A stretch of 64,000 nt of DNA from Kordia sp. (GTDB lineage Bacteria > Bacteroidota > Bacteroidia > Flavobacteriales > Flavobacteriaceae), in assembly GCF_050633145.1 (NCBI RefSeq), contig NZ_JBOEFY010000037.1, positions 7,648 through 71,647 on the forward strand, in the 5' to 3' direction. Within the stretch, counting starts at the first letter, position 1. The number at the start of each line of letters is the position of its first letter. Position numbers and translations under genes: made by a program. The notes under the pieces were generated by a model. The model had not been told where the DNA came from, made no database searches, and saw nothing but the letters and a program-made list of their open reading frames with translations. This document shows, in pieces, positions 1-64,000 of this stretch.

Positions 1-1
1 A

Positions 2-1180
2 GAAGCACGTTTATTCAATAACTTACGTGAAGACAAAAAATTCACTTATGGTTCATACTCTAGTATTGGAAACAATAAAAAAACAATTTCTACTTTTAGA
101 GCTACAGCAAGTGTACGTAACGCTGTAACTGATAGCGCAGTTGTAGAAATCTTAAAAGAGATTAAAAGTATTTCTACAGAGTTAGTTTCTGATGAAGAAT
201 TAAAGAATGTAAAAGCTAAATATGTTGGTAGATTTGTAACTGGAATTGAACGTCCTTCAACAATTGCTACCTATGCATTAAGCATTATTACACAAGATCT
301 TCCTAAAGATTTCTACGAAACATACTTAGAAAAAATCGAAGCAGTTACAAAAGAAGATGTATTAAGAGCTGCTAAAAAATATTTCTTAAATGACAAACTA
401 CGTATTGTAGTAACTGGAAAAGGAAGTGAAGTTATTGATGCACTAGAAAATTTATCTTTTGGAGGAAAAAAGATTCCTGTTAAGTTTTACGATCAATACG
501 GAGCACCAACAAAAAAGCCTGTATTCAAAAAACCAATTCCTGCTGGAGTTACTGCACAAACTGTAATTGACAACTATATCAATGCTATTGGTGGAAAAGA
601 TAAATTAATGACTGTAAGCACGCTTGTGCAAGAAATGGGCGCATCTTTCCAAGGAATGGACATGTCTATGGTGATGAAGCAAAAAAATCCAAATATGTTA
701 TCTGTTGATGTTAGCATTGCTGGAATGGGAAGTGTAAACAAACAAGTTTTTGATGGTGAAACAGGATACATGGCGGGTCAAGGTCAAAAAGCCGACATGC
801 CAGCTGAAATGTTAGCTGATATGAAATCTAGAAAAGGATTGTTTGCAGAATTATATTATGATAGTAGCAAACTTACTTTAAAAGGAATTGAATCTGTTGA
901 TGGAAAAGATGCATATGCTGTTGTTATTGAAAAAGCAACTGGAGAAAAAACAACAAACTTTTATGATGTAAAAACTGGACTTAAAGTCAAAGAAACTAGC
1001 ATGGTAAAAGGACAAGGAGGACAAGAAGTTCCTCAAGATCGTTTCTTTAGTGATTACACAGAAGTAGATGGAATAAAAATTCCTCATGGAATGGTTGTTC
1101 CTGCTGGAGGACAAAAAATAGAATTCTCTGTAATTTCAGTTAAGGTAAATGCGCCTTTAACAAAAGCTGATTTTCAATAG
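2..1180 (+). CDS. M16 (insulinase-like) zinc peptidase family protein, 5'-truncated by window
   Basis: Frame of ORF 608..1180 is open from base 2 and reads EARLFNNLREDKKFTYGSYS, the RLFxxLRExKGxTYG-type motif of M16 C-terminal domains. Confidence 0.8.
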   Translation, partial: EARLFNNLREDKKFTYGSYSSIGNNKKTISTFRATASVRNAVTDSAVVEILKEIKSISTELVSDEELKNVKAKYVGRFVTGIERPSTIATYALSIITQDLPKDFYETYLEKIEAVTKEDVLRAAKKYFLNDKLRIVVTGKGSEVIDALENLSFGGKKIPVKFYDQYGAPTKKPVFKKPIPAGVTAQTVIDNYINAIGGKDKLMTVSTLVQEMGASFQGMDMSMVMKQKNPNMLSVDVSIAGMGSVNKQVFDGETGYMAGQGQKADMPAEMLADMKSRKGLFAELYYDSSKLTLKGIESVDGKDAYAVVIEKATGEKTTNFYDVKTGLKVKETSMVKGQGGQEVPQDRFFSDYTEVDGIKIPHGMVVPAGGQKIEFSVISVKVNAPLTKADFQ

Positions 1181-1204
1181 ATAGAATCAAATAGTATATT
1201 AAAG

Positions 1205-1235
1205 AAGCCGGAAGTAATTCACTTTCGGCTTTTTT
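1205..1235. terminator. Bidirectional intrinsic terminator
   Basis: aagccggaagt-aattc-actttcggctt followed by T-run, between convergent genes. Confidence 0.75.
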
Positions 1236-1242
1236 ATGAGAA

Positions 1243-2130
1243 TTAATCTTCGGTTTTCTTTGCTTTCTTATTCACTAAATACACACCTAGCAGAATAATA
1301 AATCCACCTAAGAATTGATATATACTAAATTTCTCACCTGCAAAAACGCCCCAAAATATTGCAATAATTGGCATTGTATATGTCACTGAAGAAGCAAAAA
1401 CTGGACTCGAAATTTGAACCAATCTGCTATAAATAACTTTCGCAATAGCGGTTCCGAATAAAGATAAAATAACTACATAACCCAAAGCAATTTGCATGGC
1501 TTCATTATCTAGGATTTGATTAAAAAAACCTGTAAATATCAAAATCAATATCGCTGGAATGATGATGATGACAAAGTTCCCTGTCACTATTGCCAACGCG
1601 TTTACATCATTCAAATACTTTTTAATCATATTCACATTCAAACCATAACCAATAGTTGCCAATAGTACAAAAGCGCTGTACCAATAATTTTGACTCTCAT
1701 GAAAAGTTGCACCCGCAAAAATCAGTACCAATGCACCAACCAAACCGATCAACACACCTAAAATTTGTCTTTTAGAAACTGCTACTCCAAAAAATAATAT
1801 TCCGAAAACAATTGTATGTAAAGGCACCAGCGAATTTAGCATACTTGTTACAGCACTATCTAACTGTTCTTGTGCTAATGCAAATAAAAACACAGGAAAT
1901 AATGATCCAGCCATCGCTGTCCAAAAAATCCATTTCCACTGTGGACGCTTAATGAGTTTTACTTTATTCAATCCAACAGAAAACAAAAAAATAGCTGTAA
2001 CAGTTATTCGCAACGCACCTACTTGCACAAAGCCCAATCCTTCTACAGCTTTATCTATGAGAATAAAAGAACTTCCCCAAATTAATGACAGTAAGGCAAG
2101 ATAAATCCACTTTAATTTTGCATTATCCAT
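1243..2130 (-). CDS. EamA/DMT family transporter
   Basis: LALLSLIWGSSF N-terminus, about 10 hydrophobic segments, two EamA-like halves; start moved to MDNAKLKW (2130). Confidence 0.85.
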   Translation of the reverse strand: MDNAKLKWIYLALLSLIWGSSFILIDKAVEGLGFVQVGALRITVTAIFLFSVGLNKVKLIKRPQWKWIFWTAMAGSLFPVFLFALAQEQLDSAVTSMLNSLVPLHTIVFGILFFGVAVSKRQILGVLIGLVGALVLIFAGATFHESQNYWYSAFVLLATIGYGLNVNMIKKYLNDVNALAIVTGNFVIIIIPAILILIFTGFFNQILDNEAMQIALGYVVILSLFGTAIAKVIYSRLVQISSPVFASSVTYTMPIIAIFWGVFAGEKFSIYQFLGGFIILLGVYLVNKKAKKTED

Positions 2131-2263
2131 AGTTGTATTTCCTAAGACCACACAAAAGTCTGACAATTATTTCTAATATTTCATTCATATTTCCTTAATT
2201 TTGTAATGAACTCATAAGCAAAAATTATATTGACATTCAATATAGTTACTAAATAAAATAAGA

Positions 2264-2809
2264 ATGAAAAAAATAGTATTTGTATGCGCAATGGCATTAG
2301 CTATTGTAAGTTGTAAAAACAACACTACACCCGAAACAATATCAGTTGACACACAAACGAAAACTGTAAAAAAAGAAACTAGCAAATCAGATCTTGCTGC
2401 AAACTACAACAAAGCCGAATTAAAAATTGAAGGAATGAGTTGTGCAATGAGTTGTGCAAAGCGTATCGAAGGCAAATTAGCGGCCATGGAAGGTGTAAAA
2501 TCTGCTAAGGTAGATTTCGATCAGAAATTAGCAATGGTTGAATACAACGACGAGAAAGTTAATTTAGATGCATTGACAAACACCGTAACTAAAGTTGCTG
2601 GCGATTATAAAGTATCGGATATTAAAAACGTAGAAGCATTTTCTAAAAAATGTGGAGCAGATTGTAAAAAAGAATGCTGCACTAAAAAAGGCGAAACAAA
2701 AGAAGCTTGTAAAGCCGATTGCAAGAAAAAATGTTGTACAGAGAAAGATGCTAAAAAAGTAGCCTGTGCAGAAGATTGCAAAAAAGAATGCTGCGTTAAA
2801 AAAGCGTAA
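2264..2809 (+). CDS. Heavy-metal-associated (HMA) lipoprotein with Cys-rich C-terminal tail
   Basis: Lipobox AIVSC, LKIEGMSCAMSC metal motif, AKVDF HMA strand, three CxxxCKKxCC repeats. Confidence 0.85.
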   Translation: MKKIVFVCAMALAIVSCKNNTTPETISVDTQTKTVKKETSKSDLAANYNKAELKIEGMSCAMSCAKRIEGKLAAMEGVKSAKVDFDQKLAMVEYNDEKVNLDALTNTVTKVAGDYKVSDIKNVEAFSKKCGADCKKECCTKKGETKEACKADCKKKCCTEKDAKKVACAEDCKKECCVKKA

Positions 2810-2832
2810 ATACCACAAAACATATCACTTAC

Positions 2833-2862
2833 AAAAAGTCGTCACAATTGGCGACTTTTTTT
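2833..2862 (+). terminator. Intrinsic terminator
   Basis: aaaaagtcgtca-caat-tggcgactttttt. Confidence 0.75.
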
Positions 2863-2900
2863 GTGTTTTTACTTGAATATGATTCACTCCTAAACTACCT

Positions 2901-3296
2901 TTGCAACGTATTATTCTACACGTGAAAACTATTTGGGCACATATCTTTATTTTACTCTACGTAACTGCCATGTTACGCCCTGTAATGCCTTTAGCAAACT
3001 ATCTGATCAATCAAGATTATATTGCTGAATTTTTATGTATTAATAAAGATAAACCTGAGCTTGAATGTAATGGTAAATGTTATTTGGCAGAACAGTTAAA
3101 AAAAGCTTCCGAAGAAAAGGAAAAAAATCTACCTGCTATTGTCATGGAAGAATATCCTATCGGACTTGTATCTTTCATTTCGTTTCAAACTTCAACTAGT
3201 ACAAAAATAATTACACAAGCAAACTTTAGATACACCAATAACTATGCATTTGCGTATCTAAATTCGGTTTTTCATCCACCAACCTTTAATTCATAA
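2901..3296 (+). CDS. Conserved Bacteroidota membrane protein with CINKDKPELECNGKC motif and C-terminal FHPP; candidate regulatory uORF
   Basis: N-terminal hydrophobic helix, three Cys, ends SVFHPPTFNS, lies upstream of a metal-type outer-membrane transporter; TTG start uncertain. Confidence 0.7.
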   Translation: MQRIILHVKTIWAHIFILLYVTAMLRPVMPLANYLINQDYIAEFLCINKDKPELECNGKCYLAEQLKKASEEKEKNLPAIVMEEYPIGLVSFISFQTSTSTKIITQANFRYTNNYAFAYLNSVFHPPTFNS

Positions 3297-3321
3297 CATT
3301 AATACTTTTTTTAAACCTTAG

Positions 3322-3365
3322 CGTCACTTCGAGTGAAATTTCATAGAGATTTTGTATCGAGAAGT
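3322..3365 (+). repeat. CGTC-tagged REP-like palindromic element
   Basis: cgtcacttcgagtg...ttgtatcgagaagt, imperfect inverted repeat in intergenic space. Confidence 0.55.
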
Positions 3366-3600
3366 ACTTCACAGCTAGTATTCTAGCATTTTAGACACTT
3401 CTTTACAGCTGTGAGTCATTTCTTTGATTGACGAAACTTGGTATAAATTATTAATGTTTACATAGTACTTTTTCTGCTTTTTTAGATGGTTTCTAAACGA
3501 TCTGAAAGCACCTATTATGAATTAAAATCAAAACAATTTCGTTGCACATTTTAATACAAAGAATACTGTGTGCAACACTTTTACACCTAACAATACACAG

Positions 3601-4623
3601 ATGAAAAATATACTATCTGCTATCATATTCATAGCAGCAACATTCGCATACGCACAAGAAACGCAAGACACAACTACAAAATGGACTGGAAGCAGACCAG
3701 ACGGACACGCGCCAATCTCAGTAATGGGCGATCATACACACGGAAAAGGAGAAATTATGTTTAGTTATCGCTATATGTACATGAATATGGAAGACCTGAA
3801 TCGCGGAAGTGAAAACACAACTTTTGCCGACGCTTTATCAAACTATATGGTAACACCAACAAAAATGCCAATGCAAATGCACATGTTGGGCGCAATGTAC
3901 GCACCAAGCGACAAAGTAACTTTAATGGTCATGGCAAATTACCTAACAAGTGAAATGGATCATATAACTCGCATGGGCGGAATGTTTACTACGGAAGCTT
4001 CTGGTTTGGGAGATACTAAAGTCGCAGCTCTTTACAAGTTCTTCAACAAAGACAGACAGCAATTACACGCACAAATTGGAGTTTCATTGCCAACAGGAAG
4101 CATTGATGAGCAAGATGCAACACCAGCTTCTGAGCCAAACCAAGTGCTTCTTCCTTATCCAATGCAAATTGGTAGCGGAACGTTTGATGGTGAATTAGCC
4201 GTAACCTATTTAAAACAATGGAATAAATTTTCGTTTGGAACACAAGCAAGAACAACGCTTCGCTTCGGAAAAAACGACAATGACTATCGTTTAGGAAATC
4301 GCTACAGCTTGAACAATTGGGCAGCTTTTACAGCAACAAAATGGATCAGTTTTTCTGGAAGAGTTGAAATTGGTGCAATTGACAGAATTGAAGGTGCAAA
4401 TTCTGTGTTGAATCCTATGATGGTGATTACAGCTGATACACAAAACTCAGGAATGACCTATGCAAATGCAGGACTTGGCTTCAATTTATATGCCTTTAAA
4501 GGTTCGTTGAAAAATGTACGTTTCGGATTTGAAGCCTCGTTACCAATTTTTCAAAACATGAACGGAATTCAATTGCGCAACAAAGAAACTTTAACATTTG
4601 GATTGCAATATGCGTTCAAATAG
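3601..4623 (+). CDS. Outer-membrane beta-barrel transporter (MetA-phenol-pathway-like), Met/His-rich, probable metal uptake
   Basis: Signal peptide MKNILSAIIFIAATFAYAQ, GHAPISVMGDHTH, MPMQMHMLGAMY, C-terminal FGLQYAF beta-signal. Confidence 0.7.
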   Translation: MKNILSAIIFIAATFAYAQETQDTTTKWTGSRPDGHAPISVMGDHTHGKGEIMFSYRYMYMNMEDLNRGSENTTFADALSNYMVTPTKMPMQMHMLGAMYAPSDKVTLMVMANYLTSEMDHITRMGGMFTTEASGLGDTKVAALYKFFNKDRQQLHAQIGVSLPTGSIDEQDATPASEPNQVLLPYPMQIGSGTFDGELAVTYLKQWNKFSFGTQARTTLRFGKNDNDYRLGNRYSLNNWAAFTATKWISFSGRVEIGAIDRIEGANSVLNPMMVITADTQNSGMTYANAGLGFNLYAFKGSLKNVRFGFEASLPIFQNMNGIQLRNKETLTFGLQYAFK

Positions 4624-4643
4624 TATTCTCTAAGCTTCTTGAT

Positions 4644-4678
4644 AAAAGTCCTCAATCGATTATGATTGAGGGCTTTTT
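4644..4678. terminator. Bidirectional intrinsic terminator
   Basis: aaaagtcctcaatc-gattat-gattgagggcttttt between convergent genes. Confidence 0.8.
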
Positions 4679-4688
4679 ATTTATACGA

Positions 4689-4838
4689 TTAATAACAGTA
4701 AACCCCAGGAGGACAAATTGAATGAGATGGACAGAAGCATGAATGGTTTGGATCTATACCGCCCTTTGTTTCCAAAGAATTAAAATCTGTAATCGTTTTT
4801 TTAGTAAAAGCAAGGTTTTTGATTCGTGATTTTTTCAT
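4689..4838 (-). CDS. Double-glycine-leader peptide P1 (49 aa; core IDPNHSCFCPSHSICPPGVYCY)
   Basis: MKKSRIKNLAFTKKTITDFNSLETKGG leader resembling seven other peptides in the window; 4-Cys core. Confidence 0.7.
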   Translation of the reverse strand: MKKSRIKNLAFTKKTITDFNSLETKGGIDPNHSCFCPSHSICPPGVYCY

Positions 4839-4933
4839 GATACTATATTTTTGGTTAATAATGGTAAGAAGGTATGACAACAAATTACGAACCCACTACG
4901 GGAACACCGTAATTAACATCTATAAACCAAAAA

Positions 4934-4980
4934 CGCTCGCACCGAGCTTGCCGAAGTGAACAATCCACGAGCAAAGCGAG
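4934..4980. repeat. Degenerate REP-like element
   Basis: accgagcttgccgaagtg flanked by ctcgc/gcgag; resembles flavobacterial intergenic palindromes. Confidence 0.3.
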
Positions 4981-4981
4981 T

Positions 4982-5545
4982 TCACTCCTTCCACTCCAAC
5001 GATTCAATCAACTTTCGAATATCTTTTTTAATATACATAACGGCAGGATAAATAGAATCGTAATTTGGTCGTGCATTAAAGTATAGTGAACCTGTTAAGA
5101 AGTGACTTGTACTATCTGTTACATAAAATTGTGCTTGCGAAGCGGCATTTCCTTCCACTTCATACACCATTCCGTATACGCCTTGTTCTTTATTATCATA
5201 AATTGTAGGCTCAATATTATCAGCTTTTACAGCATGTTCATACGTTAACTTTTGTACATCTTCAAGCAATTGATTTAAGTTTCCGTTTACTGGTACATAC
5301 GATAAGTGTAGTGTTCCGTTTAAAGCTGGATATTCTAAGTTAATCCAACAATTTTTCTTCGGATCAATCAGTGCAAGTTCGTTTTTATCAAACGTATACG
5401 GACAATCCGATTGCACTTTTGCATACTTTGGTGTTGGATATTGCAAGCGTAGAAAAGCATTTGGTTTTGGCAATACTTCGCCTTCACACGAACTAAAAAG
5501 AATACTTACTAATAAAAAGATGCTTGTGTATTTTATAATGTTCAT
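4982..5545 (-). CDS. gldD: Gliding motility lipoprotein GldD
   Basis: Lipobox FSSC, PKPNAFLRLQYP, GNAASQAQFYVTDST..HFLTGSLYF, PNYDSIYPA; downstream of gldE. Confidence 0.92.
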   Translation of the reverse strand: MNIIKYTSIFLLVSILFSSCEGEVLPKPNAFLRLQYPTPKYAKVQSDCPYTFDKNELALIDPKKNCWINLEYPALNGTLHLSYVPVNGNLNQLLEDVQKLTYEHAVKADNIEPTIYDNKEQGVYGMVYEVEGNAASQAQFYVTDSTSHFLTGSLYFNARPNYDSIYPAVMYIKKDIRKLIESLEWKE

Positions 5546-6849
5546 TCTTTCAGAGTTACTTTTACTTGTTTCAATCGTTTATTATCAATTACTTCCACAG
5601 TAAACGTATAATTACCAAAGTTTATTTTATCTCGCACTTTTGGAAAACCTCTAAAAATCTCCAACACAAAACCTGCCACCGTTTCCGATTCACCTTTATG
5701 TGATTCAAATTCTGAATTGTCTTCCAATCCGATAATCTTATAGAAATCTTTTAAATTGGTTTTTCCTTCAAAGACATAGTTTTTATCGTCTATTTTGGAA
5801 TAGTGTACATCTTCATCGTCAAACTCGTCACTAATATCACCTACAATTTCTTCAATAACATCTTCCAAAGACACCAAACCTGAAGTTCCTCCATATTCAT
5901 CAACCACAATTGCCAAATGAATTTTCTTCTCTTGAAATTCGCGTAATAAATCATCTAACTTTTTATTCTCAGGTACAAAATACGCATCGCGCAAAAGCGT
6001 TGTCCATTTATAATTTTTCGCATCAATATGTGGAATTAAATCTTTTACATATAAAATTCCCAAAATATCATCCAAACTATCTTTATACACAGGAATTCGT
6101 GAGTACCCTTTTTTAGTAATTTCACTCAAAACGGCTTCAAACGTCATGCTTTCTTTCAAGGCAAAAACATCCATTCGTGGCTGCATCACTTGTTTGGTAT
6201 CTGTATTTCCAAAGGACACAATTCCTTGTAAAATTTTCTGTTCTTCTTTCGTTGTTTCGTCTTCTGAAGTCAATTCTAATGCTTGCGACAACTGATCTAC
6301 TGAAAGATTGGAACGACGTTTTCCAAGTTTTTTCTGAATTAATCCGGAAACAAAACTCATTGGCATACTAATAGGCGCAAACAATTTATCCAATACATTC
6401 AGTGGATATGCCATCATTGCTGAAAACTTATGTTTATTACGACTTGCATATACTTTGGGAAGAATTTCACCAAAAAGTAAAATTAAAAAAGTAACGACTC
6501 CAATTTTTATTACCCAACGAAACCATTCTGGAGAGATTTCTGCAAAAAACTTATCACTAAGAGAAGCAAATAATAAAACGGTAGCAATATTAATAAAGTT
6601 ATTAGCGACTAAAATGGTTCCTAACAACCTTCTTGGTTTTCGAAGTAATTTTGCTGCAAGTCGTAAACTTGCCGAATCAGATTCCTCAGCTTCATTTATT
6701 TCGGTTTGTGATAACGAAAACAGTGCTACTTCTGCACCAGAAATTAAGGCAGAGCAAAACAGTAAGACACCAAAAAAAACAATCTTGAAAATATCGAGTC
6801 CTTCAATGGACGCTAAAAAGATTAGTAAACTGGGTTCTGGATCCAACAT
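5542..6849 (-). CDS. gldE: Gliding motility-associated hemolysin/CNNM-CBS protein GldE
   Basis: DUF21 TM region, CBS pair (GYSRIPVY, AIVVDEYGGTSGLVSLED), CorC domain; overlaps gldD by 4 nt. Confidence 0.9.
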   Translation of the reverse strand: MLDPEPSLLIFLASIEGLDIFKIVFFGVLLFCSALISGAEVALFSLSQTEINEAEESDSASLRLAAKLLRKPRRLLGTILVANNFINIATVLLFASLSDKFFAEISPEWFRWVIKIGVVTFLILLFGEILPKVYASRNKHKFSAMMAYPLNVLDKLFAPISMPMSFVSGLIQKKLGKRRSNLSVDQLSQALELTSEDETTKEEQKILQGIVSFGNTDTKQVMQPRMDVFALKESMTFEAVLSEITKKGYSRIPVYKDSLDDILGILYVKDLIPHIDAKNYKWTTLLRDAYFVPENKKLDDLLREFQEKKIHLAIVVDEYGGTSGLVSLEDVIEEIVGDISDEFDDEDVHYSKIDDKNYVFEGKTNLKDFYKIIGLEDNSEFESHKGESETVAGFVLEIFRGFPKVRDKINFGNYTFTVEVIDNKRLKQVKVTLKE

Positions 6850-6872
6850 CTAAATGATTAATTATACTTCGA

Positions 6873-7352
6873 TTAAAATGGTAGATCATCATTATCATCA
6901 ACAGGTGTAGCTTGTGGCGTATGCTGTTGTGGTTGTTGAGCTGGTTGTGCAGCTTGATGATTCGTAGTTGTATTTGCAGAAGGTTTTGTTGCCGCTGCAT
7001 TGGATTGCGATTCTTGTTTGGTAGACAAAAATGTAAAATCGGTTACTTGAATTTCTGTAGTATAGCGTGTGTTTCCATCTTCGCCTTGCCATTGTCTATT
7101 TTTCAAACGACCTTCTACATATATTTTATCTCCTTTACTTAGGTATTTTTCACAAATTTCTGCGGCTTTATTTCGCACAACAACATTGTGCCAATCTGTA
7201 TTTACAACGCGTTCACCAGTTTGCTTATTTGTGTACGAATCGTTGGTTGCTATCGGAAAACGCCCAATACAACCGCCACCTTCAAAGTAATGCATTTTTA
7301 CTTCATCGCCCAAGTGCCCTATCAACATTACTTTATTTAGTGTTCCGCTCAT
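6873..7352 (-). CDS. ssb: Single-stranded DNA-binding protein
   Basis: LNKVMLIGHLG, WHNVV, YVEGRL, acidic DDLPF tail. Confidence 0.97.
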   Translation of the reverse strand: MSGTLNKVMLIGHLGDEVKMHYFEGGGCIGRFPIATNDSYTNKQTGERVVNTDWHNVVVRNKAAEICEKYLSKGDKIYVEGRLKNRQWQGEDGNTRYTTEIQVTDFTFLSTKQESQSNAAATKPSANTTTNHQAAQPAQQPQQHTPQATPVDDNDDLPF

Positions 7353-7394
7353 TGTTTTAAATTTATGTGTATAATCAAATGTACTAAAAAACCT

Positions 7395-8435
7395 TTAAAA
7401 ATTGAATTCTTCAATGAAGTTTCCAATTAGGATTGGTACAGGATATTTTCTAATTTCCTGCAAAAGTATTCCTTTTTTTAAAGTATCAGTAGTTTCTACA
7501 ATCCAAAATGTAGTATGTAAATGCTGATGTGATAGTTTATGAATCTTTTCCTTCTTATTAAATTGTGTAATAGAATAGTCGTTAATATTTATTAATTTTT
7601 CTATTTCGGATTGATACAACTCAATGTTTTCAATTGACTTTTCTGTTTCTAGTAGTGGGAACTGATACAATCCTTGCCAAATTCCTTTTCCTTTGCGTTC
7701 CTCCAGAAGCGTCTCTGTTTCGTTTGAAATTACTACAATATAATTGAACCAACGATGTTTTATCTTTGTTTTTTTCAGCTTTACAGGCAACATACCAACA
7801 CGCTGATTCTTTAAACCTTCGCAACTTTCATTCAATGGACATATAATACAATATGGACTTTGCGGTTTGCATTGCACAGCGCCAAACTCCATAATTGCCT
7901 GATTAAAATTTGCAGGATCGTCATGATCTACCACTTCAAAAGCCAATTCTTTAAACTTTTTTACGCCTTCAGTACTATTAATAGGTGTATCAACATCAAA
8001 ATAGCGAGACAAAACACGGTACACATTTCCATCAACTACGGGCGCAACTTCGTCAAAACAGATAGAAGCAATAGCACTTGCGGTATAATCGCCAACACCT
8101 TTTAGCTTTAAAAGTTCCTTATAACTACATGGAAACTGTCCATTATAATTATCTACAATATCTTTTGCAGTGTAATGCAAGTTGCGTGCGCGCGAATAAT
8201 AACCGAGTCCTTGCCACAACTTTAACACTTGTGATTCTTCGGCTTTCGCCAGATCGTACACTGTTGGAAATGCTTCTGTAAACTTCTCATAATAAGGAAG
8301 TCCCTGCGCTACGCGGGTTTGTTGTAACATAATTTCAGACAGCCAAATTCGGTACGGATCTTTGGTTTTTCGCCATGGTAAATCGCGCTTATTTTGGAAA
8401 TACCAATGTATAATTTCTTTAGAAAAGTTCATCAA
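7395..8435 (-). CDS. mutY: A/G-specific adenine glycosylase
   Basis: RDLPWR, WLSEIMLQQT, GLGYYSRARN, HhH LKGVGDYTA, VDGNVYRV, Fe-S CxxxxxxCxxCxxxxxC. Confidence 0.97.
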   Translation of the reverse strand: MMNFSKEIIHWYFQNKRDLPWRKTKDPYRIWLSEIMLQQTRVAQGLPYYEKFTEAFPTVYDLAKAEESQVLKLWQGLGYYSRARNLHYTAKDIVDNYNGQFPCSYKELLKLKGVGDYTASAIASICFDEVAPVVDGNVYRVLSRYFDVDTPINSTEGVKKFKELAFEVVDHDDPANFNQAIMEFGAVQCKPQSPYCIICPLNESCEGLKNQRVGMLPVKLKKTKIKHRWFNYIVVISNETETLLEERKGKGIWQGLYQFPLLETEKSIENIELYQSEIEKLININDYSITQFNKKEKIHKLSHQHLHTTFWIVETTDTLKKGILLQEIRKYPVPILIGNFIEEFNF

Positions 8436-8563
8436 ATCAAAATAATACGCAAAAATAAATGTTTATATCGTTAAATTTTAATCAATTAGAACATAAATAT
8501 TATCTAATTAATTATATATTTGCATCCCTTAATTTTATAAAAAATAAATAAAAATATATTAAA

Positions 8564-8854
8564 ATGACGAAAGCGGACATCGTAGCAAAGATTTCAGAAA
8601 AACTAGGAATGGAGAAGAGTGAAGTACAGGCAACTGTTGAAACTTTTATGGAAGAAGTGAAGAACTCTTTAGAAGGTGGAGACAATGTTTACTTAAGAGG
8701 TTTTGGTAGCTTTATTATCAAAACAAGAGCTGAAAAAACTGGAAGAAACATCTCTAAAAATACAACAATCAAAATTCCTGCACACAACATCCCTGCATTC
8801 AAGCCTGCAAAAATCTTTGTTGAAGGAGTAAAAGACAACGTTAAAGTAAAGTAA
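8564..8854 (+). CDS. HU/IHF family DNA-binding protein
   Basis: MTKADIV, LRGFGSF, RAEKTGRN, IPAFKPAK. Confidence 0.95.
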   Translation: MTKADIVAKISEKLGMEKSEVQATVETFMEEVKNSLEGGDNVYLRGFGSFIIKTRAEKTGRNISKNTTIKIPAHNIPAFKPAKIFVEGVKDNVKVK

Positions 8855-8892
8855 TTAAAAGAATAATTTATTAATTAAAAACATAGAGCATT

Positions 8893-8982
8893 ATGCCAAG
8901 TGGTAAAAAAAGAAAAAGACACAAGGTGGCTACGCATAAGCGTAAAAAGAGAAGAAGAGCTAACCGCCACAAGAAGAAGTAG
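8893..8982 (+). CDS. 30S ribosomal protein bS22 (mS38/AURKAIP1-COX24-like), 29 aa, not in ORF track
   Basis: Manual translation MPSGKKRKRHKVATHKRKKRRRANRHKKK* matches the basic Bacteroidota bS22 pattern. Confidence 0.85.
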   Translation: MPSGKKRKRHKVATHKRKKRRRANRHKKK

Positions 8983-9174
8983 TTTATAATAAACTACTTC
9001 TTTGTTTTATAGCTAAAACAAAAAACGTTCTTTGAAAAAAAATTACATATTGAGGTAAGCACTACTGTCTTGTGCTTGCATTCTCTTTGTGTACATTTTA
9101 TTAGGTAAAAACAATACCTGTGAAAATTGTTTAATCCATCTGTACATTTATGTATGGATAAAAATTAAATCAGA

Positions 9175-10722
9175 GTGAATAAAGAATTAATAATTAGATC
9201 CAATTCCTCTGAAGTTGATTTTGCCTTGCTAAAGGATGGAAAACTTATTGAATTACATAAGGAAGCAGATAATAATGACTTTGCAGTTGGAGACGTATTT
9301 CTTGCTAAAATAAGAAAACCCGTTTCAGGACTTAATGCAGCTTTTGTAAACGTAGGCTACGAAAAAGATGCCTTTTTACATTATCATGATTTAGGACCAC
9401 AACTTCTTTCCTTATTAAAATTTATAAAACGTGTAAGCACAGGTAAATTAAAAGATTATACATTAAAAAACTTTCCGTTTGAAACCAATATTGACAAAAA
9501 TGGTAGCATCATGGATGCTGTAAAAGCCAATCAATCAATATTAGTTCAAATTGTGAAAGAGCCAATTTCAACCAAAGGTCCTAGAATTAGTTCTGAACTT
9601 TCTATTGCTGGTCGATATATTGTACTTGTTCCATTTTCGGAACGTGTTTCCATATCGCAAAAAATAGAAAGCAAGGAAGAAAAGGATCGATTAAAACGTT
9701 TGGTACTCAGTATCAAGCCTAAAGGTTTTGGCGTTATTGTACGTACAGTAGCTGAAGGTAAAAAAGTAGCTGAATTGGACCAAGATTTACAAAATTTGTT
9801 GACCAAATGGTCTACAATGTGTAAAAAATTGTATAAAGCTGAGCATCCTTCGAAAGTATTAAGTGAAATGAACAAAGCCTCTTCTATTTTAAGAGACATA
9901 TTTAATGAGTCATTCACAGGAATTCAAGTCGATGATGAAGATCTTTATTACGAGATTAAAGAATACGTGCAGAAGATTGCACCAAAAAAAGAGTCTATTG
10001 TAAAATTGTACCAATCTAAAGTTCCACCCTTTGAAAAATATGGTGTAGAACGACAAATTAAAACCTCTTTTGGAAAAACAGTTTCCATGAGTAAAGGCGC
10101 TTATTTAGTAATAGAACACACTGAAGCATTACATGTTATTGATGTAAACAGTGGAAACCGTTCTAACAAAGCCAAAACACAAGAGGACACTGCATTAGAA
10201 GTCAACATGATTGCCGCAAAAGAAATTGCTAGGCAACTCCGTTTACGAGATATGGGAGGAATCATCGTAATCGACTTTATCGATATGACCAATGCAGATC
10301 ACCGCAGAACTCTATTTGATCATTTGAAGACAGAAATGAAAGATGATAGAGCGAAACATAAAATATTACCTCCAAGTAAATTTGGTTTGGTACAAATTAC
10401 GCGACAAAGAGTACGACCAGAAGTAAATATTAAGACACGAGAAGTAAATCCGAATGGAAGTGGTAGCGAAGTGGAAGCTCCAATACTTATCGTTGATAAA
10501 ATTACAACTGATCTAGAAAGAATTTTAGCCAATAAAGATGGCTATAACGGAGTTACGTTAAACACGCATCCTTTTATTGCGGCGTATCTCACAAAAGGAT
10601 TTCCATCCATCCGTTTTAAGTGGTATATGAATCATAAAAAATGGGTAAAAATATTACCAAGAGATGCTTACACGTATCTAGAATATCGTTTTAAAGATAA
10701 AAACGATGAAGTTTATAAATAA
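9175..10722 (+). CDS. rng: Ribonuclease E/G family
   Basis: S1 region (GLNAAFVNVG..KDAFLH), IEHTEALHVIDVNSG, LRLRDMGGIIVIDFIDM. Confidence 0.93.
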   Translation: MNKELIIRSNSSEVDFALLKDGKLIELHKEADNNDFAVGDVFLAKIRKPVSGLNAAFVNVGYEKDAFLHYHDLGPQLLSLLKFIKRVSTGKLKDYTLKNFPFETNIDKNGSIMDAVKANQSILVQIVKEPISTKGPRISSELSIAGRYIVLVPFSERVSISQKIESKEEKDRLKRLVLSIKPKGFGVIVRTVAEGKKVAELDQDLQNLLTKWSTMCKKLYKAEHPSKVLSEMNKASSILRDIFNESFTGIQVDDEDLYYEIKEYVQKIAPKKESIVKLYQSKVPPFEKYGVERQIKTSFGKTVSMSKGAYLVIEHTEALHVIDVNSGNRSNKAKTQEDTALEVNMIAAKEIARQLRLRDMGGIIVIDFIDMTNADHRRTLFDHLKTEMKDDRAKHKILPPSKFGLVQITRQRVRPEVNIKTREVNPNGSGSEVEAPILIVDKITTDLERILANKDGYNGVTLNTHPFIAAYLTKGFPSIRFKWYMNHKKWVKILPRDAYTYLEYRFKDKNDEVYK

Positions 10723-10756
10723 CAAAAAGCGACCATCACTGGTCGCTTTTTTTGTT
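10643..10756 (+). repeat. Left direct repeat (att-like): last 80 nt of rng plus terminator
   Basis: 76/80 identical to 15486..15564, with a 44-nt perfect core (10648..10691 = 15491..15534). Confidence 0.85.
10724..10753 (+). terminator. rng intrinsic terminator
   Basis: aaaaagcgacca-tcac-tggtcgcttttttt. Confidence 0.85.
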
Positions 10757-10979
10757 TGTGGTTGTTATTTACCTTTATAACATATTATGAATATATTTTA
10801 ATATCTTATTAGAAATTTTACTTGTAATCTATTATTAATGTAATGAGTTAGATTAGAATTAGAAATTTTGAACCTATACGCAAAGGCTTGGAGGAAAATG
10901 TAGATTGAAAAAAATCTAACCTACCGAAAATCTAGTGAAATCAAGGGTTATAGAAAACGTTACTCAGAATTAAAAGCGA

Positions 10980-12560
10980 ATGCAAAATAATTTTAAATCA
11001 TATCGAATTTGTCAAATAGCCGTTTCCTTATTTACCGAAGTTGGGTTTGACGAAACATCAATGATTGATATTGCAGAAAAAGCTGCAATACCAGAAGTCG
11101 AATTGTATTCCTACTTTGGTCACAAAAACGATATCATTTTATTCTTTTTTCAAAGCATTAATTCAGACTGGCAGATAGCAGTTGATAATATTTCTTCAAA
11201 AAAAATAGCAAATCGATTTGAGGAGGCACTGATGCTAAAGGTTAAACTTATAACACCTTACGTTGGTTTTTTAAATCAAATATTAGGATTGCTAATCCAA
11301 AGTTCAAAAATTGGTGTAAAAGCTTCAAGAACTTCACACATTCGAGCTATCGGAATGCAAACGATGCAATCTATAATAGATGGATCAACCAACGGAAAGA
11401 AAACACAAAAAAAGGTTCCCCAACTTCCATCAATGATGTATTTCGCGCATTGGGCGGTTTTATTCACTCACATGCAAACAGAAGATAACGAAAAGGTTAC
11501 TACCTTAATAAAATTGTTATCCAAATCACTAAAACATTCTAAGAACTTTGCTCTAATTAAAAAGCTATTTCCAGTGTTCGATGAATTAGGGAAAATTACT
11601 GAGGATTTACTTAATGTGAATACTAAGTCGAAGCATACATTAGATAAGGAAATTTTAAAAGTAATCTTCAACAATCGGAAAGCAACCAATCTCGAAAAAC
11701 AATGTGAATTAAACCAATGCCCTACTTGTTTTGAGGTACATGAACATGCTGTGAATTTCTTTACCAGTCAAAACAAACCCATTCATTTTATTCTGCCTGC
11801 ATTCCCAGCGAAGTCACCAAACCGATCAAAAACAATCGGAAAAACACCAGATCTTGGAGAAGAAATAGCATTAAAAACGTTGGCGTCAATGTGTGCCGAG
11901 ATTGAAAGCATTTATGATCCTGGTGCTCAAATAACAATCTGTTCGGATGGTCGAATTTTTTCTGAACTCGTTGGAGTTTCTGACCACGATGTTACGGAAT
12001 ATGTTCAGGCTGTTTCTGATATGATTGCCCAACATGGAATAAAAAACATCAATGTTTTAAATCTCGAAGATTTCTGTGAAGGCGAAGACTTTGAAGAAAT
12101 GAGAAAGAACTTACTGACTGAATACGCTGAAGATATAGAAAATTTAAAATCTAAGATTAAAACTAAGCCAGATGCATTAAGTTTGTTTAATGGGATGCAT
12201 CGATTTATAACAGAAGATCGTCTTGGAATTGACAAAGACAAATCAAAAACGCGCGTAAAAGAAGAATCAAAACTAATCGCAATTAAAGTCATTCAACACA
12301 GCAATGCTTGGACTCGATTCTTGGCGAATGTTTATCCCGAAGCTATTCGGTTGTCTATTCATCCGTATCCTGCACATCACAAAAAAATAGGGATTCAACT
12401 AACGAAAGCTGAAGACAATTGGTTAACTCCTTGGCATGGAGTTATTACATTACAAAAAAATGACTACTTGTTGATGAAAAAAAGCAAAGCCGAAGAAATT
12501 GGAGCAACGCTAATTTACAATAATGATATTCCGTATTATTATTCCCTAAACGAAGACTAA
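10980..12560 (+). CDS. TetR-family regulator fused to PvcA/IsnA-type isocyanide synthase
   Basis: N-term A..LF..VGFDETSMIDIA..A.....LYSYF..K HTH; C-term ILPAFPAKSPN, PDLGE, ICSDGRIF, SNAW, IRLSIHP, WLTPWHG motifs. Confidence 0.88.
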   Translation: MQNNFKSYRICQIAVSLFTEVGFDETSMIDIAEKAAIPEVELYSYFGHKNDIILFFFQSINSDWQIAVDNISSKKIANRFEEALMLKVKLITPYVGFLNQILGLLIQSSKIGVKASRTSHIRAIGMQTMQSIIDGSTNGKKTQKKVPQLPSMMYFAHWAVLFTHMQTEDNEKVTTLIKLLSKSLKHSKNFALIKKLFPVFDELGKITEDLLNVNTKSKHTLDKEILKVIFNNRKATNLEKQCELNQCPTCFEVHEHAVNFFTSQNKPIHFILPAFPAKSPNRSKTIGKTPDLGEEIALKTLASMCAEIESIYDPGAQITICSDGRIFSELVGVSDHDVTEYVQAVSDMIAQHGIKNINVLNLEDFCEGEDFEEMRKNLLTEYAEDIENLKSKIKTKPDALSLFNGMHRFITEDRLGIDKDKSKTRVKEESKLIAIKVIQHSNAWTRFLANVYPEAIRLSIHPYPAHHKKIGIQLTKAEDNWLTPWHGVITLQKNDYLLMKKSKAEEIGATLIYNNDIPYYYSLNED

Positions 12561-14299
12561 TGGAGTATTCAATTGAAAAAATCGTTCCATTTGGTGTGCT
12601 TATCACCAATACCAAAAACACAGGTTCTATTGAACAATTTGACAAAGAACAACTTTACCGTTGGATTTCCGAATACAAGGTAGTTCTCTTTCGTGGCTAC
12701 ACACAACTACCCAAACAAAAATTGGCTTTATTTGGACAACGATTGGGAAAACCATTGCAATGGCCATTCGGATCGATTAACGAGTTAAAATTTAAACCAG
12801 ATACTAAGAATTATATTTTCACAAATCACAAGGTTCCTGTTCATTGGGATGGTGCATTTAGAGGTACCATTCCGCATATTATACTTTTTCAATGCATCAC
12901 AGCTCCAAAAAAGGAAGATTTTGGAGGAACAACATTTGTAAATACAGAAAAGATATTAGCGAATGCTAGTCAGGCGCAACTCGACGAATGGGAAAAGATT
13001 TCGATAACTTATACCACTGAAAAATTGGCGCATTATGGAGGTGAAATCACGCAGAAATTCATTGCCAAACATGAGGTTGAAGGTCAAAAGGTAATCAGGT
13101 ATGCAGAAGTTGTTGATGACATTAACCCTGTGCAATTGTCTGTTCATGGCCTTGATACTAAAACGTTCGATACATTTGAATCTGAGATTGAACACCTTTT
13201 GTATAGTCCTGAAAACTTATACACGCACAGATGGGAAGATGGAGATCTCGTTTTAGCTGATAATCATGCTCTTTTGCACGGACGAGAAGCTTATAAAAAG
13301 CAGAACGAACGTCATATTCAGCGAATCAACATCTTACACAGACCAAAAAATTCATTAAAAAGAATCATAGAAAACAGCCTAACAATAAGAAGAAAAGAAT
13401 TCTTTGTTGCGGAACTCCCTATATTTATTATTCCTTTATTATTGAGTATTACAGCTTGGAATGACTTCCTTAAACCCAGTTTATATTTAGGAATGATTGC
13501 CATATTTATGTTATTCAATATTGGTGATATGATTAATTGTTATGCTGATTACAAATTAGACTCAATCTACAAGAGCCATCTATCGAATGCAGTATATGAG
13601 CTTGGAAAAAAAAATGTGAAATGGCAAATTATTGTATCTGGAATAGTAGCGTTGGTGCTCACAACTATAATCGCGATTTCTACAAACCAATTGTATTTAA
13701 TACCCTTTACACTTTTTGGAACTTTTATGGGGCTTCAATATTCGATCAAACCATTTAAATTTAAATCCAGCGGAATGTTCCAGTTCTTCTGTCTTTGGGC
13801 AATTATTTTTTCTGGTCCAATGGTATATATTGCGATTATTACATCTGGACTTCCTAGTCTGGTTTACTTTCTAATATTTACCTTTTATGGTTTTCATCAA
13901 ATGGGGATTATTTTATTAAATACTGCAGAAGATTATCCAGAAGATTTGAGCGATAACCTCAATACAGTTATCGTCAGATTAGGTCTGCATCGATCTATGA
14001 AAATCGCTTTTAATATTGTTTTGTTCTCTGGAATTATTCTTAAAGCTTGTATGATTTATTTATTCTACGAACTCTCTGTGCCAATTTACATATATGTATC
14101 TATTCTGATTTTTAGTGTTGGATGGTTAAAAATCGTCACAGAATATAAAACTATTGTCACTAAGTTAACTACGCTTTCTGTGGATGATGCCGTTAAGGAA
14201 ATTAAGAAAAATGGTATGAAAGTTCCTGAATGGCTCAAATTAGGAGCCTATACATTTCTAGTTCCAATTATCACTTATTTTTTATGGAAAATACTCTAG
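12560..14299 (+). CDS. PvcB/IsnB-like Fe(II)/2OG dioxygenase (TauD fold) fused to UbiA-family prenyltransferase
   Basis: VVLFRG, HWD (HxD), GGTTF, HRWEDGDLVLADNHALLHGR..RHIQR; then multi-TM domain with NIGDMINCYADYKLD and NTAEDYPEDLSD Asp-rich motifs. Confidence 0.85.
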   Translation: MEYSIEKIVPFGVLITNTKNTGSIEQFDKEQLYRWISEYKVVLFRGYTQLPKQKLALFGQRLGKPLQWPFGSINELKFKPDTKNYIFTNHKVPVHWDGAFRGTIPHIILFQCITAPKKEDFGGTTFVNTEKILANASQAQLDEWEKISITYTTEKLAHYGGEITQKFIAKHEVEGQKVIRYAEVVDDINPVQLSVHGLDTKTFDTFESEIEHLLYSPENLYTHRWEDGDLVLADNHALLHGREAYKKQNERHIQRINILHRPKNSLKRIIENSLTIRRKEFFVAELPIFIIPLLLSITAWNDFLKPSLYLGMIAIFMLFNIGDMINCYADYKLDSIYKSHLSNAVYELGKKNVKWQIIVSGIVALVLTTIIAISTNQLYLIPFTLFGTFMGLQYSIKPFKFKSSGMFQFFCLWAIIFSGPMVYIAIITSGLPSLVYFLIFTFYGFHQMGIILLNTAEDYPEDLSDNLNTVIVRLGLHRSMKIAFNIVLFSGIILKACMIYLFYELSVPIYIYVSILIFSVGWLKIVTEYKTIVTKLTTLSVDDAVKEIKKNGMKVPEWLKLGAYTFLVPIITYFLWKIL

Positions 14300-15420
14300 A
14301 CACATATGATTGCATAATTATTGGTGGAGGTATCGCAGGCTTATCGCTATCAATACAACTATCTATAAAACAGCGAAATGTGTTATTAATTGAGAAAGGA
14401 AATTATCCGTCTCATAAAGTTTGTGGAGAATATATTTCGAATGAAAGTATTTCTTTTTTAAATGGATTGGGTTTAGAGGAAGTCCTTGCTGATTCTCCTA
14501 AAATAGATCGTTTATTCTTAAGTTCTCCATCCGGAATTAGCGTACGAAGAAAATTGGATATTGGCGGAATAGGAATATCTAGATATAAGCTAGATTATGA
14601 ACTTTATCTACAAGCGAAAAAAACCGGAGTGGATATCAAGACCGATACAAAAGTGACTAATATAACACGAGAAGGACATGGTGCATATAGTGTTGAAACA
14701 TCAAAGCAATCTTATCAGACATCGATTGTGATTGGCGCATTCGGAAAAAACTCTTCTATTGATAAGGTTCTTGGTCTTAATTATAAAGCGAAAAACAAGA
14801 AAAACCTATATGTTGCGGTCAAATATCATATCAAAGCAGATTTTGATACGTCTGTAGTAGAAATGCATAATTTCGAAGGAGGTTATTGTGGAATTTCATC
14901 TATTGAAGACGACAAGATTAATTTGAGTTACATAACTAAGGCTTCAGCGATTAAAAAATTTGGAAGTATTGAAAAAATGGAAAAGCATGTTTTATCAAAA
15001 AACCCACATCTAAGAAAATATTTTGAAGATGCAACGTTTCTTTTTAAATCTCCTTTAACCATATCGCATCTACATTTTGGCACAAAAAAAACAGTTGTAA
15101 ACGATATTATTATGATTGGCGATTCTGCTGGAAATATTGCACCACTTAGCGGGAACGGAATGAGTATAGCTTTGAAAAGTTCGCAGTTAGCTTTCAATGA
15201 AATTGAGCGCTATTTTAATTCTAAAATCTCGTATAAAAAAATGACTGATTCATATAATGAGCAGTATAACATTTTTTTTAAGAACAGAATCAGTCATGCT
15301 AAGTTTATTAATTTATTTTTCTTAAGCCCTTTCTTTTCGAATATAGCTTTCGCGTTCTTGAAAATTTTCCCAAAGCCTATTGATTGGATGAGCAAAAAAA
15401 TACGAGGAGATCATTTTTAA
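14284..15420 (+). CDS. FAD-dependent oxidoreductase (geranylgeranyl reductase / flavin monooxygenase-like)
   Basis: IIGGGIAG, HKVCGEYIS, IGDSAGNIAPLSGNGM; start moved to MENTLD (14284), overlapping the upstream gene's stop. Confidence 0.82.
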   Translation: MENTLDTYDCIIIGGGIAGLSLSIQLSIKQRNVLLIEKGNYPSHKVCGEYISNESISFLNGLGLEEVLADSPKIDRLFLSSPSGISVRRKLDIGGIGISRYKLDYELYLQAKKTGVDIKTDTKVTNITREGHGAYSVETSKQSYQTSIVIGAFGKNSSIDKVLGLNYKAKNKKNLYVAVKYHIKADFDTSVVEMHNFEGGYCGISSIEDDKINLSYITKASAIKKFGSIEKMEKHVLSKNPHLRKYFEDATFLFKSPLTISHLHFGTKKTVVNDIIMIGDSAGNIAPLSGNGMSIALKSSQLAFNEIERYFNSKISYKKMTDSYNEQYNIFFKNRISHAKFINLFFLSPFFSNIAFAFLKIFPKPIDWMSKKIRGDHF

Positions 15421-15485
15421 TTGTAATTATAATCTGCTGCTATTTTTACTACTATTATTAAAATAACATATCCCATTCAAGAAAC

Positions 15486-15597
15486 GGGTTAAAATATTAC
15501 CAAGAGATGCTTACACGTATCTAGAATATCGTTTAAAGATAAAGACGATAAAGTTTATAAATAATAAAAGCGACCAGTGATGGTCGATTTTTTTGTT
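15486..15597 (+). repeat. Right direct repeat: degenerate copy of rng 3' end plus terminator
   Basis: Three substitutions and a 1-nt deletion relative to the rng end; terminator loop gtga instead of tcac. Confidence 0.85.
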
Positions 15598-15707
15598 CCT
15601 AACGTGAATTTCAAACTCGTATTAACTTTTCTGTTTCTATTTTTTCACCACGAATTCACGAATATTTTTCGGTTTGTTTCAAAGCAAAATTATTACTACT
15701 TAGAAAC

Positions 15708-15739
15708 AGATCACTTCGTCATGCTTCCTCGTAATGACG
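15708..15739 (-). repeat. CGTC-tagged REP-like element
   Basis: Minus strand reads cgtcattacgaggaagcatgacgaagtgatct. Confidence 0.55.
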
Positions 15740-15791
15740 TTTCAAAAAATCTCAATTCTCATATCTCAATACTAACAGCTATCTTTACACC

Positions 15792-16481
15792 ATGAAACAA
15801 CAAAACCTACTATTACTACACGGCGCTTTAGGAAGTGAAGCCCAACTCAAACCATTACAAGAACTCTTATCTAACGACTTTAATGTACATACTGTAAACT
15901 TTGAAGGTCACGGCGGACGCACTTCAGATGATGAATTTGATATGGAACGATTTGCCGAAAATGTTGTTGAGGAGCTTCAAACACTAGGAATTTCCCAAAC
16001 ACATATTTTTGGGTATAGCATGGGCGGTTATGTTGCGTTAACTCTTGCTAAGAAATATCCAGAAATGGTAGAAAGCATTGTAACGCTTGGCACAAAGTTT
16101 AATTGGAATTTAGAAAGCGCACAAAAAGAAGTCAAAATGTTGAATCCAGAGAAAATTGAAGAAAAAGTGCCTGCGTTTGCAAAACGTCTTCATGAATTGC
16201 ATCAACCAAATGACTGGAAAAAAGTGATGCAAAAAACAGCCGAAATGATGCTATCCTTAGCGAATGGCAAAAGATTAACTGATTCAGATTTACAACACAT
16301 TCAACATAAAGTACTGATCGGAATTGGATCTCTAGACACTATGGTTACGATTGAAGAATCTGAAAATGCAGCAGCTCAATTACCAAACGGAATTATACAA
16401 ATTATTGAAGCTGTAAAACATCCGATTGAAAAAGTAGATACAAATGTGTTGACAACTGTTATTCGAAAATTTATTGCTTAA
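15792..16481 (+). CDS. Alpha/beta hydrolase
   Basis: LLLHGALG, GHGG, GYSMGG nucleophile elbow. Confidence 0.88.
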   Translation: MKQQNLLLLHGALGSEAQLKPLQELLSNDFNVHTVNFEGHGGRTSDDEFDMERFAENVVEELQTLGISQTHIFGYSMGGYVALTLAKKYPEMVESIVTLGTKFNWNLESAQKEVKMLNPEKIEEKVPAFAKRLHELHQPNDWKKVMQKTAEMMLSLANGKRLTDSDLQHIQHKVLIGIGSLDTMVTIEESENAAAQLPNGIIQIIEAVKHPIEKVDTNVLTTVIRKFIA

Positions 16482-16490
16482 TTCTAACCT

Positions 16491-17060
16491 GTGAAATCAC
16501 AATTATTTACATATTTAAATCGTTACGTATCTTTTGAATCTGAAGAAATTGACTTGATATTCAATTCACTTTCACAAAAAACATTTCACAAAAAAGAATT
16601 CTTATTAGCCCAATATCAGGTTTGTAAACATCGCTTTTTTATTCTTGAAGGTTTGGTTCGTTACTATAAAACCGACAGCGATGGCAATGAAAATATAAGT
16701 CTCTTCGGAATTGAAAATTGGTGGATTACAAATTTAGATAGTTTTATAAACGAAGTTCCTTCACACAATGCAATTCAGGCAGTTGAGAACACAACTGTGT
16801 TATATATTTCAAAGAGCGATCTAGAGTTGTTGTATGAAAAAGTTCCAAAACTCGAACGCGCGTTTCGAATCATCACAGAAAAAACACTGATTGCTATTCA
16901 ACGAAAAGATGAGATTTACATGAAACAAAATAGCAAAGAACGTTATTACAGTCTTGTAGATACGATTCCAAATTTTGCCCAACGCGTTCCGCAATATATG
17001 ATTGCTTCCTATTTAGATATTACGCCCGAATATTTAAGTGAAATCCGAAAAAACAGGTAA
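16491..17060 (+). CDS. Crp/Fnr family transcriptional regulator
   Basis: cNMP-binding fold (FILEGLVR), C-terminal VPQYMIASYLDITPEYLSEIR HTH. Confidence 0.9.
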   Translation: MKSQLFTYLNRYVSFESEEIDLIFNSLSQKTFHKKEFLLAQYQVCKHRFFILEGLVRYYKTDSDGNENISLFGIENWWITNLDSFINEVPSHNAIQAVENTTVLYISKSDLELLYEKVPKLERAFRIITEKTLIAIQRKDEIYMKQNSKERYYSLVDTIPNFAQRVPQYMIASYLDITPEYLSEIRKNR

Positions 17061-17140
17061 ATTCATGACTTTCTTAAGATACCTTAAGAAGTTTCAAGCG
17101 TGTTCCAAGGTAGTTTTGTAGAAACTATAAATCATACAAC

Positions 17141-17590
17141 ATGGAACGAATTTCATACGGAGATATTCCCAAAGGAATGTTTGAACATTTACAAAAGATA
17201 GAAGTATATATTAAAGAATCTTCTATAGACAATCAGCTTTTAGAACTTATTAAATTACGTGTTTCACAAAAAAATGGTTGTGCCTATTGCGTAGATATGC
17301 ATCACAAAGAATTAAAGAAAACTGGAGAAACAGAATTGCGACTTTCTTCTTTGTGTGTTTGGGAAGAAACACCTTATTTTTCTGAAAAAGAACGCACAGT
17401 ATTAACTTTTGCTGATACGCTAACAAAACTACAACGAACTCCTATTCCGGATGCAGTATACAATTCGTTATTACAGTTTTTTGATAAGAAAGAGATTTGC
17501 ATACTTACACTCGCCATCACACAAATAAATACTTGGAATCGATTGATGAAAACATTTTTATTTACGCCAGGGAATTATGTAGCAACTTAA
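17141..17590 (+). CDS. Carboxymuconolactone decarboxylase/AhpD-like protein
   Basis: ELIKLRVSQKNGCAYCVDMH, FSEKER, INTWNR. Confidence 0.9.
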   Translation: MERISYGDIPKGMFEHLQKIEVYIKESSIDNQLLELIKLRVSQKNGCAYCVDMHHKELKKTGETELRLSSLCVWEETPYFSEKERTVLTFADTLTKLQRTPIPDAVYNSLLQFFDKKEICILTLAITQINTWNRLMKTFLFTPGNYVAT

Positions 17591-17596
17591 TAGAAG

Positions 17597-17622
17597 AACG
17601 ACCAAATTTGGTCGTTTTTTTT
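17597..17622 (+). terminator. Intrinsic terminator
   Basis: aacgacca-aatt-tggtcgtttttttt. Confidence 0.8.
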
Positions 17623-17853
17623 AGTAGTATTGATGAATAAACTTTTTATCAAGTTGAATATGACGAAATCAGGAATACATATCACAGATTCCGAATTAAT
17701 TTTTACCGCTTTTCCTTCTAAGGGAATTGGACTAGCAAACATATTATATAAAAGTCTACTCACTAATAGAAAGCCATCGTTTACTCATTAGCATTTTTCT
17801 AAAGAATTAAATTGAGCTATTTTTAAGCATAAAAGTTACCAAAACCAATACTC

Positions 17854-18720
17854 ATGAAAAATACCATTACATTTTTATGCGCACTATTCATCCTCAATAT
17901 TAGTTTCGCGCAAAGCGACACAAAAGCAGCTTTTACCTTTGACAAAAAGTATTTCGAAGCAGTTGATACATGGGCAGTTTTTCCTAAAAAAGAAAAAGAT
18001 ACTACCTATATCATGGCATTCATCTATATAGATGAAGAAGCAGGTTTTACCATGAAGTATCAAAGTAATATTTTAATAACTCCTGAAGGGTTAAAAAATA
18101 AACCTGTACTCGATGACAATACAAATATGATAGCCAGATTAACACCAAATACAATTGATGTTGCCATTTTAACACCTCAGCAAGTGACAGCGCTTGGCTT
18201 ACCCGAACAACCTGATTGGCTAAAAATATATAAACAAGACGCTGAAAAAGTCTCCTATCTAAAAAATATAGGATATCACTACAATCATGTGGGCGCAAGT
18301 AAATTGGCATTAATTCCTTTACTAAAAGCCTATGAGAAAGAACCGCATTACAATGGTTTGGAATTTGAATTGTCATACGCATACAATGCAATTGGGCAGT
18401 TTGAAAAGGCAATTACAATCTTAGAAAAAGCAATTCACAACAATCCTAATAATTACTATTTCTTCCGCGAATTAGGTTTTTCTTATAAAAATTTAAATCG
18501 TGTTGAAGATGCAGAACGTATTTATAAAAAAGGAATTTCTATTTCGGATAATGATTTTGAAAAAAGTGAAATGGCAGTAAATATGGCGCAAACATATTTC
18601 CAACTTCGCAACAAAACTAAGTTTGACGAATGGGCAAAATTAACTCGAAAGTATGCTGAAAAAGATTCTCGGTACGCGAAGTTTATTGATTCTTTTGAAA
18701 GTAATTGGGATAAGAAGTAA
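17854..18720 (+). CDS. Secreted TPR-repeat protein
   Basis: Signal peptide ending SFAQ; TPR pattern ELSYAYNAIGQFEKAI..LEKAI...P, ELGFSYKNL. Confidence 0.78.
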   Translation: MKNTITFLCALFILNISFAQSDTKAAFTFDKKYFEAVDTWAVFPKKEKDTTYIMAFIYIDEEAGFTMKYQSNILITPEGLKNKPVLDDNTNMIARLTPNTIDVAILTPQQVTALGLPEQPDWLKIYKQDAEKVSYLKNIGYHYNHVGASKLALIPLLKAYEKEPHYNGLEFELSYAYNAIGQFEKAITILEKAIHNNPNNYYFFRELGFSYKNLNRVEDAERIYKKGISISDNDFEKSEMAVNMAQTYFQLRNKTKFDEWAKLTRKYAEKDSRYAKFIDSFESNWDKK

Positions 18721-18872
18721 CTTCACGCAAAAAATACAGTACATGCTTTTTTTAGTCCAATCGAATATTTATTTTGACCCAGATCATGAGCGTGTATGTG
18801 TTTGAGAAATTTCAAACTACTTACTAAAAACAAGCGAGTTCTTAGTATTTTTACACGAATTAAAAATTACTC

Positions 18873-19517
18873 ATGAAATTACTTTGTTCTTGGTCTGGCG
18901 GAAAAGATTCTTGTTACGCACTCATGCAAATGCAACAGCAACCAATTGTATTGTTGAACGCTTTGAATGAAAACGGTGAAATTAGTCGATCGCACGGACT
19001 TTCAAAAGCATTGCTACACGCGCAAGCTGATGCTTTAGGAACTTCTATTGACTTTATCTCCGCTACTTGGAGTGATTACACAAACAAATTTATTGGCAAG
19101 CTTAAAACGCTTGCAAATCAATATGAATTAACCGATGCTGTTTTTGGTGATATTGATATAGAATCGCATCGTGAATGGGAAGAAAAAGTCTGCAAAGCCG
19201 CAAATATTACCTGTAATTTACCGCTCTGGCAACAAGATCGAAAAACACTTGTTATAGAAATGATTGACGCAGGAATTGTTGCCATGATTGTTTCCTGTAA
19301 TGACGATTTAGGACCGGAGTTTTTAGGTAGAATTATCAATCATGAAACACTGGAATTACTAGAAGAAAAAGGCGTAGATGTTTGTGGCGAGAATGGCGAA
19401 TTTCACACCGTTGTTTTAGATTGTCCATTGTTCAATAAACCTATAGAAGTTATTCAAGGCGAAAAGCTTCATAATGGAACTGGTTATCATTTTTTAGAAT
19501 TATCGCTTAAAAATTAA
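18873..19517 (+). CDS. Diphthine-ammonia-ligase-like ATP pyrophosphatase (DUF71/MJ0570 family)
   Basis: SWSGGKDSC PP-loop, VFGDI, DVCGENGEFHT. Confidence 0.88.
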   Translation: MKLLCSWSGGKDSCYALMQMQQQPIVLLNALNENGEISRSHGLSKALLHAQADALGTSIDFISATWSDYTNKFIGKLKTLANQYELTDAVFGDIDIESHREWEEKVCKAANITCNLPLWQQDRKTLVIEMIDAGIVAMIVSCNDDLGPEFLGRIINHETLELLEEKGVDVCGENGEFHTVVLDCPLFNKPIEVIQGEKLHNGTGYHFLELSLKN

Positions 19518-19520
19518 TAG

Positions 19521-20072
19521 ATGAAAGATTGTATACAACTCAAAGATGTTACCTTAGAAAACTTACAAAAAGTAGTAACATATCTTGTCAATGAAATGAA
19601 GATTGAAGCTGCTGAAATATACAAAAGCAATAACAATTCAGACTTTATCATAACTTTCCCAAATGGCATTTCTAATGAGTTATTTATCTTTTTTTATTGT
19701 GCGCTTATGGCACACGATTTAGCAAATTCAAGAGATCTTTTAGGATGGTTTTTTGCGAATGATGATTTGACAAAACCGAATGCAAAAGGAAATGATTTTG
19801 GTAAATTTAAAAGCAGTTTTTTCTCAAAACGCATCATGATGACGCCAAATGGAGATGAAAAAGGAAATTTTCACCAACATGGAATCATTGAAACTGGCGT
19901 AGAAATTCATTTTGGAATGGATGGAACATATAAGGTTCAAAAAGAAACTCAATTAATCTATATGCAACCTATTAATAACCTAGATACTTATACTAAAATT
20001 GATACTATTGAAAAAACAGTTGTAGAAGCAAAAGGTTTTTTTGCTTCTTTAAAAAGTTTGTTTGGGTTCTAA
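19521..20072 (+). CDS. Hypothetical protein
   Basis: 183-aa ORF 3 nt after the upstream stop; no recognisable motif. Confidence 0.6.
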   Translation: MKDCIQLKDVTLENLQKVVTYLVNEMKIEAAEIYKSNNNSDFIITFPNGISNELFIFFYCALMAHDLANSRDLLGWFFANDDLTKPNAKGNDFGKFKSSFFSKRIMMTPNGDEKGNFHQHGIIETGVEIHFGMDGTYKVQKETQLIYMQPINNLDTYTKIDTIEKTVVEAKGFFASLKSLFGF

Positions 20073-20085
20073 ATTCCTATGTCAC

Positions 20086-23000
20086 CTAACGCGTAATTTT
20101 CTTCGTCAACGAACCTTTTTCTGTATCAATAATTACTAAATACATACCTGAGGCTTGTTCTCGTAAAGAAATTTTTTGATTCATATCTGTGATTGCTCCA
20201 ACCAATTGTCCTAGCATCGAATATACTTTTACACTATTGATAACCGTTCGCGTACGTTGTTTGATTTCTATTTCTTTATTGTTGTTTAAATATACCGCAA
20301 GCGCATCTTCTGCAATAACTTCTTCTTCTACACTTAAAATTGTATTGATAAATTGCAACTGAAATCTATCTGCAAAAATACCATCTGTCGTTTCAAATGT
20401 ATAAGGAGCTAATTTTAAATTGTGTGTAATGTTTAATTCTAAATCTTTCAGATACACCTCAACAACACTTGTGTTTAAGATTCCTTCTATTTGATCGATA
20501 CTAATAGTAATATCGCCCAATACAGCCGAATCATATCCTAAAGGAACAACGTCAGTATCTACAAATGCTGGTCGTCCTTGAATTCCGTATTGATGCGCAT
20601 CATCTTTTGAATAGAATCGCAAATAGTTTGAACCATTCAATCGAATTCCATCATACAATCGATCTTTTTGTAATGTAGCATCATCAAAGAAACCGATTAA
20701 CAATTGACTAAACGCGCCATCTGCATTTGTGAGATTCAACCAAATCCGATCACGTTCTTCGATAGATTCGGTTGTACTTTCAGCATTGCTTGGTCTGTAA
20801 AAATTTGTATTATCATGTGTATTGCTTCGCATGCTATTGTTAAATGTAACCGTTCCAGCAGTAATTGCTTCTATAAAGAAACCTTGCCCAGAAGCAACAA
20901 ACCCTGTTGGTGCTGTACTTCCACTTGTGGAACCTGTACCAACACCGCCAGAAGCATTATACATTGCATAATCGTCTGTACTGAAATTATATAAATCGGG
21001 CCCAGGATTTGACATGGAAGCATCATCAACATGCGTCCAGAAGTATAAGGTTCCTGTAATATTCGTATTTAATGTCACAAAATCGTCTGCGCTTATCGCT
21101 GATGGATATGGATTTCCGACAAAGTTCCAATCATCGTCCGTATCCGAAGCATCGGCACTTAAACTAATAGGCGAAGTAACAACACCATTATTTATAGCGC
21201 CACTAAATGTAACATTTTCTGTTCTTGGAAAACTTCCTGTAGTTGGTCCCATTGCAGCATACGCAACACCTGGCGTCATTGTATCTCCAGATAAAATATG
21301 CGCCCAAACATCATCATTGTCATCAAATTCATCATCGTCTAAATCTTCAAAATTAGCTGCTACATAGCTAAATGTTCTATCTAAACGCCAAGTTCCTAAT
21401 GCTGTTCCAAAAGTTGTGCTTGCAACTGGCGAAGACCAATAGGTATAATCATACTGCTCAAAAGAAGTTGTAGTTTTTTCAACATTTACAATTCCTGTTC
21501 CGTTTAGCGTGACTGTTCCTGAATCGTCTACCATCACTAGTGAACCTTGATGATTTATATTAAGAATTCCTGTATTGTTTACAGTTAAATCGTTTTCGAT
21601 ATCGATATATGTTCCTGCTGGAATTGTAGCAGTAACTCCACTATCAACTGTTAACGAACACACCGTTAAATTACCATGCGTTGTTGTATTATAGGTTCCT
21701 GCCAACGTAACTATTCTTGACCTATCGGGAGTTCCATTACTCCAAGTTGAACCATTCCAAGAAGTGACTCCTTCTTCATGTTCTCCTAGATATGGATTTG
21801 TGCCCGACACTGGACTTTCTACTTCTGCATCTGTAAATTCAACCCAATCATTAATATCCCATGTTGTAGATGGTCCAGTAGAAACACAAGAATTTCTCAC
21901 AAAGCATCTGCGATCTCCCCAAGTAGTTCCATCTCCAATAACATCTACTCTATTTGCCCAAGTATTGCTGTCAATACTTGTGGAAATTATCACCAAATCA
22001 TCTCCACTAAACAGACTTGCTGTAGATGGAAACTCAAACGTAGGATTCCCGTCATACCCAACTTCTCCTGGCGAAGCATAGGCTGGCAATACAGCTGTAT
22101 CATGCTTGTAACGGCGTACTTCTCCAATTGCCATATCTGTGGATATCAATATATTATTATTGATTGATGGTGAACCTGAATCTGAAGGATCTGCCGAAGC
22201 CGGATTGTCTGCATCTAAATTATTTAAAACTACAATATAATACGTATTGGCTGGGATTATAGCTCCGCTTACGTTTTTTACTTCAATCCATTTATCTGTA
22301 GAAGCGCCTTCATAATATTGTGTAATCATGATATCACTAGAACCAGCACCATCATTGTCTGTAATTGTTAGTGTATGCGTCGAATTTGTTCCTATAGAAG
22401 GCGTAGTTCCTCCAGAAACATTTTGTAAGTTTAAAATAACCGTTTCACTAGGTTCTGTTACCGCATCATCATTTGAGATAAAGATAGACACACATTGGTT
22501 TGTTGATGATCCTGCTGGAAATGTTAGCGTTACTGGAAACGAGATTGCAGCTGGCGATCCTGCACCATCATCGTAATCTGTTCCATTGGTTGCAGTACTT
22601 GCGCCATCAAGTGCAACTTCAACCGTTGTTGCTGTAGAACCACTAGGATTCGTAATTGCAACACATACATCGATGGTAACTCCATCTTCCGCTAGTGTTG
22701 AGGTAGTACTTACAAATTCTACCTGCGTGCTTGCACATGGAGATAGTAATGAGTTTGTTCCTGGCGATCCACCAATAGTGACTTCTTGCCAATTGGTTCC
22801 TGTATCAGAATTGTCCATTGAAACATCAACTACATGTAGAGAAGCATCATTTCCATTTCCTCCGTCGCCACTTGCATAGGTTACTACATCGGCAACTGTA
22901 GTTCCGTCTGCGGCAAATAGTGTAATTGTATCTGTTGAGTTTACTAAATTGTTTGTGCTATTTGTACTAGCATCTTCTCCTTCATCTGGCGTAAAATTAC

Positions 23001-24189
23001 ATCCATTATTGTAGGTTCCGTCACCATTACTTCCAAGCGATATTGTGATACAAGCGCCATCTGCTAGTGTTGTGCTTCCTCCAAATGTGTGTTCGGTAAC
23101 ACCACCAACATCAATAATATAAGAGCTTAAGTCTTGTGTGCTTCCAGAAACATTACATATTTCTATCCATTCGTCATCAGTACTCGTAGTATTGTACATG
23201 ATTTCTGTGATGACCACATCTGCTGTTGGAGGTGCATTTACGTCCAATTGTACAGAATCATTACTCCAAACACCACCAGTTCCTCCATAGGTAAAATTAC
23301 AACTATTGAGTCGAAAGCGAGAAGCATAGTAATACGTTCCTATTGCCAACCCTGAACCAATTTCTGCTATAAATTCGTCATTATTTCCCGATTGTGTATT
23401 AAACGTTGCTACAACCCATGTCCAACCAGCTCCAACACTAGGATCATTATTTGTTGTATTGTAACCAATCCATGCTTCAATTCCTGCACCTGCGCCTGCT
23501 GCTTCTGTGACTCCTAATTCAAATGTTTGTGCTGTTACATTAAAAGTATCGCCCACTGTTATTGTTTGTGGTGAAGATGTTGGCGATTGAATATTTGCCG
23601 TATCAACAGCATCTGTACATGAAGAAACTACTGTTCCATTTACGATAATATCATTTCCTGAACCTTCAAATCCTCCTGAACCGCCTGTAGATTCTGAAAA
23701 ACCATATATTCTATATGTAACTGCTGCTGAATTTCCTGTTTGACTTACTGTAAATGTAATTACTTGTGTACTTGTATTATCGACGATAGCCATTTCTGCA
23801 TCAATATTTGCCGCATAACTATCTAATGAACTTCGCAAAGAAATAGCACTTAGTCCAGTTCCCGAACGTTGTACATTGAAGACCATCGTTGTTACATTGA
23901 AATCAAAACCACTGTTAGGTGTGATTGTGAATTCCATATAATCATTTCCTGAGACAGCATTTGCTATACTTGTTGTTGCCCAAGAAGTGGCATTAAATCT
24001 ATTTCCGTTGTTAGATGCAGTAAGTCCGCTACCTCTAGTTATGGTTGAAGTAGATAGGTTTGCATCGTTTGTATTTGATACCGCTGAAGCTTCGTTTCCT
24101 GCTAATCCATTGAAATCAAAGGTTAAAATTTGACCATGACCAATAAAACACATTAGAAAAAAGAAAACGGGGGCTATTTTTTTTTTCAT
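20086..24189 (-). CDS. T9SS-secreted multidomain surface protein (lamin-tail and Calx-beta-like domains, type A CTD)
   Basis: Signal peptide; VVITEIMYN..DEWIEICN (LTD); EFVSTTSTLAED (Calx-beta-like); C-terminal VKVYSMLGQLV..SGMYLVII..GSLTKKI. Confidence 0.82.
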   Translation of the reverse strand: MKKKIAPVFFFLMCFIGHGQILTFDFNGLAGNEASAVSNTNDANLSTSTITRGSGLTASNNGNRFNATSWATTSIANAVSGNDYMEFTITPNSGFDFNVTTMVFNVQRSGTGLSAISLRSSLDSYAANIDAEMAIVDNTSTQVITFTVSQTGNSAAVTYRIYGFSESTGGSGGFEGSGNDIIVNGTVVSSCTDAVDTANIQSPTSSPQTITVGDTFNVTAQTFELGVTEAAGAGAGIEAWIGYNTTNNDPSVGAGWTWVVATFNTQSGNNDEFIAEIGSGLAIGTYYYASRFRLNSCNFTYGGTGGVWSNDSVQLDVNAPPTADVVITEIMYNTTSTDDEWIEICNVSGSTQDLSSYIIDVGGVTEHTFGGSTTLADGACITISLGSNGDGTYNNGCNFTPDEGEDASTNSTNNLVNSTDTITLFAADGTTVADVVTYASGDGGNGNDASLHVVDVSMDNSDTGTNWQEVTIGGSPGTNSLLSPCASTQVEFVSTTSTLAEDGVTIDVCVAITNPSGSTATTVEVALDGASTATNGTDYDDGAGSPAAISFPVTLTFPAGSSTNQCVSIFISNDDAVTEPSETVILNLQNVSGGTTPSIGTNSTHTLTITDNDGAGSSDIMITQYYEGASTDKWIEVKNVSGAIIPANTYYIVVLNNLDADNPASADPSDSGSPSINNNILISTDMAIGEVRRYKHDTAVLPAYASPGEVGYDGNPTFEFPSTASLFSGDDLVIISTSIDSNTWANRVDVIGDGTTWGDRRCFVRNSCVSTGPSTTWDINDWVEFTDAEVESPVSGTNPYLGEHEEGVTSWNGSTWSNGTPDRSRIVTLAGTYNTTTHGNLTVCSLTVDSGVTATIPAGTYIDIENDLTVNNTGILNINHQGSLVMVDDSGTVTLNGTGIVNVEKTTTSFEQYDYTYWSSPVASTTFGTALGTWRLDRTFSYVAANFEDLDDDEFDDNDDVWAHILSGDTMTPGVAYAAMGPTTGSFPRTENVTFSGAINNGVVTSPISLSADASDTDDDWNFVGNPYPSAISADDFVTLNTNITGTLYFWTHVDDASMSNPGPDLYNFSTDDYAMYNASGGVGTGSTSGSTAPTGFVASGQGFFIEAITAGTVTFNNSMRSNTHDNTNFYRPSNAESTTESIEERDRIWLNLTNADGAFSQLLIGFFDDATLQKDRLYDGIRLNGSNYLRFYSKDDAHQYGIQGRPAFVDTDVVPLGYDSAVLGDITISIDQIEGILNTSVVEVYLKDLELNITHNLKLAPYTFETTDGIFADRFQLQFINTILSVEEEVIAEDALAVYLNNNKEIEIKQRTRTVINSVKVYSMLGQLVGAITDMNQKISLREQASGMYLVIIDTEKGSLTKKITR

Positions 24190-24294
24190 ACCGCTACATT
24201 TTATAACCCTACTAAGATACTGGATTATCAGCTAATTATCAAGAGTCTAAAAACTTGTTTCTGTAAATAAATAGTTATTCTTTTGTAACCTCGT

Positions 24295-24765
24295 ATGGAA
24301 AAAAAGTCTTATTCAATTACCGAAGCCAAAGTAAAACTGCAACAATTTTGCGCTTATCAAGACCGTTGCCATAAAGAAGTTGTTGAAAAATTACAGAAAA
24401 TAAACATGATTCCTGAAGCTATCGATTTGATTGTAACCGAATTGATTCAAGATAATTTTTTAAATGAGGAACGCTTTGCTAGAAGTTTTGCCAGAGGAAA
24501 GTTTAGAATAAAAAAATGGGGGCGTTTACGTATTGTTAGAGAGTTGAAGTTTCGGAATATTTCGAAATATAATATTGATGCAGCGCTGAAAGAAATTGAA
24601 GAAGCTGACTATTTAAACACATTGGATGAATTGGCTAGGAAACGTGCTAATGCTGTAAAAGAGACAAATCCGCTTAAGCGAAAAAAGAAAATTGCTGATT
24701 ATTTATTTTATAGAGGTTGGGAATCGCACTTGGTTTACGAAAAGATCAATGAGTTGGTGAAGTAA
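24295..24765 (+). CDS. recX: Regulatory protein RecX
   Basis: CAYQDRCHKEV, NFLNEERFA, KKWGR..I, YLFYRGWE. Confidence 0.92.
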   Translation: MEKKSYSITEAKVKLQQFCAYQDRCHKEVVEKLQKINMIPEAIDLIVTELIQDNFLNEERFARSFARGKFRIKKWGRLRIVRELKFRNISKYNIDAALKEIEEADYLNTLDELARKRANAVKETNPLKRKKKIADYLFYRGWESHLVYEKINELVK

Positions 24766-24818
24766 GTTTATGAATTAGTGTAATTTTGCACATAACGATC
24801 CAGAAAAGAAGAATTTTT

Positions 24819-25394
24819 ATGGCAACACTTACATCTCATATTTCTTCAAATAGTAGAGCATACATGCGATTTATTTTTGCAGCTTTATTTTTAACTATGA
24901 TTCCTTTAAGATTTTGGAGTATTTATAACCTTGTCTTTTCTAGTCTTATATTTTTTATGCTTGTTTATGATTTATTCAAAAGAAACTATCCTCAAAATCA
25001 ACTTGAAGCATCTTCATACTATCTATTTTGGATTGTAGCATTTTTAACTATTATCACTAATATTAACTTACGTTATAATTACTTTGATTCTGATTTTAGC
25101 TCCTCATTTTTGCATTATCCGATTAAAGAAATTTTAATTATAAAGTCTATAGTTTTTATTATTTCCTTTATTAGATATCGGAGTATTGTAGTCACAAAAA
25201 CCATTTTAAGTAAACTTTGGCTCGTAACCATGTCTTTACATTTCGCTTTTCTTTTATTAAATTCAACTTACAGTTTTCAAATTATATCTTACAACTTAGC
25301 CATTATTTCCGCTATAGAAACTGTACTTATTATTTTTACAGAAAAGGAGTTATTAATATATAAATCGAGTATTTTCGATTTTTTGTGGGATTAA
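24819..25394 (+). CDS. Hypothetical integral membrane protein
   Basis: Multiple hydrophobic segments; C-half weakly resembles flavobacterial CDP-alcohol phosphatidyltransferase-like proteins but has no DGxxAR motif. Confidence 0.5.
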   Translation: MATLTSHISSNSRAYMRFIFAALFLTMIPLRFWSIYNLVFSSLIFFMLVYDLFKRNYPQNQLEASSYYLFWIVAFLTIITNINLRYNYFDSDFSSSFLHYPIKEILIIKSIVFIISFIRYRSIVVTKTILSKLWLVTMSLHFAFLLLNSTYSFQIISYNLAIISAIETVLIIFTEKELLIYKSSIFDFLWD

Positions 25395-25438
25395 AAATTC
25401 TAATAAACAACAAAACAAAGACTTGTGCTTGTCTATCA

Positions 25439-26314
25439 TTAGCGTATTTCTAGATTATTCTTTCGATGCGTTCGTAAAACAGCTTCCTCATTTTTCCAAT
25501 CAATCCATTTTTGCCCCTTTATTTTACGCATGAAATTGTCGTAATGTCTCATGATAAAAAAGTTATACACTGCTCTCCCTAAGTTTTTTGGATTCTTAGC
25601 AAATGAGCGCAAACTCATAGAGAAACCTGGTGTTATGTATTTCATGTAATGCCAATATCCTTCTGGCATATAAAGTATGTTCCCATGTTCTAACTCTGTA
25701 ATATGCCCTTGTGCTTTTTGCAAGGCTGGCCATTTTTCAAAGTCAGGATTTGAGAAGTCAATATCTTCACGAACAATCAGAGAATGTGGAATTTTGTAGA
25801 GGTAATCATTTTGTTTTTGATCGAACAGAATGCATTGTTTTTTTCCTTCAAAATGAAAGTGAAAAATATTAGCTAAGTCAATATCATAATGCATAAACGT
25901 ATGTGAGTTGGTTCCTCCAAAGAATAACATTGGTAAGGATTTCATCAACTTTAATCCAAAATCTGGATAGGTATAGTCATTTTGGAGCGAAGGAATTTCT
26001 TTTAGAATATTCCACAGAAAAATACGATATTTTGTAGGTTCTCGTTTGAGTAAATCTACATATTCCGACATTTTCATTTTTGCATGTGGTTCGTTGAAAC
26101 CATCTTTATAATCTACAGGTCTGTCATCATATAGTGGGACTTCTTTATCGCCCGCTATTTCTTTCATATACTCCAAACTCCATTTGGTATACGCAGGCCA
26201 ATCTTCAATAAAATTTTCTATCACCACAGGTTTCTGTGGCTTAAAGTAATTTTTAATAAAGTCTTCTTTGGTAATTGTTTTAACCCTTGGAATTTCTTGT
26301 AGATTCAATTTCAA
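25439..26314 (-). CDS. JmjC/cupin-8 Fe(II)/2OG oxygenase
   Basis: PQKPVVI..DWPA..KW, FFGG..THMHYD (HxD), LYMPEGYWH. Confidence 0.88.
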   Translation of the reverse strand: MKLNLQEIPRVKTITKEDFIKNYFKPQKPVVIENFIEDWPAYTKWSLEYMKEIAGDKEVPLYDDRPVDYKDGFNEPHAKMKMSEYVDLLKREPTKYRIFLWNILKEIPSLQNDYTYPDFGLKLMKSLPMLFFGGTNSHTFMHYDIDLANIFHFHFEGKKQCILFDQKQNDYLYKIPHSLIVREDIDFSNPDFEKWPALQKAQGHITELEHGNILYMPEGYWHYMKYITPGFSMSLRSFAKNPKNLGRAVYNFFIMRHYDNFMRKIKGQKWIDWKNEEAVLRTHRKNNLEIR

Positions 26315-26374
26315 AATTCTAACGTTTATTCTAGCTAAGTTAATAAATTGTTATGAAAAATATATTTTTTAAAC

Positions 26375-26404
26375 AAAAAAAGAGCTCAATTATGAGCTCT
26401 TTTT
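26375..26404 (-). terminator. Intrinsic terminator after bioB
   Basis: aaaaaagagctc-aattat-gagctctttt. Confidence 0.75.
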
Positions 26405-26427
26405 AGAATATATTTTGATACTCATTA

Positions 26428-27534
26428 CTATTTCTTTTCTAATGCGGCGGCTTTCTTGTTTTCTTTTGCCTGCTCGTTTCGTTCGATTGTATGCCCTGGT
26501 CTTGACCATTTTGGTTTTTCTCCTAGCGCTTGATACTGAGAATCTTCAGCTTCTACAGTTTGTGGTTGCACCTTCTTTGTAAATGGTTTTTGAGGATTTA
26601 ATCCTAACATTTCAAACATTTTCATGTCTTCATTTACATCTGGATTTGGTGTTGTTAGTAATTTATCTCCCGCAAAAATAGAGTTTGCGCCAGCAAAGAA
26701 ACACATTGCTTGTCCTTCTCTACTCATGTTGGTTCTTCCAGCAGATAAACGTACTTGTGTTTCTGGCATTACAATTCTTGTGGTAGCTACCATACGAATC
26801 ATATCCCAAATTTCTACAGGTTTTTCATTTTCTAACGGAGTTCCGTCAACAGCTACTAATGCATTGATTGGTACAGATTCTGGTTGCGGATTTAATGTTG
26901 CCAAAGCGGCTACCATTCCTGCACGATCTTCTACAGATTCTCCCATTCCTATAATTCCACCACTACAAACCGTTACATTGGTTTTACGAACATTATCAAT
27001 CGTTTCCAAACGATCTTCATATCCACGTGTTGAGATGACTTCTTTATAGTATTCTTCCGATGAGTCTAAGTTGTGATTGTAAGCGTACAACCCTGCTTCT
27101 GCTAAACGTTGTGCTTGGTTTTCTGTCACCATTCCTAGCGTACAGCAAACTTCCATATCTAGTTTATTAATGGTACGTACCATTTCTAATACTTGATCGA
27201 ATTCTGGTCCGTCTTTTACATTTCTCCATGCTGCTCCCATACATACTCGCGAGCTTCCCGAAGCTTTGGCACGTAATGCTTGTGCTTTTACATGCGAAAC
27301 GGTCATTAAATCATTTCCTTCAATATCGGTATGGTAACGTGCTGCTTGCGGACAATACCCACAATCTTCAGGACATCCTCCCGTTTTTATAGATAGTAAT
27401 GTAGACACTTGCACGGTATTTGGATCGTGATGAACTCTGTGTACCGTTGCTGCTTCATATAGCAATTCCATCATTGGTTTGTTGTAAATCGCTATGATTT
27501 CTTCTTTAGTCCAATTGTGTCGAATGTTGTTCAT
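26428..27534 (-). CDS. bioB: Biotin synthase
   Basis: SIKTGGCPEDCGYCPQ radical SAM motif, CMGAAWR, YNHNLD, PESVPIN, RLSAGR, AGANSIF. Confidence 0.97.
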   Translation of the reverse strand: MNNIRHNWTKEEIIAIYNKPMMELLYEAATVHRVHHDPNTVQVSTLLSIKTGGCPEDCGYCPQAARYHTDIEGNDLMTVSHVKAQALRAKASGSSRVCMGAAWRNVKDGPEFDQVLEMVRTINKLDMEVCCTLGMVTENQAQRLAEAGLYAYNHNLDSSEEYYKEVISTRGYEDRLETIDNVRKTNVTVCSGGIIGMGESVEDRAGMVAALATLNPQPESVPINALVAVDGTPLENEKPVEIWDMIRMVATTRIVMPETQVRLSAGRTNMSREGQAMCFFAGANSIFAGDKLLTTPNPDVNEDMKMFEMLGLNPQKPFTKKVQPQTVEAEDSQYQALGEKPKWSRPGHTIERNEQAKENKKAAALEKK

Positions 27535-27562
27535 AAAAAAGTAAGTTTGGTGACAAAAATAG

Positions 27563-28045
27563 TTATAACCATTTAGATTCTGCTTCTGTTGCGTCTAAAA
27601 TATCAATTTTTAATATTTCTGCTATTTGTTTTGCTATTTGAAATGCTTTTTCTTTCTTTTTTGCGGTGTATGCTTTGATGCGATGATTTCCATTGTAAAA
27701 TAAATTTACAATAATAACATTACTTCGTACTCTCGCTTCCGCAGAACGAGAACGTACCATGACCGATTCTGTCGTACTAAACACGGAAACATAGTCTATT
27801 TCTGGTAATTCTTTCCATTTTCCATATCGAATTCCAAATACTTCTGTGAAAGTTCGATACTTATTCGCTTCAAAATCAATTTCAGATCCATCTGTATAAA
27901 GATAAAAAAAAGATAACCCGCAAAGAATAAAACCATAGAGAAAGCCTGTAATAAGCAATACAATTCCGCAAGCAAGTGCAACCATTCCTAAAAGTGTTTT
28001 TATGATGAGTACATCTTCTTTAAAGACAATTTTTGTATCACTCAT
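27563..28045 (-). CDS. Hypothetical membrane protein (paralogue of 42560..43063)
   Basis: Two N-terminal TM helices; LPEIDYVSVF, VNLFY, IDILDATE..SKW shared with 42560; start moved to MSDTKIV. Confidence 0.7.
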   Translation of the reverse strand: MSDTKIVFKEDVLIIKTLLGMVALACGIVLLITGFLYGFILCGLSFFYLYTDGSEIDFEANKYRTFTEVFGIRYGKWKELPEIDYVSVFSTTESVMVRSRSAEARVRSNVIIVNLFYNGNHRIKAYTAKKKEKAFQIAKQIAEILKIDILDATEAESKWL

Positions 28046-29003
28046 TGATGAAATCTGTAAATAGTTTATAGAATTTATCTGCTTCTTCCAAGTATGGATT
28101 GTGCCCACTTTGCTCAAACATTACAAATTTGGCTTGTGGCATAAATTGCTTGTATTGCACTGCAAATTCTGGCGTAGAAACACCATCATAACGACCTGCA
28201 ACGATTAAGGTTTTTGCTTTTATATTTTTTAATTCTTTTCGATAATCTTGATAGATCATACTTCCAGAAACATCAAAATCGCCATCTTTTCCAATGATAG
28301 AAACATATACATCATTTGCCCAACCTCTATGTTTTTCTTTTGGCGAATTTTGCTTCAGTTTTGTGTTGTGATAGTATACATATTTGGTTGGAAAACTTCC
28401 GTAGACTTTCATAAATTCAGGATCGCTTGAAACATATCCTAACGCACGTAATGAATCTACTTTTTTCCATTTTTCAGGAAAGTGTGTTTTTGCATAACGA
28501 TTGTAACTATCGCAGTTTGCTTGCCACATAGCACCACTGTGAAAACCATTAATCAACACCATTTTGTCAACATTGTCTTTGTATTTGATGGCGTATGCTT
28601 GCGCAGGAACAGTTCCGTACGAATGTCCTACCAAAGAGATTTTTTTGAATTTTAAGAGTTTGCGAAGTTTTTCAATGAGTTCAACATCATTTTCCACTGA
28701 ATATTCAGATGGGTTTTTAGCATCATCGCTTTTACCTCTTCCCAAGAAATCGAAAAACACAACTGTATTGGTTTTGTAGTATTGTCCAAAATTCCCTTGC
28801 ATGTAATCGTGAGAGTTTCCTGGTCCGCCAGGTAAAAAGAAAATTGGATCTCCAGATCCTTTTACTTCTACATTAATTTTGTAACCATCAATGGTGTAGA
28901 ATTTTGATTCGAATTTATCAAAGATATCTGCTTCTTGTTGTGCAAAAGTTGAAGAAGTTGCACCAAATACAAACACTAGTAAAAGACGTGACAATAATTT
29001 CAT
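28038..29003 (-). CDS. Secreted proline-iminopeptidase-like alpha/beta hydrolase
   Basis: Signal peptide, PGGPG oxyanion motif, GHSYG nucleophile, GRYD, SGHNPY. Confidence 0.8.
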   Translation of the reverse strand: MKLLSRLLLVFVFGATSSTFAQQEADIFDKFESKFYTIDGYKINVEVKGSGDPIFFLPGGPGNSHDYMQGNFGQYYKTNTVVFFDFLGRGKSDDAKNPSEYSVENDVELIEKLRKLLKFKKISLVGHSYGTVPAQAYAIKYKDNVDKMVLINGFHSGAMWQANCDSYNRYAKTHFPEKWKKVDSLRALGYVSSDPEFMKVYGSFPTKYVYYHNTKLKQNSPKEKHRGWANDVYVSIIGKDGDFDVSGSMIYQDYRKELKNIKAKTLIVAGRYDGVSTPEFAVQYKQFMPQAKFVMFEQSGHNPYLEEADKFYKLFTDFINE

Positions 29004-29109
29004 AGCTAACAATTTATTGTAAATATAGCTATTTGACTAGAAAAGATGAATTACGTTACAAAGGAAAAGACATATATTAGACTATCCTTTTATTTTTTAT
29101 TGTAAAAAG

Positions 29110-29143
29110 GAATTCCTCAGAAACAATAACTTCCAAGGAATTC
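29110..29143 (-). terminator. Probable terminator of peptide P2
   Basis: gaattcct...aggaattc inverted repeat followed by a T-run on the minus strand. Confidence 0.5.
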
Positions 29144-29206
29144 TATAAAAATAATCAAATGATCAGAATTTCTTCCGATCAGAATTGATCAAAGTTCACT
29201 TATAAA

Positions 29207-29350
29207 TTAGAACGGAGAGCATGAAACAGCTCTGCTACAACTAGGTCTAAAAGTTCCTCTACCACCTTTTACTTGCTCTAATTCATTAATTTTAAAAACA
29301 GAGATTGCTTTTTTATTAAGGCTCAACGATTTAAGATTCTTTTTCTTCAT
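29207..29350 (-). CDS. Double-glycine-leader peptide P2 (47 aa), not in ORF track
   Basis: Manual translation MKKKNLKSLSLNKKAISVFKINELEQVKGG|RGTFRPSCSRAVSCSPF*. Confidence 0.8.
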   Translation of the reverse strand: MKKKNLKSLSLNKKAISVFKINELEQVKGGRGTFRPSCSRAVSCSPF

Positions 29351-29372
29351 TGTATTGATTGTTTAAATATAA

Positions 29373-29402
29373 CCTACTCTATTAAAGGTTTTCGGTTTTC
29401 CC
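29373..29402 (-). promoter_or_regulatory. Conserved 30-nt element upstream of P2 (shared with P4)
   Basis: 27/30 identical to 31874..31903; 22 nt from the start codon. Confidence 0.65.
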
Positions 29403-29476
29403 TTTTAAAATAAACATGCTAGCAATGCTTAAATTCTGACACTAATATCTATGATTTAGAAATTATAGAAAACAAT

Positions 29477-29503
29477 CATATCGCGAGATTAAATAAAATA
29501 GGG
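29477..29503 (-). promoter_or_regulatory. Conserved 27-nt distal element upstream of P2 (shared with P4)
   Basis: catatcgcgagattaaataaaataggg, 23/27 identical to 31979..32005 at nearly the same spacing. Confidence 0.6.
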
Positions 29504-29511
29504 TATAAAAA

Positions 29512-29535
29512 AAGTCTTGTGTAAAAACAAGACTT
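29512..29535 (-). terminator. Terminator of peptide P3
   Basis: aagtcttgt-gtaaaa-acaagactt with T-run on the minus strand. Confidence 0.7.
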
Positions 29536-29561
29536 AAAAAATGGATTTTTATACGTAATTA

Positions 29562-29714
29562 TTACTTAGAATGAGAAGGACAGCCATCTCGAAATGTGAT
29601 GTTATCAAAATCTGTTGGAAGACTCGATCCTCCTTTTATTTCGTTCGTTTTACTTAGGCTCACCTTAGCTATAGTAGTTTTTTTTAGACTAAATTTTAGT
29701 AATTGGTTTTTCAT
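29562..29714 (-). CDS. Double-glycine-leader peptide P3 (50 aa), not in ORF track
   Basis: Manual translation MKNQLLKFSLKKTTIAKVSLSKTNEIKGG|SSLPTDFDNITFRDGCPSHSK*. Confidence 0.72.
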   Translation of the reverse strand: MKNQLLKFSLKKTTIAKVSLSKTNEIKGGSSLPTDFDNITFRDGCPSHSK

Positions 29715-29817
29715 ATTTAAAAGAGTTTTTGTTTTCACTTACTAAATATAGATGCTCACCGAAAAATAGCGAAATCATTATACCCTATTTTCTTTAAAAT
29801 AGGGTCATTTTTAGCTT

Positions 29818-31434
29818 TTAGAAAATTTCTATTTTATTCAGTTCTTTTATGTAGTAAGATGGATTCAATCCTGTTTTGTTTTTAAAATGTTTTACGAAAG
29901 AATCGTCGGTTTTATATCCTATTTCAGTTGCAATACCTTTTATAGAAAATGATCTGAATTTCTTATCGTTTTTTAATCTTTTTAAAACATATTCAATTCG
30001 TAGCTCATTGATATAATCACTAAAAGTTTTTCCTTTTTCATTATTGATTATCTGTGACAAATAAGTAACATTCGTTTTTGTTTTTTTAGCGACAGAAGTC
30101 AAGTTACAATTCGATTTCAAAAAGTATTCCTGCACTTCCAGTTTGTGTAATCGCCCAATAATTGCTTTGAGAGTAGCATCATCAATTGGAATATTTTTGA
30201 TTTGTTTTTTTGATTTTTTTTGAAATGTTACTTTTTCGTCTTCTTCTAGTGTTGAAATTTTTTCTAGAAGTGTTTTAAATGTTGCTTGATTCGTTTGCTG
30301 CTTTTTAACGTATAAGATGAGCGTTAACAAAAATGCAGAAGTAGCTATTATAATTCCCCATAACATATAATTTATGGTTTGTTTATCTTCTTTTTCTTGA
30401 TTTTGCAATGCAACGATTTGGACTAAAAATTTTTCACTGTCTTTATCATGAAATTTATTCGTTGCGATATCTTTTTTGCGACTTGCCGTATTTTTAATTT
30501 CTATAACTTTATTCAACAAAATAGTAGCTTCCTTATAGTTTCCTTTTTTCGAATAACATTGTGCCAATAGATTGTGCGTGTTTATTACATTATCTTTTTC
30601 TAAATCTTCATCTTTTATATAAGCCATTGAATTCAATAAATACTGAATTGCTTCATCATATTTTTGAAGATCATAAAAGCAAAGCGCTATTGCATAATTT
30701 GTATTTACTGTTGGGAAGAAAGGACTTGCTATGTTGTTTTTTTTTATGATTGTTTCTGCTTTAAATAGACATTCAAATGCTAGTTCCCATTTTTTTTGAT
30801 GTCTATAAAATTTTCCTTTTTTTATGTATAAGTCAACAAGTCCCTCTTGAAAGTGTAGTTTTTTAGCTAGTGCAATTCCTTTTTTTATATGTGGAAACAT
30901 TGCTTCGTAATTCCCTTGCGCCATATAAGCATCACATATAGTTGTCAATACGCGCACATGGTTTTTTTTACCTTTAAAAGTAGCTTTGTCGATTAAGGTT
31001 AATGCATACACGGAAAAATCTACAGCCTTATCTTCTTTATTGATAGAAGGTAAAAAAGCTATTAGACCAGAATATGCAATTAATTCTTGATCTATGTTTT
31101 TATTCTTTTTTGCAATAGTCAAAGCATTGTAGTAAGCTTCTATAGCTTTTTCGTTTTTCCAACTGAAGTAATATGAATTCCCAAGTTTCATGTGGGCTTT
31201 AAACAGTAAGTCTTCATCTTTTATTTCTTCTGCTATCTCGATAGCTTTTACGAAATAGGATATACTGTTTACATAGTTTTCTTTTTTTTGCAATGCATTG
31301 CCTACATCTAGATATTGTTGTACCGTTTGCCCTTTAGTTTCTTTAATAGTATGCGCCTGCTGTGGGAATGAATAATGTCCTACTAAAAAGAAAATAATTC
31401 CTATGAGAATAACTGGTGCTTTTTGTGTATTCAT
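29818..31434 (-). CDS. Membrane-spanning one-component sensor: signal peptide-TPR-TM-AraC HTH
   Basis: Hydrophobic N-terminus, TPR helices, TM YMLWGIIIATSAFLLTLILYV, AraC LTSVAKKTKTNVTYLSQIIN..FSDYINELRI..IATEIGYK. Confidence 0.88.
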   Translation of the reverse strand: MNTQKAPVILIGIIFFLVGHYSFPQQAHTIKETKGQTVQQYLDVGNALQKKENYVNSISYFVKAIEIAEEIKDEDLLFKAHMKLGNSYYFSWKNEKAIEAYYNALTIAKKNKNIDQELIAYSGLIAFLPSINKEDKAVDFSVYALTLIDKATFKGKKNHVRVLTTICDAYMAQGNYEAMFPHIKKGIALAKKLHFQEGLVDLYIKKGKFYRHQKKWELAFECLFKAETIIKKNNIASPFFPTVNTNYAIALCFYDLQKYDEAIQYLLNSMAYIKDEDLEKDNVINTHNLLAQCYSKKGNYKEATILLNKVIEIKNTASRKKDIATNKFHDKDSEKFLVQIVALQNQEKEDKQTINYMLWGIIIATSAFLLTLILYVKKQQTNQATFKTLLEKISTLEEDEKVTFQKKSKKQIKNIPIDDATLKAIIGRLHKLEVQEYFLKSNCNLTSVAKKTKTNVTYLSQIINNEKGKTFSDYINELRIEYVLKRLKNDKKFRSFSIKGIATEIGYKTDDSFVKHFKNKTGLNPSYYIKELNKIEIF

Positions 31435-31610
31435 ATATTAAATGGAAAAAGAAAACTTCATATTTAGTACAAAGTAACTATATTAATTTTAGAACCATTA
31501 ATCGTATAGAATTTCGATTTGATTTTAGCAGCTCCTTGTTTCCTAAAAAATATACTTCAACAAAGCAAAAAATTTCTGGTATACACCATTCCATTCATTA
31601 TTTTTCACAT

Positions 31611-31646
31611 AAAAAAAGAGTTGAAGCAAACACTCCAACTCTTTTT
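31611..31646 (-). terminator. Terminator of peptide P4
   Basis: aaaagagttg...caactctttt with T-run on the minus strand. Confidence 0.7.
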
Positions 31647-31685
31647 CAACAGATAAAAGTCGTAACTCAATATCTGTTTATTTAA

Positions 31686-31850
31686 TTACCCACAAGCTAT
31701 TGCACCTGTTGCGCAAAAAATATCTGTTGGTGGCTCACCATTTCTACATTCAGTAACCGTATTAAATATACTTCCTCCTGTAATTTTATTAGCATGAAAA
31801 TTAGAGATTACTTCTTTGTTGATCTGTAACTTTTTTAATGACTTTTTCAT
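31686..31850 (-). CDS. Double-glycine-leader peptide P4 (54 aa), not in ORF track
   Basis: Manual translation MKKSLKKLQINKEVISNFHANKITGG|SIFNTVTECRNGEPPTDIFCATGAIACG*. Confidence 0.8.
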   Translation of the reverse strand: MKKSLKKLQINKEVISNFHANKITGGSIFNTVTECRNGEPPTDIFCATGAIACG

Positions 31851-31873
31851 CGTTTTATGTTTTAAGAATGTTG

Positions 31874-31903
31874 CCTACTCTAATAAAGGTTTTCGGCTTC
31901 CCC
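31874..31903 (-). promoter_or_regulatory. Conserved 30-nt element upstream of P4
   Basis: cctactctaataaaggttttcggcttcccc, 23 nt from the start codon; second copy of 29373..29402. Confidence 0.65.
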
Positions 31904-31978
31904 GTATTTGAAATTGAAAACAATTGTCCTTTGATTTCGAATACGAATGTCAGTTATTAAAGCATCAAAAAAAAGGAA

Positions 31979-32005
31979 CATATCACGACTTTAAACAAAA
32001 TAGGG
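31979..32005 (-). promoter_or_regulatory. Conserved 27-nt distal element upstream of P4
   Basis: catatcacgactttaaacaaaataggg; second copy of 29477..29503. Confidence 0.6.
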
Positions 32006-32305
32006 CAAGTCATTAATTTAGAGTTTCAAGAATGGTAAAAGCGATCATTCTTAATTAAAAATAAGGTCTTTTTAAAGAAGTTAAAAATAGATTTTTACAT
32101 ACAAAAAATACAGTTAAATGACTGAAAAACAAATATTTACACCTAACAACATAAAAACAATTGCTATTTAAATAATTGCTTTAATTTAAAAAAAATAGGG
32201 TTTATCAGCACACACAAATTTAAATGATTTAGGGTTTGCTTTTTTTACTTTATATGGTACTTTTTAGATAAGAAATGAAATAGCTTTAACGAGATTAAAA
32301 AACAT

Positions 32306-32330
32306 AAAAAAATCCGCTCTAAGGCGGATT
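32306..32330 (-). terminator. Terminator after flotillin gene
   Basis: aatccgc-tctaag-gcggatt with T-run on the minus strand. Confidence 0.75.
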
Positions 32331-32350
32331 CTTCTATATTTTTAGTTTGA

Positions 32351-33808
32351 TTATTTTTCTTCTGAATCATCTGAAGATTCTACTTCAGTTGCAGGAATTT
32401 CTTTTGTTACATCTTTACCTTTTAAATATTCTGGTAATTCCATTCCTGCCATGTTGAACATTTCCTGTAATGGCGGAACTGCTTTGTACATTCCCGAAAT
32501 AAAGTTGGACGTAGATGTTTTACCATCTTTTCCTCCACCATTTTCCCAAACGGTAACTTTATCAATCTTGATGTTTTTAATAGCTTCTGCTTGTGTTTTT
32601 ACCAATTCAGGTAATTTATCAGCAACTAATAACAATACTGCATCTTTTGAGTTGTTTCCAGCTGCTTTTACAATTTGCTCCAAACCAGCCGCTTGTTTCG
32701 TTAATACTTCAAATTGACCTTGTGCTTCTGCTTGTGCTTTAAATAAGATTGCATCAGCTTCACCTTTTGCTTTTCTACGAATACGTTCTGCTTCTGCTTC
32801 TGCGTCAATTTCTACTTTACGTTTGTCAATTTCGGCAGGTACAATAATATCGGCTTGTTGCGATGAACGCTCTCTTTCTGCTCTGGCAACTTCCGCTTCA
32901 CGCTCTGCTGCGTACGATTCTTCTAAGGCTTTTGCTGCTTGTACTTTTTCAGATGCAATTGCCACACGTTCTGCTTCTGCTTCACGCTGTCTACGTAAAG
33001 AATCAGAGTTTGCTACTTCAATTTTCGCGGTATTTTCTCCATCAACTGCTTTTGCATTTGCGGCTGCTACTTGTGTACGTTCATCCTGTAAAGCGTTTGC
33101 CTCACCAATAGAACCATCTCTGTTTTTCTCTGCAACCGATTTACGAGCTGCGTTAATTGCGTGTGCTGCAGCTTCTTTACCAAGTGCTTCAATATATCCC
33201 GATTCGTCAACAATATCGGTAATGTTTACGTTGATCAGTTTTAAACCTACTTTCTTTAATTCTGATTCAACACTTTGAGAAATGTTTGTTAAGAATTTAT
33301 CTCTATCAGAGTTAATTTCTTCGATATCCATTGAAGCTACTACCAAACGTAACTGACCAAAGATAATTTCTTGTGCTAGTTCTTGAATTTCATGTTGTCC
33401 TAATCCAAGTAAACGTTCTGCTGCATTTTGCATTACTCCTGGTTCTGTTGAGATACCAATGGTAAATCGAGAAGGTACATTTACACGAATATTTTGCTTA
33501 CTTAAAGCGTTGACTAGGTTTACTTCTATTGAAATTGGTGTTAAGTCTAAGAATTCGTAATCTTGTATAACTGGCAATATAAATGCTGCACCACCATGAA
33601 TACATTTGGCAGATTCTCCGCCTCCAACTTTTCCGTATACTACTAAGATCCTGTCTGATGGACAACGTTTGTATCTACGAATAAATACAGTGATTAATAA
33701 AAAGATAAAGAGTCCTACAGCGACTAATGTTATTAGTCCAGACATCTCTCCAATAGAACCCCCACTAATATTATTAGGATCCTGCAATAAGAGAAGCGCT
33801 TTTGTCAT
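32351..33808 (-). CDS. Flotillin (SPFH/Band 7) protein
   Basis: RYKRCPSDRILVVYG, GGAAFILPV, AAERLL, Ala/Glu-rich coiled coil. Confidence 0.92.
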   Translation of the reverse strand: MTKALLLLQDPNNISGGSIGEMSGLITLVAVGLFIFLLITVFIRRYKRCPSDRILVVYGKVGGGESAKCIHGGAAFILPVIQDYEFLDLTPISIEVNLVNALSKQNIRVNVPSRFTIGISTEPGVMQNAAERLLGLGQHEIQELAQEIIFGQLRLVVASMDIEEINSDRDKFLTNISQSVESELKKVGLKLINVNITDIVDESGYIEALGKEAAAHAINAARKSVAEKNRDGSIGEANALQDERTQVAAANAKAVDGENTAKIEVANSDSLRRQREAEAERVAIASEKVQAAKALEESYAAEREAEVARAERERSSQQADIIVPAEIDKRKVEIDAEAEAERIRRKAKGEADAILFKAQAEAQGQFEVLTKQAAGLEQIVKAAGNNSKDAVLLLVADKLPELVKTQAEAIKNIKIDKVTVWENGGGKDGKTSTSNFISGMYKAVPPLQEMFNMAGMELPEYLKGKDVTKEIPATEVESSDDSEEK

Positions 33809-34391
33809 AATTTTTTTTGTTTATTGGTTGAACGATTAATATTCCGGTTCCTGTAATTTCCGTTACTTCTACTACAGTTCCTGTTTTGAGTGTTTCTTCA
33901 CTATCTGCAAGTGCATCCAATTCGCGCAAAGCGCCTTGAATATTGACATGAACTTTTCCAATTTTGGAACGATTGGCACCTATGGTTAAGTATACTTCTC
34001 CCACGTTTCCAATAGCGTTTTCAAGCTTGAGTGTTCCACTACTTACTAGTTTGTTAATGTAGTAAATAAGTGTTGCCATCACAACCATCATTGCGAGTCC
34101 AGCTAGTGATGATATTAAAATAGTCACACCTTTTCCGTAACCTGCATTGATAGATGAAATTCCTGCCCAACTAAATATGGTAAAGAAAGCCACTAAATTT
34201 TTGAACGTAAAGAATTGAAACCCAATTCCTGTATCGCTTTCTATATCGGAATCTACGTCGCCATCAGCGCCATCTGCATCACCTATTAAGAATGTAGTGA
34301 TAAGTACAAATACAAAAATCGTTGATGATATTGCAGCGATGACCCAATACGACTTTTCAAAAGTTGTTAATGCTGAAAACCAATCTTCCAT
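33774..34391 (-). CDS. NfeD-like partner of flotillin
   Basis: TM helices then OB-fold GNVGEVYLTIGA..GKVHV..ELDA; directly upstream of flotillin. Confidence 0.85.
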   Translation of the reverse strand: MEDWFSALTTFEKSYWVIAAISSTIFVFVLITTFLIGDADGADGDVDSDIESDTGIGFQFFTFKNLVAFFTIFSWAGISSINAGYGKGVTILISSLAGLAMMVVMATLIYYINKLVSSGTLKLENAIGNVGEVYLTIGANRSKIGKVHVNIQGALRELDALADSEETLKTGTVVEVTEITGTGILIVQPINKKNYDKSASLIAGS

Positions 34392-34434
34392 AGCATACGG
34401 TTTTAATGTGTTATTTTATTTATTTGTTGAATTT

Positions 34435-35601
34435 TTAGTCTTTGGTTAGCAATACTGAAACAGCGTTTCCTCCAAATCCGACCGCATTGACTAAAATTTT
34501 GTTTAGTTGTTTCGGTATTTTTCCTTTTCCAAGATACGGAATTGATATGAATTGTTGTTGCTGTATCATGAGAATTGCTAATTCTACACTTAACATTCCT
34601 GAAGCTCCAAAAGTGTGACCTATTTTCCACTTATTCGTAGTCAGACTTGGCATTTTGTTACAAAATATTTTTTTGATTGCTTGAAATTCTGCTAAATCAC
34701 CTTTAATTGTTCCTGGTGCATGTAGCACAATTGCATCTACTTCTTCGGTTGAATGTCCTTGTAATGCCATACGCATCGATTTTTCAAAACAGATACCTTC
34801 TGCCGAAATGGATGTGTTGTGTTTTAAAATTTCTGTAGCATAACCAATTCCTCTAATTTTTGCCAATGCATTTGGTTTTTCACCTTTTTCCATACAGATT
34901 GAAGCAGCTCCTTCACCCAAAATCATAGTGTTTCGGTTTTTTTCTAAGTCTAACGACAAACAAGGAAAATTTGCTTCTTTTTTTGCATATATATGCAAAG
35001 CTTGCATTTGCGCAATGGTAAATGGTGTTAGTGGCGCTTCACTTCCTCCTACCAAAAATTTCTCTGTCATTCCCGACTGCAGCCAAGCAATTCCGTTTAA
35101 CAACGCATGTAATGCTGTAGAACAAGTAATGGAATGTGATATTTGCGGTCCTGTAGTTTGCAAATCGTGTGCAACCCAAGACGAAATATTTCCTAAAGTA
35201 GTTGTTGGTGAACTTAGCGTTTCTGCATATTTATTTTCTAAGAAATCTTGATGATATTTTTCAAAAAGTGATGTAGCACCTCTAGACGAACCTATGTTTA
35301 TTCCGAAGTTGTTTTCATCATTCCAAGCAGCATTTTTAATAGCAATTCGTGAAGCTACTATTGCGTACAACACACTATTATCAAGGTTTTTATATTTTGA
35401 ATTGGAATTTTTTAATGCTTCAACCCCCGCTTTTGCCGTTGTGGAAAGTCGCGCTGTATTCACATATTCATTTTGAATTGTTTCAGTCTGAAAACAATGA
35501 AAATTAGTTGTATAATGTTCCCAAATTTCGGCTTGTGTACTTCCCAATGGAGATACCGAACCCAAGCCAGTTATTGAAATACAGTCATGCATCATAATCA
35601 T
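34435..35601 (-). CDS. Beta-ketoacyl synthase (FabF/FabB-like)
   Basis: GLGSVSPLG, SITCSTALHA (Cys), VLHAPGT and KIGHTFGASG (His-His), NAVGFGGNA. Confidence 0.85.
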   Translation of the reverse strand: MIMMHDCISITGLGSVSPLGSTQAEIWEHYTTNFHCFQTETIQNEYVNTARLSTTAKAGVEALKNSNSKYKNLDNSVLYAIVASRIAIKNAAWNDENNFGINIGSSRGATSLFEKYHQDFLENKYAETLSSPTTTLGNISSWVAHDLQTTGPQISHSITCSTALHALLNGIAWLQSGMTEKFLVGGSEAPLTPFTIAQMQALHIYAKKEANFPCLSLDLEKNRNTMILGEGAASICMEKGEKPNALAKIRGIGYATEILKHNTSISAEGICFEKSMRMALQGHSTEEVDAIVLHAPGTIKGDLAEFQAIKKIFCNKMPSLTTNKWKIGHTFGASGMLSVELAILMIQQQQFISIPYLGKGKIPKQLNKILVNAVGFGGNAVSVLLTKD

Positions 35602-35749
35602 ATAAATTGAGACTGCTAATATCGTAAGAAATGTGATGATTTGCTAACATTTATAGACTGTAAGTTGGAGAAATTATGATTGTTTTTACACCTATAAAAA
35701 GTTAGATATTATATCTTGTATTTTTTTATGTGAAATTAAATTACCCTTA

Positions 35750-37450
35750 ATGAATATTTCTAAAATTTCTTTGTTACTTATTTTACTTCCTTTTTGGGTT
35801 TTGGCTAATAATCAAGATTCCCTTTCTATTTTTAAAGAGAAAAACCTTTCGCAGCAACATACATATATTAAGGAACGATTAAATTCCGTAAAAAATATAG
35901 ATACTTATATTACTGCTTTTTCAGATAAAGCAAGAGGACAAAAAGACACACTTTATATTGCCAAATCGTATTATTTTAAATATCGCACCTACAGAAAAGC
36001 AAAAGCATATTCAGAAGCACATTCGGCAATTGACAAAGCCATTTTACTTGCAAAGAGCAGCAAGAAAGATTCATTATTAGGTTCTTTTTTTCATGCCAAA
36101 GGCGCTACTTTTTATATGCAGTCTAATTTTAAGGCTGCATTGGATTACTATTTAAAAGCGTATGACATTATGCGTACTAAAAGCTCAATTAGTAAATTAT
36201 TGACACTAAAATTTAATATTGCAGTAATGAAACTAAGAGTAGGAAAAACGCAAGAAGCATCTCTTCAATTTTATAAGATTATCCACTCGTACGATTCGCT
36301 ACTCAGTACAAAACCCAATTCATATGCTTTGAAAAAAAATTTTATTATAATGCTCAATAATACAGCGAAAGCCCGTACTGACTTAGCTATGTACGAGCAC
36401 GCAATTGAGTTGTATTCAAGAAGTCTTTTATTGAACGAAACTATTAATTATCTTCCTGCGAAGTGTATTGCTATTGGCGGGAAAGGAAATGTATATACCG
36501 CAGAAAAAAAATATGAGAAAGCTATTGAAAAACTAAACGAAGCATTAGCAATTTCAACTAAAGACAAAGAATCAGACTTAGTTACTCCTTATTTATTACT
36601 CGATAAAGGAAAATGCCTATTTGGATTAAAAAAATATAAAGAAGCCTTAGAAAATTTCGTAGAAATAGATCGTATCATACAAACTAAAAAACTGAATTTC
36701 CCAAACTTAGACGAAGCATATCAATTTCTTGGAAAAACGTATGTTCAATTGGGAAATCATGAAAAAGCGACGGAGGTCTATGACCAGTATATTAAACGAA
36801 AAAAGCTAAATGATGAAAAACGCTTTGAGTTGTATCAAACTATTTTTGAAGGATATGATTTGAAGAATGTAGAATATCGTGCCGAGAAAGCTGCAAAAGA
36901 GTCCAATTTATTTAAAAGCTACTTTACACAAGCAATTCTAGCAATTATACTTTTAATTATTTCTGCAATTGCCTTCTTTATGTATTATAGAAATAAGCAA
37001 AAACAAAAGTTTACAAAGTTTCATGCACTTATTAAAGAGTTAAAAACGACAGAGGTCAAGGATGTAGAAACCGTTCCTACTGGTTATGTATTATCGGACG
37101 AAAAAGCTTCTAAAATATTGAACAACTTGGAAGTTTTGGAAACGAAGTTATTTTTTCTTGATAAGAAATACAACCTTTCCACCTTGGCAAAAAAGTGTAA
37201 TACTAATTCGAGTTATTTATCTCAAGTGATTAATAAATATAAAGAGAAGACTTTTTCAGAATATATGACTGATATGCGTATTACTTATGTTTTAAATGCG
37301 TTAAAAAATGATAAAAAATTACGCTCGTACACCATTCAATCTATTGCAGAAGAAATTGGTTTTAAGAAATCAGAATCGTTTGCAAAGGCTTTTAAAAAAC
37401 GAACAGGATTTAATCCTTCTTATTATATTAAAAATCTTGACAAGCTTTAG
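35750..37450 (+). CDS. Membrane-spanning one-component sensor: signal peptide-TPR-TM-AraC HTH
   Basis: MNISKISLLLILLPFWVLA signal, TPR repeats, TM AILAIILLIISAIAFFMYY, AraC LSTLAKKCNTNSSYLSQVIN..IAEEIGFK. Confidence 0.88.
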   Translation: MNISKISLLLILLPFWVLANNQDSLSIFKEKNLSQQHTYIKERLNSVKNIDTYITAFSDKARGQKDTLYIAKSYYFKYRTYRKAKAYSEAHSAIDKAILLAKSSKKDSLLGSFFHAKGATFYMQSNFKAALDYYLKAYDIMRTKSSISKLLTLKFNIAVMKLRVGKTQEASLQFYKIIHSYDSLLSTKPNSYALKKNFIIMLNNTAKARTDLAMYEHAIELYSRSLLLNETINYLPAKCIAIGGKGNVYTAEKKYEKAIEKLNEALAISTKDKESDLVTPYLLLDKGKCLFGLKKYKEALENFVEIDRIIQTKKLNFPNLDEAYQFLGKTYVQLGNHEKATEVYDQYIKRKKLNDEKRFELYQTIFEGYDLKNVEYRAEKAAKESNLFKSYFTQAILAIILLIISAIAFFMYYRNKQKQKFTKFHALIKELKTTEVKDVETVPTGYVLSDEKASKILNNLEVLETKLFFLDKKYNLSTLAKKCNTNSSYLSQVINKYKEKTFSEYMTDMRITYVLNALKNDKKLRSYTIQSIAEEIGFKKSESFAKAFKKRTGFNPSYYIKNLDKL

Positions 37451-37459
37451 TTTATTAAT

Positions 37460-37477
37460 CTATTTTCATAAAAATCG
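37460..37477. promoter_or_regulatory. 18-bp palindromic box copy 1 (CGATTTTYATRAAAATCG)
   Basis: ctattttcataaaaatcg, 17/18 match, 70 nt before P5 start. Confidence 0.65.
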
Positions 37478-37547
37478 ATTATAAACACTGGGATTCGGTT
37501 TTAGAATTAACGTACTTTCTACTATCATTAATCTTAAAACTAATAGT

Positions 37548-37739
37548 ATGAAAAGTAGATTTCACAAAAAATTAAACCTTAAAAAAGTTACCATTTCTAA
37601 ATACATTATTCTTGGCGGTTCAGCAACTCCTGATAGTGAATCGGTTCCTACACAATCTAGCGCATATCTTGAACCAACAGAATTACCTGTACTGGATGAG
37701 AATTTGACAATTAGTGGCCATCAACAAACGTGCATGTAA
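37548..37739 (+). CDS. Double-glycine-leader peptide P5 (63 aa, acidic core)
   Basis: MKSRFHKKLNLKKVTISKYIILGG|...SSAYLEPTE...TCM. Confidence 0.8.
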   Translation: MKSRFHKKLNLKKVTISKYIILGGSATPDSESVPTQSSAYLEPTELPVLDENLTISGHQQTCM

Positions 37740-37767
37740 ACACATATATCTTGGTTAAAATCTAGTA

Positions 37768-37785
37768 CGATTTTTATAAAAATCG
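37768..37785. promoter_or_regulatory. 18-bp palindromic box copy 2
   Basis: cgatttttataaaaatcg, 18/18 match, 73 nt before P6 start. Confidence 0.7.
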
Positions 37786-37858
37786 ATTATAAGTATTGGG
37801 AATGTTTAGAGAAATTGAGTTTCTTCACATTATAATAATTAACTCTAAAACTTGTATT

Positions 37859-38041
37859 ATGAAAACTAAGTTTCACAAAAAATTATCCCTCAAAAAAATT
37901 ACAATCTCAACATATAAAATCTATGGAGGTAATGAAGAAGATACCATTAAATCTAGCGCATATCTAGAGCCAACAGAAACTCCAACTCCAATAGATGAAA
38001 GTCCTAGATTGATTAGTGCTAATAATGAAACCTGTGTTTAA
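37859..38041 (+). CDS. Double-glycine-leader peptide P6 (60 aa, paralogue of P5)
   Basis: MKTKFHKKLSLKKITISTYKIYGG|...SSAYLEPTE...TCV; start moved from 37796. Confidence 0.8.
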   Translation: MKTKFHKKLSLKKITISTYKIYGGNEEDTIKSSAYLEPTETPTPIDESPRLISANNETCV

Positions 38042-38060
38042 TACGCTTCGTTAAAAAAAT

Positions 38061-38094
38061 AAAAGCTCTTGAGTTATTCTCAAGAGCTTTTTTT
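38061..38094. terminator. Bidirectional terminator between convergent peptides
   Basis: aaaagctcttgag-ttatt-ctcaagagctttt. Confidence 0.85.
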
Positions 38095-38098
38095 GTTG

Positions 38099-38293
38099 TT
38101 ATACACACGGATGTACTGACAAGCAAGGGTTTGGAATATCTGTATTTCCAGTAAAAGAATTTTCACAAAGTCTGTGTTCTTTAGTTGGCTCAACTGGACA
38201 TAAAATCACTGAGATAATTCCTCCTTTTGCACTTTCTAAATTAGAGATCAATTTCTTGTTTAATTTTAAACTTTTTAAACTTCTTTTCTTCAT
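38099..38293 (-). CDS. Double-glycine-leader peptide P7 (64 aa, 4-Cys core)
   Basis: MKKRSLKSLKLNKKLISNLESAKGG|IISVILCPVEPTKEHRLCENSFTGNTDIPNPCLSVHPCV; start moved from 38365. Confidence 0.8.
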   Translation of the reverse strand: MKKRSLKSLKLNKKLISNLESAKGGIISVILCPVEPTKEHRLCENSFTGNTDIPNPCLSVHPCV

Positions 38294-38368
38294 AATGAAT
38301 ATAATTTTAAGGTTTATGATTTGACTCAAAACTAGATCACATTTTGTGCTAAAACAAAGCAACATTTA

Positions 38369-38408
38369 CGATTTTCATGAAAATCTAATACGTTTTTCAT
38401 AAAAATAG
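38369..38408. promoter_or_regulatory. 18-bp palindromic box copies 3 and 4
   Basis: cgattttcatgaaaatct (38369..38386, 17/18) and cgtttttcataaaaatag (38391..38408, 16/18); first copy 75 nt before P7 start. Confidence 0.65.
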
Positions 38409-38487
38409 ACAGTGTAGAAAATAAACTTATTTAACTGAAATAAAACAAGTTAGGTAATTAAATTTATTGATATAGGTTTTAAGTTTT

Positions 38488-39054
38488 TTACTGAAAGTTT
38501 GTGAGTTGCTTACGAAGATTTTTTCGAACATTTTGCAGGTTAATTCTATTAAAATACATGTCTACATCTTGCATTCCGTCCATTGCAAGTTGAATCCATT
38601 CTACTTTTACTTCTCCTTCACTGAGTAGATATTCTTCAATGATGATTTCTTTTTGTATTCCGATGATTAAAAGTATTGCTGCAATGACAATTCCCGTGCG
38701 ATCTTTTCCAGATAAACAATGTACAAGTACTGGAAATTGTATACCTGGATTCTCAAAAGTTTTTATGATTTGATTGAGCCAAATTTTCACTTCTTTTTGA
38801 CTTGTATTGTATTTTTCAATTTTGTTAGACATGGGAAAGTGAAAATATTCCACATCAAAAGCAGCTTCATCTGCTCCATTTCTCAGGTTTATGATAGATT
38901 TTGCTTGTCCGATTTCATCGAGTGTTTTTACATAATCAATACTTCCGCCTCTTAAAAGTTGGTTTTCGTGTAGTTTTTTTTCGCCAAGTATTAGGTTTAT
39001 ATATCCGCCAACATCTCTAAAATTTACGCAACCATCTGTATAATCTAATCCCAT
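38488..39054 (-). CDS. Protein tyrosine/serine phosphatase (Y_phosphatase3-like)
   Basis: NFRDVGG, INLR, HCLSGKDRTG (CX5R loop). Confidence 0.88.
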   Translation of the reverse strand: MGLDYTDGCVNFRDVGGYINLILGEKKLHENQLLRGGSIDYVKTLDEIGQAKSIINLRNGADEAAFDVEYFHFPMSNKIEKYNTSQKEVKIWLNQIIKTFENPGIQFPVLVHCLSGKDRTGIVIAAILLIIGIQKEIIIEEYLLSEGEVKVEWIQLAMDGMQDVDMYFNRINLQNVRKNLRKQLTNFQ

Positions 39055-39077
39055 AATTATTGTGTTACGAAAGTTAG

Positions 39078-40343
39078 CTATAGTGTATCAAGCGTTTCGC
39101 GAATGGCCTGATATATTTGTTGCAATTGCACATCTGTAGTAATGTACGGCGCTAAAATGTAAATGGTATTTCCTAACGGGCGCAAACAAACACCTTTGCT
39201 CATAAACGAATTGAACAGTTTGTCACGTAAGTTTCCATAACGTTCCATTTCTATGTTTAGATCGAGTGCAAAAATTTGTCCTTGTTGTCGTGTAGACACC
39301 ACTTTTGGATGTTTTTTTATTTCTTGACCAAATGTATTGTGTGAAGCTTCAATGCGTTTTAAATTCGCCTGCATTTCGTTTGATTGCAGGAGTTCAATTC
39401 CCGCAATAGCGGCACTACACGCCACAGGATTTCCCGAATAGGTATGTCCGTGGAAGAAGCCTTTTTTCATATCATCTGCATAAAAAGCATCGTATATTTT
39501 TTGACTACAACTCGTAATTGCCATTGGCACCATTCCCGCAGATAACGCTTTGGATAAACAGATAATGTCTGGCTTGGTTTCTATAAATTCTGATGCAAAG
39601 TTTTTTCCCGTTTTTCCAAAACCAGTCATAATTTCGTCGGCAATGGTAACAACGTTGTGCTCTTGTGCAATTTTTAAGATCTCGTTGATATGCTCTGCTT
39701 TATGCATTTGCATTGCGGCAGCACCTTGCACCAAAGGTTCGTACACAAAAGCAGCTACTTTATGTTCTGTAATTAATTTGGTGAATAATGCTTTTACTGT
39801 TTCCAAATTTTCAGCATTTGGTACAGGAATTCGAGCTACATCAATAAAGAATTCTTCAAACGGTCCGTTATAGACTGAAAGTCCAGAAACTGACATTGCG
39901 CCAAAGGTATCGCCATGAAAACCATTTTCTAAAGCAATAATTCGTCCTCTTTTTTCATCTTGATTGAAATGATATTGCAGTGCCATTTTTATAGCTACAT
40001 CAATAGCAGTAGAACCATTGTCTGAAAAGAATAGCTTTTCTTGATTGCTAGGTAATATTTCAATGAGTTTTTCTGAAAGTTCTACAGCTGGTTTGTGCGT
40101 GAATCCTGTGAAAACCACATGATCTAGACTTTGCATTTGCGCATATACTTTGTCGATAATGTATGGATTGCAATGTCCGTATACACAAGTATACCAAGAC
40201 GCTATTCCGTCTATATATTCATTGCCGTTTTCATCATATAAAACAGCGTCTTTTGCCTTAGTAATCGCAATATGATTTGGATGCGATTTGTGCTGCGTTA
40301 GTGGATGCCAAAGGTGTTTTTTATCTCTTTCTTGTAAGCTCAT
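39078..40343 (-). CDS. bioA: Adenosylmethionine-8-amino-7-oxononanoate aminotransferase
   Basis: LWHPLTQH, SDNGST, FHGDTFGAMSVS, EPLVQGA, IADEIMTGFG, LSKAL, FHGHTYSGNP. Confidence 0.96.
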   Translation of the reverse strand: MSLQERDKKHLWHPLTQHKSHPNHIAITKAKDAVLYDENGNEYIDGIASWYTCVYGHCNPYIIDKVYAQMQSLDHVVFTGFTHKPAVELSEKLIEILPSNQEKLFFSDNGSTAIDVAIKMALQYHFNQDEKRGRIIALENGFHGDTFGAMSVSGLSVYNGPFEEFFIDVARIPVPNAENLETVKALFTKLITEHKVAAFVYEPLVQGAAAMQMHKAEHINEILKIAQEHNVVTIADEIMTGFGKTGKNFASEFIETKPDIICLSKALSAGMVPMAITSCSQKIYDAFYADDMKKGFFHGHTYSGNPVACSAAIAGIELLQSNEMQANLKRIEASHNTFGQEIKKHPKVVSTRQQGQIFALDLNIEMERYGNLRDKLFNSFMSKGVCLRPLGNTIYILAPYITTDVQLQQIYQAIRETLDTL

Positions 40344-40954
40344 TATAGTTTTTCTTTGAATGTTTCCGCGTACTCGCGAATTACATTTTGATCAAAATAC
40401 GGCTCTTCATCAATACGTCCAAGTACAGGAACATTGGTCATTTTTTTGATGATTGTTTCTGTTGTTACGTGTTCCTTCCCACTAAAAATAATAGACACAT
40501 TGAAGCCTTTTTCTTTTAGCAAATTTACCGTTAGTAAGGTATGATTGATACTTCCCAAATAATGACGCGAAACTACCACAACATGATATTCAGGTTTTAT
40601 GACATCTAAAATTGTGTTTTCGTCATTCAACGGCACTAAAATTCCGCCTGCACCTTCAATAACCAAATGATTATCGGTCATTGGTTCTTTAATTTTTGCT
40701 AAATCGATCGTGATATTGTCAATTTCTGCGGAAGCGTGCGGACTCATTGGCGTATTGAGTGCATAACTATTTGGGTGAATTTTTGTTTTTGTGTTTGAAA
40801 TGTATCTTTCTATTTTGTGACTGTCGGAATTGTCTAAATCACCAGCTTGTATTGGTTTCCAATAATCGGCTTGTAAGGCTTCCACTATAATTGCGGAAGC
40901 AACAGTTTTTCCAACTTCAGTTGAGATTCCTGTGATAAATATTTTCTTTTTCAT
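40343..40954 (-). CDS. bioD: Dethiobiotin synthase
   Basis: FITGISTEVGKT, YWKPIQAG, VIEGAGG, LGSINHTLLT. Confidence 0.96.
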   Translation of the reverse strand: MKKKIFITGISTEVGKTVASAIIVEALQADYWKPIQAGDLDNSDSHKIERYISNTKTKIHPNSYALNTPMSPHASAEIDNITIDLAKIKEPMTDNHLVIEGAGGILVPLNDENTILDVIKPEYHVVVVSRHYLGSINHTLLTVNLLKEKGFNVSIIFSGKEHVTTETIIKKMTNVPVLGRIDEEPYFDQNVIREYAETFKEKL

Positions 40955-41343
40955 TGACCTTTTTCGGGTTTAAAAGTTTCTCCGCACATATTACACAAAT
41001 ATATTTTTGGCTCAAAAAACGGGAATAACATGTATAGAAATTTTTTTTTCGGTGGCGCAATTAGCACTTTGTTTTCCTTACAATTAGGACACACGATTCT
41101 ATTTCGCTTTCTGTCTACTTCGTATTCGCGCAATTCATTGTATAACGCAATGGCAGCTTCTTTGTCTTGCAAATGTACTTCTAGTTTTACACCACCAATT
41201 GCATTGCTCACCAACGGATCTACATCAACGGTATATTGATCTCTTAGAAATACTTCGATGCCTTCCGACATGAATTTTCCTTGCATTACGCGCGCTTCTG
41301 CCGTGTATTCAAAAGTAGTTACTGTATAGAACTCGTTTTTCAT
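40951..41343 (-). CDS. DUF2007-like protein with C-terminal Zn ribbon
   Basis: SEGIEVFL.D, SNAIGGVKL, CPNC...CNMC. Confidence 0.75.
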   Translation of the reverse strand: MKNEFYTVTTFEYTAEARVMQGKFMSEGIEVFLRDQYTVDVDPLVSNAIGGVKLEVHLQDKEAAIALYNELREYEVDRKRNRIVCPNCKENKVLIAPPKKKFLYMLFPFFEPKIYLCNMCGETFKPEKGQ

Positions 41344-42506
41344 TTTTGTAGTGTTTGTAAAGTGTTTATAACTGCTTTTATTTCTGTTTCTGTATTGTAT
41401 GAATGTAGACAGAAACGCAAGCGTTCTTTTCCTTTCGGAACTGTTGGTGATACTATTGGTTTTACGTCAAACCCTTTTTCTTGTACTATTTTTGCTGTGC
41501 TTTTTACTATATCATTTCCTGAAAGAATACAACAGTGAATCGCTGCATTTCCTGGAATGAAGTTCAAATTTCTTGTCGCTTCTTGAAAGCTTTGTATGTT
41601 TTTGTGTAACCGTTTTATAGCTGTTGTTTGCGAGAGTTCATCATACGCTATTTTGATCGTAGCTACTGCATGTGGCGATAATCCTGTGGTATAGACGAGA
41701 CTTCTAGCAAAATTGACTAAGTAATTTTTGAGCGTTTCACTTCCCAAAATAACGGCTCCGTGACAACCAAGGGCTTTTCCAAACGTGTAAATTCTGGCAA
41801 AGACTTCATTTTCTAGGTTTAGTTCCTGTAAAAGTCCTTTTCCATATTCGCCAAAAACACCTAAAGCATGTGCTTCATCTACAATGAGATAAACATCTTG
41901 CTCATTGCAAAGTTTCACTAACGCTTTTAAATCAGGTGAATCACCATCCATAGAAAAAACAGATTCTGTCACCACATAAATTTCTTGATCTGTTGTATTT
42001 GATTGTTTTATTTTTTGAATTTTCTGTTGTAAATCAGACAACTCGTTATGCTTGAATTTGTATGATTTTGCATTACTCATTCCAATTCCATCACGAATTG
42101 AAGCATGAATAAATTCATCATACATTATAATATCTCCACGCTGCGGCACAGATGAAAAGAAACCAATATTGGCATCATATCCTGAGTTGAATAACAAAGC
42201 AGCTTCACTGTTGTGAAATGTACAAAGTTGTGCTTCTACTTCTTGATATAGTTTGTGATTTCCCGAAAGCAATCGCGAACCTGTAGCGCCATTTTGTTGT
42301 ATGTTTCTATCTAGTAAAAACTGATGTGTTTTTTTAAAAATGGTTTCAGAAGTAGCAAATCCCAAATAATCATTCGAAGAAAAATCAACATTCCCTTTGG
42401 TTATAGGAAGCGTTCGCAGTGCATTATTTTGCACACGACCTTGAAGTTTTGCTTGTATTTTTTTGGGTGTTTTCACGTGTTTATATGTATTCTTTTTATT
42501 GATCAC
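41340..42506 (-). CDS. bioF: 8-amino-7-oxononanoate synthase
   Basis: DFSSNDYLG, GATGSRLLSGN, FNSGYDAN, HASIRDG, ESVFSMDGD, VDEAHA, TFGKALG. Confidence 0.95.
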   Translation of the reverse strand: MINKKNTYKHVKTPKKIQAKLQGRVQNNALRTLPITKGNVDFSSNDYLGFATSETIFKKTHQFLLDRNIQQNGATGSRLLSGNHKLYQEVEAQLCTFHNSEAALLFNSGYDANIGFFSSVPQRGDIIMYDEFIHASIRDGIGMSNAKSYKFKHNELSDLQQKIQKIKQSNTTDQEIYVVTESVFSMDGDSPDLKALVKLCNEQDVYLIVDEAHALGVFGEYGKGLLQELNLENEVFARIYTFGKALGCHGAVILGSETLKNYLVNFARSLVYTTGLSPHAVATIKIAYDELSQTTAIKRLHKNIQSFQEATRNLNFIPGNAAIHCCILSGNDIVKSTAKIVQEKGFDVKPIVSPTVPKGKERLRFCLHSYNTETEIKAVINTLQTLQK

Positions 42507-42559
42507 TGTTGTTTACTATTCATCATTCCTTGGATGAGAAACTTTGTAACATGCTCGTT

Positions 42560-43063
42560 TCATAATTCAATCCACTTTGAATCGTTTGCAACTGTTGCAT
42601 CTAGTAAATCTATTTGTAATGTGATTGCTAATTTTTTTCCAACTTTTAGTGCTTCTTCTTCATCGGACAGTTGGTATATTTTAAAATGTTTATTGCCTAC
42701 ATACCATAAATTCACTTCATAAAAGTGCTGATCTTTTTTGAATACAGAAATGTATTCTAGTGCTGGCAACGATTTCCACTTTCCTTTTTTGAATATCAAA
42801 AATGCGTGTTCATGTTTGTACCGATGGTTTTTGAAATCAAAATAGTACGTTTGTATCACAGAATAGTAAAAAGCCAGCATAAGCGCTATTGCTGCCAATT
42901 GCAAAGTATGCATTTCTCTTTTTACTTGGTCTGTTTTAAAAGAAAATTCGAACTCATAAAAGAAAAAAACAACAAGTACAACTACCGTTGCATATAGTAA
43001 CGCAGCTAAGATATTTTGCCACAATGGCCTGTTTCCTTGAGAGATTATCACTTCTTCTTTCAT
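42560..43063 (-). CDS. Hypothetical membrane protein (paralogue of 27563..28045)
   Basis: Two TM helices; LPALEYISVF, VNLWY, IDLLDATV..SKW. Confidence 0.7.
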   Translation of the reverse strand: MKEEVIISQGNRPLWQNILAALLYATVVVLVVFFFYEFEFSFKTDQVKREMHTLQLAAIALMLAFYYSVIQTYYFDFKNHRYKHEHAFLIFKKGKWKSLPALEYISVFKKDQHFYEVNLWYVGNKHFKIYQLSDEEEALKVGKKLAITLQIDLLDATVANDSKWIEL

Positions 43064-43121
43064 CTGGTAAAAATACTGATTATTCTACGGAAAGTGATGA
43101 AGAAGTTATGGAGAAATACAA

Positions 43122-43754
43122 TTATTGAATGGCTATTTTTTCTCCTAAGAATTTTGGTTGTTTGCCAATGACTAAGTCCATACACATGGCGACACGCGCA
43201 AATATTTCGCGCACTTCTACTTTGAAACCATATCGTCCACTTACATCTTTTGCATTGAAACCAACAGCATTGACTCCTTTGGCATTTGCGATAGCAATAG
43301 CACGCTCGTTATGAAATTGTTGCGAGATTATTGTAATACTTTCTTGTTGGAATATTTCTTTGCTACGCACAACAGAATCAAGTGTTCTAAAACCAGCATA
43401 GTCTAAAATAATTTTATCTTCAGGAACGCCTGCTGCGATTAAGTCTTCTTTAAAAGTTGTAGGCTCATCGTAGTATTTACTTCCATTATCGCCACTTACC
43501 AATATATATTCTATTTTTCCCGCTTTGTAAAGCTTTACGGCAGCATTGATTCTGTATTGGTAAAATAAGTTAATCGTTCCGCCTTTAAGATATTTTGCGG
43601 TACCGAGCAATAATCCAACTTTGTTTTTGGGTATTTCGGTAGTGTTGTTGAATGTTTTTCCTTTGCTGCTAAATTCAACGTAAACATTACATATAACAAT
43701 TCCGACAACTAATAATACAAGCATCCAACCAGCTCGTTTTGACCATTTTTTCAT
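43122..43754 (-). CDS. sanA: SanA/YdcF (DUF218) family protein
   Basis: GLLLGT, LVSGDNG, LDYAGFRTLDSVVR, ISQQFHNERA, REIFARV. Confidence 0.85.
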   Translation of the reverse strand: MKKWSKRAGWMLVLLVVGIVICNVYVEFSSKGKTFNNTTEIPKNKVGLLLGTAKYLKGGTINLFYQYRINAAVKLYKAGKIEYILVSGDNGSKYYDEPTTFKEDLIAAGVPEDKIILDYAGFRTLDSVVRSKEIFQQESITIISQQFHNERAIAIANAKGVNAVGFNAKDVSGRYGFKVEVREIFARVAMCMDLVIGKQPKFLGEKIAIQ

Positions 43755-43779
43755 GTAGAATATTTCTATTTTTGATATT

Positions 43780-43810
43780 AAAAAAACCCTTCCAAATTGA
43801 AAGGGTTTTT
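43780..43810 (-). terminator. Intrinsic terminator
   Basis: aaaaaccctt-ccaaattga-aagggttttt. Confidence 0.75.
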
Positions 43811-43831
43811 CAGCTTGTTAGTTCTTTATTT

Positions 43832-44611
43832 TTAAATAGTATTGATGTACTTAATTAATTTTTTCAAACTCTCTTCTTTGTTCAGTTTGATACGATTCTT
43901 TTTAATGAATGTATTGATTAAATCTGCTTTGTCAGGAAAGAGTGCTAACAATGCTTTTTTCTTTTTTGGAAGTTTAATTGCATGTCCGTTATGTGCTTTT
44001 TCGATATAGAATTCGCAACGCATATCTTTGAACTCTGTTGTAACTGATGAAGCAGAATTTCCGTAAGTAGCTTTTTTACGCTTTACTAATTTTTTACATT
44101 CTTTTCTATACAGAGAAATGTTATCATCATCTTCAAGGCTGATGTAATACCCTAAATCATTTTCTTTTTCACTATCAATTTTCTCTAAAACTCTATAGGT
44201 AACATTGTTAGAATGCTGATTGATTACATAACTTCTTTTTTTAGAAATTATTAATACATCATCTTTTTCAGCACCTTTTACTTCCATTTCGTCCATTAAT
44301 GCATTGTAACGAACTAAATATACTTTCCCAACAGGAGCAATCTTTGCTGTAGCAAACGATTCTTGCTTGTACGGCGACCCAATAGTGTTAGCTCCATACA
44401 CAATTCCTTGATTTCGTACGACAACAGAATTTAAATCATTATCGAAATCCATGGAAGCTCTTAATGCAAGATCTATACCATCTGCAGGTGGTTTGAGTCC
44501 GTAGCTTCCGCCCTTGCATTGTTGGGCAAATCCTTCCAGACTTAGTAATAGACAAAATACTATAAAGTATTTAAAATGTTTGAAGGTGGTTTTGGTGTGA
44601 ATTGTTTTCAT
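43832..44611 (-). CDS. Secreted hypothetical protein, tandem paralogue 1 of 4
   Basis: Signal peptide; RYNALMDEME, LYRK..KK, KLPKKKK..LF..FIKKN.IK...L.KLI.Y.N shared with the next three ORFs. Confidence 0.78.
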   Translation of the reverse strand: MKTIHTKTTFKHFKYFIVFCLLLSLEGFAQQCKGGSYGLKPPADGIDLALRASMDFDNDLNSVVVRNQGIVYGANTIGSPYKQESFATAKIAPVGKVYLVRYNALMDEMEVKGAEKDDVLIISKKRSYVINQHSNNVTYRVLEKIDSEKENDLGYYISLEDDDNISLYRKECKKLVKRKKATYGNSASSVTTEFKDMRCEFYIEKAHNGHAIKLPKKKKALLALFPDKADLINTFIKKNRIKLNKEESLKKLIKYINTI

Positions 44612-44785
44612 AATAAATCTTTTTTTGGTTTTAATGTAGATATCAAGTTACGAAAAATTATACGCAAGTGAAACTATTAAGACATTTTTCACCAATAAGT
44701 GTTTGATTTTATTCAGTTTACATATAAAAAAAGCACCAAGCTTTATTGCCTGATGCTTTACTTAAATTATTTACAAAGTATATAC

Positions 44786-45517
44786 TTACAATGAATTTAC
44801 ATACGTAATGATCGTTATTAAATCTTGATCGTTTGTTACTTTTAATTTGTTTTCTTTGATATATGCTTTTACTATATTTTTTTTATCTTCAAATAATCTA
44901 GAAACGCCTCTTCGAGTTCTTGAAAGCTTTTTAACATTACCATTGTTATGGAATTCAACATAGTAATCAGCCTTTAAATCTTGAAACTCTGTAGTTATTT
45001 TTGGCGGTGGTGTCATATAATGTGATTGCTCCATACCTACCGCTAATTTTTTTGCTTTTTTCTTATAAAGAGACACATAATCATTCTCTAATAAAACTTC
45101 GTAGTAACCTAATGCTTTTTTGGCGTCACTATCGTCTGCATCTAAAATTTTATAAGCTACATTGTCTTCTGCAAATATAATTTTACTTCTGTATTTGTTT
45201 TTATTGATCCATCCGCTTGTATTTTCTCCTTGAATTTCCATCTCGTCTAAGAACGCGTTGTAACGAGCTTTAAATTGCTCCGATTCTACTTCTTTGAACT
45301 CTTCGTTATGGAATTGAGAACCTTCAGCAATTTGAAGTAAGCTTTTCTCTGGATTTACATATCCTAATCCAAATAATGGATTGTGATGTGGCACTAGAAA
45401 AAATGTGATTGTTGGTGAGTTATCCTGTTGTAAAGTTACGCTCTGTTGTGAATGAGCTGAATTAAAGAATAACATAGCGAGTGCACATAGGCAACTTGTG
45501 GTAAAAAGTGATCTCAT
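44786..45517 (-). CDS. Secreted hypothetical protein, tandem paralogue 2 of 4
   Basis: Signal peptide; RYNAFLDEME, LGYY, LYKK, YVNSL. Confidence 0.78.
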   Translation of the reverse strand: MRSLFTTSCLCALAMLFFNSAHSQQSVTLQQDNSPTITFFLVPHHNPLFGLGYVNPEKSLLQIAEGSQFHNEEFKEVESEQFKARYNAFLDEMEIQGENTSGWINKNKYRSKIIFAEDNVAYKILDADDSDAKKALGYYEVLLENDYVSLYKKKAKKLAVGMEQSHYMTPPPKITTEFQDLKADYYVEFHNNGNVKKLSRTRRGVSRLFEDKKNIVKAYIKENKLKVTNDQDLITIITYVNSL

Positions 45518-45627
45518 GGCTTTTGTTTGGTTTTAATTGTTATTTGTAAACTATTTACTATTAATTTACAGCAAAAACCTTACCAATTCAACTTTTTTGA
45601 AAACTTTTTTTTCGCTAAAACAATCTT

Positions 45628-46350
45628 TTACAACGAGTTAACGTAATTAATCAACTTCTCTAAATCTCTTTCTTTGGTAACTTTGATTTTATTTTTTTTG
45701 ATAAACGCTTTTACCTCTTTTTCTTTACTAGCGAATAATTTGATAACTGCTTTTTTATTTCTTGGAAGTTTCACTGCAGATCCACTATCACCATATTCTA
45801 TATAATATTCGCTTTTTTGTTCTTTATATTTTGCTGAACTTGCATTGATGCTGCCATAAGCTGCTCGTTTTACTTTTACAAACTTTTTTCTATCTTTTCT
45901 ATATAGCTTTACATTTTTCCCATTAGTCAACTGAATATAATATCCTAGTTTATCTTCTTTTTCACTTTCAATATTCTGTAAAATTTTATAAACAAGGTTC
46001 CCTTTATTTTGCTTAATAATGTAATTCCTGTTAGCTTTATTCATAACCACAGTATCTGATTGCTGAATAACTTCCATCACATCTAGAGCTACATTATAAC
46101 GCACCATAAACACTTTATTTATAGGAGCTATATTTGCTGAATTGAAACCTTCGTCATAATAAGGAGTTCCTTCTATATTTGCTTTCAAGACCCTTGCCAT
46201 ATTTTTTTGCAATATTGCTTGTGACGAAATATCGTTGTGAAACATAGATGCTTGAAATGCTTGTTTTGCAGCACTTTGAGAAAACCCGAAAGCAGTTACT
46301 AATAGAAGACTGCTAAGAGCTATAAATTTTTTATTGATTGGTAATTTCAT
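45628..46350 (-). CDS. Secreted hypothetical protein, tandem paralogue 3 of 4
   Basis: Signal peptide; GTPYYDE, RYNVALDVME, LGYY, YVNSL. Confidence 0.8.
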   Translation of the reverse strand: MKLPINKKFIALSSLLLVTAFGFSQSAAKQAFQASMFHNDISSQAILQKNMARVLKANIEGTPYYDEGFNSANIAPINKVFMVRYNVALDVMEVIQQSDTVVMNKANRNYIIKQNKGNLVYKILQNIESEKEDKLGYYIQLTNGKNVKLYRKDRKKFVKVKRAAYGSINASSAKYKEQKSEYYIEYGDSGSAVKLPRNKKAVIKLFASKEKEVKAFIKKNKIKVTKERDLEKLINYVNSL

Positions 46351-46592
46351 AACATTTTGGTTTTAATATAGTTAGTAATTTACGAATTGAATCGTGTTTG
46401 TTCCAAATAATTTCTTTTTTTTAAGACTAGCATCAAATATCAGTCCATTTTTTTCAAATAGTCTGCTTTTAGTTTTTTTAGCATAAAAAAAGCACCAAAC
46501 AATAAAGTTTGATGCTTTTATATATTTTATTTATAAAGTATACTTACAATACTTTTTCGTACGTAATAATGGTTTTCTTTATGACTATGTTC

Positions 46593-47300
46593 TTATAAAG
46601 AATTAGCATAGTTAATCAACTTAATCAAGTCTTTTTCTTTGGTAACTTTGATTTTATTCTCTTTGATGAATGCTTTAATTTCTTTTTGCTTGCTTGCAAA
46701 TAATTTAATGATTGCCTTTTTCTTTCTTGGCAGTTTTACCGCAGTTCCATTATCACCATATTCTATATAGAATTCACTTTTTTGCTCTTTATATTTTGCA
46801 GAACTTCCGTTGATACTACCATAAGCCGTACGTTTTACCTCCACAAACTTCTTTCTATCTTTTCTATATAATTTTATTTTTTTCCCAGTGGTCAACTGAA
46901 TATAATATCCTAATTTATCTTCATTTTCACTTTCTACATATTCAAGAATTTTATATGTAACGTTTCCTTTATTTAACTTTATAATATAACTTCTATTATT
47001 CTTATTCATGAACAACGTATCCGTATCTTGAATAACTTCCATTACATCTAAGGCTACATTAAAACGAACCATAAACACTTTATTTATTGGAGTAATCGTT
47101 GCAGAGTTAAAACTTTCATCATAGTAAGGCGTACCGTCAACATTGTTTTTATAAGTCTTTGCCATGTTTTTTTGCAATATTGCCTGCGTCGAAATGTCGT
47201 TGTGAAACATAGATGCTCTTCCTGCTTGAGAAAATACCGCTGTGCTTACTAAAATGATCCCACAAAGGGCTATAAACTTTTTTCTGATGAGTAACTTCAT
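46593..47300 (-). CDS. Secreted hypothetical protein, tandem paralogue 4 of 4
   Basis: Highly similar to 45628..46350 (SMFHNDIS.QAILQKNMA, GTPYYDE, EDKLGYYIQLT). Confidence 0.8.
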   Translation of the reverse strand: MKLLIRKKFIALCGIILVSTAVFSQAGRASMFHNDISTQAILQKNMAKTYKNNVDGTPYYDESFNSATITPINKVFMVRFNVALDVMEVIQDTDTLFMNKNNRSYIIKLNKGNVTYKILEYVESENEDKLGYYIQLTTGKKIKLYRKDRKKFVEVKRTAYGSINGSSAKYKEQKSEFYIEYGDNGTAVKLPRKKKAIIKLFASKQKEIKAFIKENKIKVTKEKDLIKLINYANSL

Positions 47301-47436
47301 AACATTTTGATTTTATATGAGTGAGTTTACGAATTGAATCGTATTTATTTCTAATGATTTATTCTATTTTTTTAACAGTAATATCAAATATCAGTCCAAT
47401 TTTTTTCAAATATCGTGTTTTTTTATTTTTCAGCAT

Positions 47437-47475
47437 AAAAAAAGCATCAAACAGTAAAGTTTGATGCTTTTTTTT
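47437..47475 (-). terminator. atpDC terminator
   Basis: aaaaaaagcatcaaac-agtaaa-gtttgatgcttttttt. Confidence 0.85.
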
Positions 47476-47495
47476 ATTTTGATTGTATTTGCTAA

Positions 47496-47789
47496 TTAAT
47501 CTGCTAATACAATAACTTTATTATCTTTCATTTCAATAGTACCAGAATTGATAGTCAAGGTCAATATTTTATCGTCATCATTGTGAGGAACTATTGATCC
47601 ATGCAAATCATCAAATACTAAGTGTGACTGTGTATGTGTATGAATCTTCACCATTCCATCTTTTAAAAGCGATACAATTGGCGCGTGATTATTTAACATT
47701 TGAAAGTCACCATTAATTCCTGGTACAGTTACAGAATCTACTTCTGAACTGAATAAAGTTGCTTCTGGTGTAACAATTTCTAAATACAT
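47496..47789 (-). CDS. atpC: ATP synthase F1 epsilon subunit
   Basis: MYLEIVTPE, VPGINGDFQMLNNHAPIVS, SGTIEM..NKVIVLAD; start moved from 47837. Confidence 0.95.
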   Translation of the reverse strand: MYLEIVTPEATLFSSEVDSVTVPGINGDFQMLNNHAPIVSLLKDGMVKIHTHTQSHLVFDDLHGSIVPHNDDDKILTLTINSGTIEMKDNKVIVLAD

Positions 47790-47864
47790 ATGTTGTTGTT
47801 GTTGGTTGTTGGTTGCTCGTTGTTGGTTGACTAACAACTAAAAACTAGCAACTAGCAACAATAA
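47790..47864. repeat. Heptamer-periodic intergenic hairpin between atpD and atpC
   Basis: ttgttgg/ttggttg repeats followed by caactaa/caactag repeats. Confidence 0.6.
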
Positions 47865-49376
<1,512 letters not shown>

Positions 49377-49710
49377 TTAAGTGTTTAATGTTTAGGTTAT
49401 TAAATACCGAAAAACGAATTTCATATTTTATGCTAAAACATGACCTTTTTTCGCGGTGCAAAGATATATTTTATTAATTAAAATAAGTAGTGTTTTGTGA
49501 TGATTTTTAAAAATTCTCAAAAAACCCTTGATTATACATAGATTTCCTACGGTTCATATAATTCCATAAATAAATAAAACCATCTTTTTTGGCTTTTTAC
49601 TAACGATAAGTCTCTAAATTTATTTCTATATTTCCAGCATTATTTTTCTAGTTTTTAAGATTAAACTGATTGGATTATGCATTCATAATGATTAATAGCA
49701 TATTGATAGT

Positions 49711-50277
49711 ATGGCAGATAAATTAAGTAACTTTCTAAACACACTTTCCGAAGGAAATGAAGAAGATATTATTTCTCTTTATAAAGAAGTGTTTCCAAAA
49801 GTGTCGCATTTTATTGTTAGCAATAATGGTCGTATTGATGATGCCGAAGATATTTTTCAGAAAGCCTTGCTACAAATTATAGTTCGATATAGAAATGAAC
49901 CTTTTGAAATTAAAACTTCTTTTGAGAATTATTTTTTTACTGTTTGCCGAAATTTATGGAGACGCGAGTTGAATGTATCAAAATTTAAAGCAAAGCATGT
50001 TGACCATTTGGAAAATATTAGTGCTGTAGATGATGCTGCATTTTCTATTGTAGAACAAGAACGCTACGAACTTTTTTCCGAGAAATTAGCACTATTATCA
50101 GAAAATTGCAAAAGTATCCTGAAACTGTTTTTTGCTAAAACATCATACGAAAGTATTATGCAAACACTACAGTATAATTCTGAAAACGTTGTACGACAAC
50201 GAATTTTTAAATGCAAAAAACGATTGATTGAATTGATAAAGAAAGATCATAGATACGATGATTTAAAAGATATATGA
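49711..50277 (+). CDS. ECF-type RNA polymerase sigma factor
   Basis: DDAEDIFQ region 2, FENYFFTVCRNLW, region 4 LSENCKSIL.LF..I...L.YNSENVVRQRIFKCKKRL. Confidence 0.9.
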   Translation: MADKLSNFLNTLSEGNEEDIISLYKEVFPKVSHFIVSNNGRIDDAEDIFQKALLQIIVRYRNEPFEIKTSFENYFFTVCRNLWRRELNVSKFKAKHVDHLENISAVDDAAFSIVEQERYELFSEKLALLSENCKSILKLFFAKTSYESIMQTLQYNSENVVRQRIFKCKKRLIELIKKDHRYDDLKDI

Positions 50278-51074
50278 TGATGGAAGACGACATATTAATA
50301 GCACGGTTTTTAAGAAATGAACTTTCTGACGAAGAGCAAGCTGCTTTTTTGAAACGACTAGAAAGCGATGACCTTTTTAAAGAACAAGTAAAGTTAGAGC
50401 AACAATTACTAAACCTTCTTGGTGAAACATATTGGAGTTATGCTATAAACGATACTAATAAAAGAATAGAAGCGTATAAAAACATTCTTAAGTCGGACGA
50501 CACTCAAGAATTGAAAATTACTATTTCAAAAGCAATTGAAAGCTATAAGAGAAAGCAGTTAAAAGATGATAGAAAAGAAGCTTCTCCTCGTAAAGGCAAT
50601 TTTCAACTTGCTATCCGCATTGCAGCCATATTTGTTATTCTTTGCTCACTTTTTTGGTACTTCTCAAACAATAGCATAGATCATAAAGCACTTACTGATG
50701 CAGCTTGGCAAAAAAATATTGGTTTAGATTTTACAGTAAGAAACGGTTCATCAGACAGCACTAAAGCCACTTTAGCTAAAGCCTTACACCTTTATACAAA
50801 CAAAGAGTATAATCAGGCTTTAAGCACATTAAAAGCTTACAGCGCTTCTTCTAATCATTATAAAGATATTTTATTAGTCCGCGCTTTGTCTTATCACCAA
50901 TTAAACAAAACAACAATTGCGTTTCAAACATTGGATAGTTTGGCAATATATGCTCCAGATATTTCCAAATGGTACAAAGGTCTTATTCACTTAGAAAATG
51001 ACGAATTAAAGAAAGCCGCTCAGTATTTAGAAATTCCCTCAACATCGAATCAAGAAATTAAACTAAAGAAGTAA
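50274..51074 (+). CDS. Putative membrane anti-sigma factor with periplasmic TPR-like domain
   Basis: ARFLRNELSDEE..F..RL anti-sigma-like N-terminus, TM IRIAAIFVILCSLFWYF, TPR-like C-terminus; ATGA overlap with sigma gene. Confidence 0.7.
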   Translation: MMMEDDILIARFLRNELSDEEQAAFLKRLESDDLFKEQVKLEQQLLNLLGETYWSYAINDTNKRIEAYKNILKSDDTQELKITISKAIESYKRKQLKDDRKEASPRKGNFQLAIRIAAIFVILCSLFWYFSNNSIDHKALTDAAWQKNIGLDFTVRNGSSDSTKATLAKALHLYTNKEYNQALSTLKAYSASSNHYKDILLVRALSYHQLNKTTIAFQTLDSLAIYAPDISKWYKGLIHLENDELKKAAQYLEIPSTSNQEIKLKK

Positions 51075-54000
51075 ATGAGAAAAATTGTTTGTTTTATCTA
51101 CATATTCATTTTAACAACAGCATGTTTCCAGCTTCATGCACAACAGAGCAATACAAGTTTAGATACTGATTTAACTAAAGGTAAAGAATTGCTGTTTTAT
51201 GGAAAATATAAAGACGCAATTTTAGTATTTAATAAAGCACTGAAACAGGCTGAAAGCCTAGAAGATTCTATAAGCATTGCAGGCTGTTACAACGCACTTT
51301 CAAAAGCATATAACTATACTTCACAATTGAAAGAGTCTATGCTGTATGCAGAAAAAGCAATGCAATACAGTCAAGGAGAACATATTACTCAGAAAAAAGA
51401 AGAAGCAGATGCACTTTTTAACTTAGGAATTGTACAAGGGCAAAAACGTTTCTCAAAAGAGTCGCTTGAAAATCATACAGCAGCATTAGAGATTAGGCAG
51501 ACTTTTTTTAAAGATGATCTTTTTCAAATTGCCAACTCACATTTTAATGTTGGTGTTGCGTTACACCGACAAAGGCGCTTAGCGGAAGCAATGAAAAAAT
51601 TTGAGACTACTTTGACTATAGAATTAAAAGACACGCCACAACGCAGCATATTACACGCTGATATTTACGAAGCTATTGGATATATTAATTATGATCTTGG
51701 AAAGTTTGACAAAGCTCTTACTTTTTTTAAAAAGACATTGCATTTAGCACAACAAACTTACGAGGACAATCACCCTTATTTCGGAAAGGTATATAATGAA
51801 TTAGGAATGATTTATTCTATGAAGAATGAATTCAACAAAAGTTTAAAGTATTACAATAAATCATTAAGCGTAAGCATTGCGAACCATGGCATAGATATGA
51901 GTGCCGATCAAGTACGTGTACATTTTAATATTGGCACGATATACGAAAAACTTGACATACAAGAGAAAGCAATATTTCACACAAAAAAATCACTTGCGAT
52001 TGGCACTAAAATTTTAGGCGCAACACACCCGCAAATGTTTTATCCGTATAGTCAACTTGGGACTATATATGGTGACGAACGTGGAATTCCGTATGTAGAA
52101 AAAGCGCTTGCTATTCTCTTGGGTTCTGATCCTGTGAACTTTGTTATTGTTTCTTTTCAATACGAATATTTAGCTAACATTTATTCTAAGGTTGAGAATT
52201 ATCCTGAATCGCTAAAGTATATGGAAAAGACATTAGAACTTCGCTTGCAAATTTTTGGAGAACGAAATATAAATACGATTCGCAGCTACAACAATTTAGC
52301 TAAAACATATGCGCAACTCAAGGAATTTGACAAGGCGTTATTGTATTGCGAAAAATCGATCGCTGCTAACACATTAAATATTGCAAGTCAACAGAATTTG
52401 ACAGATTCTTTTACTTCTGTAAATTATGTAGATCAAAACTTTTTAGTTGAATCTGTAAAAACAAAAGCAGATATTCTCGTTCTTTTGTATCAAGAACGTA
52501 AAGAAAAAAAACACCTTCTTGAAAGCATTAAATTGTATGATGAAGCTGATGCTTTGGCAAGTTTGACACGAAAGTCAAAACAAAATCATGATGACAGAAT
52601 ACAATTTTCCGAAACGGTAAAAGCTATTTATGCAAAAAATATACAAACGAAGCTTTTGCTAAGTGAAATTGAAAATAATACTTCTTCATTAGTTGAAACT
52701 TTTTATGCTTCTGAAAAAAGTAGATCGCATACATTGCGAGAACTACTAAAACAATCCGAAGTGAAACGAACTGTAAATATTCATACAGATATTATTTCGC
52801 TTGAAAAAACAATTAATATACAACTAGCAAAATTGCAGTCAGAAATTGTAAAAGAAGCTACAGCGCTTAAAAGTGACTCCGTAAAAATATATCAGCTTGA
52901 AGGAAAAGTTTTTGATTTGACTAAACGAAAAGATTCACTTGAAAAACGTATTGAGATTGATTTCCCAAAGTATTACAAACTAAAATATGAAGACACTGTT
53001 ATTGAAATTTCAACCTTACAAGAAAAACTAAACGACAGCACAACACTTATTGAGTTTTTTAAGAATAAGAATGCAGTCTATACTTTTATCATTACAAAAA
53101 AATCGTTCCATGTAAAAAGAGTAGAGGTTGATGATTTAGATTCGAAAATTGAAGCATTAAATAAAGCAATTACTGACAAGAATACTATTCAGTTTACAAA
53201 GTATGCTTCCAACTTATACACAGAATTACTCTCACCAATAAAGTCACATTTTGTAGGCAATGAACTTATTATTATTCCTGATGAATCTTTATGGCATATA
53301 CAGTTTGATTTGCTGTTGACAGAAGCAACTAAAGCGAACCAAAAGCCTGCATATTTACTATATAACTATGCAATAAGCTATGCAAATTCAGCTAGTTTAT
53401 TATTTGATGAAACTGCAAAAAGCACAACTCATTTTTCAAATGAATGTGTTGCGTTTTCATATACAAGCAAAGACACTATTCTAAAAAATAACAATACAAT
53501 TGCTTTATCAAAATTGCGAAATACGCAGGTTGATTTACCTGGAACACGCAAAGAGATTCAGGAAATATCTAACATTTTAGAAGGCACTTATTTTTATGGC
53601 AACGCTGCAAATGAAATGAATTTTAAAAAGTATGCAGGTAATTCTAACATTCTACATTTAGCATTGCATGGTGATATTGATAATAACAACTCAAACAATT
53701 TGAAAATTTACTTTTCGGAAGGCAGCCCTAATGATGATGATAAGTTATTTGGTCATGAGTTATATTCTTTACATATTCCGGCAAATTTAGTTGTGCTAAG
53801 TGCTTGCAATACTGGAAATGGTCAGATTAACAAAGTTGAAGGAATTCAAAGTTTAGGAAATGCATTTCAATATGCAGGCGCAAAAAGTCTTTTGTTAAGT
53901 AGTTGGGAAATTTCAGATAAAACTACACCTGAAATTATGCGATATTTTTATGAACACATAAAAGGCGGAATGCCAAAACACAAAGCGCTACAACAGGCAA

Positions 54001-54197
54001 AAATTGACTTTTTACAAAATGCAGACACTTTTAATGCAGCGCCTTTTTATTGGGGAAGTTTTTATTTACTTGGAGACACAGCTCCAATTCCTTTTTCAAC
54101 GTTCAATTACACTGTTTGGATCATTGGTATTGTTAGTAGCATTGTACTTTTTTTAATTGCGAGATCGTTTCTTAGAAGAAAAAATAATACCATTTAA
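51075..54197 (+). CDS. TPR-CHAT (caspase-like) protease with signal peptide and C-terminal TM anchor
   Basis: Signal peptide, about 9 TPRs, IIIPDESL, ILHLALHG (His), LVVLSACNTG (Cys), PFYWGSF, C-terminal WIIGIVSSIVLFLIA-RRK. Confidence 0.92.
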   Translation: MRKIVCFIYIFILTTACFQLHAQQSNTSLDTDLTKGKELLFYGKYKDAILVFNKALKQAESLEDSISIAGCYNALSKAYNYTSQLKESMLYAEKAMQYSQGEHITQKKEEADALFNLGIVQGQKRFSKESLENHTAALEIRQTFFKDDLFQIANSHFNVGVALHRQRRLAEAMKKFETTLTIELKDTPQRSILHADIYEAIGYINYDLGKFDKALTFFKKTLHLAQQTYEDNHPYFGKVYNELGMIYSMKNEFNKSLKYYNKSLSVSIANHGIDMSADQVRVHFNIGTIYEKLDIQEKAIFHTKKSLAIGTKILGATHPQMFYPYSQLGTIYGDERGIPYVEKALAILLGSDPVNFVIVSFQYEYLANIYSKVENYPESLKYMEKTLELRLQIFGERNINTIRSYNNLAKTYAQLKEFDKALLYCEKSIAANTLNIASQQNLTDSFTSVNYVDQNFLVESVKTKADILVLLYQERKEKKHLLESIKLYDEADALASLTRKSKQNHDDRIQFSETVKAIYAKNIQTKLLLSEIENNTSSLVETFYASEKSRSHTLRELLKQSEVKRTVNIHTDIISLEKTINIQLAKLQSEIVKEATALKSDSVKIYQLEGKVFDLTKRKDSLEKRIEIDFPKYYKLKYEDTVIEISTLQEKLNDSTTLIEFFKNKNAVYTFIITKKSFHVKRVEVDDLDSKIEALNKAITDKNTIQFTKYASNLYTELLSPIKSHFVGNELIIIPDESLWHIQFDLLLTEATKANQKPAYLLYNYAISYANSASLLFDETAKSTTHFSNECVAFSYTSKDTILKNNNTIALSKLRNTQVDLPGTRKEIQEISNILEGTYFYGNAANEMNFKKYAGNSNILHLALHGDIDNNNSNNLKIYFSEGSPNDDDKLFGHELYSLHIPANLVVLSACNTGNGQINKVEGIQSLGNAFQYAGAKSLLLSSWEISDKTTPEIMRYFYEHIKGGMPKHKALQQAKIDFLQNADTFNAAPFYWGSFYLLGDTAPIPFSTFNYTVWIIGIVSSIVLFLIARSFLRRKNNTI

Positions 54198-54580
54198 CAT
54201 ATTAAAAATCAATATTTTATGATTTTATTTCGTTTTTATTCAAAAAAAAGTGAAAAATACTGGGTAACAAATTCCATTTTTTGGAACTATAAGTTATGAG
54301 GGATAACTGTTTTAAAATTAAAAACACATTTATTTATACCATATACTTACTTTCAAACAAGTATTCACAAATTATTTATTCTTACCATAAAGCAGGCGGT
54401 TTTTATCGTTTCAACCTTGAAGCAAACACTGCAACTCTCTCTATTTTCAACCAAAAAGATAAAAAGAGTATTCGCGCAAAGCGAATTACTACTATTCAAA
54501 AATATTTTTTCGCGAAGAATAGACACAACTGTGAGTGTCTTTAAATGTTCACTTTAAGAATTAACTATACAATTTAAATT

Positions 54581-54769
54581 ATGAAAAAAAGAGATTTAAA
54601 ATCATTAAGCCTTAACAAGAAATCAATTTCAAATTTTGATAACAGCGAATTAGTTGGAGGAACAGGTGTAACTAACATTTTTGATTGTCCTTCAGTAAGA
54701 GTGAAGCCACATTGTATTTCTTATGAGTCATTCATTACAATATGTCAGTGTCCTTCAAACGTATGCTAA
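54581..54769 (+). CDS. Double-glycine-leader peptide P8 (62 aa, 5-Cys core)
   Basis: MKKRDLKSLSLNKKSISNFDNSELVGG|TGVTNIFDCPSVRVKPHCISYESFITICQCPSNVC. Confidence 0.8.
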   Translation: MKKRDLKSLSLNKKSISNFDNSELVGGTGVTNIFDCPSVRVKPHCISYESFITICQCPSNVC

Positions 54770-54815
54770 TTAAATATGTTTATAATTAAAGTGAATTGAA
54801 TTCATTTTCTATAAA

Positions 54816-54845
54816 AAAATAGGCTGCCAATTGGCAGCCTATTTT
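54816..54845. terminator. Bidirectional terminator (perfect 30-bp palindrome)
   Basis: aaaataggctgccaattggcagcctatttt. Confidence 0.85.
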
Positions 54846-54882
54846 ATTTTATATGTTTTCGAAATATTTCTATTTGATTTTC

Positions 54883-57726
54883 TTAGTTAATTACCCAAGA
54901 AATATAGTATTGCGATCCAATAGTACCAACTCCTGGCGCACTAACATATTCATGTCCAAAAATGTTAGCTGCTCCTAATTTGAAAGTTGATTTCTTGTAA
55001 CGATAGTTTATCTGGAAGTCAACTAATGAACGAGCCGATACAGTACCATCTGCAAAAGATGATTCCCAAAGGAAAGAGTCATTCCATCTCCAGTTGATAT
55101 TAAATCCGAAGTTATCGAAAAGATTTCTGTTTCCAAAAGACGCCTTTACTTTATGCTCTGGCGTGTTAAAGTTTGTTTCAAAATCTGGATCACTAGCCTG
55201 ATCGAAGTCAAGTTTAGCATACGTATAGTTCACTCCAAAGTCATAATCTCCAAATACTTTTGTGTTTGCTCCAATAGCAACTCCATACGAACTAATATCT
55301 GCAGTAGAGTTAGCATATAATTGGAAAGGTGTAAAGTCACCGTTAGCAGCTGCAATTAATGCATTTGGCGTAGGCGCTCCACCAACAGGAGTTAAATCTG
55401 TAATATCAGATAAATTCACATTACCGTAGTTAGGAACAATTACTGTTTTAGTTGCAATGAAATCTTTGTATTTATTATAATATGCACTTACATCTACAGA
55501 AATACCTTCATATACAATTCCACGATATCCAACTTCAAAAGCAGACACTTTTTCTGGACTTACAAAATCTACATTTGCTTGTTGTAGTAGCGCAGGGTTT
55601 GGTGCTCCAGCAGCTGCACTAGCTCCAAATGCTTGAAAAGATGATAATGTAAAAGAATTGTTGTAAGCATCATTACCAGAAAGCGTTACTACTCTGTCTA
55701 AACCAAAAGCTTCTAATCCAGCTGGGAAACTATTTGTAATAGGTCTAGTTGTATAACGATCTAAGTTATCAGGCGCACCACCAACTAAAACTGCATTTCC
55801 AACATCTAAACCAATATATTGATCTTGTGTACTTGGGTTACGGAAACCTGTTTGGAAAGAAGCTCTAAAATTGTGTTTTTTATCCTCGTCTGGAGAATAT
55901 ACTAAAGAAACTCTTGGAGAAACGTTTCCGTCAAAGTTTTGCGCTTTGTCATAACGAATAGAACCTGTGAATTTCATTTTATCTTCCATAAACTTTTTCT
56001 GAACTTGTACATACGCGCCATATTCATCATATTTAATTGGACCATCAGTATCTGTAAAGATTGTTCCTTGAGAATCTAATACATATTGACGGTACGAACC
56101 ACCAACCTGAATATCGGCAACATCAATTAAATGTGAAAGGTTATAGTTTACATCAGAATGATATAATTTTGTGTTATCAATAAACTTTGCTCCAGTTAGT
56201 AAATCTCCATCTGCAGTAACTACATTTAAAGCATTATTGAAACCTGTAGTTCCTGGCTGAAGACGACCTGTATCAGCCAAACCTCTAGCAAATGCGTGTG
56301 CTACATTAGCATCACCTGGTGTAACTCCTGGAATTGCTCCTGTGATTGCTCCTAAATATCCTGTAGCATACTCAGTAAACCATTGTTGATCTGATTTCCA
56401 TCTTCTGTTTACATTGATCGCAGCAAAACGCGTATCATACGAATCGTTTGCTTTTTCTGCAGTAACATATCCTCTAATGAAGAAGTTTTTATTTCTAACT
56501 TCTAATTTATGCTGTTGCATAAAGAAGTTTTTAATAGAATATCTATTTGCTCCTTGATAAATTGTATTTCCTCTACCAATTTTAGAATTCCAAATTACAG
56601 TAAAGTCATTTGCCCAAGGCTTGTAATGTAAAGCAAAATCAGCTTTTACACTTTCTGCATCATAGTCCATTAAGTCGCGCTCTTCATAACCAGTTCTTGA
56701 TACTGCTGAAGAACCAAATGTTCCTGCTGGCGCTCCTGATAAGGCATCAAAATTTAATGTTGTAGAAACCTCATCTCCATAAATATTTAATCCATTATAG
56801 TTTGGATCGCTCGCTCTAGTTCCAGCAATAGCATCACCACTAGCACCATCATAGTTGGTATAATCTGTAGCAAACCATTCTGTTCCATTTAAGAAAGAGA
56901 AAGAAGCTTTTATTGCTAATTTATCACTAAATGCATGTGCAGCTCTAAATCCAAAATCAACAAAATTATTGTCGCCAGCATTTTCAGATGACGTCATTCC
57001 TGTTTTCGCATAAAAGCTAATTCCTTGCTCTTCGTAAGGATCTTTACTACGCATAAACATAATTCCATTGAAGGCATTTGCTCCATATAATGCTGAAGAT
57101 GCTCCTGGTAATAATTCTACCGTTGCCACATCTAATTCAGACATTCCTAATAAGTTTCCTAGTGCAAAGTTTAAGGCTGGTGAAGAGTTATCCATTCCAT
57201 CTACCAATTGCATAAATCGCGTATTAGCAAACGTAGCGAAACCTCTTGTGTTTACAGATTTGAATGTTAAACTGTTTGTATTGACATCAACACCTTTTAA
57301 GTTTTCCAACGAATCATAGTACGTAGGTGAAGTTGAGTTTCTAATTGCTCTTGCATCCATACGTTCAACAGTTACGGGCGATTCTCGTATTCTTTCTGGT
57401 GTTCTTGAGGCTGAAAGAACGATTTCGTCTAGCTCTGTTCCTTCTTTTAGGACAATAGTAACGTCTTCGTTGTTTTTTGTAATTTCTACAGTAGCAGAAT
57501 CAAATCCAATACTACTTGCAGTAATTTTAAAAGGCGGTTGTTGATCTACTACTAATTTGAATTTTCCGTCAAAATCAGTACTTGTTCCAGTAGAAGATCC
57601 TACTACAACAATGTTAACACCTGGGATTGGCATGTTATCGCCATCAACAACTTTTCCACTAACATTGGTTTGTGCAAATAGTCCCGCACAAACCAACATA
57701 GCTAAAATTGATAGGTATGCTCTCAT
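54883..57726 (-). CDS. TonB-dependent receptor
   Basis: Signal peptide, CarboxypepD-like N-domain (GTSTDFDGKF), plug LDEIVLSASR..PVTV, ELLPGASSALYG, C-terminal YYISWVIN. Confidence 0.92.
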   Translation of the reverse strand: MRAYLSILAMLVCAGLFAQTNVSGKVVDGDNMPIPGVNIVVVGSSTGTSTDFDGKFKLVVDQQPPFKITASSIGFDSATVEITKNNEDVTIVLKEGTELDEIVLSASRTPERIRESPVTVERMDARAIRNSTSPTYYDSLENLKGVDVNTNSLTFKSVNTRGFATFANTRFMQLVDGMDNSSPALNFALGNLLGMSELDVATVELLPGASSALYGANAFNGIMFMRSKDPYEEQGISFYAKTGMTSSENAGDNNFVDFGFRAAHAFSDKLAIKASFSFLNGTEWFATDYTNYDGASGDAIAGTRASDPNYNGLNIYGDEVSTTLNFDALSGAPAGTFGSSAVSRTGYEERDLMDYDAESVKADFALHYKPWANDFTVIWNSKIGRGNTIYQGANRYSIKNFFMQQHKLEVRNKNFFIRGYVTAEKANDSYDTRFAAINVNRRWKSDQQWFTEYATGYLGAITGAIPGVTPGDANVAHAFARGLADTGRLQPGTTGFNNALNVVTADGDLLTGAKFIDNTKLYHSDVNYNLSHLIDVADIQVGGSYRQYVLDSQGTIFTDTDGPIKYDEYGAYVQVQKKFMEDKMKFTGSIRYDKAQNFDGNVSPRVSLVYSPDEDKKHNFRASFQTGFRNPSTQDQYIGLDVGNAVLVGGAPDNLDRYTTRPITNSFPAGLEAFGLDRVVTLSGNDAYNNSFTLSSFQAFGASAAAGAPNPALLQQANVDFVSPEKVSAFEVGYRGIVYEGISVDVSAYYNKYKDFIATKTVIVPNYGNVNLSDITDLTPVGGAPTPNALIAAANGDFTPFQLYANSTADISSYGVAIGANTKVFGDYDFGVNYTYAKLDFDQASDPDFETNFNTPEHKVKASFGNRNLFDNFGFNINWRWNDSFLWESSFADGTVSARSLVDFQINYRYKKSTFKLGAANIFGHEYVSAPGVGTIGSQYYISWVIN

Positions 57727-57805
57727 AAGTCTTTTGGTTTAGTTATTATGAGAACAATATACGCTTTTTTAGGAAATCCCTAAAGAAAGTGTTAATTTTT
57801 TAGAG

Positions 57806-59653
57806 TTATTCTACGGTTACGGATTTTGCCAAGTTTCTAGGTTGGTCTACATTACAATCGCGCATAACAGCAATATAATACGACAATAACTGTAAAGGAA
57901 TTGTTGTTAAAAGCGGTGTAAGCAACTCTAATGTTTCAGGAATTTCAATTACATAATCAGCAATTTTCTTAATGCTCTTATCTCCTTGCATTACCACTGC
58001 TATGATTTTTCCTTTCCTAGATTTTATCTCTTGAATGTTACTTACTACCTTTTCGTAGTGTCCTTTTCTTGTTGCAATTACCACAACTGGCATTTGCTCA
58101 TCAATTAATGCAATAGGTCCATGCTTCATTTCTGCTGCTGGATATCCTTCTGCATGGATATACGAAATTTCTTTTAGTTTTAATGCTCCTTCTAATGCTA
58201 CTGGGAAGTTATAACCTCTACCAAGGTACAAGAAGTTCGTTGCATCTTTGTATATATCGGCAATCGTTTTTACATGATTGTCTGATTGCAATGTTTTTTC
58301 AACTTTAGCAGGAATAGCATCCATTTCTGATAAATACGTATGGAATTCAGATTTAGAAATTGTTCCTTTTTTCTGTGCTAAGTTTAAAGCAATCAAGGTC
58401 AATACTGTAATTTGCGTTGTGAATGCTTTTGTTGAAGCAACTCCTATTTCTGGACCAGCATGCGTGTATGCACCAGCATCTGTTTCTCTTGATATTGAAG
58501 AACCTACTACATTACATACTCCAAATACAAATGCTCCTTTACTTTTTGCAAGTTTGATAGCCGCCATTGTATCTGCTGTTTCTCCCGATTGAGAAATTGC
58601 AATAACTACATCTTTCTCTGTAATAATTGGATTTCTGTATCTAAATTCGGAAGCATATTCTACCTCAACAGGTATTCTTGTTAAGTTTTCAAATACATAC
58701 TCCGCTACCAATCCTGCATGCCAAGATGTTCCGCAAGCAACGATTAAAATTCTGTTTGCATTTAAAAACTTTTCAATGTTATCATCAATTCCAGCCATTC
58801 TAATGATGCCTTCATTTGCTAACATTCTTCCTCTGAACGTATCCAAAATTGCTCTTGGTTGTTCATATATTTCTTTCAACATAAAGTGATCGTAACCACC
58901 TTTTTCAATCTGTTCTAAGTTTAATTGTAATTCTTGTACGTACGGATCAACTAAAGAATCGTCTTTTATTTTACGAACTTTTACTTTTTTACCTCTGCGC
59001 ACAATTGCCATTTCTTCATCTTCAAGGTAAATAGCATTATTTGTATACTCAATAAAAGGAGAGGCATCAGAAGCAATAAAAAATTCTTCTTCTCCAACAC
59101 CAATTACTAATGGGCTTCCTAAACGCGCTACAACAATTTCGTCTGGTTTATTTTTATCAAACACAGCAATTGCATACGCTCCTACCACTTGATTTAAAGC
59201 AATTTGAACTGCTTTTCCAAGTTTCACATTTTCGTTTTTCTTTACATCTTCAATAAGATTTACCAATACTTCAGTATCCGTATCTGATTTAAATGTAAAA
59301 CCTCTGTTGATTAATTCTTGTTTTAATGGCTCATAGTTTTCAATGATTCCATTATGAATAATTACCAACTCACCTGAGTTTGAATAATGAGGATGCGAAT
59401 TAACATCGTTTGGCTCTCCATGAGTTGCCCAACGTGTATGACCGATTGCTAAAGATCCATCGATTGAGATTTCTTCCTTTACACGTTTTTCTAAATCGAC
59501 AACCTTTCCTTTGGTTTTAGATAACTTGATGTTTTTGCCATCATATATAGCAACACCTGCACTATCATACCCTCGATATTCAAGTCTTTTTAAACCTTTT
59601 AACACCACAGGATATGCCTCTCTGTGACCTATATAACCTACGATTCCGCACAT
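57806..59653 (-). CDS. glmS: Glutamine-fructose-6-phosphate aminotransferase
   Basis: MCGIVGY, LEYRGYDSAG, GHTRWATHG, SQSGETADT, NVDQPRNLAKSVTVE. Confidence 0.98.
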   Translation of the reverse strand: MCGIVGYIGHREAYPVVLKGLKRLEYRGYDSAGVAIYDGKNIKLSKTKGKVVDLEKRVKEEISIDGSLAIGHTRWATHGEPNDVNSHPHYSNSGELVIIHNGIIENYEPLKQELINRGFTFKSDTDTEVLVNLIEDVKKNENVKLGKAVQIALNQVVGAYAIAVFDKNKPDEIVVARLGSPLVIGVGEEEFFIASDASPFIEYTNNAIYLEDEEMAIVRRGKKVKVRKIKDDSLVDPYVQELQLNLEQIEKGGYDHFMLKEIYEQPRAILDTFRGRMLANEGIIRMAGIDDNIEKFLNANRILIVACGTSWHAGLVAEYVFENLTRIPVEVEYASEFRYRNPIITEKDVVIAISQSGETADTMAAIKLAKSKGAFVFGVCNVVGSSISRETDAGAYTHAGPEIGVASTKAFTTQITVLTLIALNLAQKKGTISKSEFHTYLSEMDAIPAKVEKTLQSDNHVKTIADIYKDATNFLYLGRGYNFPVALEGALKLKEISYIHAEGYPAAEMKHGPIALIDEQMPVVVIATRKGHYEKVVSNIQEIKSRKGKIIAVVMQGDKSIKKIADYVIEIPETLELLTPLLTTIPLQLLSYYIAVMRDCNVDQPRNLAKSVTVE

Positions 59654-59673
59654 AATTTTTTAATTATTGATAT

Positions 59674-61314
59674 TTAATTGGTTTCTGGGATTGTGTAAAA
59701 TATTTCGAGCTTCAATCTTTTGTCTTCTGGTGAAGCTATTGTAGTTCCATACAATACAGTTCCGAACGGATTCATTATAGAAATAGTAGGAACAAATTCA
59801 TCATCTGTAGTTCCTGTTTCTACTTGTCCACTACCGATAACACGTATGTCGGAAGAGGCTACTAATCCTAGTTTTACGTTGGTTGAATCTAGACGTATTA
59901 CATTATTTAAGTGTTCTGTTAATCTAATTTTGTATCGCAATGGCTTATCATCTTCATCCAATTCTAAAATTCCTCCATGCACACCTTTTGATAGTGCTGG
60001 CGACGTTGCGTTGACTGTTTGATCTATAATATAATCATCTAATGGAATATTATTATCAAAGTTATACAAGTAAATACGTTGTGGATCTTCTGCTGCATCA
60101 ACTTGAACATCTCTATTCACATAGAAAACTAAGTTTGCATCATTAATAAGCCATCCGTTTTCTCTAATTTCTTCTAATTGATCTGCTACACCATTATTAT
60201 CTGTATCAGGTCCAAAAAGTTCAATAGTAGTCATAGCTCCTTCTCCTCCTTTTAAGTACAAATTATTATTGTTTGCCGTAACATCTTGTGTAAATGTAGG
60301 CGTACTAAATGTATTTACAATGTTCGCCGTTGATAAGCTTAGGTTAAATGATGCTTTTTCCAACTCTACTGTATCATCAGAGTCATCTGTATTTCCTTGC
60401 GTATTTACTTTTTGATATACATAATTGATTTCAATATTTGCGTTTTGAAGATCTAATAACATTAATGCCTCTGTATTATCTGCTGTAATATGCAGACCTC
60501 TAAATACATCTTCTGCTCTAAATACGTTATTATTTGATAACTTAATACTTCCTTCGTTGTCAATAATTCTTTCTTGGAAGAAATCAGCATCTAATTTCAC
60601 ACGAATTCGAGGAGATAATGTAGCTTCTATAACTGGATCTCCGTTTTCATCAAGTACAGCTGCTCCATTTGCATCTTTTTCCTCAACTTCTATCTGCTCC
60701 TGATTTATCATATAAGCAGTATCTTGATAAAGTGTTTGCCCTACTTCTGTTGAAAAATCTTGATCAGAAAAATAGATTTGTGGATCTCCGTTTTCATCAG
60801 TCGCTCTTAAAAAATAAGTAAGTTCCTGCACATGTAAATTAAATGTTTGATTTACATTTCCGTACAAAGAATCTACTTCTACTTCTGTTTCTCCATCATC
60901 ATTAACTGTAGCTGAACTAAAGTAAGGAATGTTTAACCATACTTCTGTAACAGTTTCCATTTCTTCAAAATCTGTCAAATCTTCATCTTCTTCCGCTTGA
61001 CTCTTGTCTCCGAACTCAGGATCTTCTGTTCCTGCAATTAAACTTGCTTGTACTGTAAGACTTGAATACGTAGTTCCGTATACAGGATCTACATTTTTAC
61101 CAAGTTGATATACTGGCAATCCATTTGCTTGTACTGGATTTAAGCGTATGTTAGACGTAACTATTTGAGAATCTGCAAACAACTGAGTAGTGAAGTTATT
61201 GTTTTCAATAATTTCATCACCAACCGTACTAAATTCGTCATCACAAGCTACAAAGCCTAGTATCATTAAAAGCACTACTAAGCCACCCGTGAGTGTCTTT
61301 TTAAATTTGTTCAT
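59674..61314 (-). CDS. DUF4270-like lipoprotein
   Basis: Lipobox FVAC-DD, YLKGGEG, LINDANL.FYV, KRLKLEIFYT; usual glmS neighbourhood. Confidence 0.75.
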   Translation of the reverse strand: MNKFKKTLTGGLVVLLMILGFVACDDEFSTVGDEIIENNNFTTQLFADSQIVTSNIRLNPVQANGLPVYQLGKNVDPVYGTTYSSLTVQASLIAGTEDPEFGDKSQAEEDEDLTDFEEMETVTEVWLNIPYFSSATVNDDGETEVEVDSLYGNVNQTFNLHVQELTYFLRATDENGDPQIYFSDQDFSTEVGQTLYQDTAYMINQEQIEVEEKDANGAAVLDENGDPVIEATLSPRIRVKLDADFFQERIIDNEGSIKLSNNNVFRAEDVFRGLHITADNTEALMLLDLQNANIEINYVYQKVNTQGNTDDSDDTVELEKASFNLSLSTANIVNTFSTPTFTQDVTANNNNLYLKGGEGAMTTIELFGPDTDNNGVADQLEEIRENGWLINDANLVFYVNRDVQVDAAEDPQRIYLYNFDNNIPLDDYIIDQTVNATSPALSKGVHGGILELDEDDKPLRYKIRLTEHLNNVIRLDSTNVKLGLVASSDIRVIGSGQVETGTTDDEFVPTISIMNPFGTVLYGTTIASPEDKRLKLEIFYTIPETN

Positions 61315-61332
61315 AAGTGTAATCTGTTAACC

Positions 61333-62142
61333 TTAATTTAAAACTTTTGTATTATAAAAATCTGTGTATGCATCGGCAAATTCTTCACTGTTTTTATATT
61401 CAAGAACAGGTTTTTCAAGACCGGTGAGATATTCTTGAACATCAGCAGGAATTTCCTCAGATGCTATTACCACGGCATCCGAATGATCCACAGCAACTTT
61501 TAGAAGGTTAGAGTAGTTTGGTTCAGCAAGTATTTCTACATTACCATCACCAATATTATCAAATTTGATTTTACTTAGCATTTCTTTATCTAAAGTTCCA
61601 TCAAATTCTTGTTTATATACAGAAGTAACAATTTTACTATCTGTAAACAATGGTTCATCTTTGTAATATTTACGTAAGTATAGAGGCAATAAAGAAGCCA
61701 TCCATCCATGAACGTGAATGATGTCTGGTGCCCAGTTTAGTTTCTTTACAGTTTCTATAACACCTTTTGCAAAGAAAATAGCGCGCTCATCATTGTCTGG
61801 AAAAAGATTTCCTTCTTCATCAGTAAATGTAGCTTTACGCTTAAAGTATTCTTCGTTATCAATAAAATATACTTGTATTCTTTCTTTAGGTATTGAAGCT
61901 ACTTTAATAATTAATGGCATATCCATATCATTAATTACCAAATTCATTCCTGATAAACGAATTACTTCGTGTAATTGATGTCTTCTCTCATTGATATTTC
62001 CAAAACGTGGCATAAATATCCTAATTTGTCCACCTTTACTGTTTACCATTTTTGGAGCTTCAAATGACATTGATGAAATTTCAGTTTCTGGTAAATAGGG
62101 TACTACTTCAGATGAAACGTATAAGACTCTTTTATTATTCAT
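61333..62142 (-). CDS. Glycogen/starch synthase catalytic-domain protein (Glyco_transf_5)
   Basis: VLYVSSEVVPY, IRIFMPRFG, DNDERAIFF, PDIIHVHGW. Confidence 0.85.
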   Translation of the reverse strand: MNNKRVLYVSSEVVPYLPETEISSMSFEAPKMVNSKGGQIRIFMPRFGNINERRHQLHEVIRLSGMNLVINDMDMPLIIKVASIPKERIQVYFIDNEEYFKRKATFTDEEGNLFPDNDERAIFFAKGVIETVKKLNWAPDIIHVHGWMASLLPLYLRKYYKDEPLFTDSKIVTSVYKQEFDGTLDKEMLSKIKFDNIGDGNVEILAEPNYSNLLKVAVDHSDAVVIASEEIPADVQEYLTGLEKPVLEYKNSEEFADAYTDFYNTKVLN

Positions 62143-62247
62143 AAAAATACTTTTCCTTTAATAATTCAGCGTAAAACATGCAAAATTACAAAAATTATGT
62201 AGATTAACAGTAATATATTAAATTTGCACGCTGTTAATTTTTTCTAA

Positions 62248-63096
62248 ATGACTCTATTTTACACACAAAATACGCTGAAAACCTTTATTGAATCTCAAAA
62301 ATCTGAAGGAAAAACAATTGGCTTTGTCCCTACAATGGGCGCTTTACACAAAGGGCACTTATCGCTGGTAAAGAACGCTATGACTGACAATGATATTGTA
62401 TTTGTAAGTGTTTTTGTAAATCCCACACAGTTTGACAATGCCACAGATTTAGAGAAATATCCTCGCACGTTGGATGCAGATGTTTCTTTACTAAAAACTT
62501 TAGGAAAAAATATTTTTGTGTACGCTCCAAGTGTGAAAGATATCTACAATTCTGGCATAAATGCAGAAAAATTCAGTTTTGACGGACTCGAATTTGAAAT
62601 GGAAGGAAAATTTAGAACTGGACATTTTGATGGTGTTGGCACAATAGTAAAACGTCTTTTTGAAATTGTAACACCAACCAATGCTTATTTTGGAGAAAAA
62701 GACTTTCAACAATTAATGATTATCAAAAAGCTAGTTTCTAAATATAAAATTCCTGTCAATGTAATTGGCTGTGAAATATTCAGAGAAGTTTCGGGCTTAG
62801 CAATGAGTTCTCGAAATGAACGTTTATCTACAGAAGCAAGAAAAGAAAGTGCATTTATACACAAAACACTTATAGAAGCAAAGAATAAATTTGGCACAAA
62901 AAGTGCTACGCAAGTAAAAGAATGGGTTCAAAAGCAGTTTGACAAACATTCGCTACTTACATTAGAATATGTTGAAATTGCCAACATTAAAAATCTAAAA
63001 ACTGTAAAGCGAAAATCTAAAAACGAAACATATCGCATTTTCATTGCTGCTTTTATTGAAAACATTCGTCTAATTGACAATTTAGCACTGAATTAA
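62248..63096 (+). CDS. panC: Pantoate-beta-alanine ligase
   Basis: [51 protein letters not shown]. Confidence 0.97.
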
Positions 63097-63124
63097 GAAC
63101 TTTAAAATCATTAACTTTGTCCCT

Positions 63125-63475
63125 ATGCAAGTAAACGTAGTAAAATCAAAAATACACAGAGTAAAAGTTACTGGAGCCGACTTGAATTATATTGGAAGTA
63201 TTACCATTGATGAAGACCTAATGGATGCTGCAAATATTGTTCAAGGAGAAAAAGTACAAATTGTAAATAACAATAATGGAGAACGTCTTGAAACCTATGC
63301 TATTCCCGGACCAAGAGGCAGTGGTGAAATTACCTTAAATGGTGCTGCAGCTAGAAGAGTAGCAAAAGGCGACACCCTTATATTAATTACATATACTTGG
63401 ATGAATATTGAAGAAGCAAAACAATTTAAACCTTCTTTAGTTTTCCCTAACGAAGCCGATAACACACTTACTTAG
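63125..63475 (+). CDS. panD: Aspartate 1-decarboxylase
   Basis: [14 protein letters not shown] autocleavage site, [14 protein letters not shown]. Confidence 0.97.
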
Positions 63476-64000
63476 TTGAAAATAAAAACATCGAAAATAC
63501 TTAAAATAGTACTCCCACTTTGCTTGGGAGTTTTTTTAGTTTGGTATTCCTTATCCAAAACACCTTTAGATGAGCTGATTGCTCATTTTAAAAAAGCGAA
63601 CTATTATTGGGTAGGCTTAGGTGTATTTTTTGGACTTTTAAGTCACTTATCCAGAGCGTATCGCTGGCAATACATGTTAGAACCTTTGGGTTACAAGCCA
63701 AAATATTCAAATAGCATCATGGCCGTTTTTGTAGCGTATTTGGCAAATTTAGGAATTCCACGATCAGGAGAAGCACTTAGAGCCTTGACATTAACCAATT
63801 ACGAAAATGTTCCTTTCGAAAAAGGATTTGGAACTATTGTTGCCGAACGTGTTGCCGATTTAATCGTCATGCTTTTCGTAATCGCGATAACCCTTTTTAT
63901 GCAGTTTGATTTTATTTGGGAGTTACTCATGACAAAGCTCGATCCTACAAAAGTAATCCTACTACTTTCTGCGATGATTATTGGCGGAATTACACTCATC
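63476..64000 (+). CDS. Lysylphosphatidylglycerol synthase TM-region (flippase-like) protein, 3'-truncated; not in ORF track
   Basis: TTG start right after panD stop: MKIKTSKILKIVLPLCLGVFLVWYSL...SHLSRAYRW..ML...ANLGIPRSGE. Confidence 0.8.
   Translation, partial: MKIKTSKILKIVLPLCLGVFLVWYSLSKTPLDELIAHFKKANYYWVGLGVFFGLLSHLSRAYRWQYMLEPLGYKPKYSNSIMAVFVAYLANLGIPRSGEALRALTLTNYENVPFEKGFGTIVAERVADLIVMLFVIAITLFMQFDFIWELLMTKLDPTKVILLLSAMIIGGITLI

Follow-up and report, generated by a model that had tools for sequence, protein, structure and literature searches.

The 64,000-nucleotide stretch of Kordia sp. DNA analyzed here (the window) contains a small open reading frame in front of the gene for a Met/His-rich outer-membrane barrel, and the question raised by this locus is whether the small gene is a leader whose translation controls its neighbor or encodes a membrane protein with a role of its own. 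A first-pass annotation had proposed the former, namely a metal-sensing arrest peptide and Bacteroidota analogue of the uORF CruR. Comparative tests of motif, genomic context, gene order (leader-TBDT-PepSY_TM) and promoter were favorable to this proposal, as a matter of analogy and not of homology, and we put the probability that the leader is a copper-sensing, ribosome-stalling, sequence-unrelated analogue of CruR/CutF at roughly 60%.

Results

Anatomy of the leader gene

A small open reading frame with a hydrophobic N-terminus, three Cys residues and a C-terminal FHPP, followed by TFNS and the stop codon, was present at 2901-3296 as first described (Table 1). The length of 131 aa given to it is obtained by counting from TTG 2901; more likely the gene starts at GTG 2922 (MKTIW..., 124 aa), because this codon aligned with the MK... 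starts of homologues and TTG 2901 lies inside the perfect -7 box of the candidate promoter. The C-x10-C-x3-C spacing also had to be corrected, since the TGT codons at 3036, 3066 and 3078 give C-x9-C-x3-C. All three Cys are invariant in the family.

Table 1. Features of the leader-barrel locus (positions in the window; promoter and terminators were read from the sequence).
Feature	Position	Strand	Evidence and remarks
HMA-domain (CopZ-like) lipoprotein gene, Cys-rich KKxCC tail, upstream neighbor	2264..2866	+	PF00403 E = 1e-11, CopZ models
Candidate Bacteroidetes sigma-A promoter	2873..2903	+	-33 TTG 2873-2875; -7 box TAccTTTG 2896-2903
Leader gene (124 aa from GTG)	2922..3296	+	N-terminal signal-anchor (predicted), Cys motif, linker, FHPP, 4 codons, TAA
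Lys-2, then hydrophobic helical segment, residues 2-38	2925..3035	+	AF2 and alignment
C-x9-C-x3-C motif (LCxNKDKPxLxCNGKC)	3036..3080	+	Alignment; most conserved block, 3.1 bits/column
Linker, residues 85-116, fixed length, poorly conserved, predicted coil	3174..3269	+	Conservation profile and AF2
FHPP codons TTT CAT CCA CCA, proposed ribosome stall site	3270..3281	+	4 codons before stop; PP invariant
Lineage-specific insertion with 48-nt dispersed repeat	3297..3460	+	Missing in Kordia loci L004 and L005
First conserved spacer hairpin, GCUUUUUUAGAUGG...GAUCUGAAAGC	3476..3509	+	Kept among Kordia loci; best hairpin in L004
Second spacer hairpin, GTTGCACA-N20-TGTGCAAC	3541..3576	+	Ends 24 nt before ATG
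Outer-membrane beta-barrel gene, 340 aa, signal peptide MKNILSAIIFIAATFAYA/QE	3601..4623	+	PF13557 E = 7e-8
Intrinsic terminator, end of two-gene unit	4648..4684	+	CCTCAATC...GATTGAGG, then T-run

In the AF2 model the leader formed helices at residues 2-17, 19-29 and 31-38 (pLDDT 89-95), and the hydrophobicity of this N-terminus was kept across the homologue alignment. Lys-2 together with a conserved hydrophobic helix, modeled at pLDDT >89, corresponds to the N-terminal export signal that is a trait of CruR and CutF, and residues 2-38 were read as an uncleaved signal-anchor of probable N-in topology. Residues 18-56, which include the Cys motif, were strongly conserved; conservation of the N-terminal 56 residues goes beyond the need of a pure leader peptide, and the product may in addition be functional in its own right. 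The linker (~35 residues) showed 0.6-0.9 bits/column, residues 69-124 were modeled without secondary structure, and FHPP rose in isolation to 3.3 bits, followed by a tail of 0.7 bits.

Transcription unit and downstream barrel

In 65/80 related loci the first in-frame start of the small ORF was preceded by a perfect TAnnTTTG at a distance of 4-38 nt, in most cases 14-22 nt, against a background rate of 0.6 per kb. Such a -7 box fell within the spacer between leader and downstream gene in only 1/58 loci, and an internal promoter for the barrel gene was rejected for the window, the spacer of which contained one-mismatch sites only and no perfect TAnnTTTG. The best explanation of 2873-4684 is a single transcription unit of promoter, short 5' leader, 124-aa leader gene, spacer and barrel. 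The HMA-domain lipoprotein gene, which has its own terminator (2838-2866), reads as a transcription unit separate from it. Canonical terminators, which the spacer hairpins do not resemble, follow the HMA gene and the barrel. Genes for EF-P and Rho were both found in the Kordia sp. genome.

The transporter with GHAPISVMGDHTH and MPMQMHM reported earlier was confirmed; its gene starts at ATG 3601 (MKNILS..., a signal peptide), not at GTG 3568 of the ORF list. The PF13557 match scored 33 bits vs a cut-off of 22, and the AF2 model (pLDDT 83, pTM 0.80) resembled FapF and the COG4313 channel 4RL8 (Foldseek E 1e-13 to 1e-14, TM-scores 0.60-0.74), so that profile match and modeled 12-stranded fold place the protein in COG4313 / Phenol_MetA_deg. 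About 20 Met and 6 His residues were conserved in at least 80% of homologues, and according to the model the protein is a Met/His-lined 12-stranded outer-membrane channel.

A large leader family with an invariant Pro-Pro

The leader family comprised 305 close homologues and 6393 cluster representatives, with members in 142/401 Bacteroidota genomes and in 70/180 genera sampled across the phylum. Pfam and NCBIfam profile searches with the leader gave no family match, and full-text literature searches found no paper on the family or on HYC_CC_PP. It is a large, unnamed family in Bacteroidota with a design of the known CruR/CutF kind. Many of its database entries start at an internal Met and have lost the membrane segment; leader genes are thus often annotated with too late a start.

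Conservation of xHPP among homologues had been set out as a check of the proposal. Pro-Pro near the C-terminus was present in all 117 scorable close homologues (117/117) and in all complete divergent representatives (137/137), among which mean column identity was only 29%, and this conservation is far beyond chance. The residue preceding PP was most often H, followed in falling frequency by R, P, Q and K, and a minority of members carried xPPP. Since many members have R, Q, K or P in place of His and PP never changes, His is not an obligatory metal ligand, and a role as fourth ligand is unlikely. In complete members PP sits 1-4 residues before the stop, rarely up to 10. PP followed the last Cys at a distance of 65-67 residues in the 117 close homologues and of 63-72 residues in nearly all of the 137 divergent representatives.

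Genomic context

The expectation that homologues keep a downstream transporter was also borne out, with a transporter or other copper-linked gene following on the same strand in 108/108 evaluable loci. The leader came first in five copper-linked operon types, the next genes being a Met/His-rich barrel, a TBDT with PepSY_TM, MbnP/MbnH, a YtkA-like lipoprotein or, once, cytochrome bd. The 80 closest loci contained 58 barrels, 15 TBDTs (mostly with PepSY_TM), 5 sets of MbnP, MbnH and barrel, 1 cydAB and 1 truncated locus, and 29 phylum-wide loci contained 9 MbnP, 9 TBDT, 8 YtkA-like lipoproteins and 3 barrels; many of these loci come from related genera and the counts are not independent. Kordia relatives showed the order small1-barrel-small2-TBDT, with a leader copy of its own directly before each transporter. 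One constant first gene before unrelated products favors a regulator over a fixed physical partner. The metal is probably copper rather than Zn or Ni, with context as the sole basis of this assignment. The TBDT of the sister operons was considered as an OprC-like protein and this was dropped, its nearest solved relatives being generic (PqqU, YncD, FhuA); we make no claim on its substrate.

The intergenic spacer

The structured spacer of ~300 nt noted at first pass is real in the window, where 304 strongly structured nt (z = -5.7) separate the stop at 3296 from ATG 3601, but it is not a conserved part of a device. A lineage-specific insertion, missing in two Kordia relatives, accounts for about 165 nt of this length (3297 to ~3460), and the 48-nt element at 3322-3369 occurs in at least 43 copies in the Kordia sp. 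genome. Across loci the spacer ranged from 54 to 609 nt, with typical lengths of 66-113 nt. A conserved 300-nt riboregulator was rejected on these grounds, half of the sequence being insertion with repeat, and because an Rfam search of the spacer gave no match.

Among the spacers listed, all 44 of <=120 nt folded better than their own shuffles. The best hairpin of each of 49 related short spacers ended 20-89 nt upstream of the ATG (median 31 nt), the distance of spacer hairpins to the leader stop had a median of 20 nt (range 8-82), and the downstream start region was mostly unpaired (mean unpaired probability 0.61). A local stem over the start of the CutF type was not supported, given these hairpin positions and the unpaired start region. 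The hairpins were likewise not supported as classical intrinsic terminators, no U-run following them.

Discussion

Proposed mechanism

On the preferred reading of a copper-sensing stall, the leader would act mainly as a nascent chain, brought to the membrane by its signal-anchor. With the ribosome at Pro-Pro, the C-x9-C-x3-C motif would lie 66 residues upstream, a distance which would place it outside the ribosome tunnel and, if the topology is N-in, outside the translocon. Copper occupancy of the three Cys may then alter folding or pulling force, and with it the duration of the xPP pause, so that ribosome occupancy at the leader 3' end would set downstream expression. The likeliest coupling would be of the CruR kind, in which this occupancy gates Rho-dependent termination within the spacer; remodeling of spacer RNA is less likely. 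Rho-type polarity fits better since melting of a CutF-type stem over the start was unsupported. As the family stands at the head of genes for copper acquisition and copper sparing, the downstream gene is expected to be ON when copper is low.

Several observations speak against the stall. The motif is F-H-P-P and not the robust R-A/G-P-P, and EF-P normally resolves pauses at a plain xPP. At their distance from the stop the hairpins would escape melting by a stalled ribosome, and the spacer is variable in length and in the window tolerates the 165-nt insertion.

Alternative explanations

The leader product could instead be a stable periplasmic protein that is anchored in the membrane and binds copper, receiving Cu(I) on its three Cys from the adjacent uptake system as a chaperone or relay, with xPP as a structural or interaction motif and no regulatory role. 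Cys-rich membrane-tethered copper chaperones are well known, and the strong conservation of residues 18-56 with their invariant Cys motif, the confidence with which the N-terminal half was modeled and the co-transcription with copper genes would all suit such a protein. We nevertheless consider it unlikely, as an invariant PP near the stop, set in an unconserved coil tail of fixed length, is structurally hard to explain in this way. The partners, moreover, are not related to one another and differ in their compartment (outer-membrane barrel, TBDT, lipoproteins, inner-membrane cytochrome bd), and a shared chaperone would not need the separate copy that precedes each transporter in Kordia relatives. 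The same spread of contexts makes it highly improbable that the gene encodes an ordinary small membrane protein whose synteny reflects common descent in Bacteroidota with no functional link to copper. That many loci come from related genera, so that counts are not independent, is in its favor, but first-gene position before five unrelated copper-linked types across 70 of 180 genera sampled is a pattern beyond what common descent of one locus can generate.

A translational switch of the CutF type would retain the pause and change its consequence, in that a ribosome paused on FHPP would free a barrel start codon otherwise paired with the FH codons, the hairpins bringing the two ends together. 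UUUCAU is the reverse complement of AUGAAA, RNAfold closes the whole window spacer with a 10 bp helix and does the same in many related loci, and the pre-PP residues H, R, Q and P have codons beginning with C, which pairs with the G of AUG. Synonymous recoding of the leader 3' end, however, gave a mean z of -0.28, TTT made up 78% of Phe codons vs 74% in the background and CAT 73% of His codons vs 70%, and the helix, rich in AU, bridges 66-330 nt. Phe-His, Met-Lys and AT-rich codon usage are sufficient to account for the FH/start complementarity. Sequestering of the start codon by the UUUUCAUCC/GGAUGAAAA helix was accordingly rejected as a by-product of the amino-acid sequence, and a switch of this kind is improbable.

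Significance

If the copper-sensing stall is correct, thousands of "hypothetical proteins", in about a third of the sampled Bacteroidota genomes, are predicted regulators, and copper control in Bacteroidota would be largely post-transcriptional. The CruR/CutF design would have evolved more than once, and a plain xPP pause would suffice, which bears on the origin of arrest peptides. The family would also mark a candidate copper-uptake regulon of Met/His-lined COG4313-type barrels, TBDT with PepSY_TM, MbnPH and YtkA-like lipoproteins. Should the stall be wrong, the family is still a conserved three-Cys membrane protein tied to copper handling.

A wider proposal, offered tentatively, is that Bacteroidota may run copper homeostasis largely via nascent-chain sensors whose origin was independent of the proteobacterial DUF2946 family. 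The FHPP family would be a phylum-wide low-copper switch for five kinds of acquisition or sparing operon, sensing periplasmic copper across the membrane during its own synthesis by a bare xPP ~66 residues behind a three-Cys site; and, with DUF6660 and HYC_CC_PP, 'TM - Cys motif - PP - stop' would be a general convergent design for metal control. Six genes of this layout, from the FHPP family, DUF6660 and HYC_CC_PP, were found in the Kordia sp. genome.

Comparison with known systems

The arrest peptides with RAPP or RGPP (ApdA, ApdP, SecM-like; PMC7897499, PMC10951233, PMC12992588) are, like the leader, small secreted or membrane proteins with a near-stop Pro-Pro, encoded upstream of a regulated gene. 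The Arg-Ala/Gly core which makes their arrest robust and EF-P-resistant is absent from the leader family, and these peptides report on the Sec/YidC machinery instead of a metal. Small secreted proteins that carry PP-type motifs close to their C-termini and are encoded ahead of diverse genes form a recognized class (PMC12992588).

HYC_CC_PP (NCBIfam NF047658) and DUF6660 (Pfam PF20365) are named, uncharacterized small Bacteroidota proteins that share the overall design. In the Kordia sp. genome there are 3 genes for HYC_CC_PP and 2 for DUF6660. Each immediately precedes a gene for a CusA-like RND pump or a TonB-dependent receptor, and each product combines a hydrophobic segment at the N-terminus with Cys/His motifs and a PP close to the stop. 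DUF6660 ends ...QPPQV-stop and HYC_CC_PP has Y-x-PP 14-17 residues before the stop. Unlike the leader family, both have other Cys motifs and mostly precede efflux pumps. The HYC_CC_PP NCBIfam model gave no match to the window protein at E <= 1, the genome's three true members lying elsewhere, and hhalign of the leader family vs HYC_CC_PP gave a probability of 0.1% (thin alignment, 3 sequences). DUF6660 was absent from the Pfam matches of 106 leader-family members and appeared only as a language-model lead of 0.89.

CruR (Bp2923) of Bordetella pertussis, of the DUF2946/PF11162 family, is the leader of cruR-crtA(bfrG)-bp2921 (PMC9426467, PMC12914433), and the leader-TBDT-PepSY_TM operon type has the gene order of cruR-crtA-bp2921 (PMC9426467, PMC12914433). 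Both CruR and the leader are the small first gene of a copper operon (for CruR, of uptake) with an N-terminal export signal and an invariant Cys motif at fixed distance from a near-stop PP, which in CruR lies ~3 residues before the stop, and in both a long spacer precedes the next gene. CruR differs in its Cys motif, CxxC vs C-x9-C-x3-C, in its stall motif, RAPP vs F-[HRQKP]-P-P, and in the distance from Cys to PP, 45 +/- 2 (PMC9426467) vs ~66 residues; the 12-stranded Met/His-rich barrel that follows in the window is likewise unlike the CruR operon. The PF11162 (DUF2946) profile matched neither the window protein at E <= 1 nor any protein in a search of the whole Kordia sp. genome, and DUF2946 was not found in 106 leader-family members at E <= 10. 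Some Bacteroidota genomes carry both DUF2946-like genes and the leader family, and hhalign of the family vs five such genes gave a probability of 1% (thin alignment, 5 sequences). Homology of the leader to DUF2946, HYC_CC_PP or DUF6660 was thus not detected with these thin comparison alignments of 5 and 3 sequences.

CutF of Rhodobacter capsulatus is DUF2946-like (PMC9973294; bioRxiv 10.1101/2025.02.05.636593) and is a co-translationally exported nascent chain with periplasmic Cys; export of the leader is predicted. Its stall motif is a plain polyproline, PPP a few residues before the stop, which EF-P can relieve and which is not RAPP; the leader family has a plain xPP, with xPPP in a minority of members. 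Pausing of the ribosome on CutF governs the gene that follows it in a copper operon, as we propose for the leader. The CxxxC of CutF has the same spacing as the last pair of leader Cys (Cx3C) in a different sequence context, and the longer Cys-to-PP distance of the leader family would suit sensing beyond the membrane, as proposed for CutF. CutF turns a detoxifying oxidase ON at high copper via a melted stem-loop over the Shine-Dalgarno, whereas the genes downstream of the leader family look like uptake genes, Bacteroidota are without Shine-Dalgarno pairing (PMC9976891), and the spacer hairpins leave both the proposed stall site and the start codon free. Common to CruR, CutF and the leader family is a design of export signal, Cys motif, C-proximal PP and metal-gene operon (PMC9426467, PMC9973294, bioRxiv 10.1101/2025.02.05.636593).

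Locus layout and transcription unit

The first-pass annotation described the locus accurately overall, but not in its details. Its C-x10-C-x3-C motif is in fact spaced C-x9-C-x3-C, and the TTG at 2901 at which an ORF lister began the leader falls within a perfect -7 promoter box of the Bacteroidetes type. GTG 2922 is likely the true start, because the resulting MKTIW... lines up with the homologues, which start MK...; the barrel gene starts at its ATG and not at GTG 3568. In most relatives (L002-L081; in the window at 2922) the leader start codon is TTG or GTG rather than ATG, TTG-AAA being read as Met-Lys, which may perhaps point to deliberately weak initiation.

A perfect TAnnTTTG box precedes the first in-frame start of the leader in 65 of the 80 related loci, mostly by 14-22 nt; one was found in only 1/58 leader-barrel spacers and none in the window spacer. 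From this distribution leader and barrel are very probably co-transcribed from the promoter ahead of the leader, on a transcript whose 5' UTR is very short. A separate transcription unit just upstream encodes an HMA (CopZ-like) lipoprotein with a Lys/Cys-rich tail of repeated C-K-K-x-C-C units; an HMA gene at that position was seen only in Kordia and a few other genera.

Features of the window and of related loci (L022-L068, related loci; L090-L132, other loci of the same Kordia genome)
Feature	Position	Strand	Remarks
HMA-domain lipoprotein gene	2264-2809	+	PF00403 and CopZ model matches
Terminator of HMA gene	2838-2866	+	hairpin and T-run; from sequence
TTG accompanying the -7 box	2873-2875		before leader
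-7 box, TAccTTTG	2896-2903		before leader
Leader gene, 124 aa	2922-3296	+	likely GTG start
Leader Cys codons, TGT	3036, 3066, 3078		C-x9-C-x3-C
Insertion, ~165 nt	3297 to ~3460		within spacer
Repeat element, 48 nt	3322-3369		within insertion
Spacer stem-loop	3541-3576		GTTGCACA-N20-TGTGCAAC; conserved-type hairpin
Outer-membrane protein (barrel) gene, 340 aa	3601-4623	+	ATG start, signal peptide
Terminator after barrel gene	4648-4684	+	canonical; from sequence
Leader family member, cydA, cydB	L068:4953-8109		one Spongiimicrobium genome
~139-aa lipoprotein gene	L022:9187-9606, L036:9164-9583, L040:9249-9665, L068:8160-8600, others		
Distant leader paralogue	L026:9506-9805, L032:9496-9822	-	
HYC_CC_PP/DUF6660 small ORFs	L090:1486-1899, L091:1498-1911(-), L092:1465-1893, L131:1432-1812, L132:1501-1824		

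The leader family and its Pro-Pro end

The leader protein matched nothing in Pfam or NCBIfam, even at E = 1, and its nearest ESM Atlas clusters are labelled "hypothetical protein". A word-indexed search returned 305 homologues, a profile search returned 6393 of 1.84 billion cluster representatives at E <= 1e-3 (2019 at E <= 1e-10), and a whole-genome search of 401 evenly sampled Bacteroidota genomes placed the family in 142 of them (70/180 genera). No Pfam family was matched by more than four of 106 divergent members. Many database entries start at an internal Met (108 aa), with loss of the hydrophobic N-terminus. A distant paralogue (32-34% identity, ...ALCENTDKPELKCEGKC...) in two related loci is encoded on the opposite strand, immediately ahead of a further TonB-dependent receptor, so that the family has diverged sub-branches within one genome.

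Three Cys, one Gly and two Pro occupy the invariant columns of the 106 divergent sequences, whose column identity averages 29%. Conservation reaches 2.6 bits per column in the segment after the membrane helix and 3.1 in the Cys block, is 0.6-0.9 in the linker (residues 85-116), and is 3.3 at FHPP and 0.7 in the last four residues. Nearly all complete members have the Pro-Pro 1-4 residues before the stop; it lies 65-67 residues from the last Cys in close homologues (63-72 in nearly all distant ones). The xHPP ending was kept in homologues in that the Pro-Pro is invariant and the preceding residue is most often H, followed in falling order by R, P, Q and K; one position further upstream, F or L predominates. 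As many members carry R, Q, K or P in its place, the His is not essential as a metal ligand. The AlphaFold2 model built with the family alignment (pLDDT 83) has helices at 2-17, 19-29, 31-38 and 52-68, and no secondary structure in residues 69-124. The invariant Pro-Pro thus stands isolated after a stretch that is variable in sequence, fixed in length, without predicted structure and about as long as the ribosomal exit tunnel; judged from alignment and model, this is the anatomy of a candidate stall site behind a spacer stretch, unlike the edge of a folded domain.

Downstream genes

The analysis covered 80 loci closest to the window, each taken from a species-representative genome, and 29 phylum-wide loci. 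The expected downstream transporter was mostly retained in the closest set, where the Met/His-rich barrel directly follows the leader in 58 loci and a TonB-dependent transporter (TBDT), in most cases together with a PepSY_TM protein and a ~139-aa lipoprotein, in 15; MbnP, a di-haem MbnH-like peroxidase and a related barrel follow in five, cytochrome bd (cydAB) in one, and one contig is truncated. Phylum-wide, the leader precedes MbnP (9), TBDTs (9), YtkA-like-domain lipoproteins (8) or barrels (3). Kordia relatives have the order small1-barrel-small2-TBDT, with a separate leader copy directly before each transporter; the genome studied here has only the first pair. MbnP/MbnH and YtkA (CtaK) we take to be copper-binding or copper-delivery proteins, and cytochrome bd is a copper-free terminal oxidase.

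The ~139-aa lipoprotein (conserved ...TQMxxVMAxHDExMPKM..., no Pfam match) ends many leader-TBDT-PepSY_TM operons. In the single cydAB case it likewise follows, there with ~140 aa.

The barrel protein matches PF13557, and its AlphaFold2 model (pLDDT 83, pTM 0.80) is a barrel similar to 12-stranded FapF and to 4RL8, a COG4313 channel. Among 57 homologues, about 20 Met and 6 His recur in 80% or more; these include the alternating Met of the first strands (YMYMNM, MPMxMHM) and an N-terminal GHAPIxxMGDHxH segment. Sites rich in Met and His typify Cu(I) handling, and the barrel is a candidate copper channel.

The leader-barrel spacer

The ~300-nt structured spacer noted at first pass is indeed strongly folded (304 nt, z = -5.7), but as a conserved device it was ruled out. 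The insertion is absent from Kordia loci L004 and L005, and the 48-nt element within it is a dispersed intergenic repeat (at least 43 copies in the Kordia genome, 74-96% identity) that looks like a REP/MITE-type element; spacer lengths are typically 66-113 nt (range 54-609 nt), and an Rfam search found nothing. A stem-loop is nevertheless kept in nearly every spacer (49/49 short spacers, -5 to -17 kcal/mol), folding better than shuffles in 44/44 spacers of up to 120 nt among the values listed (median z -1.6). The median distance from the stop to its start is 20 nt, and that from its end to the ATG is 31 nt; it is not followed by a U-run. Six Kordia loci share the arms of the window hairpin, GTTGCACA/TGTGCAAC, with no covariation, and differ in its loop; this hairpin could equally be a protein-binding palindrome.

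A CutF-type mechanism was not supported, because the stem-loop lies beyond the reach of a ribosome paused at the stall site, which could not melt it, and leaves the start codon uncovered. RNAfold structures frequently have the FH codons (UUUCAU) paired to AUGAAA of the next gene, but a synonymous-recoding test gave no sign of selection for this pairing (mean z -0.28; TTT and CAT usage at background). As the spacer varies in length and tolerates an insertion, Rho-dependent polarity, shown for CruR and proposed here by analogy, would fit better as the coupling than any short-range RNA switch. Genes for Rho and EF-P are present in this Kordia genome.

Interpretation and comparison with known systems

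We favor, with a probability of roughly 0.6, a copper-responsive ribosome-pausing leader gene, analogous to CruR/CutF but unrelated to them in sequence, that would control a candidate copper channel. The main rival, a rather improbable one in our estimate, takes the leader with its membrane helix and invariant Cys for a stable membrane-tethered copper-binding protein of no regulatory role. The same first gene stands before copper-linked genes whose products are unrelated and belong to different compartments, which speaks for a regulator more than for a fixed partner; still, the two readings are compatible with each other.

Membership of the leader in the DUF2946 family (CruR/CutF) was rejected: no PF11162 match was found in the leader protein, the 106 divergent members or the whole Kordia genome, and the profile-profile probability against true Bacteroidota DUF2946-like genes was 1%. 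The latter (RAPP/RGPP, CxxC) occur in 7/301 Bacteroidota genomes, and some genomes have both families. Three HYC_CC_PP genes (NF047658) and two DUF6660 genes (PF20365) of the same Kordia genome, unrelated in sequence, share the general layout of hydrophobic N-terminus, Cys/His motif and PP near the stop, giving six such genes with the leader; each of the five immediately precedes a CusA-like RND pump or a TonB-dependent receptor. CruR and CutF are built like the leader: each heads a copper operon, carries an export signal and has a Cys motif at a set distance from a Pro-Pro near the C-terminus. The leader-TBDT-PepSY_TM operons have the gene order of Bordetella cruR-crtA-bp2921 (PMC9426467, PMC12914433). 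The plain xPP of the leader is nearer to the EF-P-sensitive PPP of CutF than to the robust RAPP/RGPP core (PMC10951233, PMC12992588).

Follow-up and report, generated by a model that had tools for sequence, protein, structure and literature searches.

GG-leader pheromones of Firmicutes (ComC/ComAB/ComDE, BlpC, and plantaricin A) control class II bacteriocin regulons. Class I lanthipeptides of Bacteroidota have leaders with the motif LxLxKx5L...GG (Walker et al. 2020, PMC7268733). In marine picocyanobacteria, one class II synthetase (ProcM/SyncM) serves up to about 80 dispersed prochlorosin precursors (PMC9872173). Here we describe peptides P1 to P8, encoded in a 64-kb stretch of DNA (the window) from the genome of a marine Kordia (6.26 Mb, 33% G+C). 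Our preferred explanation, held with moderate confidence, is that they are scattered precursors of the Bacteroidota class I lanthipeptide type that are processed in trans by LanB, LanC, and a C39-peptidase ABC exporter (PCAT) and belong to sensor-specific regulons, with peptides of one subtype (type B) as sensor ligands.

A genome-wide family of GG-leader precursors

By their sequences, P1 to P8 genuinely belong to a family of about 320 genes for secreted-peptide precursors in this genome. A first-pass annotation of the window had reported eight ORFs with basic leaders ending in GG and 1-5 Cys in the core. All eight were found (Table 1; coordinates are counted from the ATG that opens the conserved MKK leader), each with a basic N-terminus, the LxLxKxxI motif, and GG, and the cores contain, from P1 to P8, 4, 2, 1, 3, 1, 1, 4, and 5 Cys. 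The exact sequences of all but P1 are held in the public protein collection; the single named relative in the protein cluster of P4 is annotated "hypothetical protein."

The likeness to class I lanthipeptide leaders drawn by the same annotation also holds. Besides carrying the LxLxKx5L...GG motif (PMC7268733), all eight peptides match NCBIfam NF038153 (lant_leader_L1a, Bacteroidota class I lanthipeptide leader), P2 above the cut-off and the other seven below it (11-21 bits), a result that counts against our preferred explanation. The proposed genome-wide family was recovered with an HMM built on the P1-P8 leaders, which identified 174 ORFs on the first pass and 276 after iteration, 266 of them with a clean M...GG leader. 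Combined with a model for type B, it yields 319 short ORFs, versus 0 matches at E<1e-3 in reversed sequences; no members besides P1-P8 were found in the window. The family shares the leader consensus MKK..LxLxKKxIS/A..L...GG, and 82-88% of leaders have a hydrophobic residue at -4, as do PCAT substrates. Two kinds can be distinguished: type A (P1, P2, P4, P7, P8), which is Cys/Thr-rich and dispersed, and type B (P3, P5, P6), a distinct, sensor-linked class that is Cys-poorer and more acidic.

Because the ORFs are short and the genome is AT-rich, they might be repeated non-coding elements or chance ORFs in intergenic DNA that are not translated. We regard this as scarcely credible, and the codon substitution pattern effectively refutes it: orthologues show more synonymous than non-synonymous changes per site and no variation at Cys positions. 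The forward-versus-reversed search result and the match to a curated family also argue against it, as does the strong start-codon context: 89% of family members have A at -3 and 80-94% have A at -11 to -13, compared with 47% and 54-58% of ordinary genes, respectively. In addition, the genes have their own terminators. A hairpin with a T-run lies within 70 nt downstream of 119 of 266 family members (45%), compared with 115 of 787 ordinary genes (15%) and 6 of 266 shuffled controls. Within the window, where hairpins had been noted beside most of the peptide genes, P1, P3, P6, and P7 pass a strict criterion, P2 and P4 also have stable hairpins, and behind P8 a GC palindrome falls close to the far limit of the 70-nt scan. 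P6 and P7, which converge, share one hairpin (-18.2 kcal/mol) with T-runs on both strands.

The cores had been described as unrelated and hypervariable. They are indeed unrelated between paralogues, but orthologous cores are under purifying selection; being kept between species, they are not hypervariable. Two other Kordia species, for example, have exactly the P2 core (RGTFRPSCSRAVSCSPF; 100% identity); its codons differ by 1-2 synonymous and 0 non-synonymous changes, against 4 non-synonymous changes in the leader. P4 orthologues have conserved cores with all 3 Cys invariant. P8, flanked by a TPR-CHAT gene and a TonB-dependent receptor gene, has syntenic copies of its type in 8 other Kordia genomes, and in the orthologues compared (six of 62 aa) the 5 Cys are invariant and core pN is 0.12-0.36 versus a pS of 0.45-0.83. 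The P7 core has the C-terminal motif IPNPCLSV.PC, and orthologues in other Kordia species have a ...NNGIPNPCLSVQVCA tail. P1 (core IDPNHSCFCPSHSICPPGVYCY, 4 Cys), an orphan adjoining gldD, is matched by a syntenic orthologue in just a single further Kordia genome; the two cores differ by 2 conservative changes.

Table 1. Features of the window, in order of position
Feature	Coordinates	Strand	Basis or position
P1, type-A GG-leader precursor	4689..4838	-	ORF; NF038153 match; iterated HMM E=7e-7
Radical SAM gene, biotin synthase BioB	26428-27534		
P2, type-A precursor	29207..29350	-	ORF; NF038153 29.9 bits (cut-off 22)
Rfam DUF805b motif	29371..29405	-	21 nt upstream of P2 start codon; 44.6 bits (gathering score 35.6)
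Module-1 half-site CCCTATTTT	29495..29503	-	~149 nt upstream of P2 ATG
P3, type-B precursor	29562..29711	-	ORF; type-B HMM E=1.8e-5
Module-1 palindrome ACCCTATTTT(ctt/aaa)AAAATAGGGT	29782..29805	.	centre ~80 nt (79.5-82.5) upstream of P3 ATG
TPR-TM-AraC sensor 1, 538 aa	29818..31434	-	Pfam matches
P4, type-A precursor	31686..31850	-	ORF; NF038153 21 bits
Rfam DUF805b motif	31872..31906	-	22 nt upstream of P4 start codon; 40.0 bits
Module-1 half-site CCCTATTTT	31997..32005	-	~151 nt upstream of P4 ATG
Further half-site copy CCCTATTTT	32192-32200		
TPR-TM-AraC sensor 2, 566 aa	35750..37450	+	Pfam matches
Module-2 box ATTTTCATAAAAATCG	37462..37477	.	centre 78.5 nt upstream of P5 ATG
P5, type-B precursor	37548..37739	+	ORF; start 98 nt downstream of sensor 2
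Module-2 box, second copy	37770..37785	.	centre 81.5 nt upstream of P6 ATG
P6, type-B precursor, tandem paralogue of P5	37859..38041	+	74% identity over 96 nt upstream sequence plus leader
Bidirectional terminator hairpin, common to convergent P6/P7	38055..38097	.	inverted repeat, 19-nt arms, 89% complementary
P7, type-A precursor convergent on P6	38099..38293	-	ORF; leader HMM
Module-2 box	38369-38384	.	centre 83.5 nt upstream of P7 ATG
Module-2 box	38391-38406	.	centre 105.5 nt upstream of P7 ATG
P8, type-A precursor, 5 Cys	54581..54769	+	ORF; HMM 48.9 bits

A distant candidate cluster for maturation and export

No LanB, LanC, or C39/PCAT genes were found in the 64-kb window. The first-pass annotation had stated this, and had also listed radical SAM/SPASM genes as absent; it was correct about maturation genes, but one radical SAM gene is present, encoding BioB. 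Elsewhere in the genome, we identified one candidate trans-acting cluster (contig C58), with the gene order PCAT-HlyD-2xLanA-TPR-AraC-LanB(C)-LanB(N)-LanC. It holds the only LanB of the genome, whose N- and C-terminal parts are separate genes. Of two LanC-like genes and two full-length PCATs, it has one each, and the PCAT is accompanied by an HlyD partner. The Kordia genomes searched have conserved this split-LanB/LanC/PCAT/HlyD cluster in a single copy: exactly one LanB occurs in 18 of 19 (16 of 16 of high quality), with a PCAT about 8-10 kb away. The P1-P8 family apparently relies on this one remote cluster of lanthipeptide enzymes and exporter, in which the single LanB/LanC would dehydrate and cyclise the precursors in trans, and the PCAT would cut after GG and export the peptides.

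In other Flavobacteriales, the pair of sensor and peptide is a component of the lanthipeptide gene cluster. TPR-AraC genes lie 0.5-3 kb from LanB in 9 other genomes of the order. Outside Kordia, a GG-peptide ORF adjoins TPR-AraC at 13 loci, all in genomes that have LanB; among the non-Kordia loci examined, none of those from LanB-less genomes has such an ORF. The pairing persists in other genera, with cores of 0-1 Cys. Kordia may have amplified the regulator-precursor module about 46-fold and the precursors about 300-fold while keeping the enzymes single-copy.

The peptides could instead be unmodified or disulfide-bonded secreted peptides resembling class II bacteriocins or pheromones, with leaders removed and peptides exported by a PCAT or by the secreted stand-alone C39 peptidase that this genome also encodes; the shared exporter would then account for the likeness to LanA leaders. 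In its favour, every Kordia genome encodes a PCAT, and several copies are common; all but one of the eight leaders score under the NF038153 cut-off, and P3, P5, and P6 have one Cys each. Together with several Cys-free type-B peptides of other genera, these single-Cys peptides imply that lanthionine rings are not obligatory. We nevertheless consider this account improbable. Cys makes up 12% of the cores and Ser+Thr 19%. In addition, an odd number of Cys is found as often as an even number, a pattern that speaks against peptides bonded by disulfides alone. It also fits poorly with the restriction of peptide-linked TPR-AraC loci outside Kordia to LanB-positive genomes and with the conservation of a single-copy LanB across Kordia.

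Sensor modules and palindromic boxes

The link between TPR-AraC genes and GG peptides is real. The genome encodes 46 TPR-TM-AraC paralogues, 36 of which are followed on the same strand, 40-260 nt downstream, by a GG-leader ORF, compared with 64 of 4,676 other genes. For 34 of the sensors, a type-B start lies 77-136 nt downstream. In a neighbour-family test, the TPR sensor cluster was the only enriched family (p=7e-11). The proposed association with CHAT proteases was not borne out, as just one of nine CHAT paralogues has a peptide within 600 bp; the adjacency seen at P8 is thus not enriched. Overall, the first-pass interpretation is partly supported: the leaders, the genome-wide family, and the TPR-AraC link stand, and the CHAT link and hypervariability do not.

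A TM helix lies 110-260 aa before the C-terminus in 45 of the 46 sensors. Sensor 1 opens with a hydrophobic, signal-like segment, followed by a TPR array and a single TM helix, and ends in an HTH_18 domain. In the AF2 model of sensor 2 (pLDDT 89), residues 25-333 form a TPR superhelix and residues 337-436 a helix of 100 residues that contains the TM segment; the HTH domain spans 451-565. With 8 repeats, the TPR superhelix predicted for the sensor domain belongs to a type that binds extended peptides. Foldseek matched the fold to peptide-wrapping TPR domains, those of LGN, OGT, and the quorum-sensing receptors Rap and NprR (TM about 0.6 for Rap and NprR), weak evidence because TPR folds resemble one another generally.

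Sensor modules are conserved across Kordia species together with their peptides and boxes. In 5 Kordia species, sensor 1 has orthologues of 70-85% identity that are flanked by the same peptides. P3 (core SSLPTDFDNITFRDGCPSHSK) starts 104 nt downstream of sensor 1, and its orthologues in 5 Kordia species retain SS[LI]PT[DE]F..TF...C; P4 lies 252 nt upstream of the sensor on the same strand. A near-identical copy of the module-1 box precedes the type-B peptide of a paralogous module on another contig (C1), and the half-site CCCTATTTT occurs 6 times in the window versus 0.73 expected (0 of 100 shuffles reach 6). The DUF805b motif found ahead of P2 and P4 has at least 49 copies in the genome, 9 of which are ahead of GG peptides. 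Sensor 2 has orthologues in 10 Kordia genomes. The P5 core has an SSAYLEPTE motif and a penultimate Cys, and orthologues retain SSA[YF]x[ED]PTE and the C-terminal Cys-X. The module-2 box is kept in 10 of 10 orthologous loci and absent at 2 paralogous loci; across 6.26 Mb its 14-mer pattern matches just 12 sites, including 3 within 1 kb at module 2.

Genome-wide, palindromes about 80 nt before the type-B ATG (centred at -72 to -93) are module-specific and score >=8 in 50% of modules versus 7% of shuffled controls. They recur about 80 nt before other peptide genes, type A included: close by at P6 and P7, and also on other contigs. This recurrence suggests sensor-specific regulons. Of 33 non-self matches to the boxes, 17 fall 75-120 nt before the ATG of another GG-peptide gene, against a chance expectation of about 0.1 estimated from the family's genome-wide density, and similarity between box-bearing upstream regions is confined to the box. 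About 7% of type-A genes, versus 2% of ordinary genes, have a strong palindrome near -80, and no upstream motif common to the whole family was found, so most orphan peptides are not yet tied to a sensor. The enzyme cluster's own sensor box is absent upstream of its enzyme and LanA genes.

A rather unlikely alternative to our preferred explanation is a library like that of the prochlorosins, in which one promiscuous LanB/LanC makes about 320 lanthipeptide products, the TPR-AraC proteins are ordinary pathway regulators responding to non-peptide cues, and type-B peptides are merely the first regulated product. Hundreds of diverse Cys/Thr-rich cores alongside one conserved enzyme set would fit this, as would the regular presence of TPR-AraC in Flavobacteriales lanthipeptide clusters. 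Many type-B cores are long (median 48.5 aa) with several Cys, and thus product-like, and TPR-domain and core similarity among paralogous modules do not co-vary (Mantel r=0.03, p=0.33). Such a library leaves unexplained why a Cys-poorer, more acidic class lies at a constant 77-136 nt behind 34 of 46 sensors and why sensors are paired with 0-1 Cys cores in other genera; moreover, the cores are kept between species rather than diversifying.

Under our preferred explanation, each TPR-AraC dimer would bind its own palindrome via the cytoplasmic HTH and so control a small peptide-gene regulon. The mature type-B peptide may be the cognate ligand of the periplasmic TPR superhelix of its sensor, which would close an autoinduction loop, and type-A peptides may be the regulated output, as antimicrobials or other effectors. 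The peptides may thus act as signals. Indirect points in favour are the stereotyped location of the peptide gene behind the sensor gene, the recurrence of module-specific palindromes at distant peptide genes, and the predicted TPR superhelix. Counting against this explanation are the single-Cys peptides, the lack of co-variation between TPR domains and cores, the absence of the sensor box upstream of the enzyme cluster's genes, and the many peptides not tied to a sensor. Moreover, a PCAT/HlyD/outer-membrane route would release peptides outside the cell, from where one of 2-6 kDa would have to regain access to the periplasmic TPR domain. Many precursor genes wired to 46 sensors by sensor-specific boxes suggest a large, undescribed peptide regulatory network.

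Comparison with described systems

As in RRNPP systems (Rap-Phr, NprR-NprX, PlcR-PapR, Rgg-SHP), a TPR receptor is fused or coupled to an HTH, the cognate peptide gene lies directly downstream, and there are many orthogonal paralogous pairs. RRNPP receptors are cytoplasmic and bind re-imported peptides of 5-10 aa, whereas the Kordia TPR is predicted to be periplasmic, the HTH is AraC-type, and the GG-leader peptides are 20-70 aa. No sequence-level membership of RRNPP was found, the RNPP_C Pfam match being weak and only to the CHAT protein. Like ToxR, CadC, and TcpP, the sensors are single-pass membrane proteins joining a periplasmic sensor to a cytoplasmic DNA-binding domain, but they are oriented the other way (N-out, C-in), their DNA-binding domain is C-terminal, the HTH is of AraC type instead of an OmpR-type winged helix, and a TPR array serves as the sensor.

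With ComC, BlpC, and plantaricin A, the Kordia modules share a GG-peptide gene adjoining a sensor gene, export and cleavage by a PCAT (predicted in Kordia), and one operator before both pheromone and effector peptide genes (putative ones in Kordia). They differ in having a one-component TPR-TM-AraC sensor rather than a histidine kinase and response regulator, palindromic rather than direct-repeat operators, a Gram-negative Bacteroidota host, and putative ligand binding.

The prochlorosins likewise come from marine bacteria and combine one conserved enzyme set with scattered GG-leader precursors that have a conserved leader and unrelated cores. Their enzyme is a LanM and their leader Nif11/NHLP-like, while Kordia has class I LanB/LanC and a short, basic leader; the Kordia family is about four times larger, with cores kept between species and dedicated sensor-operator modules. 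Bacteroidota class I lanthipeptides (NF038153; pinensin-type clusters with split LanB and PCAT) have the same leader family, GG motif, and Cys/Ser/Thr-rich cores, and Kordia has a matching split-LanB/LanC/PCAT/HlyD cluster with two adjacent LanA genes. In contrast to those clusters, which have 1-5 precursors each, Kordia has about 320 per genome, the window peptides are encoded on one contig and the enzymes on another, most leaders fall short of the curated cut-off, and one subtype is paired with membrane sensors.

A genome-wide family of GG-leader peptides

The eight double-glycine (GG)-leader peptides of the window, P1 to P8, belong to a genome-wide family that comprises two subtypes and is coupled, both genetically and through cis elements, to sensor proteins with TPR, transmembrane (TM), and AraC domains. 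Type A peptides (P1, P2, P4, P7, and P8) are dispersed and rich in Cys and Thr, and type B peptides (P3, P5, and P6) are linked to the sensors. All eight ORFs were found where the first-pass annotation had placed them. For P1, P3, P6, and P7 the ORF lister begins too far upstream, at an earlier TTG, GTG, or ATG codon; as the conserved MKK leader and the orthologues show, their true starts are the ATGs listed in the table.

Positions of features in the window and, where a contig number (C) is given, elsewhere in the genome
Feature	Position	Strand	Description
P1	4838	-	start codon, type A
P3	29711	-	start codon, type B
P6	37859	+	start codon, type B
P7	38293	-	start codon, type A
P5/P6-type peptides	37548-38041		type B
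Sensor 1	29818-31434	-	TPR-TM-AraC protein
Sensor 2	35750-37450	+	TPR-TM-AraC protein
DUF805b motif before P2	29371-29405	-	Rfam match
DUF805b motif before P4	31872-31906	-	Rfam match
bioB	26428-27534	-	biotin synthase, radical SAM
bioA	39078-40343	-	biotin biosynthesis region
Sorting-domain protein	20086-24189	-	1,367 aa, C-terminal T9SS type A sorting domain (Por_Secre_tail)
Sigma/anti-sigma-like pair, window	49711-54197	+	ECF sigma factor and TPR-containing anti-sigma-like protein, preceding a TPR-CHAT gene
Sigma/anti-sigma-like pair, C58	16474-17840	-	directly beside LanC; 270-aa protein with TPR matches
Second PCAT locus, C49	25673-32445		PCAT and HlyD partner
C39 peptidase, C23	3440-4009		stand-alone, 189 aa
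Second palindrome copy, C14	2870		upstream of sensor gene

The leaders had been likened both to class I lanthipeptide precursors and to rSAM-modified RiPP precursors, and the profile searches point to the first. NCBIfam NF038153 (lant_leader_L1a, class I lanthipeptide) is the best match for all eight, scoring 29.9 bits for P2 (above the 22-bit cut-off), 21.0 for P4 (just below), and 11-18 for P1, P3, and P5 to P8 (under it). TIGR04149 (rSAM-modified GG-leader RiPPs of Bacteroidota) matches P2 alone, at 13.6 bits versus a cut-off of 25, and no Pfam match was found for any of the eight. An LxLxKx5L-GG leader has been described in class I LanAs of Bacteroidetes (Walker et al. 2020, PMC7268733). 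Each core contains at least one Cys (exactly one in P3, P5, and P6) and several Ser/Thr, residues able to form (methyl)lanthionine. Exact sequences of seven of the eight are present in the public protein collection (P1 is absent); the single named relative, in P4's cluster, is annotated 'hypothetical protein'.

The genome (6.26 Mb, 33% G+C, 122 contigs) is identified by its related loci as Kordia, family Flavobacteriaceae; the window corresponds to positions 7648-71647 of its contig C37. A leader HMM built from the eight window peptides and searched against all stop-to-stop frames at E<1e-3 retrieved 174 ORFs in the first pass and 276 after four iterations, 266 of them with a clean M...G[GAS] leader. 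P3, P5, and P6 are missed by this iterated type-A model alone and required a separate type-B model. Together the models recover 319 ORFs, each of at most 160 aa, so that the family is indeed genome-wide, as had been proposed; in the window they find only P1 to P8. Reversed sequences gave zero matches at E<1e-3, either with the iterated HMM or with the union of models. Among the 266 clean-leader members the leader ends in GG in 251 and the core is 16-80 aa long (median 38). Family cores are composed of 12% Cys, 11.5% Thr, 8% Gly, 7.8% Pro, and 7.4% Ser, and odd and even Cys counts are equally frequent.

Several features indicate that the ORFs are genes. A is found at position -3 of the start codon in 89% of the family versus 47% of ordinary genes, and at -11 to -13 in 80-94% versus 54-58%. 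Kozak-like signals have been reported in Flavobacterium johnsoniae, and the Kordia start context resembles them. A hairpin with a T-run lies downstream of 45% of the family; for ordinary genes the figure is 15%, and for shuffled controls 2%.

The cores had been described as hypervariable, a term that does not survive comparison between species. Because orthologues of the window peptides are conserved at the protein level in other Kordia species, the cores are diverse between paralogues rather than hypervariable, and it is presence or absence that differs among species. The P2 core is identical in two other Kordia species, where the neighboring sensor is 70-85% identical; P2 orthologues carry 1-2 synonymous and 0 replacement changes in the core and four replacements in the leader. 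Orthologous cores of P3 and P4 retain Cys residues and motifs. P8-type copies are syntenic in eight other Kordia species, with all five Cys invariant among six equal-length orthologues and a core pN of 0.12-0.36 versus a pS of 0.45-0.83. P1 is syntenic in just one other Kordia species.

At five orthologous loci (L001-L005) in other Kordia species an extra GG peptide (core ..CNSVPRHLGGIGCH..) lies between the P3 and P2 orthologues. It is absent here, where the P3-P2 gap is merely about 210 bp, which indicates peptide gain or loss inside a conserved module. P5/P6-type peptides (here and at L007-L016) retain SSA[YF]x[ED]PTE and a penultimate Cys (..TCM, ..TCV, ..SCI, ..ICA), and type-B peptides of other genera likewise end in ..KCV or ..QCV. 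Sulfation of the Tyr in SSAYLEPTE was considered and rejected, since several orthologues have Phe at this position. A T(K)TR..(D)S(L) motif occurs near the C-terminus of many type-B cores of this genome.

Maturation machinery

The first-pass annotation reported no local biosynthetic enzymes and suggested processing in trans. Genes for LanB, LanC, and C39 peptidases, including PCAT (the C39 peptidase ABC exporter), are indeed lacking from the window, so the precursors are not LanB/LanC-adjacent; the one radical SAM gene present was rejected as a RiPP maturase since it encodes the biotin synthase BioB. A search of the whole genome located a single LanB, on contig C58, clustered with LanC, PCAT, and its own two LanA genes. 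The order there is PCAT, HlyD, two Cys-rich GG peptides, a type-B peptide, TPR-AraC, Lant_dehydr_C, Lant_dehydr_N, LanC, and an anti-sigma/sigma pair. Exactly one LanB (~500 bits each, with a PCAT ~8-10 kb away) occurs in 18 of 19 Kordia genomes, including 16/16 of high quality, and PCATs occur in all 19.

That the single LanB/LanC would mature the precursors in trans, and that PCAT would remove the leaders, both have good but indirect support. PCAT substrates are expected to have GG (or GA/GS) at -2/-1 and hydrophobic residues at -4, -7, and -12; family leaders have a hydrophobic residue at -4 in 82-88%, at -12 in about 60%, and at -7 in just 33-48%.

Other candidate machinery was also identified. 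The second PCAT, on C49, is accompanied by a 970-aa protein and two NHLP/Nif11-like precursors of 116-123 aa (MESTKKQQIANEFL...), and this locus is a separate RiPP system with protein-like leaders. The stand-alone C39 protein on C23 has an N-terminal hydrophobic segment and is encoded beside a metal ABC transporter; at least nine other Kordia genomes contain comparably sized ORFs (185-212 aa). It is possibly a periplasmic GG-leader protease independent of PCATs. Beside LanC on C58, a 185-aa protein without a Pfam match is presumably a sigma factor, an assignment by size and position. The sigma/anti-sigma pairs, similarly arranged in the window and on C58, could be a second regulatory layer.

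TPR-AraC sensors and candidate operators

The genome encodes 46 TPR-TM-AraC paralogues (N-terminal TPR match, C-terminal HTH match at the very end, length >450 aa). A type-A family member lies within 500 bp of 24 of these, and 27 of the 266 peptides are within 500 bp of a sensor, versus a mean of 3.2 and a maximum of 8 in 300 random gene sets. When 4,722 crude gene calls were clustered all against all, the TPR sensor cluster was the sole enriched neighbor family (28/107, p=7e-11); it takes in three TPR-histidine kinases and one TPR-LuxR-like protein, which also adjoin peptides.

With a permissive leader pattern, a same-strand GG-leader ORF starts 40-260 nt past the stop codon of 36/46 sensors, compared with 64/4,676 other genes, which confirms the proposed enrichment near TPR-AraC genes. 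The equivalent proposal for CHAT genes fails: of nine CHAT paralogues, only the window's own copy is within 600 bp of a peptide, and the adjacency of P8 to it is therefore probably incidental. In 34 of the 36 linked sensors the type-B start is 77-136 nt past the sensor stop. P3 and P5 are assigned to type B because they start 104 and 98 nt behind sensors 1 and 2, respectively; P6 is a tandem copy of P5. Type-B leaders follow the variant MKKxKKLxLKKxKIAKLN...GG. In type-B cores, which are more hydrophilic and of greater length (median 48.5 aa), Thr accounts for 16.5% of residues, Asn for 8.9%, Asp for 8.0%, and Cys for 7.8%. Both sensor-peptide modules of the window are bracketed by bioB and bioA and so appear to sit inside or beside a biotin biosynthesis region.

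A TM segment is found 110-260 aa before the C-terminus in 45/46 sensors, and Lys plus Arg are more frequent after it than before in 35/46. From crude start calls, 28 of the 46 have an N-terminal hydrophobic segment. The signal-like N-terminus and TM helix would place the TPR array outside the cytoplasm. An AlphaFold2 model of sensor 2, from an alignment of 27 paralogues and orthologues (pLDDT 89, pTM 0.70), consists of a TPR superhelix (25-333), then a continuous 100-residue helix (337-436) containing the TM segment, and, past a disordered linker, the AraC domain. Foldseek places the TPR domain of LGN/Pins, a domain that wraps around extended peptides, first among PDB matches, with OGT and designed TPRs next; the RRNPP receptors Rap and NprR appear from rank 35 on, with TM-scores of about 0.6 on the target. 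These predicted fold matches are compatible with a peptide-binding role. Across 34 paralogous modules a Mantel test gave no sign that TPR domains and type-B cores diverge together, probably owing to saturation of divergence at about 27% identity.

Modules also carry a candidate operator, or box, a module-specific palindrome ~80 nt before the type-B ATG. In the module of sensor 2, the palindrome ATTTT[CT]AT[AG]AAAAT is 78.5, 81.5, and 83.5/105.5 nt upstream of the start codons of P5, P6, and P7, respectively. Only 12 pattern matches occur in the whole genome, three of them within one 1-kb stretch of this module, and a fourth copy with one mismatch is beside these three. In other Kordia species the box is at the same places in 10/10 orthologous loci, and two paralogous loci lack it. 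More generally, palindromes scoring >=8 were found in half of the 34 short-spacer modules versus 7% of shuffled controls, and the best palindrome is centered 72-93 nt before the type-B ATG in 26/34. Their sequences vary from module to module.

Searching 20 module boxes against the genome with 2-3 mismatches allowed yielded 33 non-self matches, of which 17 fall 75-120 nt ahead of the ATG of a different GG peptide; from the genome-wide density of the family, we estimate that chance would give about 0.1. Copies of the C12 box precede peptides on C3, C39, and C4, and the boxes of C76, C79, and C27 recur on C23, C35, and C26, respectively. In the alignments, similarity ends at the box edges. The box-sharing peptide sets look like sensor-specific regulons. 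In the module of sensor 1, P3 is preceded at about 80 nt by a palindrome, ACCCTATTTT...AAAATAGGGT, whose half-site CCCTATTTT is found ~150 nt before P2 and likewise before P4; the window has six copies of the half-site versus 0.73 expected. On C14, the second palindrome copy is ~120 nt upstream of the start of that module's own sensor gene, which hints at sensor autoregulation in at least this module.

Most type-A genes lack a strong palindrome near -80 (about 7% have one, versus 2% of ordinary genes). The C58 sensor's box was not found upstream of the lanB/lanC, PCAT, or LanA genes of its own cluster. No family-wide promoter or operator motif was found, k-mer enrichment being at most about 3.8-fold and for AT-rich words alone, and the position-specific upstream signal is restricted to the translation-start context. 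The Rfam DUF805b motif lies 21-22 nt before the ATGs of P2 and P4 and has at least 49 genomic sites, mostly ahead of unrelated genes. Its consensus (AAGGCGGAATCCGAAAAGCC..AATAGAGTAGGAA) is 16-31 nt (mostly 19-25) before the start codons of many unrelated genes, including those for small proteins beginning with MS, for lipoproteins, and for nine GG peptides. This fixed spacing suggests that the motif serves a separate regulon, as a promoter or 5'-UTR element, and is not a riboswitch.

Evolutionary context and possible signaling

The family appears to have expanded specifically in Kordia, judged from first-look candidate counts, which are loose and serve as a proxy: 135-320 in each of 19 Kordia genomes versus 8-42 in twelve other families of the order, and, in a second setting, 216 in this genome versus 3-25 in genomes listed from 120 other Flavobacteriaceae genera. 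Among those 120 genera, 26 have a TPR-AraC homologue and nine have LanB; in six of the nine (G035, G048, G065, G093, G097, and G131) the best homologue is within about 2 kb of LanB. A same-strand GG-leader ORF is located 80-130 nt downstream at eight of 28 non-Kordia loci. All eight are from LanB-positive genomes, and none of the 28 loci combines such an ORF with a genome lacking LanB. A phylum-wide sample, in which two of five control genomes lacked LanB, added five GG-peptide loci (three downstream, two divergent), all in LanB-positive genomes and three with the sensor 1-3 kb from LanB. In these other genera, as in P3, P5, and P6, the cores are often acidic and contain 0-1 Cys. Because non-Kordia pairs occur in LanB-positive genomes, often near LanB, we read the sensor and type-B pair as an accessory, probably ancestral, of the split-LanB cluster of Flavobacteriales, and its abundance in Kordia as the result of amplification.

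What the pair does can be viewed in two ways. The main rival to a signaling role is that the sensors are plain pathway regulators and all of the peptides are products. We infer instead that type-B peptides may be ligands of the sensors, giving an autoinduction loop, although this faces the topological problem that an exported peptide must return to the periplasm.

Extending the signaling interpretation, it is possible, if rather unlikely, that some 46 orthogonal TPR-AraC receptors and their own GG-leader (lanthi)peptides form a communication network in Kordia, of a kind undescribed in Bacteroidota. Each single-pass receptor would respond, in the periplasm, to its own exported peptide and, via a private palindromic operator, switch on that peptide (autoinduction) as well as its own set of lanthipeptide effectors scattered over the genome. 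One common LanB/LanC/PCAT machine would mature all of the peptides.

If true, no one-enzyme, many-substrates lanthipeptide system so far would equal this one in size, and both class I and Bacteroidota would have their first example. It would imply that the LanB/LanC pair is highly tolerant of different substrates and that an algicidal marine genus encodes ~300 conserved peptide scaffolds, as yet unexplored. The triplets of sensor, peptide, and operator are compact and apparently orthogonal and could therefore serve as a toolbox of independent inducible switches. Such peptide genes are missed or labeled 'hypothetical' in annotation and are invisible to standard cluster-based genome mining.

We know of no established peptide pheromone system in Bacteroidota and found none in the literature; the modules offer a candidate for peptide signaling in this phylum, whether between cells or to self, that can be tested directly. 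The literature also yielded nothing on the Kordia expansion, TPR-AraC and GG-peptide pairs, or sensor-operator modules. Kordia genome papers mention just 'a lanthipeptide cluster', and the closest published remark concerns TPR genes in two Bacteroidales RiPP clusters (PMC10352776).

The proposed loop may be likened to the GG-leader pheromones of Firmicutes and to RRNPP pairs. RRNPP receptors are cytoplasmic TPR proteins that carry an RNPP-type domain at the C-terminus and either an HTH or a phosphatase domain at the N-terminus. In contrast, the window sensors have no RNPP_C match, their HTH is of the C-terminal AraC type, and their TPR array is predicted to be non-cytoplasmic. The resemblance to RRNPP is one of fold and logic, not of membership.

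Follow-up and report, generated by a model that had tools for sequence, protein, structure and literature searches.

A predicted isonitrile cassette at the 3' end of rng in Kordia sp. best fits insertion with long target duplication

A 4.84-kb block of DNA at the 3' end of rng, the RNase G/E gene of the marine bacterium Kordia sp., is a genuine insertion and was probably acquired horizontally. It is bounded by two copies of the rng tail and is best interpreted as a further case of a known insertion type, the "insertion with long target duplication". The window analyzed (the whole stretch of DNA, 64,000 nt) contains the following relevant features, and the genes flanking the island are housekeeping genes.

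9175-10722, + strand: rng (RNase E/G family), the docking target, intact and encoding 515 aa (Pfam RNase_E_G, E=4.7e-101)
10636-10756, + strand: left (proximal) repeat copy, comprising the final 86 nt of rng plus stop codon and a bidirectional terminator hairpin
10757-10979, + strand: AT-rich cassette leader with two ATTAGAAATTTT boxes (10808-10819 and 10858-10869), read from the sequence and presumed to be a promoter/operator region
10980-12560, + strand: cargo gene 1, TetR_N domain fused to an isonitrile synthase of the PvcA/IsnA type (Pfam DIT1_PvcA, E=2.7e-79; TetR_N, E=5.8e-8)
12560-14299, + strand: cargo gene 2, Fe/2OG dioxygenase of the TauD/PvcB-IsnB type fused to a UbiA membrane prenyltransferase (Pfam TauD, E=8.6e-35; UbiA, E=1.3e-15)
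14284-15420, + strand: cargo gene 3, FAD-dependent, flavin reductase-like oxidoreductase (Pfam FAD_binding_3, E=1.7e-12; names of homologues; gene call on a Logan contig)
15479-15597, + strand: right (distal, orphan) repeat copy, a decayed rng tail (frameshift, W to R) with a weakened-stem terminator (15571-15586) and an inverted loop
15669-15781, + strand: dispersed short repeat belonging to the native downstream DNA, directly abutting the rng terminator in the empty-site genome G006
15792-16481, + strand: alpha/beta hydrolase, the native right neighbor of rng in many congeners (Pfam Abhydrolase_1)

Repeat search and gapped alignment revealed a single pair of direct repeats of about 121 nt, spaced by 4843, 4842 and 4841 nt over two small indels. 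BLAST against the whole 6.26-Mb genome found exactly two rng-tail copies, at 10636-10756 and 15479-15597, with 89% identity between them. The duplication of the rng tail and terminator about 4843 nt downstream, pointed out in the preliminary description, was confirmed, with 76 of 80 positions identical over the coding part and a longest perfect stretch of 44 nt (AAAATATTACC...ATCGTTT). Given 8-11 differences in 121 nt, such a stretch has P=0.06-0.2, and taken alone it is compatible with chance. Alignment also upheld the intactness of the left copy within rng and the frameshift of the right copy by a 1-nt deletion. The left copy, which includes a 12-pair terminator hairpin (10724-10751), follows the genus consensus over the coding tail and the terminator stem, the terminator loop being species-specific. 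The right copy is decaying: besides the deletion, a Trp kept in every rng tail aligned is changed to Arg, and there are two other non-synonymous changes and a weaker terminator stem. None of the 10 aligned relatives shared those of its departures from the left copy for which this was checked. The terminator loops of the two copies, ATCACT on the left and AGTGAT on the right, are exact reverse complements of each other, and the sole strong inverted match was the terminator palindrome itself. An Rfam scan of the island gave one sub-threshold chance hit only.

The reality of the insertion was assessed by comparison with the genomes of other Kordia species, one genome per species. In all 18 of them the rng tail is single-copy and the cargo is absent, and the 4.84-kb block is therefore a real insertion; rng itself is 89-96% identical at the DNA level in 17 of the 18, and the members of its protein cluster carry the name Kordia ribonuclease G. 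The genome G006 presents a clean empty site, to whose single tail both repeat copies align. The dispersed short repeat that follows the island gives 30 BLAST hits in the Kordia genome, its own copy counted, and the hydrolase lies 0-1.1 kb past rng in G006, G017, G002, G012, G014, G013, G003, G016 and G010. The proposal that DNA was inserted at the 3' end of rng, the gene being left intact, is thus borne out by the congeners, none of which lacks the cluster while retaining both repeats; the comparison suggested earlier, of relatives for an empty site and for other cargos, yielded both, unrelated cargos being present in six genomes described below. The closest species genome, G007, was uninformative, as its contig stops inside the rng tail and its hydrolase contig has unrelated upstream DNA.

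It is very improbable that no insertion took place and that the block is an assembly artefact or else an ancestral arrangement that every relative has lost. The use of one genome per species and the contig break within the rng tail of G007 leave some room for this reading. On the other hand, it needs 18 independent losses, each going back to one tail copy, and outside the lineage the closest homologues of the cargo, in other Bacteroidota, are only 59-68% identical. An assembly artefact, envisaged from the start as a possible refutation, is unlikely because the repeat copies have diverged at ~11% of positions, a single 94-kb contig includes both junctions, and the structure is matched by an independent Logan contig (L023, from other runs, 19 samples). 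The latter is 99.4% identical and spans the island core to core, its length of 4859 nt being the one expected when a k=31 graph breaks at a repeat of 44 nt. The island is present in a second strain or population as well.

Three biosynthetic genes fill the 4.84 kb, with no transposase or phage genes in the island. No recombinase domain was detected in the island or in the whole 64-kb window, in agreement with the earlier description of the island as integrase-less; the tyrosine recombinase nearest to rng lies ~16 kb upstream, beyond the window. Judging from its domains, the cargo is predicted to be a self-contained isonitrile pathway of three genes that includes a TetR-type regulator domain of its own. 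A DIT1_PvcA synthase adjoining a TauD-family Fe/2OG dioxygenase (Pfam) is the pairing known from IsnA/IsnB (PvcA/PvcB) clusters, which include the rhabduscin, paerucumarin and hapalindole-type ones. In contrast to those, the Kordia genes encode fusions, of the synthase with a TetR domain and of the dioxygenase with UbiA, and a reductase-like flavoprotein follows. The gene of the latter has an alternative ATG at 14230, and its homologues are named flavin-dependent dehydrogenase or menaquinone-9 beta-reductase in the sources.

The synthase-dioxygenase pair is conserved in L019, L025 and L027, and fusions of TetR with an isonitrile synthase occur widely in Bacteroidota, with 68% identity for the closest one outside the lineage. 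Relatives of cargo gene 2 (57-64%) adjoin homologues of gene 1, and a 93%-identical variant of gene 2 was found on a 13.4-kb Logan/ENA contig (P0143). Scans of genome and metagenome contigs for the same cassette elsewhere gave 36-64% relatives only, and exact look-ups of cargo gene 3 and of the hydrolase gave no match. No flanking repeats were found around the related clusters in other phyla and genera, and being bounded by repeats is therefore not a general property of the cluster. Paper searches gave no description of a flavobacterial isonitrile cluster with such a composition.

The rng tail is a recurrent docking site across Flavobacteriaceae genera. Its duplicates, 124-185 nt long and 93-97% identical, were found in six more genomes from three other genera (G051, G345, G440 and G434, all of one genus; G097; G228), where they delimit cargos of 0.7 to >6 kb. 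These cargos are unrelated to that of Kordia and encode AHH and DUF6973 toxin-like proteins and an astacin. No recombinase was detected by Pfam in ten proteins scanned from them; an IS21 inside the G434 cargo, identified by eye outside the Pfam scan, is the only mobility feature among the seven rng cases. In G228 there are three rng-tail copies, i.e., two cassettes in series. One more candidate, G181, was rejected, being probably two overlapping contig ends only. In a common sample of 401 genomes, nearby orphan tails numbered 4/400 for rng and 0/400 for glmS, for which several contig ends were ambiguous, and this enrichment is suggestive only. The use of rng as an integration site was absent from the literature returned on long target duplication, no search having been aimed at rng itself.

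The same pattern was also found at other genes: at six further loci of the Kordia genome the last 90-130 nt of another gene are duplicated around 1.4-11 kb of genes, and two of these loci (C44 and C11) have single-copy empty sites in relatives. No motif common to the seven repeats of this genome was found. The distal boundary of the repeat always coincides with the end of sequence conservation, at the terminator or just past the stop codon, as is expected if one of the copies came on foreign DNA.

With about even confidence, we propose that the cassette was added behind rng by a homology-guided insertion with long target duplication, through a single crossover performed by the host. By the most likely route, the incoming DNA would have brought along a copy of the rng end (the last ~86 nt) and of the terminator, and this tail would have recombined with the resident one in a single crossover of the Campbell type, using host recombination functions. 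As an outcome, rng would have remained intact, and the second, useless copy of its tail would have been left behind and begun to decay. We infer that the docking was guided by homology on the incoming DNA and that the enzymes responsible were host recombination functions. The island shows the structural traits set out for this insertion type (Furuta et al., 2010, PMC2853133), namely repeats >30 bp, one copy at the empty site, an insert <20 kb and no mobility genes.

Several observations do not sit easily with this explanation. Homology of 90-130 nt is short for an efficient RecA crossover. The private changes of the right copy in Kordia match no sampled relative, and an imported copy is not demonstrable there. 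The reverse-complement terminator loops suggest a very recent common origin of the two Kordia copies, which also counts against it. No donor with the isonitrile cassette beside rng was found. Finally, the left repeat boundary is the same within 1-2 nt in Kordia, G097 and G345, at CAT/AAAAAATGGG (P ~0.01-0.03 for random boundaries); plain homologous recombination does not predict this, and the common boundary is a hint of either a sequence-specific step or a hotspot of microhomology.

Another explanation is duplication of the target in place, in the course of the insertion: a replication template switch, or break repair at the terminator hairpin, would have copied foreign DNA, after which synthesis would have resumed upstream at a short microhomology and re-copied the rng tail. 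Repeats ending just past a terminator hairpin or a stop codon, and left boundaries placed at runs of one base (A6 in Kordia, G097 and G345; T5 in G228 and G440), are in line with such a process, and strand switching at a palindrome is expected to yield loops that are reverse complements. Furthermore, double-strand breakage was proposed to underlie such insertions (Furuta et al., PMC2853133). The loop flip, however, occurs in Kordia only, and the allele patterns in two other genomes disagree with in-place copying. In G345, four of the five differences between the copies are alternative alleles of other species, the right copy being of the G051 type; in G434, the left copy has private substitutions at the density of the rest of its rng, and the right one equals the genus consensus. 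Because of these patterns the copies are not simple in-place duplicates: judged by these sequences, the two rng-tail copies in a genus other than Kordia are shown to derive from different lineages, and pre-existing alleles of this kind are not produced by copying in place. We consider this process quite improbable as the source of the Kordia island.

Unlikely as well, though to a lesser degree, is a site-specific origin, in which the repeats represent attL and attR of an element resembling cis-mobilizable elements (CIMEs), and a tyrosine or serine recombinase whose gene resides at another genomic locus or on a visiting element recognizes the rng tail and inserts, stacks and can excise such cassettes. 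The restored gene with a displaced tail is what elements targeting gene 3' ends leave; empty sites exist in relatives, and rng is reused in four genera, in three of them with the common left boundary. The stacked cassettes of G228, the glmS tail lacking a clear nearby orphan, and 11 tyrosine-recombinase hits elsewhere in the Kordia genome point in the same direction. Against this, a recombinase is missing in all seven rng cases, and the search for tyrosine recombinases next to rng, which had been recommended, revealed no integrase-bearing element at rng in the ~450 Flavobacteriaceae genomes covered. The left boundaries of the rng cases form three classes by their distance upstream of the stop (85-86, 103-108, and at least 130 nt) and the 44-nt core is not significant, while six other gene tails that behave alike share no motif, and thus many specificities would be needed. 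Of the preliminary view of rng as an attB site, docking at the rng tail is supported by the data, and delivery by a site-specific element with an integrase is not. Loss of the integrase from the element is unlikely, since it would require an independent loss in every case; an integrase acting in trans is possible.

Among known systems, the closest is the insertion with long target duplication (Nobusato et al., 2000; Furuta, Abe and Kobayashi, 2010, PMC2853133). Such inserts are <20 kb, lack mobility genes and are flanked by direct repeats >30 bp, often overlapping a gene 3' end; they were described for restriction-modification genes, with a supposed dependence on the DNA-breaking activity of the latter (PMC2853133). 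The Kordia island resembles them in its 121-nt repeat, its 4.84-kb insert without transposase, integrase or phage genes, and its single-copy empty site. It differs in that its cargo is biosynthetic (toxin-like or protease elsewhere at rng) instead of restriction-modification, and in that one gene tail is reused across genera with a common boundary. A restriction-modification cargo was a survey criterion of the original studies, not a structural one.

Other systems agree with the island in part. CIMEs derive from ICEs or IMEs by decay, with the integrase of a related element acting on their att sites, and they are known to undergo accretion (PMC5704250); they share with the island att-like repeats, including the end of a protein-coding gene, the lack of an integrase and tandem stacking, whereas no cognate element or integrase was found at rng in the ~450 Flavobacteriaceae genomes and the cargos hold no remnant of transfer or integration genes. 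Homology-facilitated illegitimate recombination (HFIR) and Campbell-type insertion-duplication (PMC3240628) likewise rely on short homology that anchors foreign DNA without its own mobility function. However, HFIR usually replaces or deletes recipient DNA and does not duplicate the anchor, and insertion-duplication needs a circular or concatemeric donor. A DNA transposon is contradicted by the lack of terminal inverted repeats besides the terminator palindrome, by the 121-nt duplication (not <15 bp) and by the absence of a transposase.

Integrase-borne islands also occupy the 3' ends of tRNA and protein genes, as SCCmec does at rlmH and MGI at yicC. There, too, a replacement tail brought in by the element preserves the target gene and the displaced duplicate is left over, but those islands have or depend on a known recombinase with a defined core, and none was found for the Kordia island.

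In a wider perspective, we regard as doubtful, yet worth stating, a general cassette-docking process of Flavobacteriaceae, in which the conserved tails of housekeeping genes such as rng, together with their terminators, serve as landing pads for cassettes bearing no recombinase. If it exists, each docking would restore the gene, and the spare tail left over could receive the next cassette, amounting to an integron-like gene capture without attC or a linked integrase, run by a trans-acting enzyme or a specialized host pathway.

Irrespective of this, the island shows a route by which a natural-product pathway can enter a genome without a mobility gene of its own, and it extends the insertion with long target duplication past restriction-modification genes; cargos of other kinds weaken the case for the cargo's own nuclease driving such events. 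The rng tail, with a boundary common to three genera, offers a concrete site for studies of the mechanism. Orphan gene tails could become cheap markers of recently gained cassettes missed by integrase-based island finders, the cassettes so marked being biosynthetic clusters and toxin-like proteins paired with small, possibly immunity, genes.

The duplication of the rng tail noted in the preliminary description was recovered by gapped alignment as a single direct repeat some 121 nt long (10636-10756 and 15479-15597; 89% identity by BLAST), which splits into three adjoining blocks in a repeat search. Just these two copies of the tail were detected by BLAST in the whole 6.26-Mb genome. The gene order at the locus is mutY (minus strand), HU, rng, the island, an alpha/beta hydrolase, a cNMP-binding regulator and a CMD-family protein, with the following features:

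9175-10722, rng, encoding an RNase E/G of 515 aa (Pfam RNase_E_G, E=4.7e-101), which falls in a protein cluster whose members bear the name Kordia (Flavobacteriaceae)
10636-10756, left copy: the final 86 nt of rng, the stop codon and a 12-pair terminator hairpin with a T-run
15479-15597, right copy, as delimited by gapped alignment with the left copy
15669-15781, short dispersed repeat with the core ...ACTTAGAAACAGATCACTTCGTCATGCTTCCTCGTAATGACG... and its own small hairpin (CGTCAT...ATGACG)

In the coding tail and terminator stem the left copy represents the genus consensus (10 relatives aligned), while none of the right-copy differences checked was common to any of the 10. The right copy is a decaying pseudo-tail: it bears the frameshift noted earlier, the 1-nt deletion being confirmed by alignment, as well as a Trp-to-Arg change at a Trp present in all rng tails aligned here and two further non-synonymous changes, and its terminator stem is mismatched. 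The perfect stretch of 44 nt is not by itself unusual, as its probability is 0.06-0.2 given 8-11 differences across 121 nt. The terminator loops of the left copy (ATCACT, 10735-10740) and of the right copy (AGTGAT, 15576-15581) are exact reverse complements of each other. Since terminator loops vary freely between Kordia species, this relation indicates a recent shared origin of the two Kordia copies, with the loop flipped in one hairpin; such an inversion may have been left behind by strand switching at the palindrome.

An assembly artefact is very unlikely, because the copies have diverged, both repeat junctions lie inside one 94-kb contig, and an independent Logan contig (L023, supported by 19 runs) is 99.4% identical across the island. 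The length of the latter, 4859 nt, is that expected if a k=31 graph breaks at the perfect stretch of 44 nt, and the match therefore places the same island with the same repeats in a second strain or population. When a 7.3-kb query spanning the locus was searched against the genomes of 18 other Kordia species, rng was found in all of them (89-96% identity in the 17 with full-length rng) and the hydrolase near rng in many, whereas the cargo was present in none. The tail with its terminator occurs in exactly one copy in each of the 18 genomes, so that the insertion behind rng, and the empty sites in relatives, are both upheld; none of these 18 genomes, all devoid of the cluster, carries both repeats. 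In one species (G006) a short dispersed repeat directly abuts the rng terminator and is followed by the hydrolase; this arrangement matches the window from 15665 onward and therefore constitutes a clean empty site. Elsewhere in the genus the region 3' of rng is highly variable and is occupied by other genes or by unrelated sequence of 0-1.1 kb. The dispersed repeat itself gives 30 BLAST hits in the own genome, including the window copy, and many in each Kordia genome. The explanation of the island as an artefact or an ancestral state is, in our estimation, extremely improbable.

The island, whose G+C content resembles that of the host, is filled by three co-directional genes:

gene 1, TetR_N domain fused to isonitrile synthase
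gene 2, TauD-family dioxygenase fused to UbiA prenyltransferase
gene 3, FAD oxidoreductase, with homologues labelled flavin-dependent dehydrogenase or menaquinone-9 beta-reductase in the sources

The fusion in gene 1 is common in Bacteroidota, its closest relatives being just 59-68% identical and keeping the gene order. In the two closest foreign clusters (L025 and L027, 64-68% identical) the flavoprotein gene is replaced by a gene for a MORN-repeat protein or by a convergent gene; thus, by comparison with window positions 10980-15420, the conserved unit consists of the two fusion genes. At the related isonitrile loci examined no flanking repeats were found, and among the papers covered by the literature search none described this type of isonitrile cluster. 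A variant of the dioxygenase-UbiA protein, P0143 (93% identical), is encoded on a 13,380-nt Logan/ENA contig from another lineage. Ahead of gene 1, the leader contains two identical ATTAGAAATTTT boxes (10808-10819 and 10858-10869) 50 nt apart, which, judging from sequence, may be operator or promoter elements through which the fused TetR domain would regulate its own gene.

No recombinase domain was detected among the window genes tested. The own genome gave 11 tyrosine-recombinase hits outside the window, the nearest about 16 kb upstream of rng; this one (307 aa, Xer-like in size, C37:88-549, about 7 kb before the window start) has no apparent link to the island.

With the C-terminal 59 residues of Rng as query against 401 Flavobacteriaceae genomes, an orphan second tail, on the same strand and a few kb downstream of rng, was detected in four further genomes: G051 and G345 of one genus (loci L070 and L072), G097 (L073) and G228 (L071). 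Two more, G440 (L076) and G434 (L077), came to light when the search covered all of the genus of G345, which brings the cases there to 4 of 16 genomes; the genus of G097 yielded an orphan tail in 1 of 16. The direct repeats in these genera are 124-185 nt long, 93-97% identical, and cover the final 30-45 rng codons, the stop codon and the terminator. Their cargos, from 0.7 kb to >6 kb, are unrelated to that of Kordia and mostly to one another. A homologous 114-aa gene is common to G051 and G440. The cargos encode toxin-like proteins of lipoprotein type (with an AHH nuclease toxin domain, or with DUF6973 as the C-terminal domain in two large lipoproteins), followed by small genes without a Pfam match, which look like immunity genes; G097 is the exception, carrying an astacin-family protease. 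The Pfam scan of these cargo proteins found no recombinase and left six remaining proteins without any match; mobility genes are confined to an IS21 pair within the G434 cargo, recognized by eye. G228 has a third, partial repeat and therefore two cassettes in series. As a control, the glmS tail was searched against the same 401 genomes. No clear case of an orphan close by emerged; the matches comprised three overlaps of contig ends, a single paralogue, a single decayed fragment at another place and some weak hits attributable to chance. The enrichment of orphan tails at rng relative to glmS is suggestive, not proven.

Counted back from the stop, the left boundary is at 85-86 nt (between CAT and AAAAAATGGG) in Kordia, G097 and G345, at 103-108 nt (at GGTTTTT) in G228 and G440, and at no less than 130 nt in G051 and G434. 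If boundaries are taken as uniform, the probability that three of the seven coincide to within 1 nt is about 0.013. This boundary shared between genera, the stacked cassettes and the reuse of rng speak for the main rival explanation, a site-specific recombinase acting in trans on a CIME-like element (as defined in PMC5704250). Nevertheless, an integrase-bearing element at rng was found in none of the ~450 genomes searched, so that integrase-bearing delivery of the cargo at this gene was not borne out, and many other genes serve as targets. Self-comparison of the genome revealed six more loci with a second copy of the 3'-terminal 90-130 nt of a gene; this copy lies 1.4-11 kb downstream in the orientation of the gene, and the space between the copies is occupied by genes:

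C44, 22712 and 24160
C11, 51509 and 53350
C4, 61919 and 63466
C15, 18461 and 19850
C24, 90904 and 92339
C68, 34385 and 45308

Tail duplication is not confined to rng. Empty sites in relatives confirm two of these loci as insertions: C44 is single-copy in G001, G014, G016 and G010, the insertion being shared by G006, and C11 is single-copy in G012, homologues of its cargo (methyltransferase, AraC regulator) residing at a different locus in G016, G006 and G010. The seven repeats of this genome share no motif beyond chance, which further argues against the trans-acting recombinase, and we consider it unlikely. At several loci no more than a few nt separate the repeat end from the stop codon, and at rng and C44 the repeat reaches to just past the terminator; in all cases its end coincides with the limit of conservation between lineages.

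Duplication in place, by template switch or break repair, would account for boundaries at homopolymer runs, for repeats ending at a hairpin and for the flipped loop, but leaves the allelic differences of G345 and G434 unexplained. Five sites distinguish the G345 copies, and for four of these both states occur as alleles in other species; the right copy is of the G051 type, while the left copy and the whole rng are closest to G440. In G434 lineage-private substitutions are as dense in the left copy as in the remainder of that genome's rng, and the right copy has the genus consensus. The copies are therefore of different history, at least in that genus, which is not expected from in-place copying, and we regard such duplication as improbable; the pattern is what would be expected from the arrival of one copy with foreign DNA, or from later exchange of flanks through homologous recombination. 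In Kordia the right-copy differences checked match no aligned relative, so that allele comparison does not discriminate the origin of the copies.

Structurally, the Kordia island is an "insertion with long target duplication", a class described for restriction-modification genes (PMC2853133). Its most likely reading, with about an even chance of being correct, is homology-guided docking, in which incoming DNA carrying its own rng tail would join the resident rng by a single crossover.
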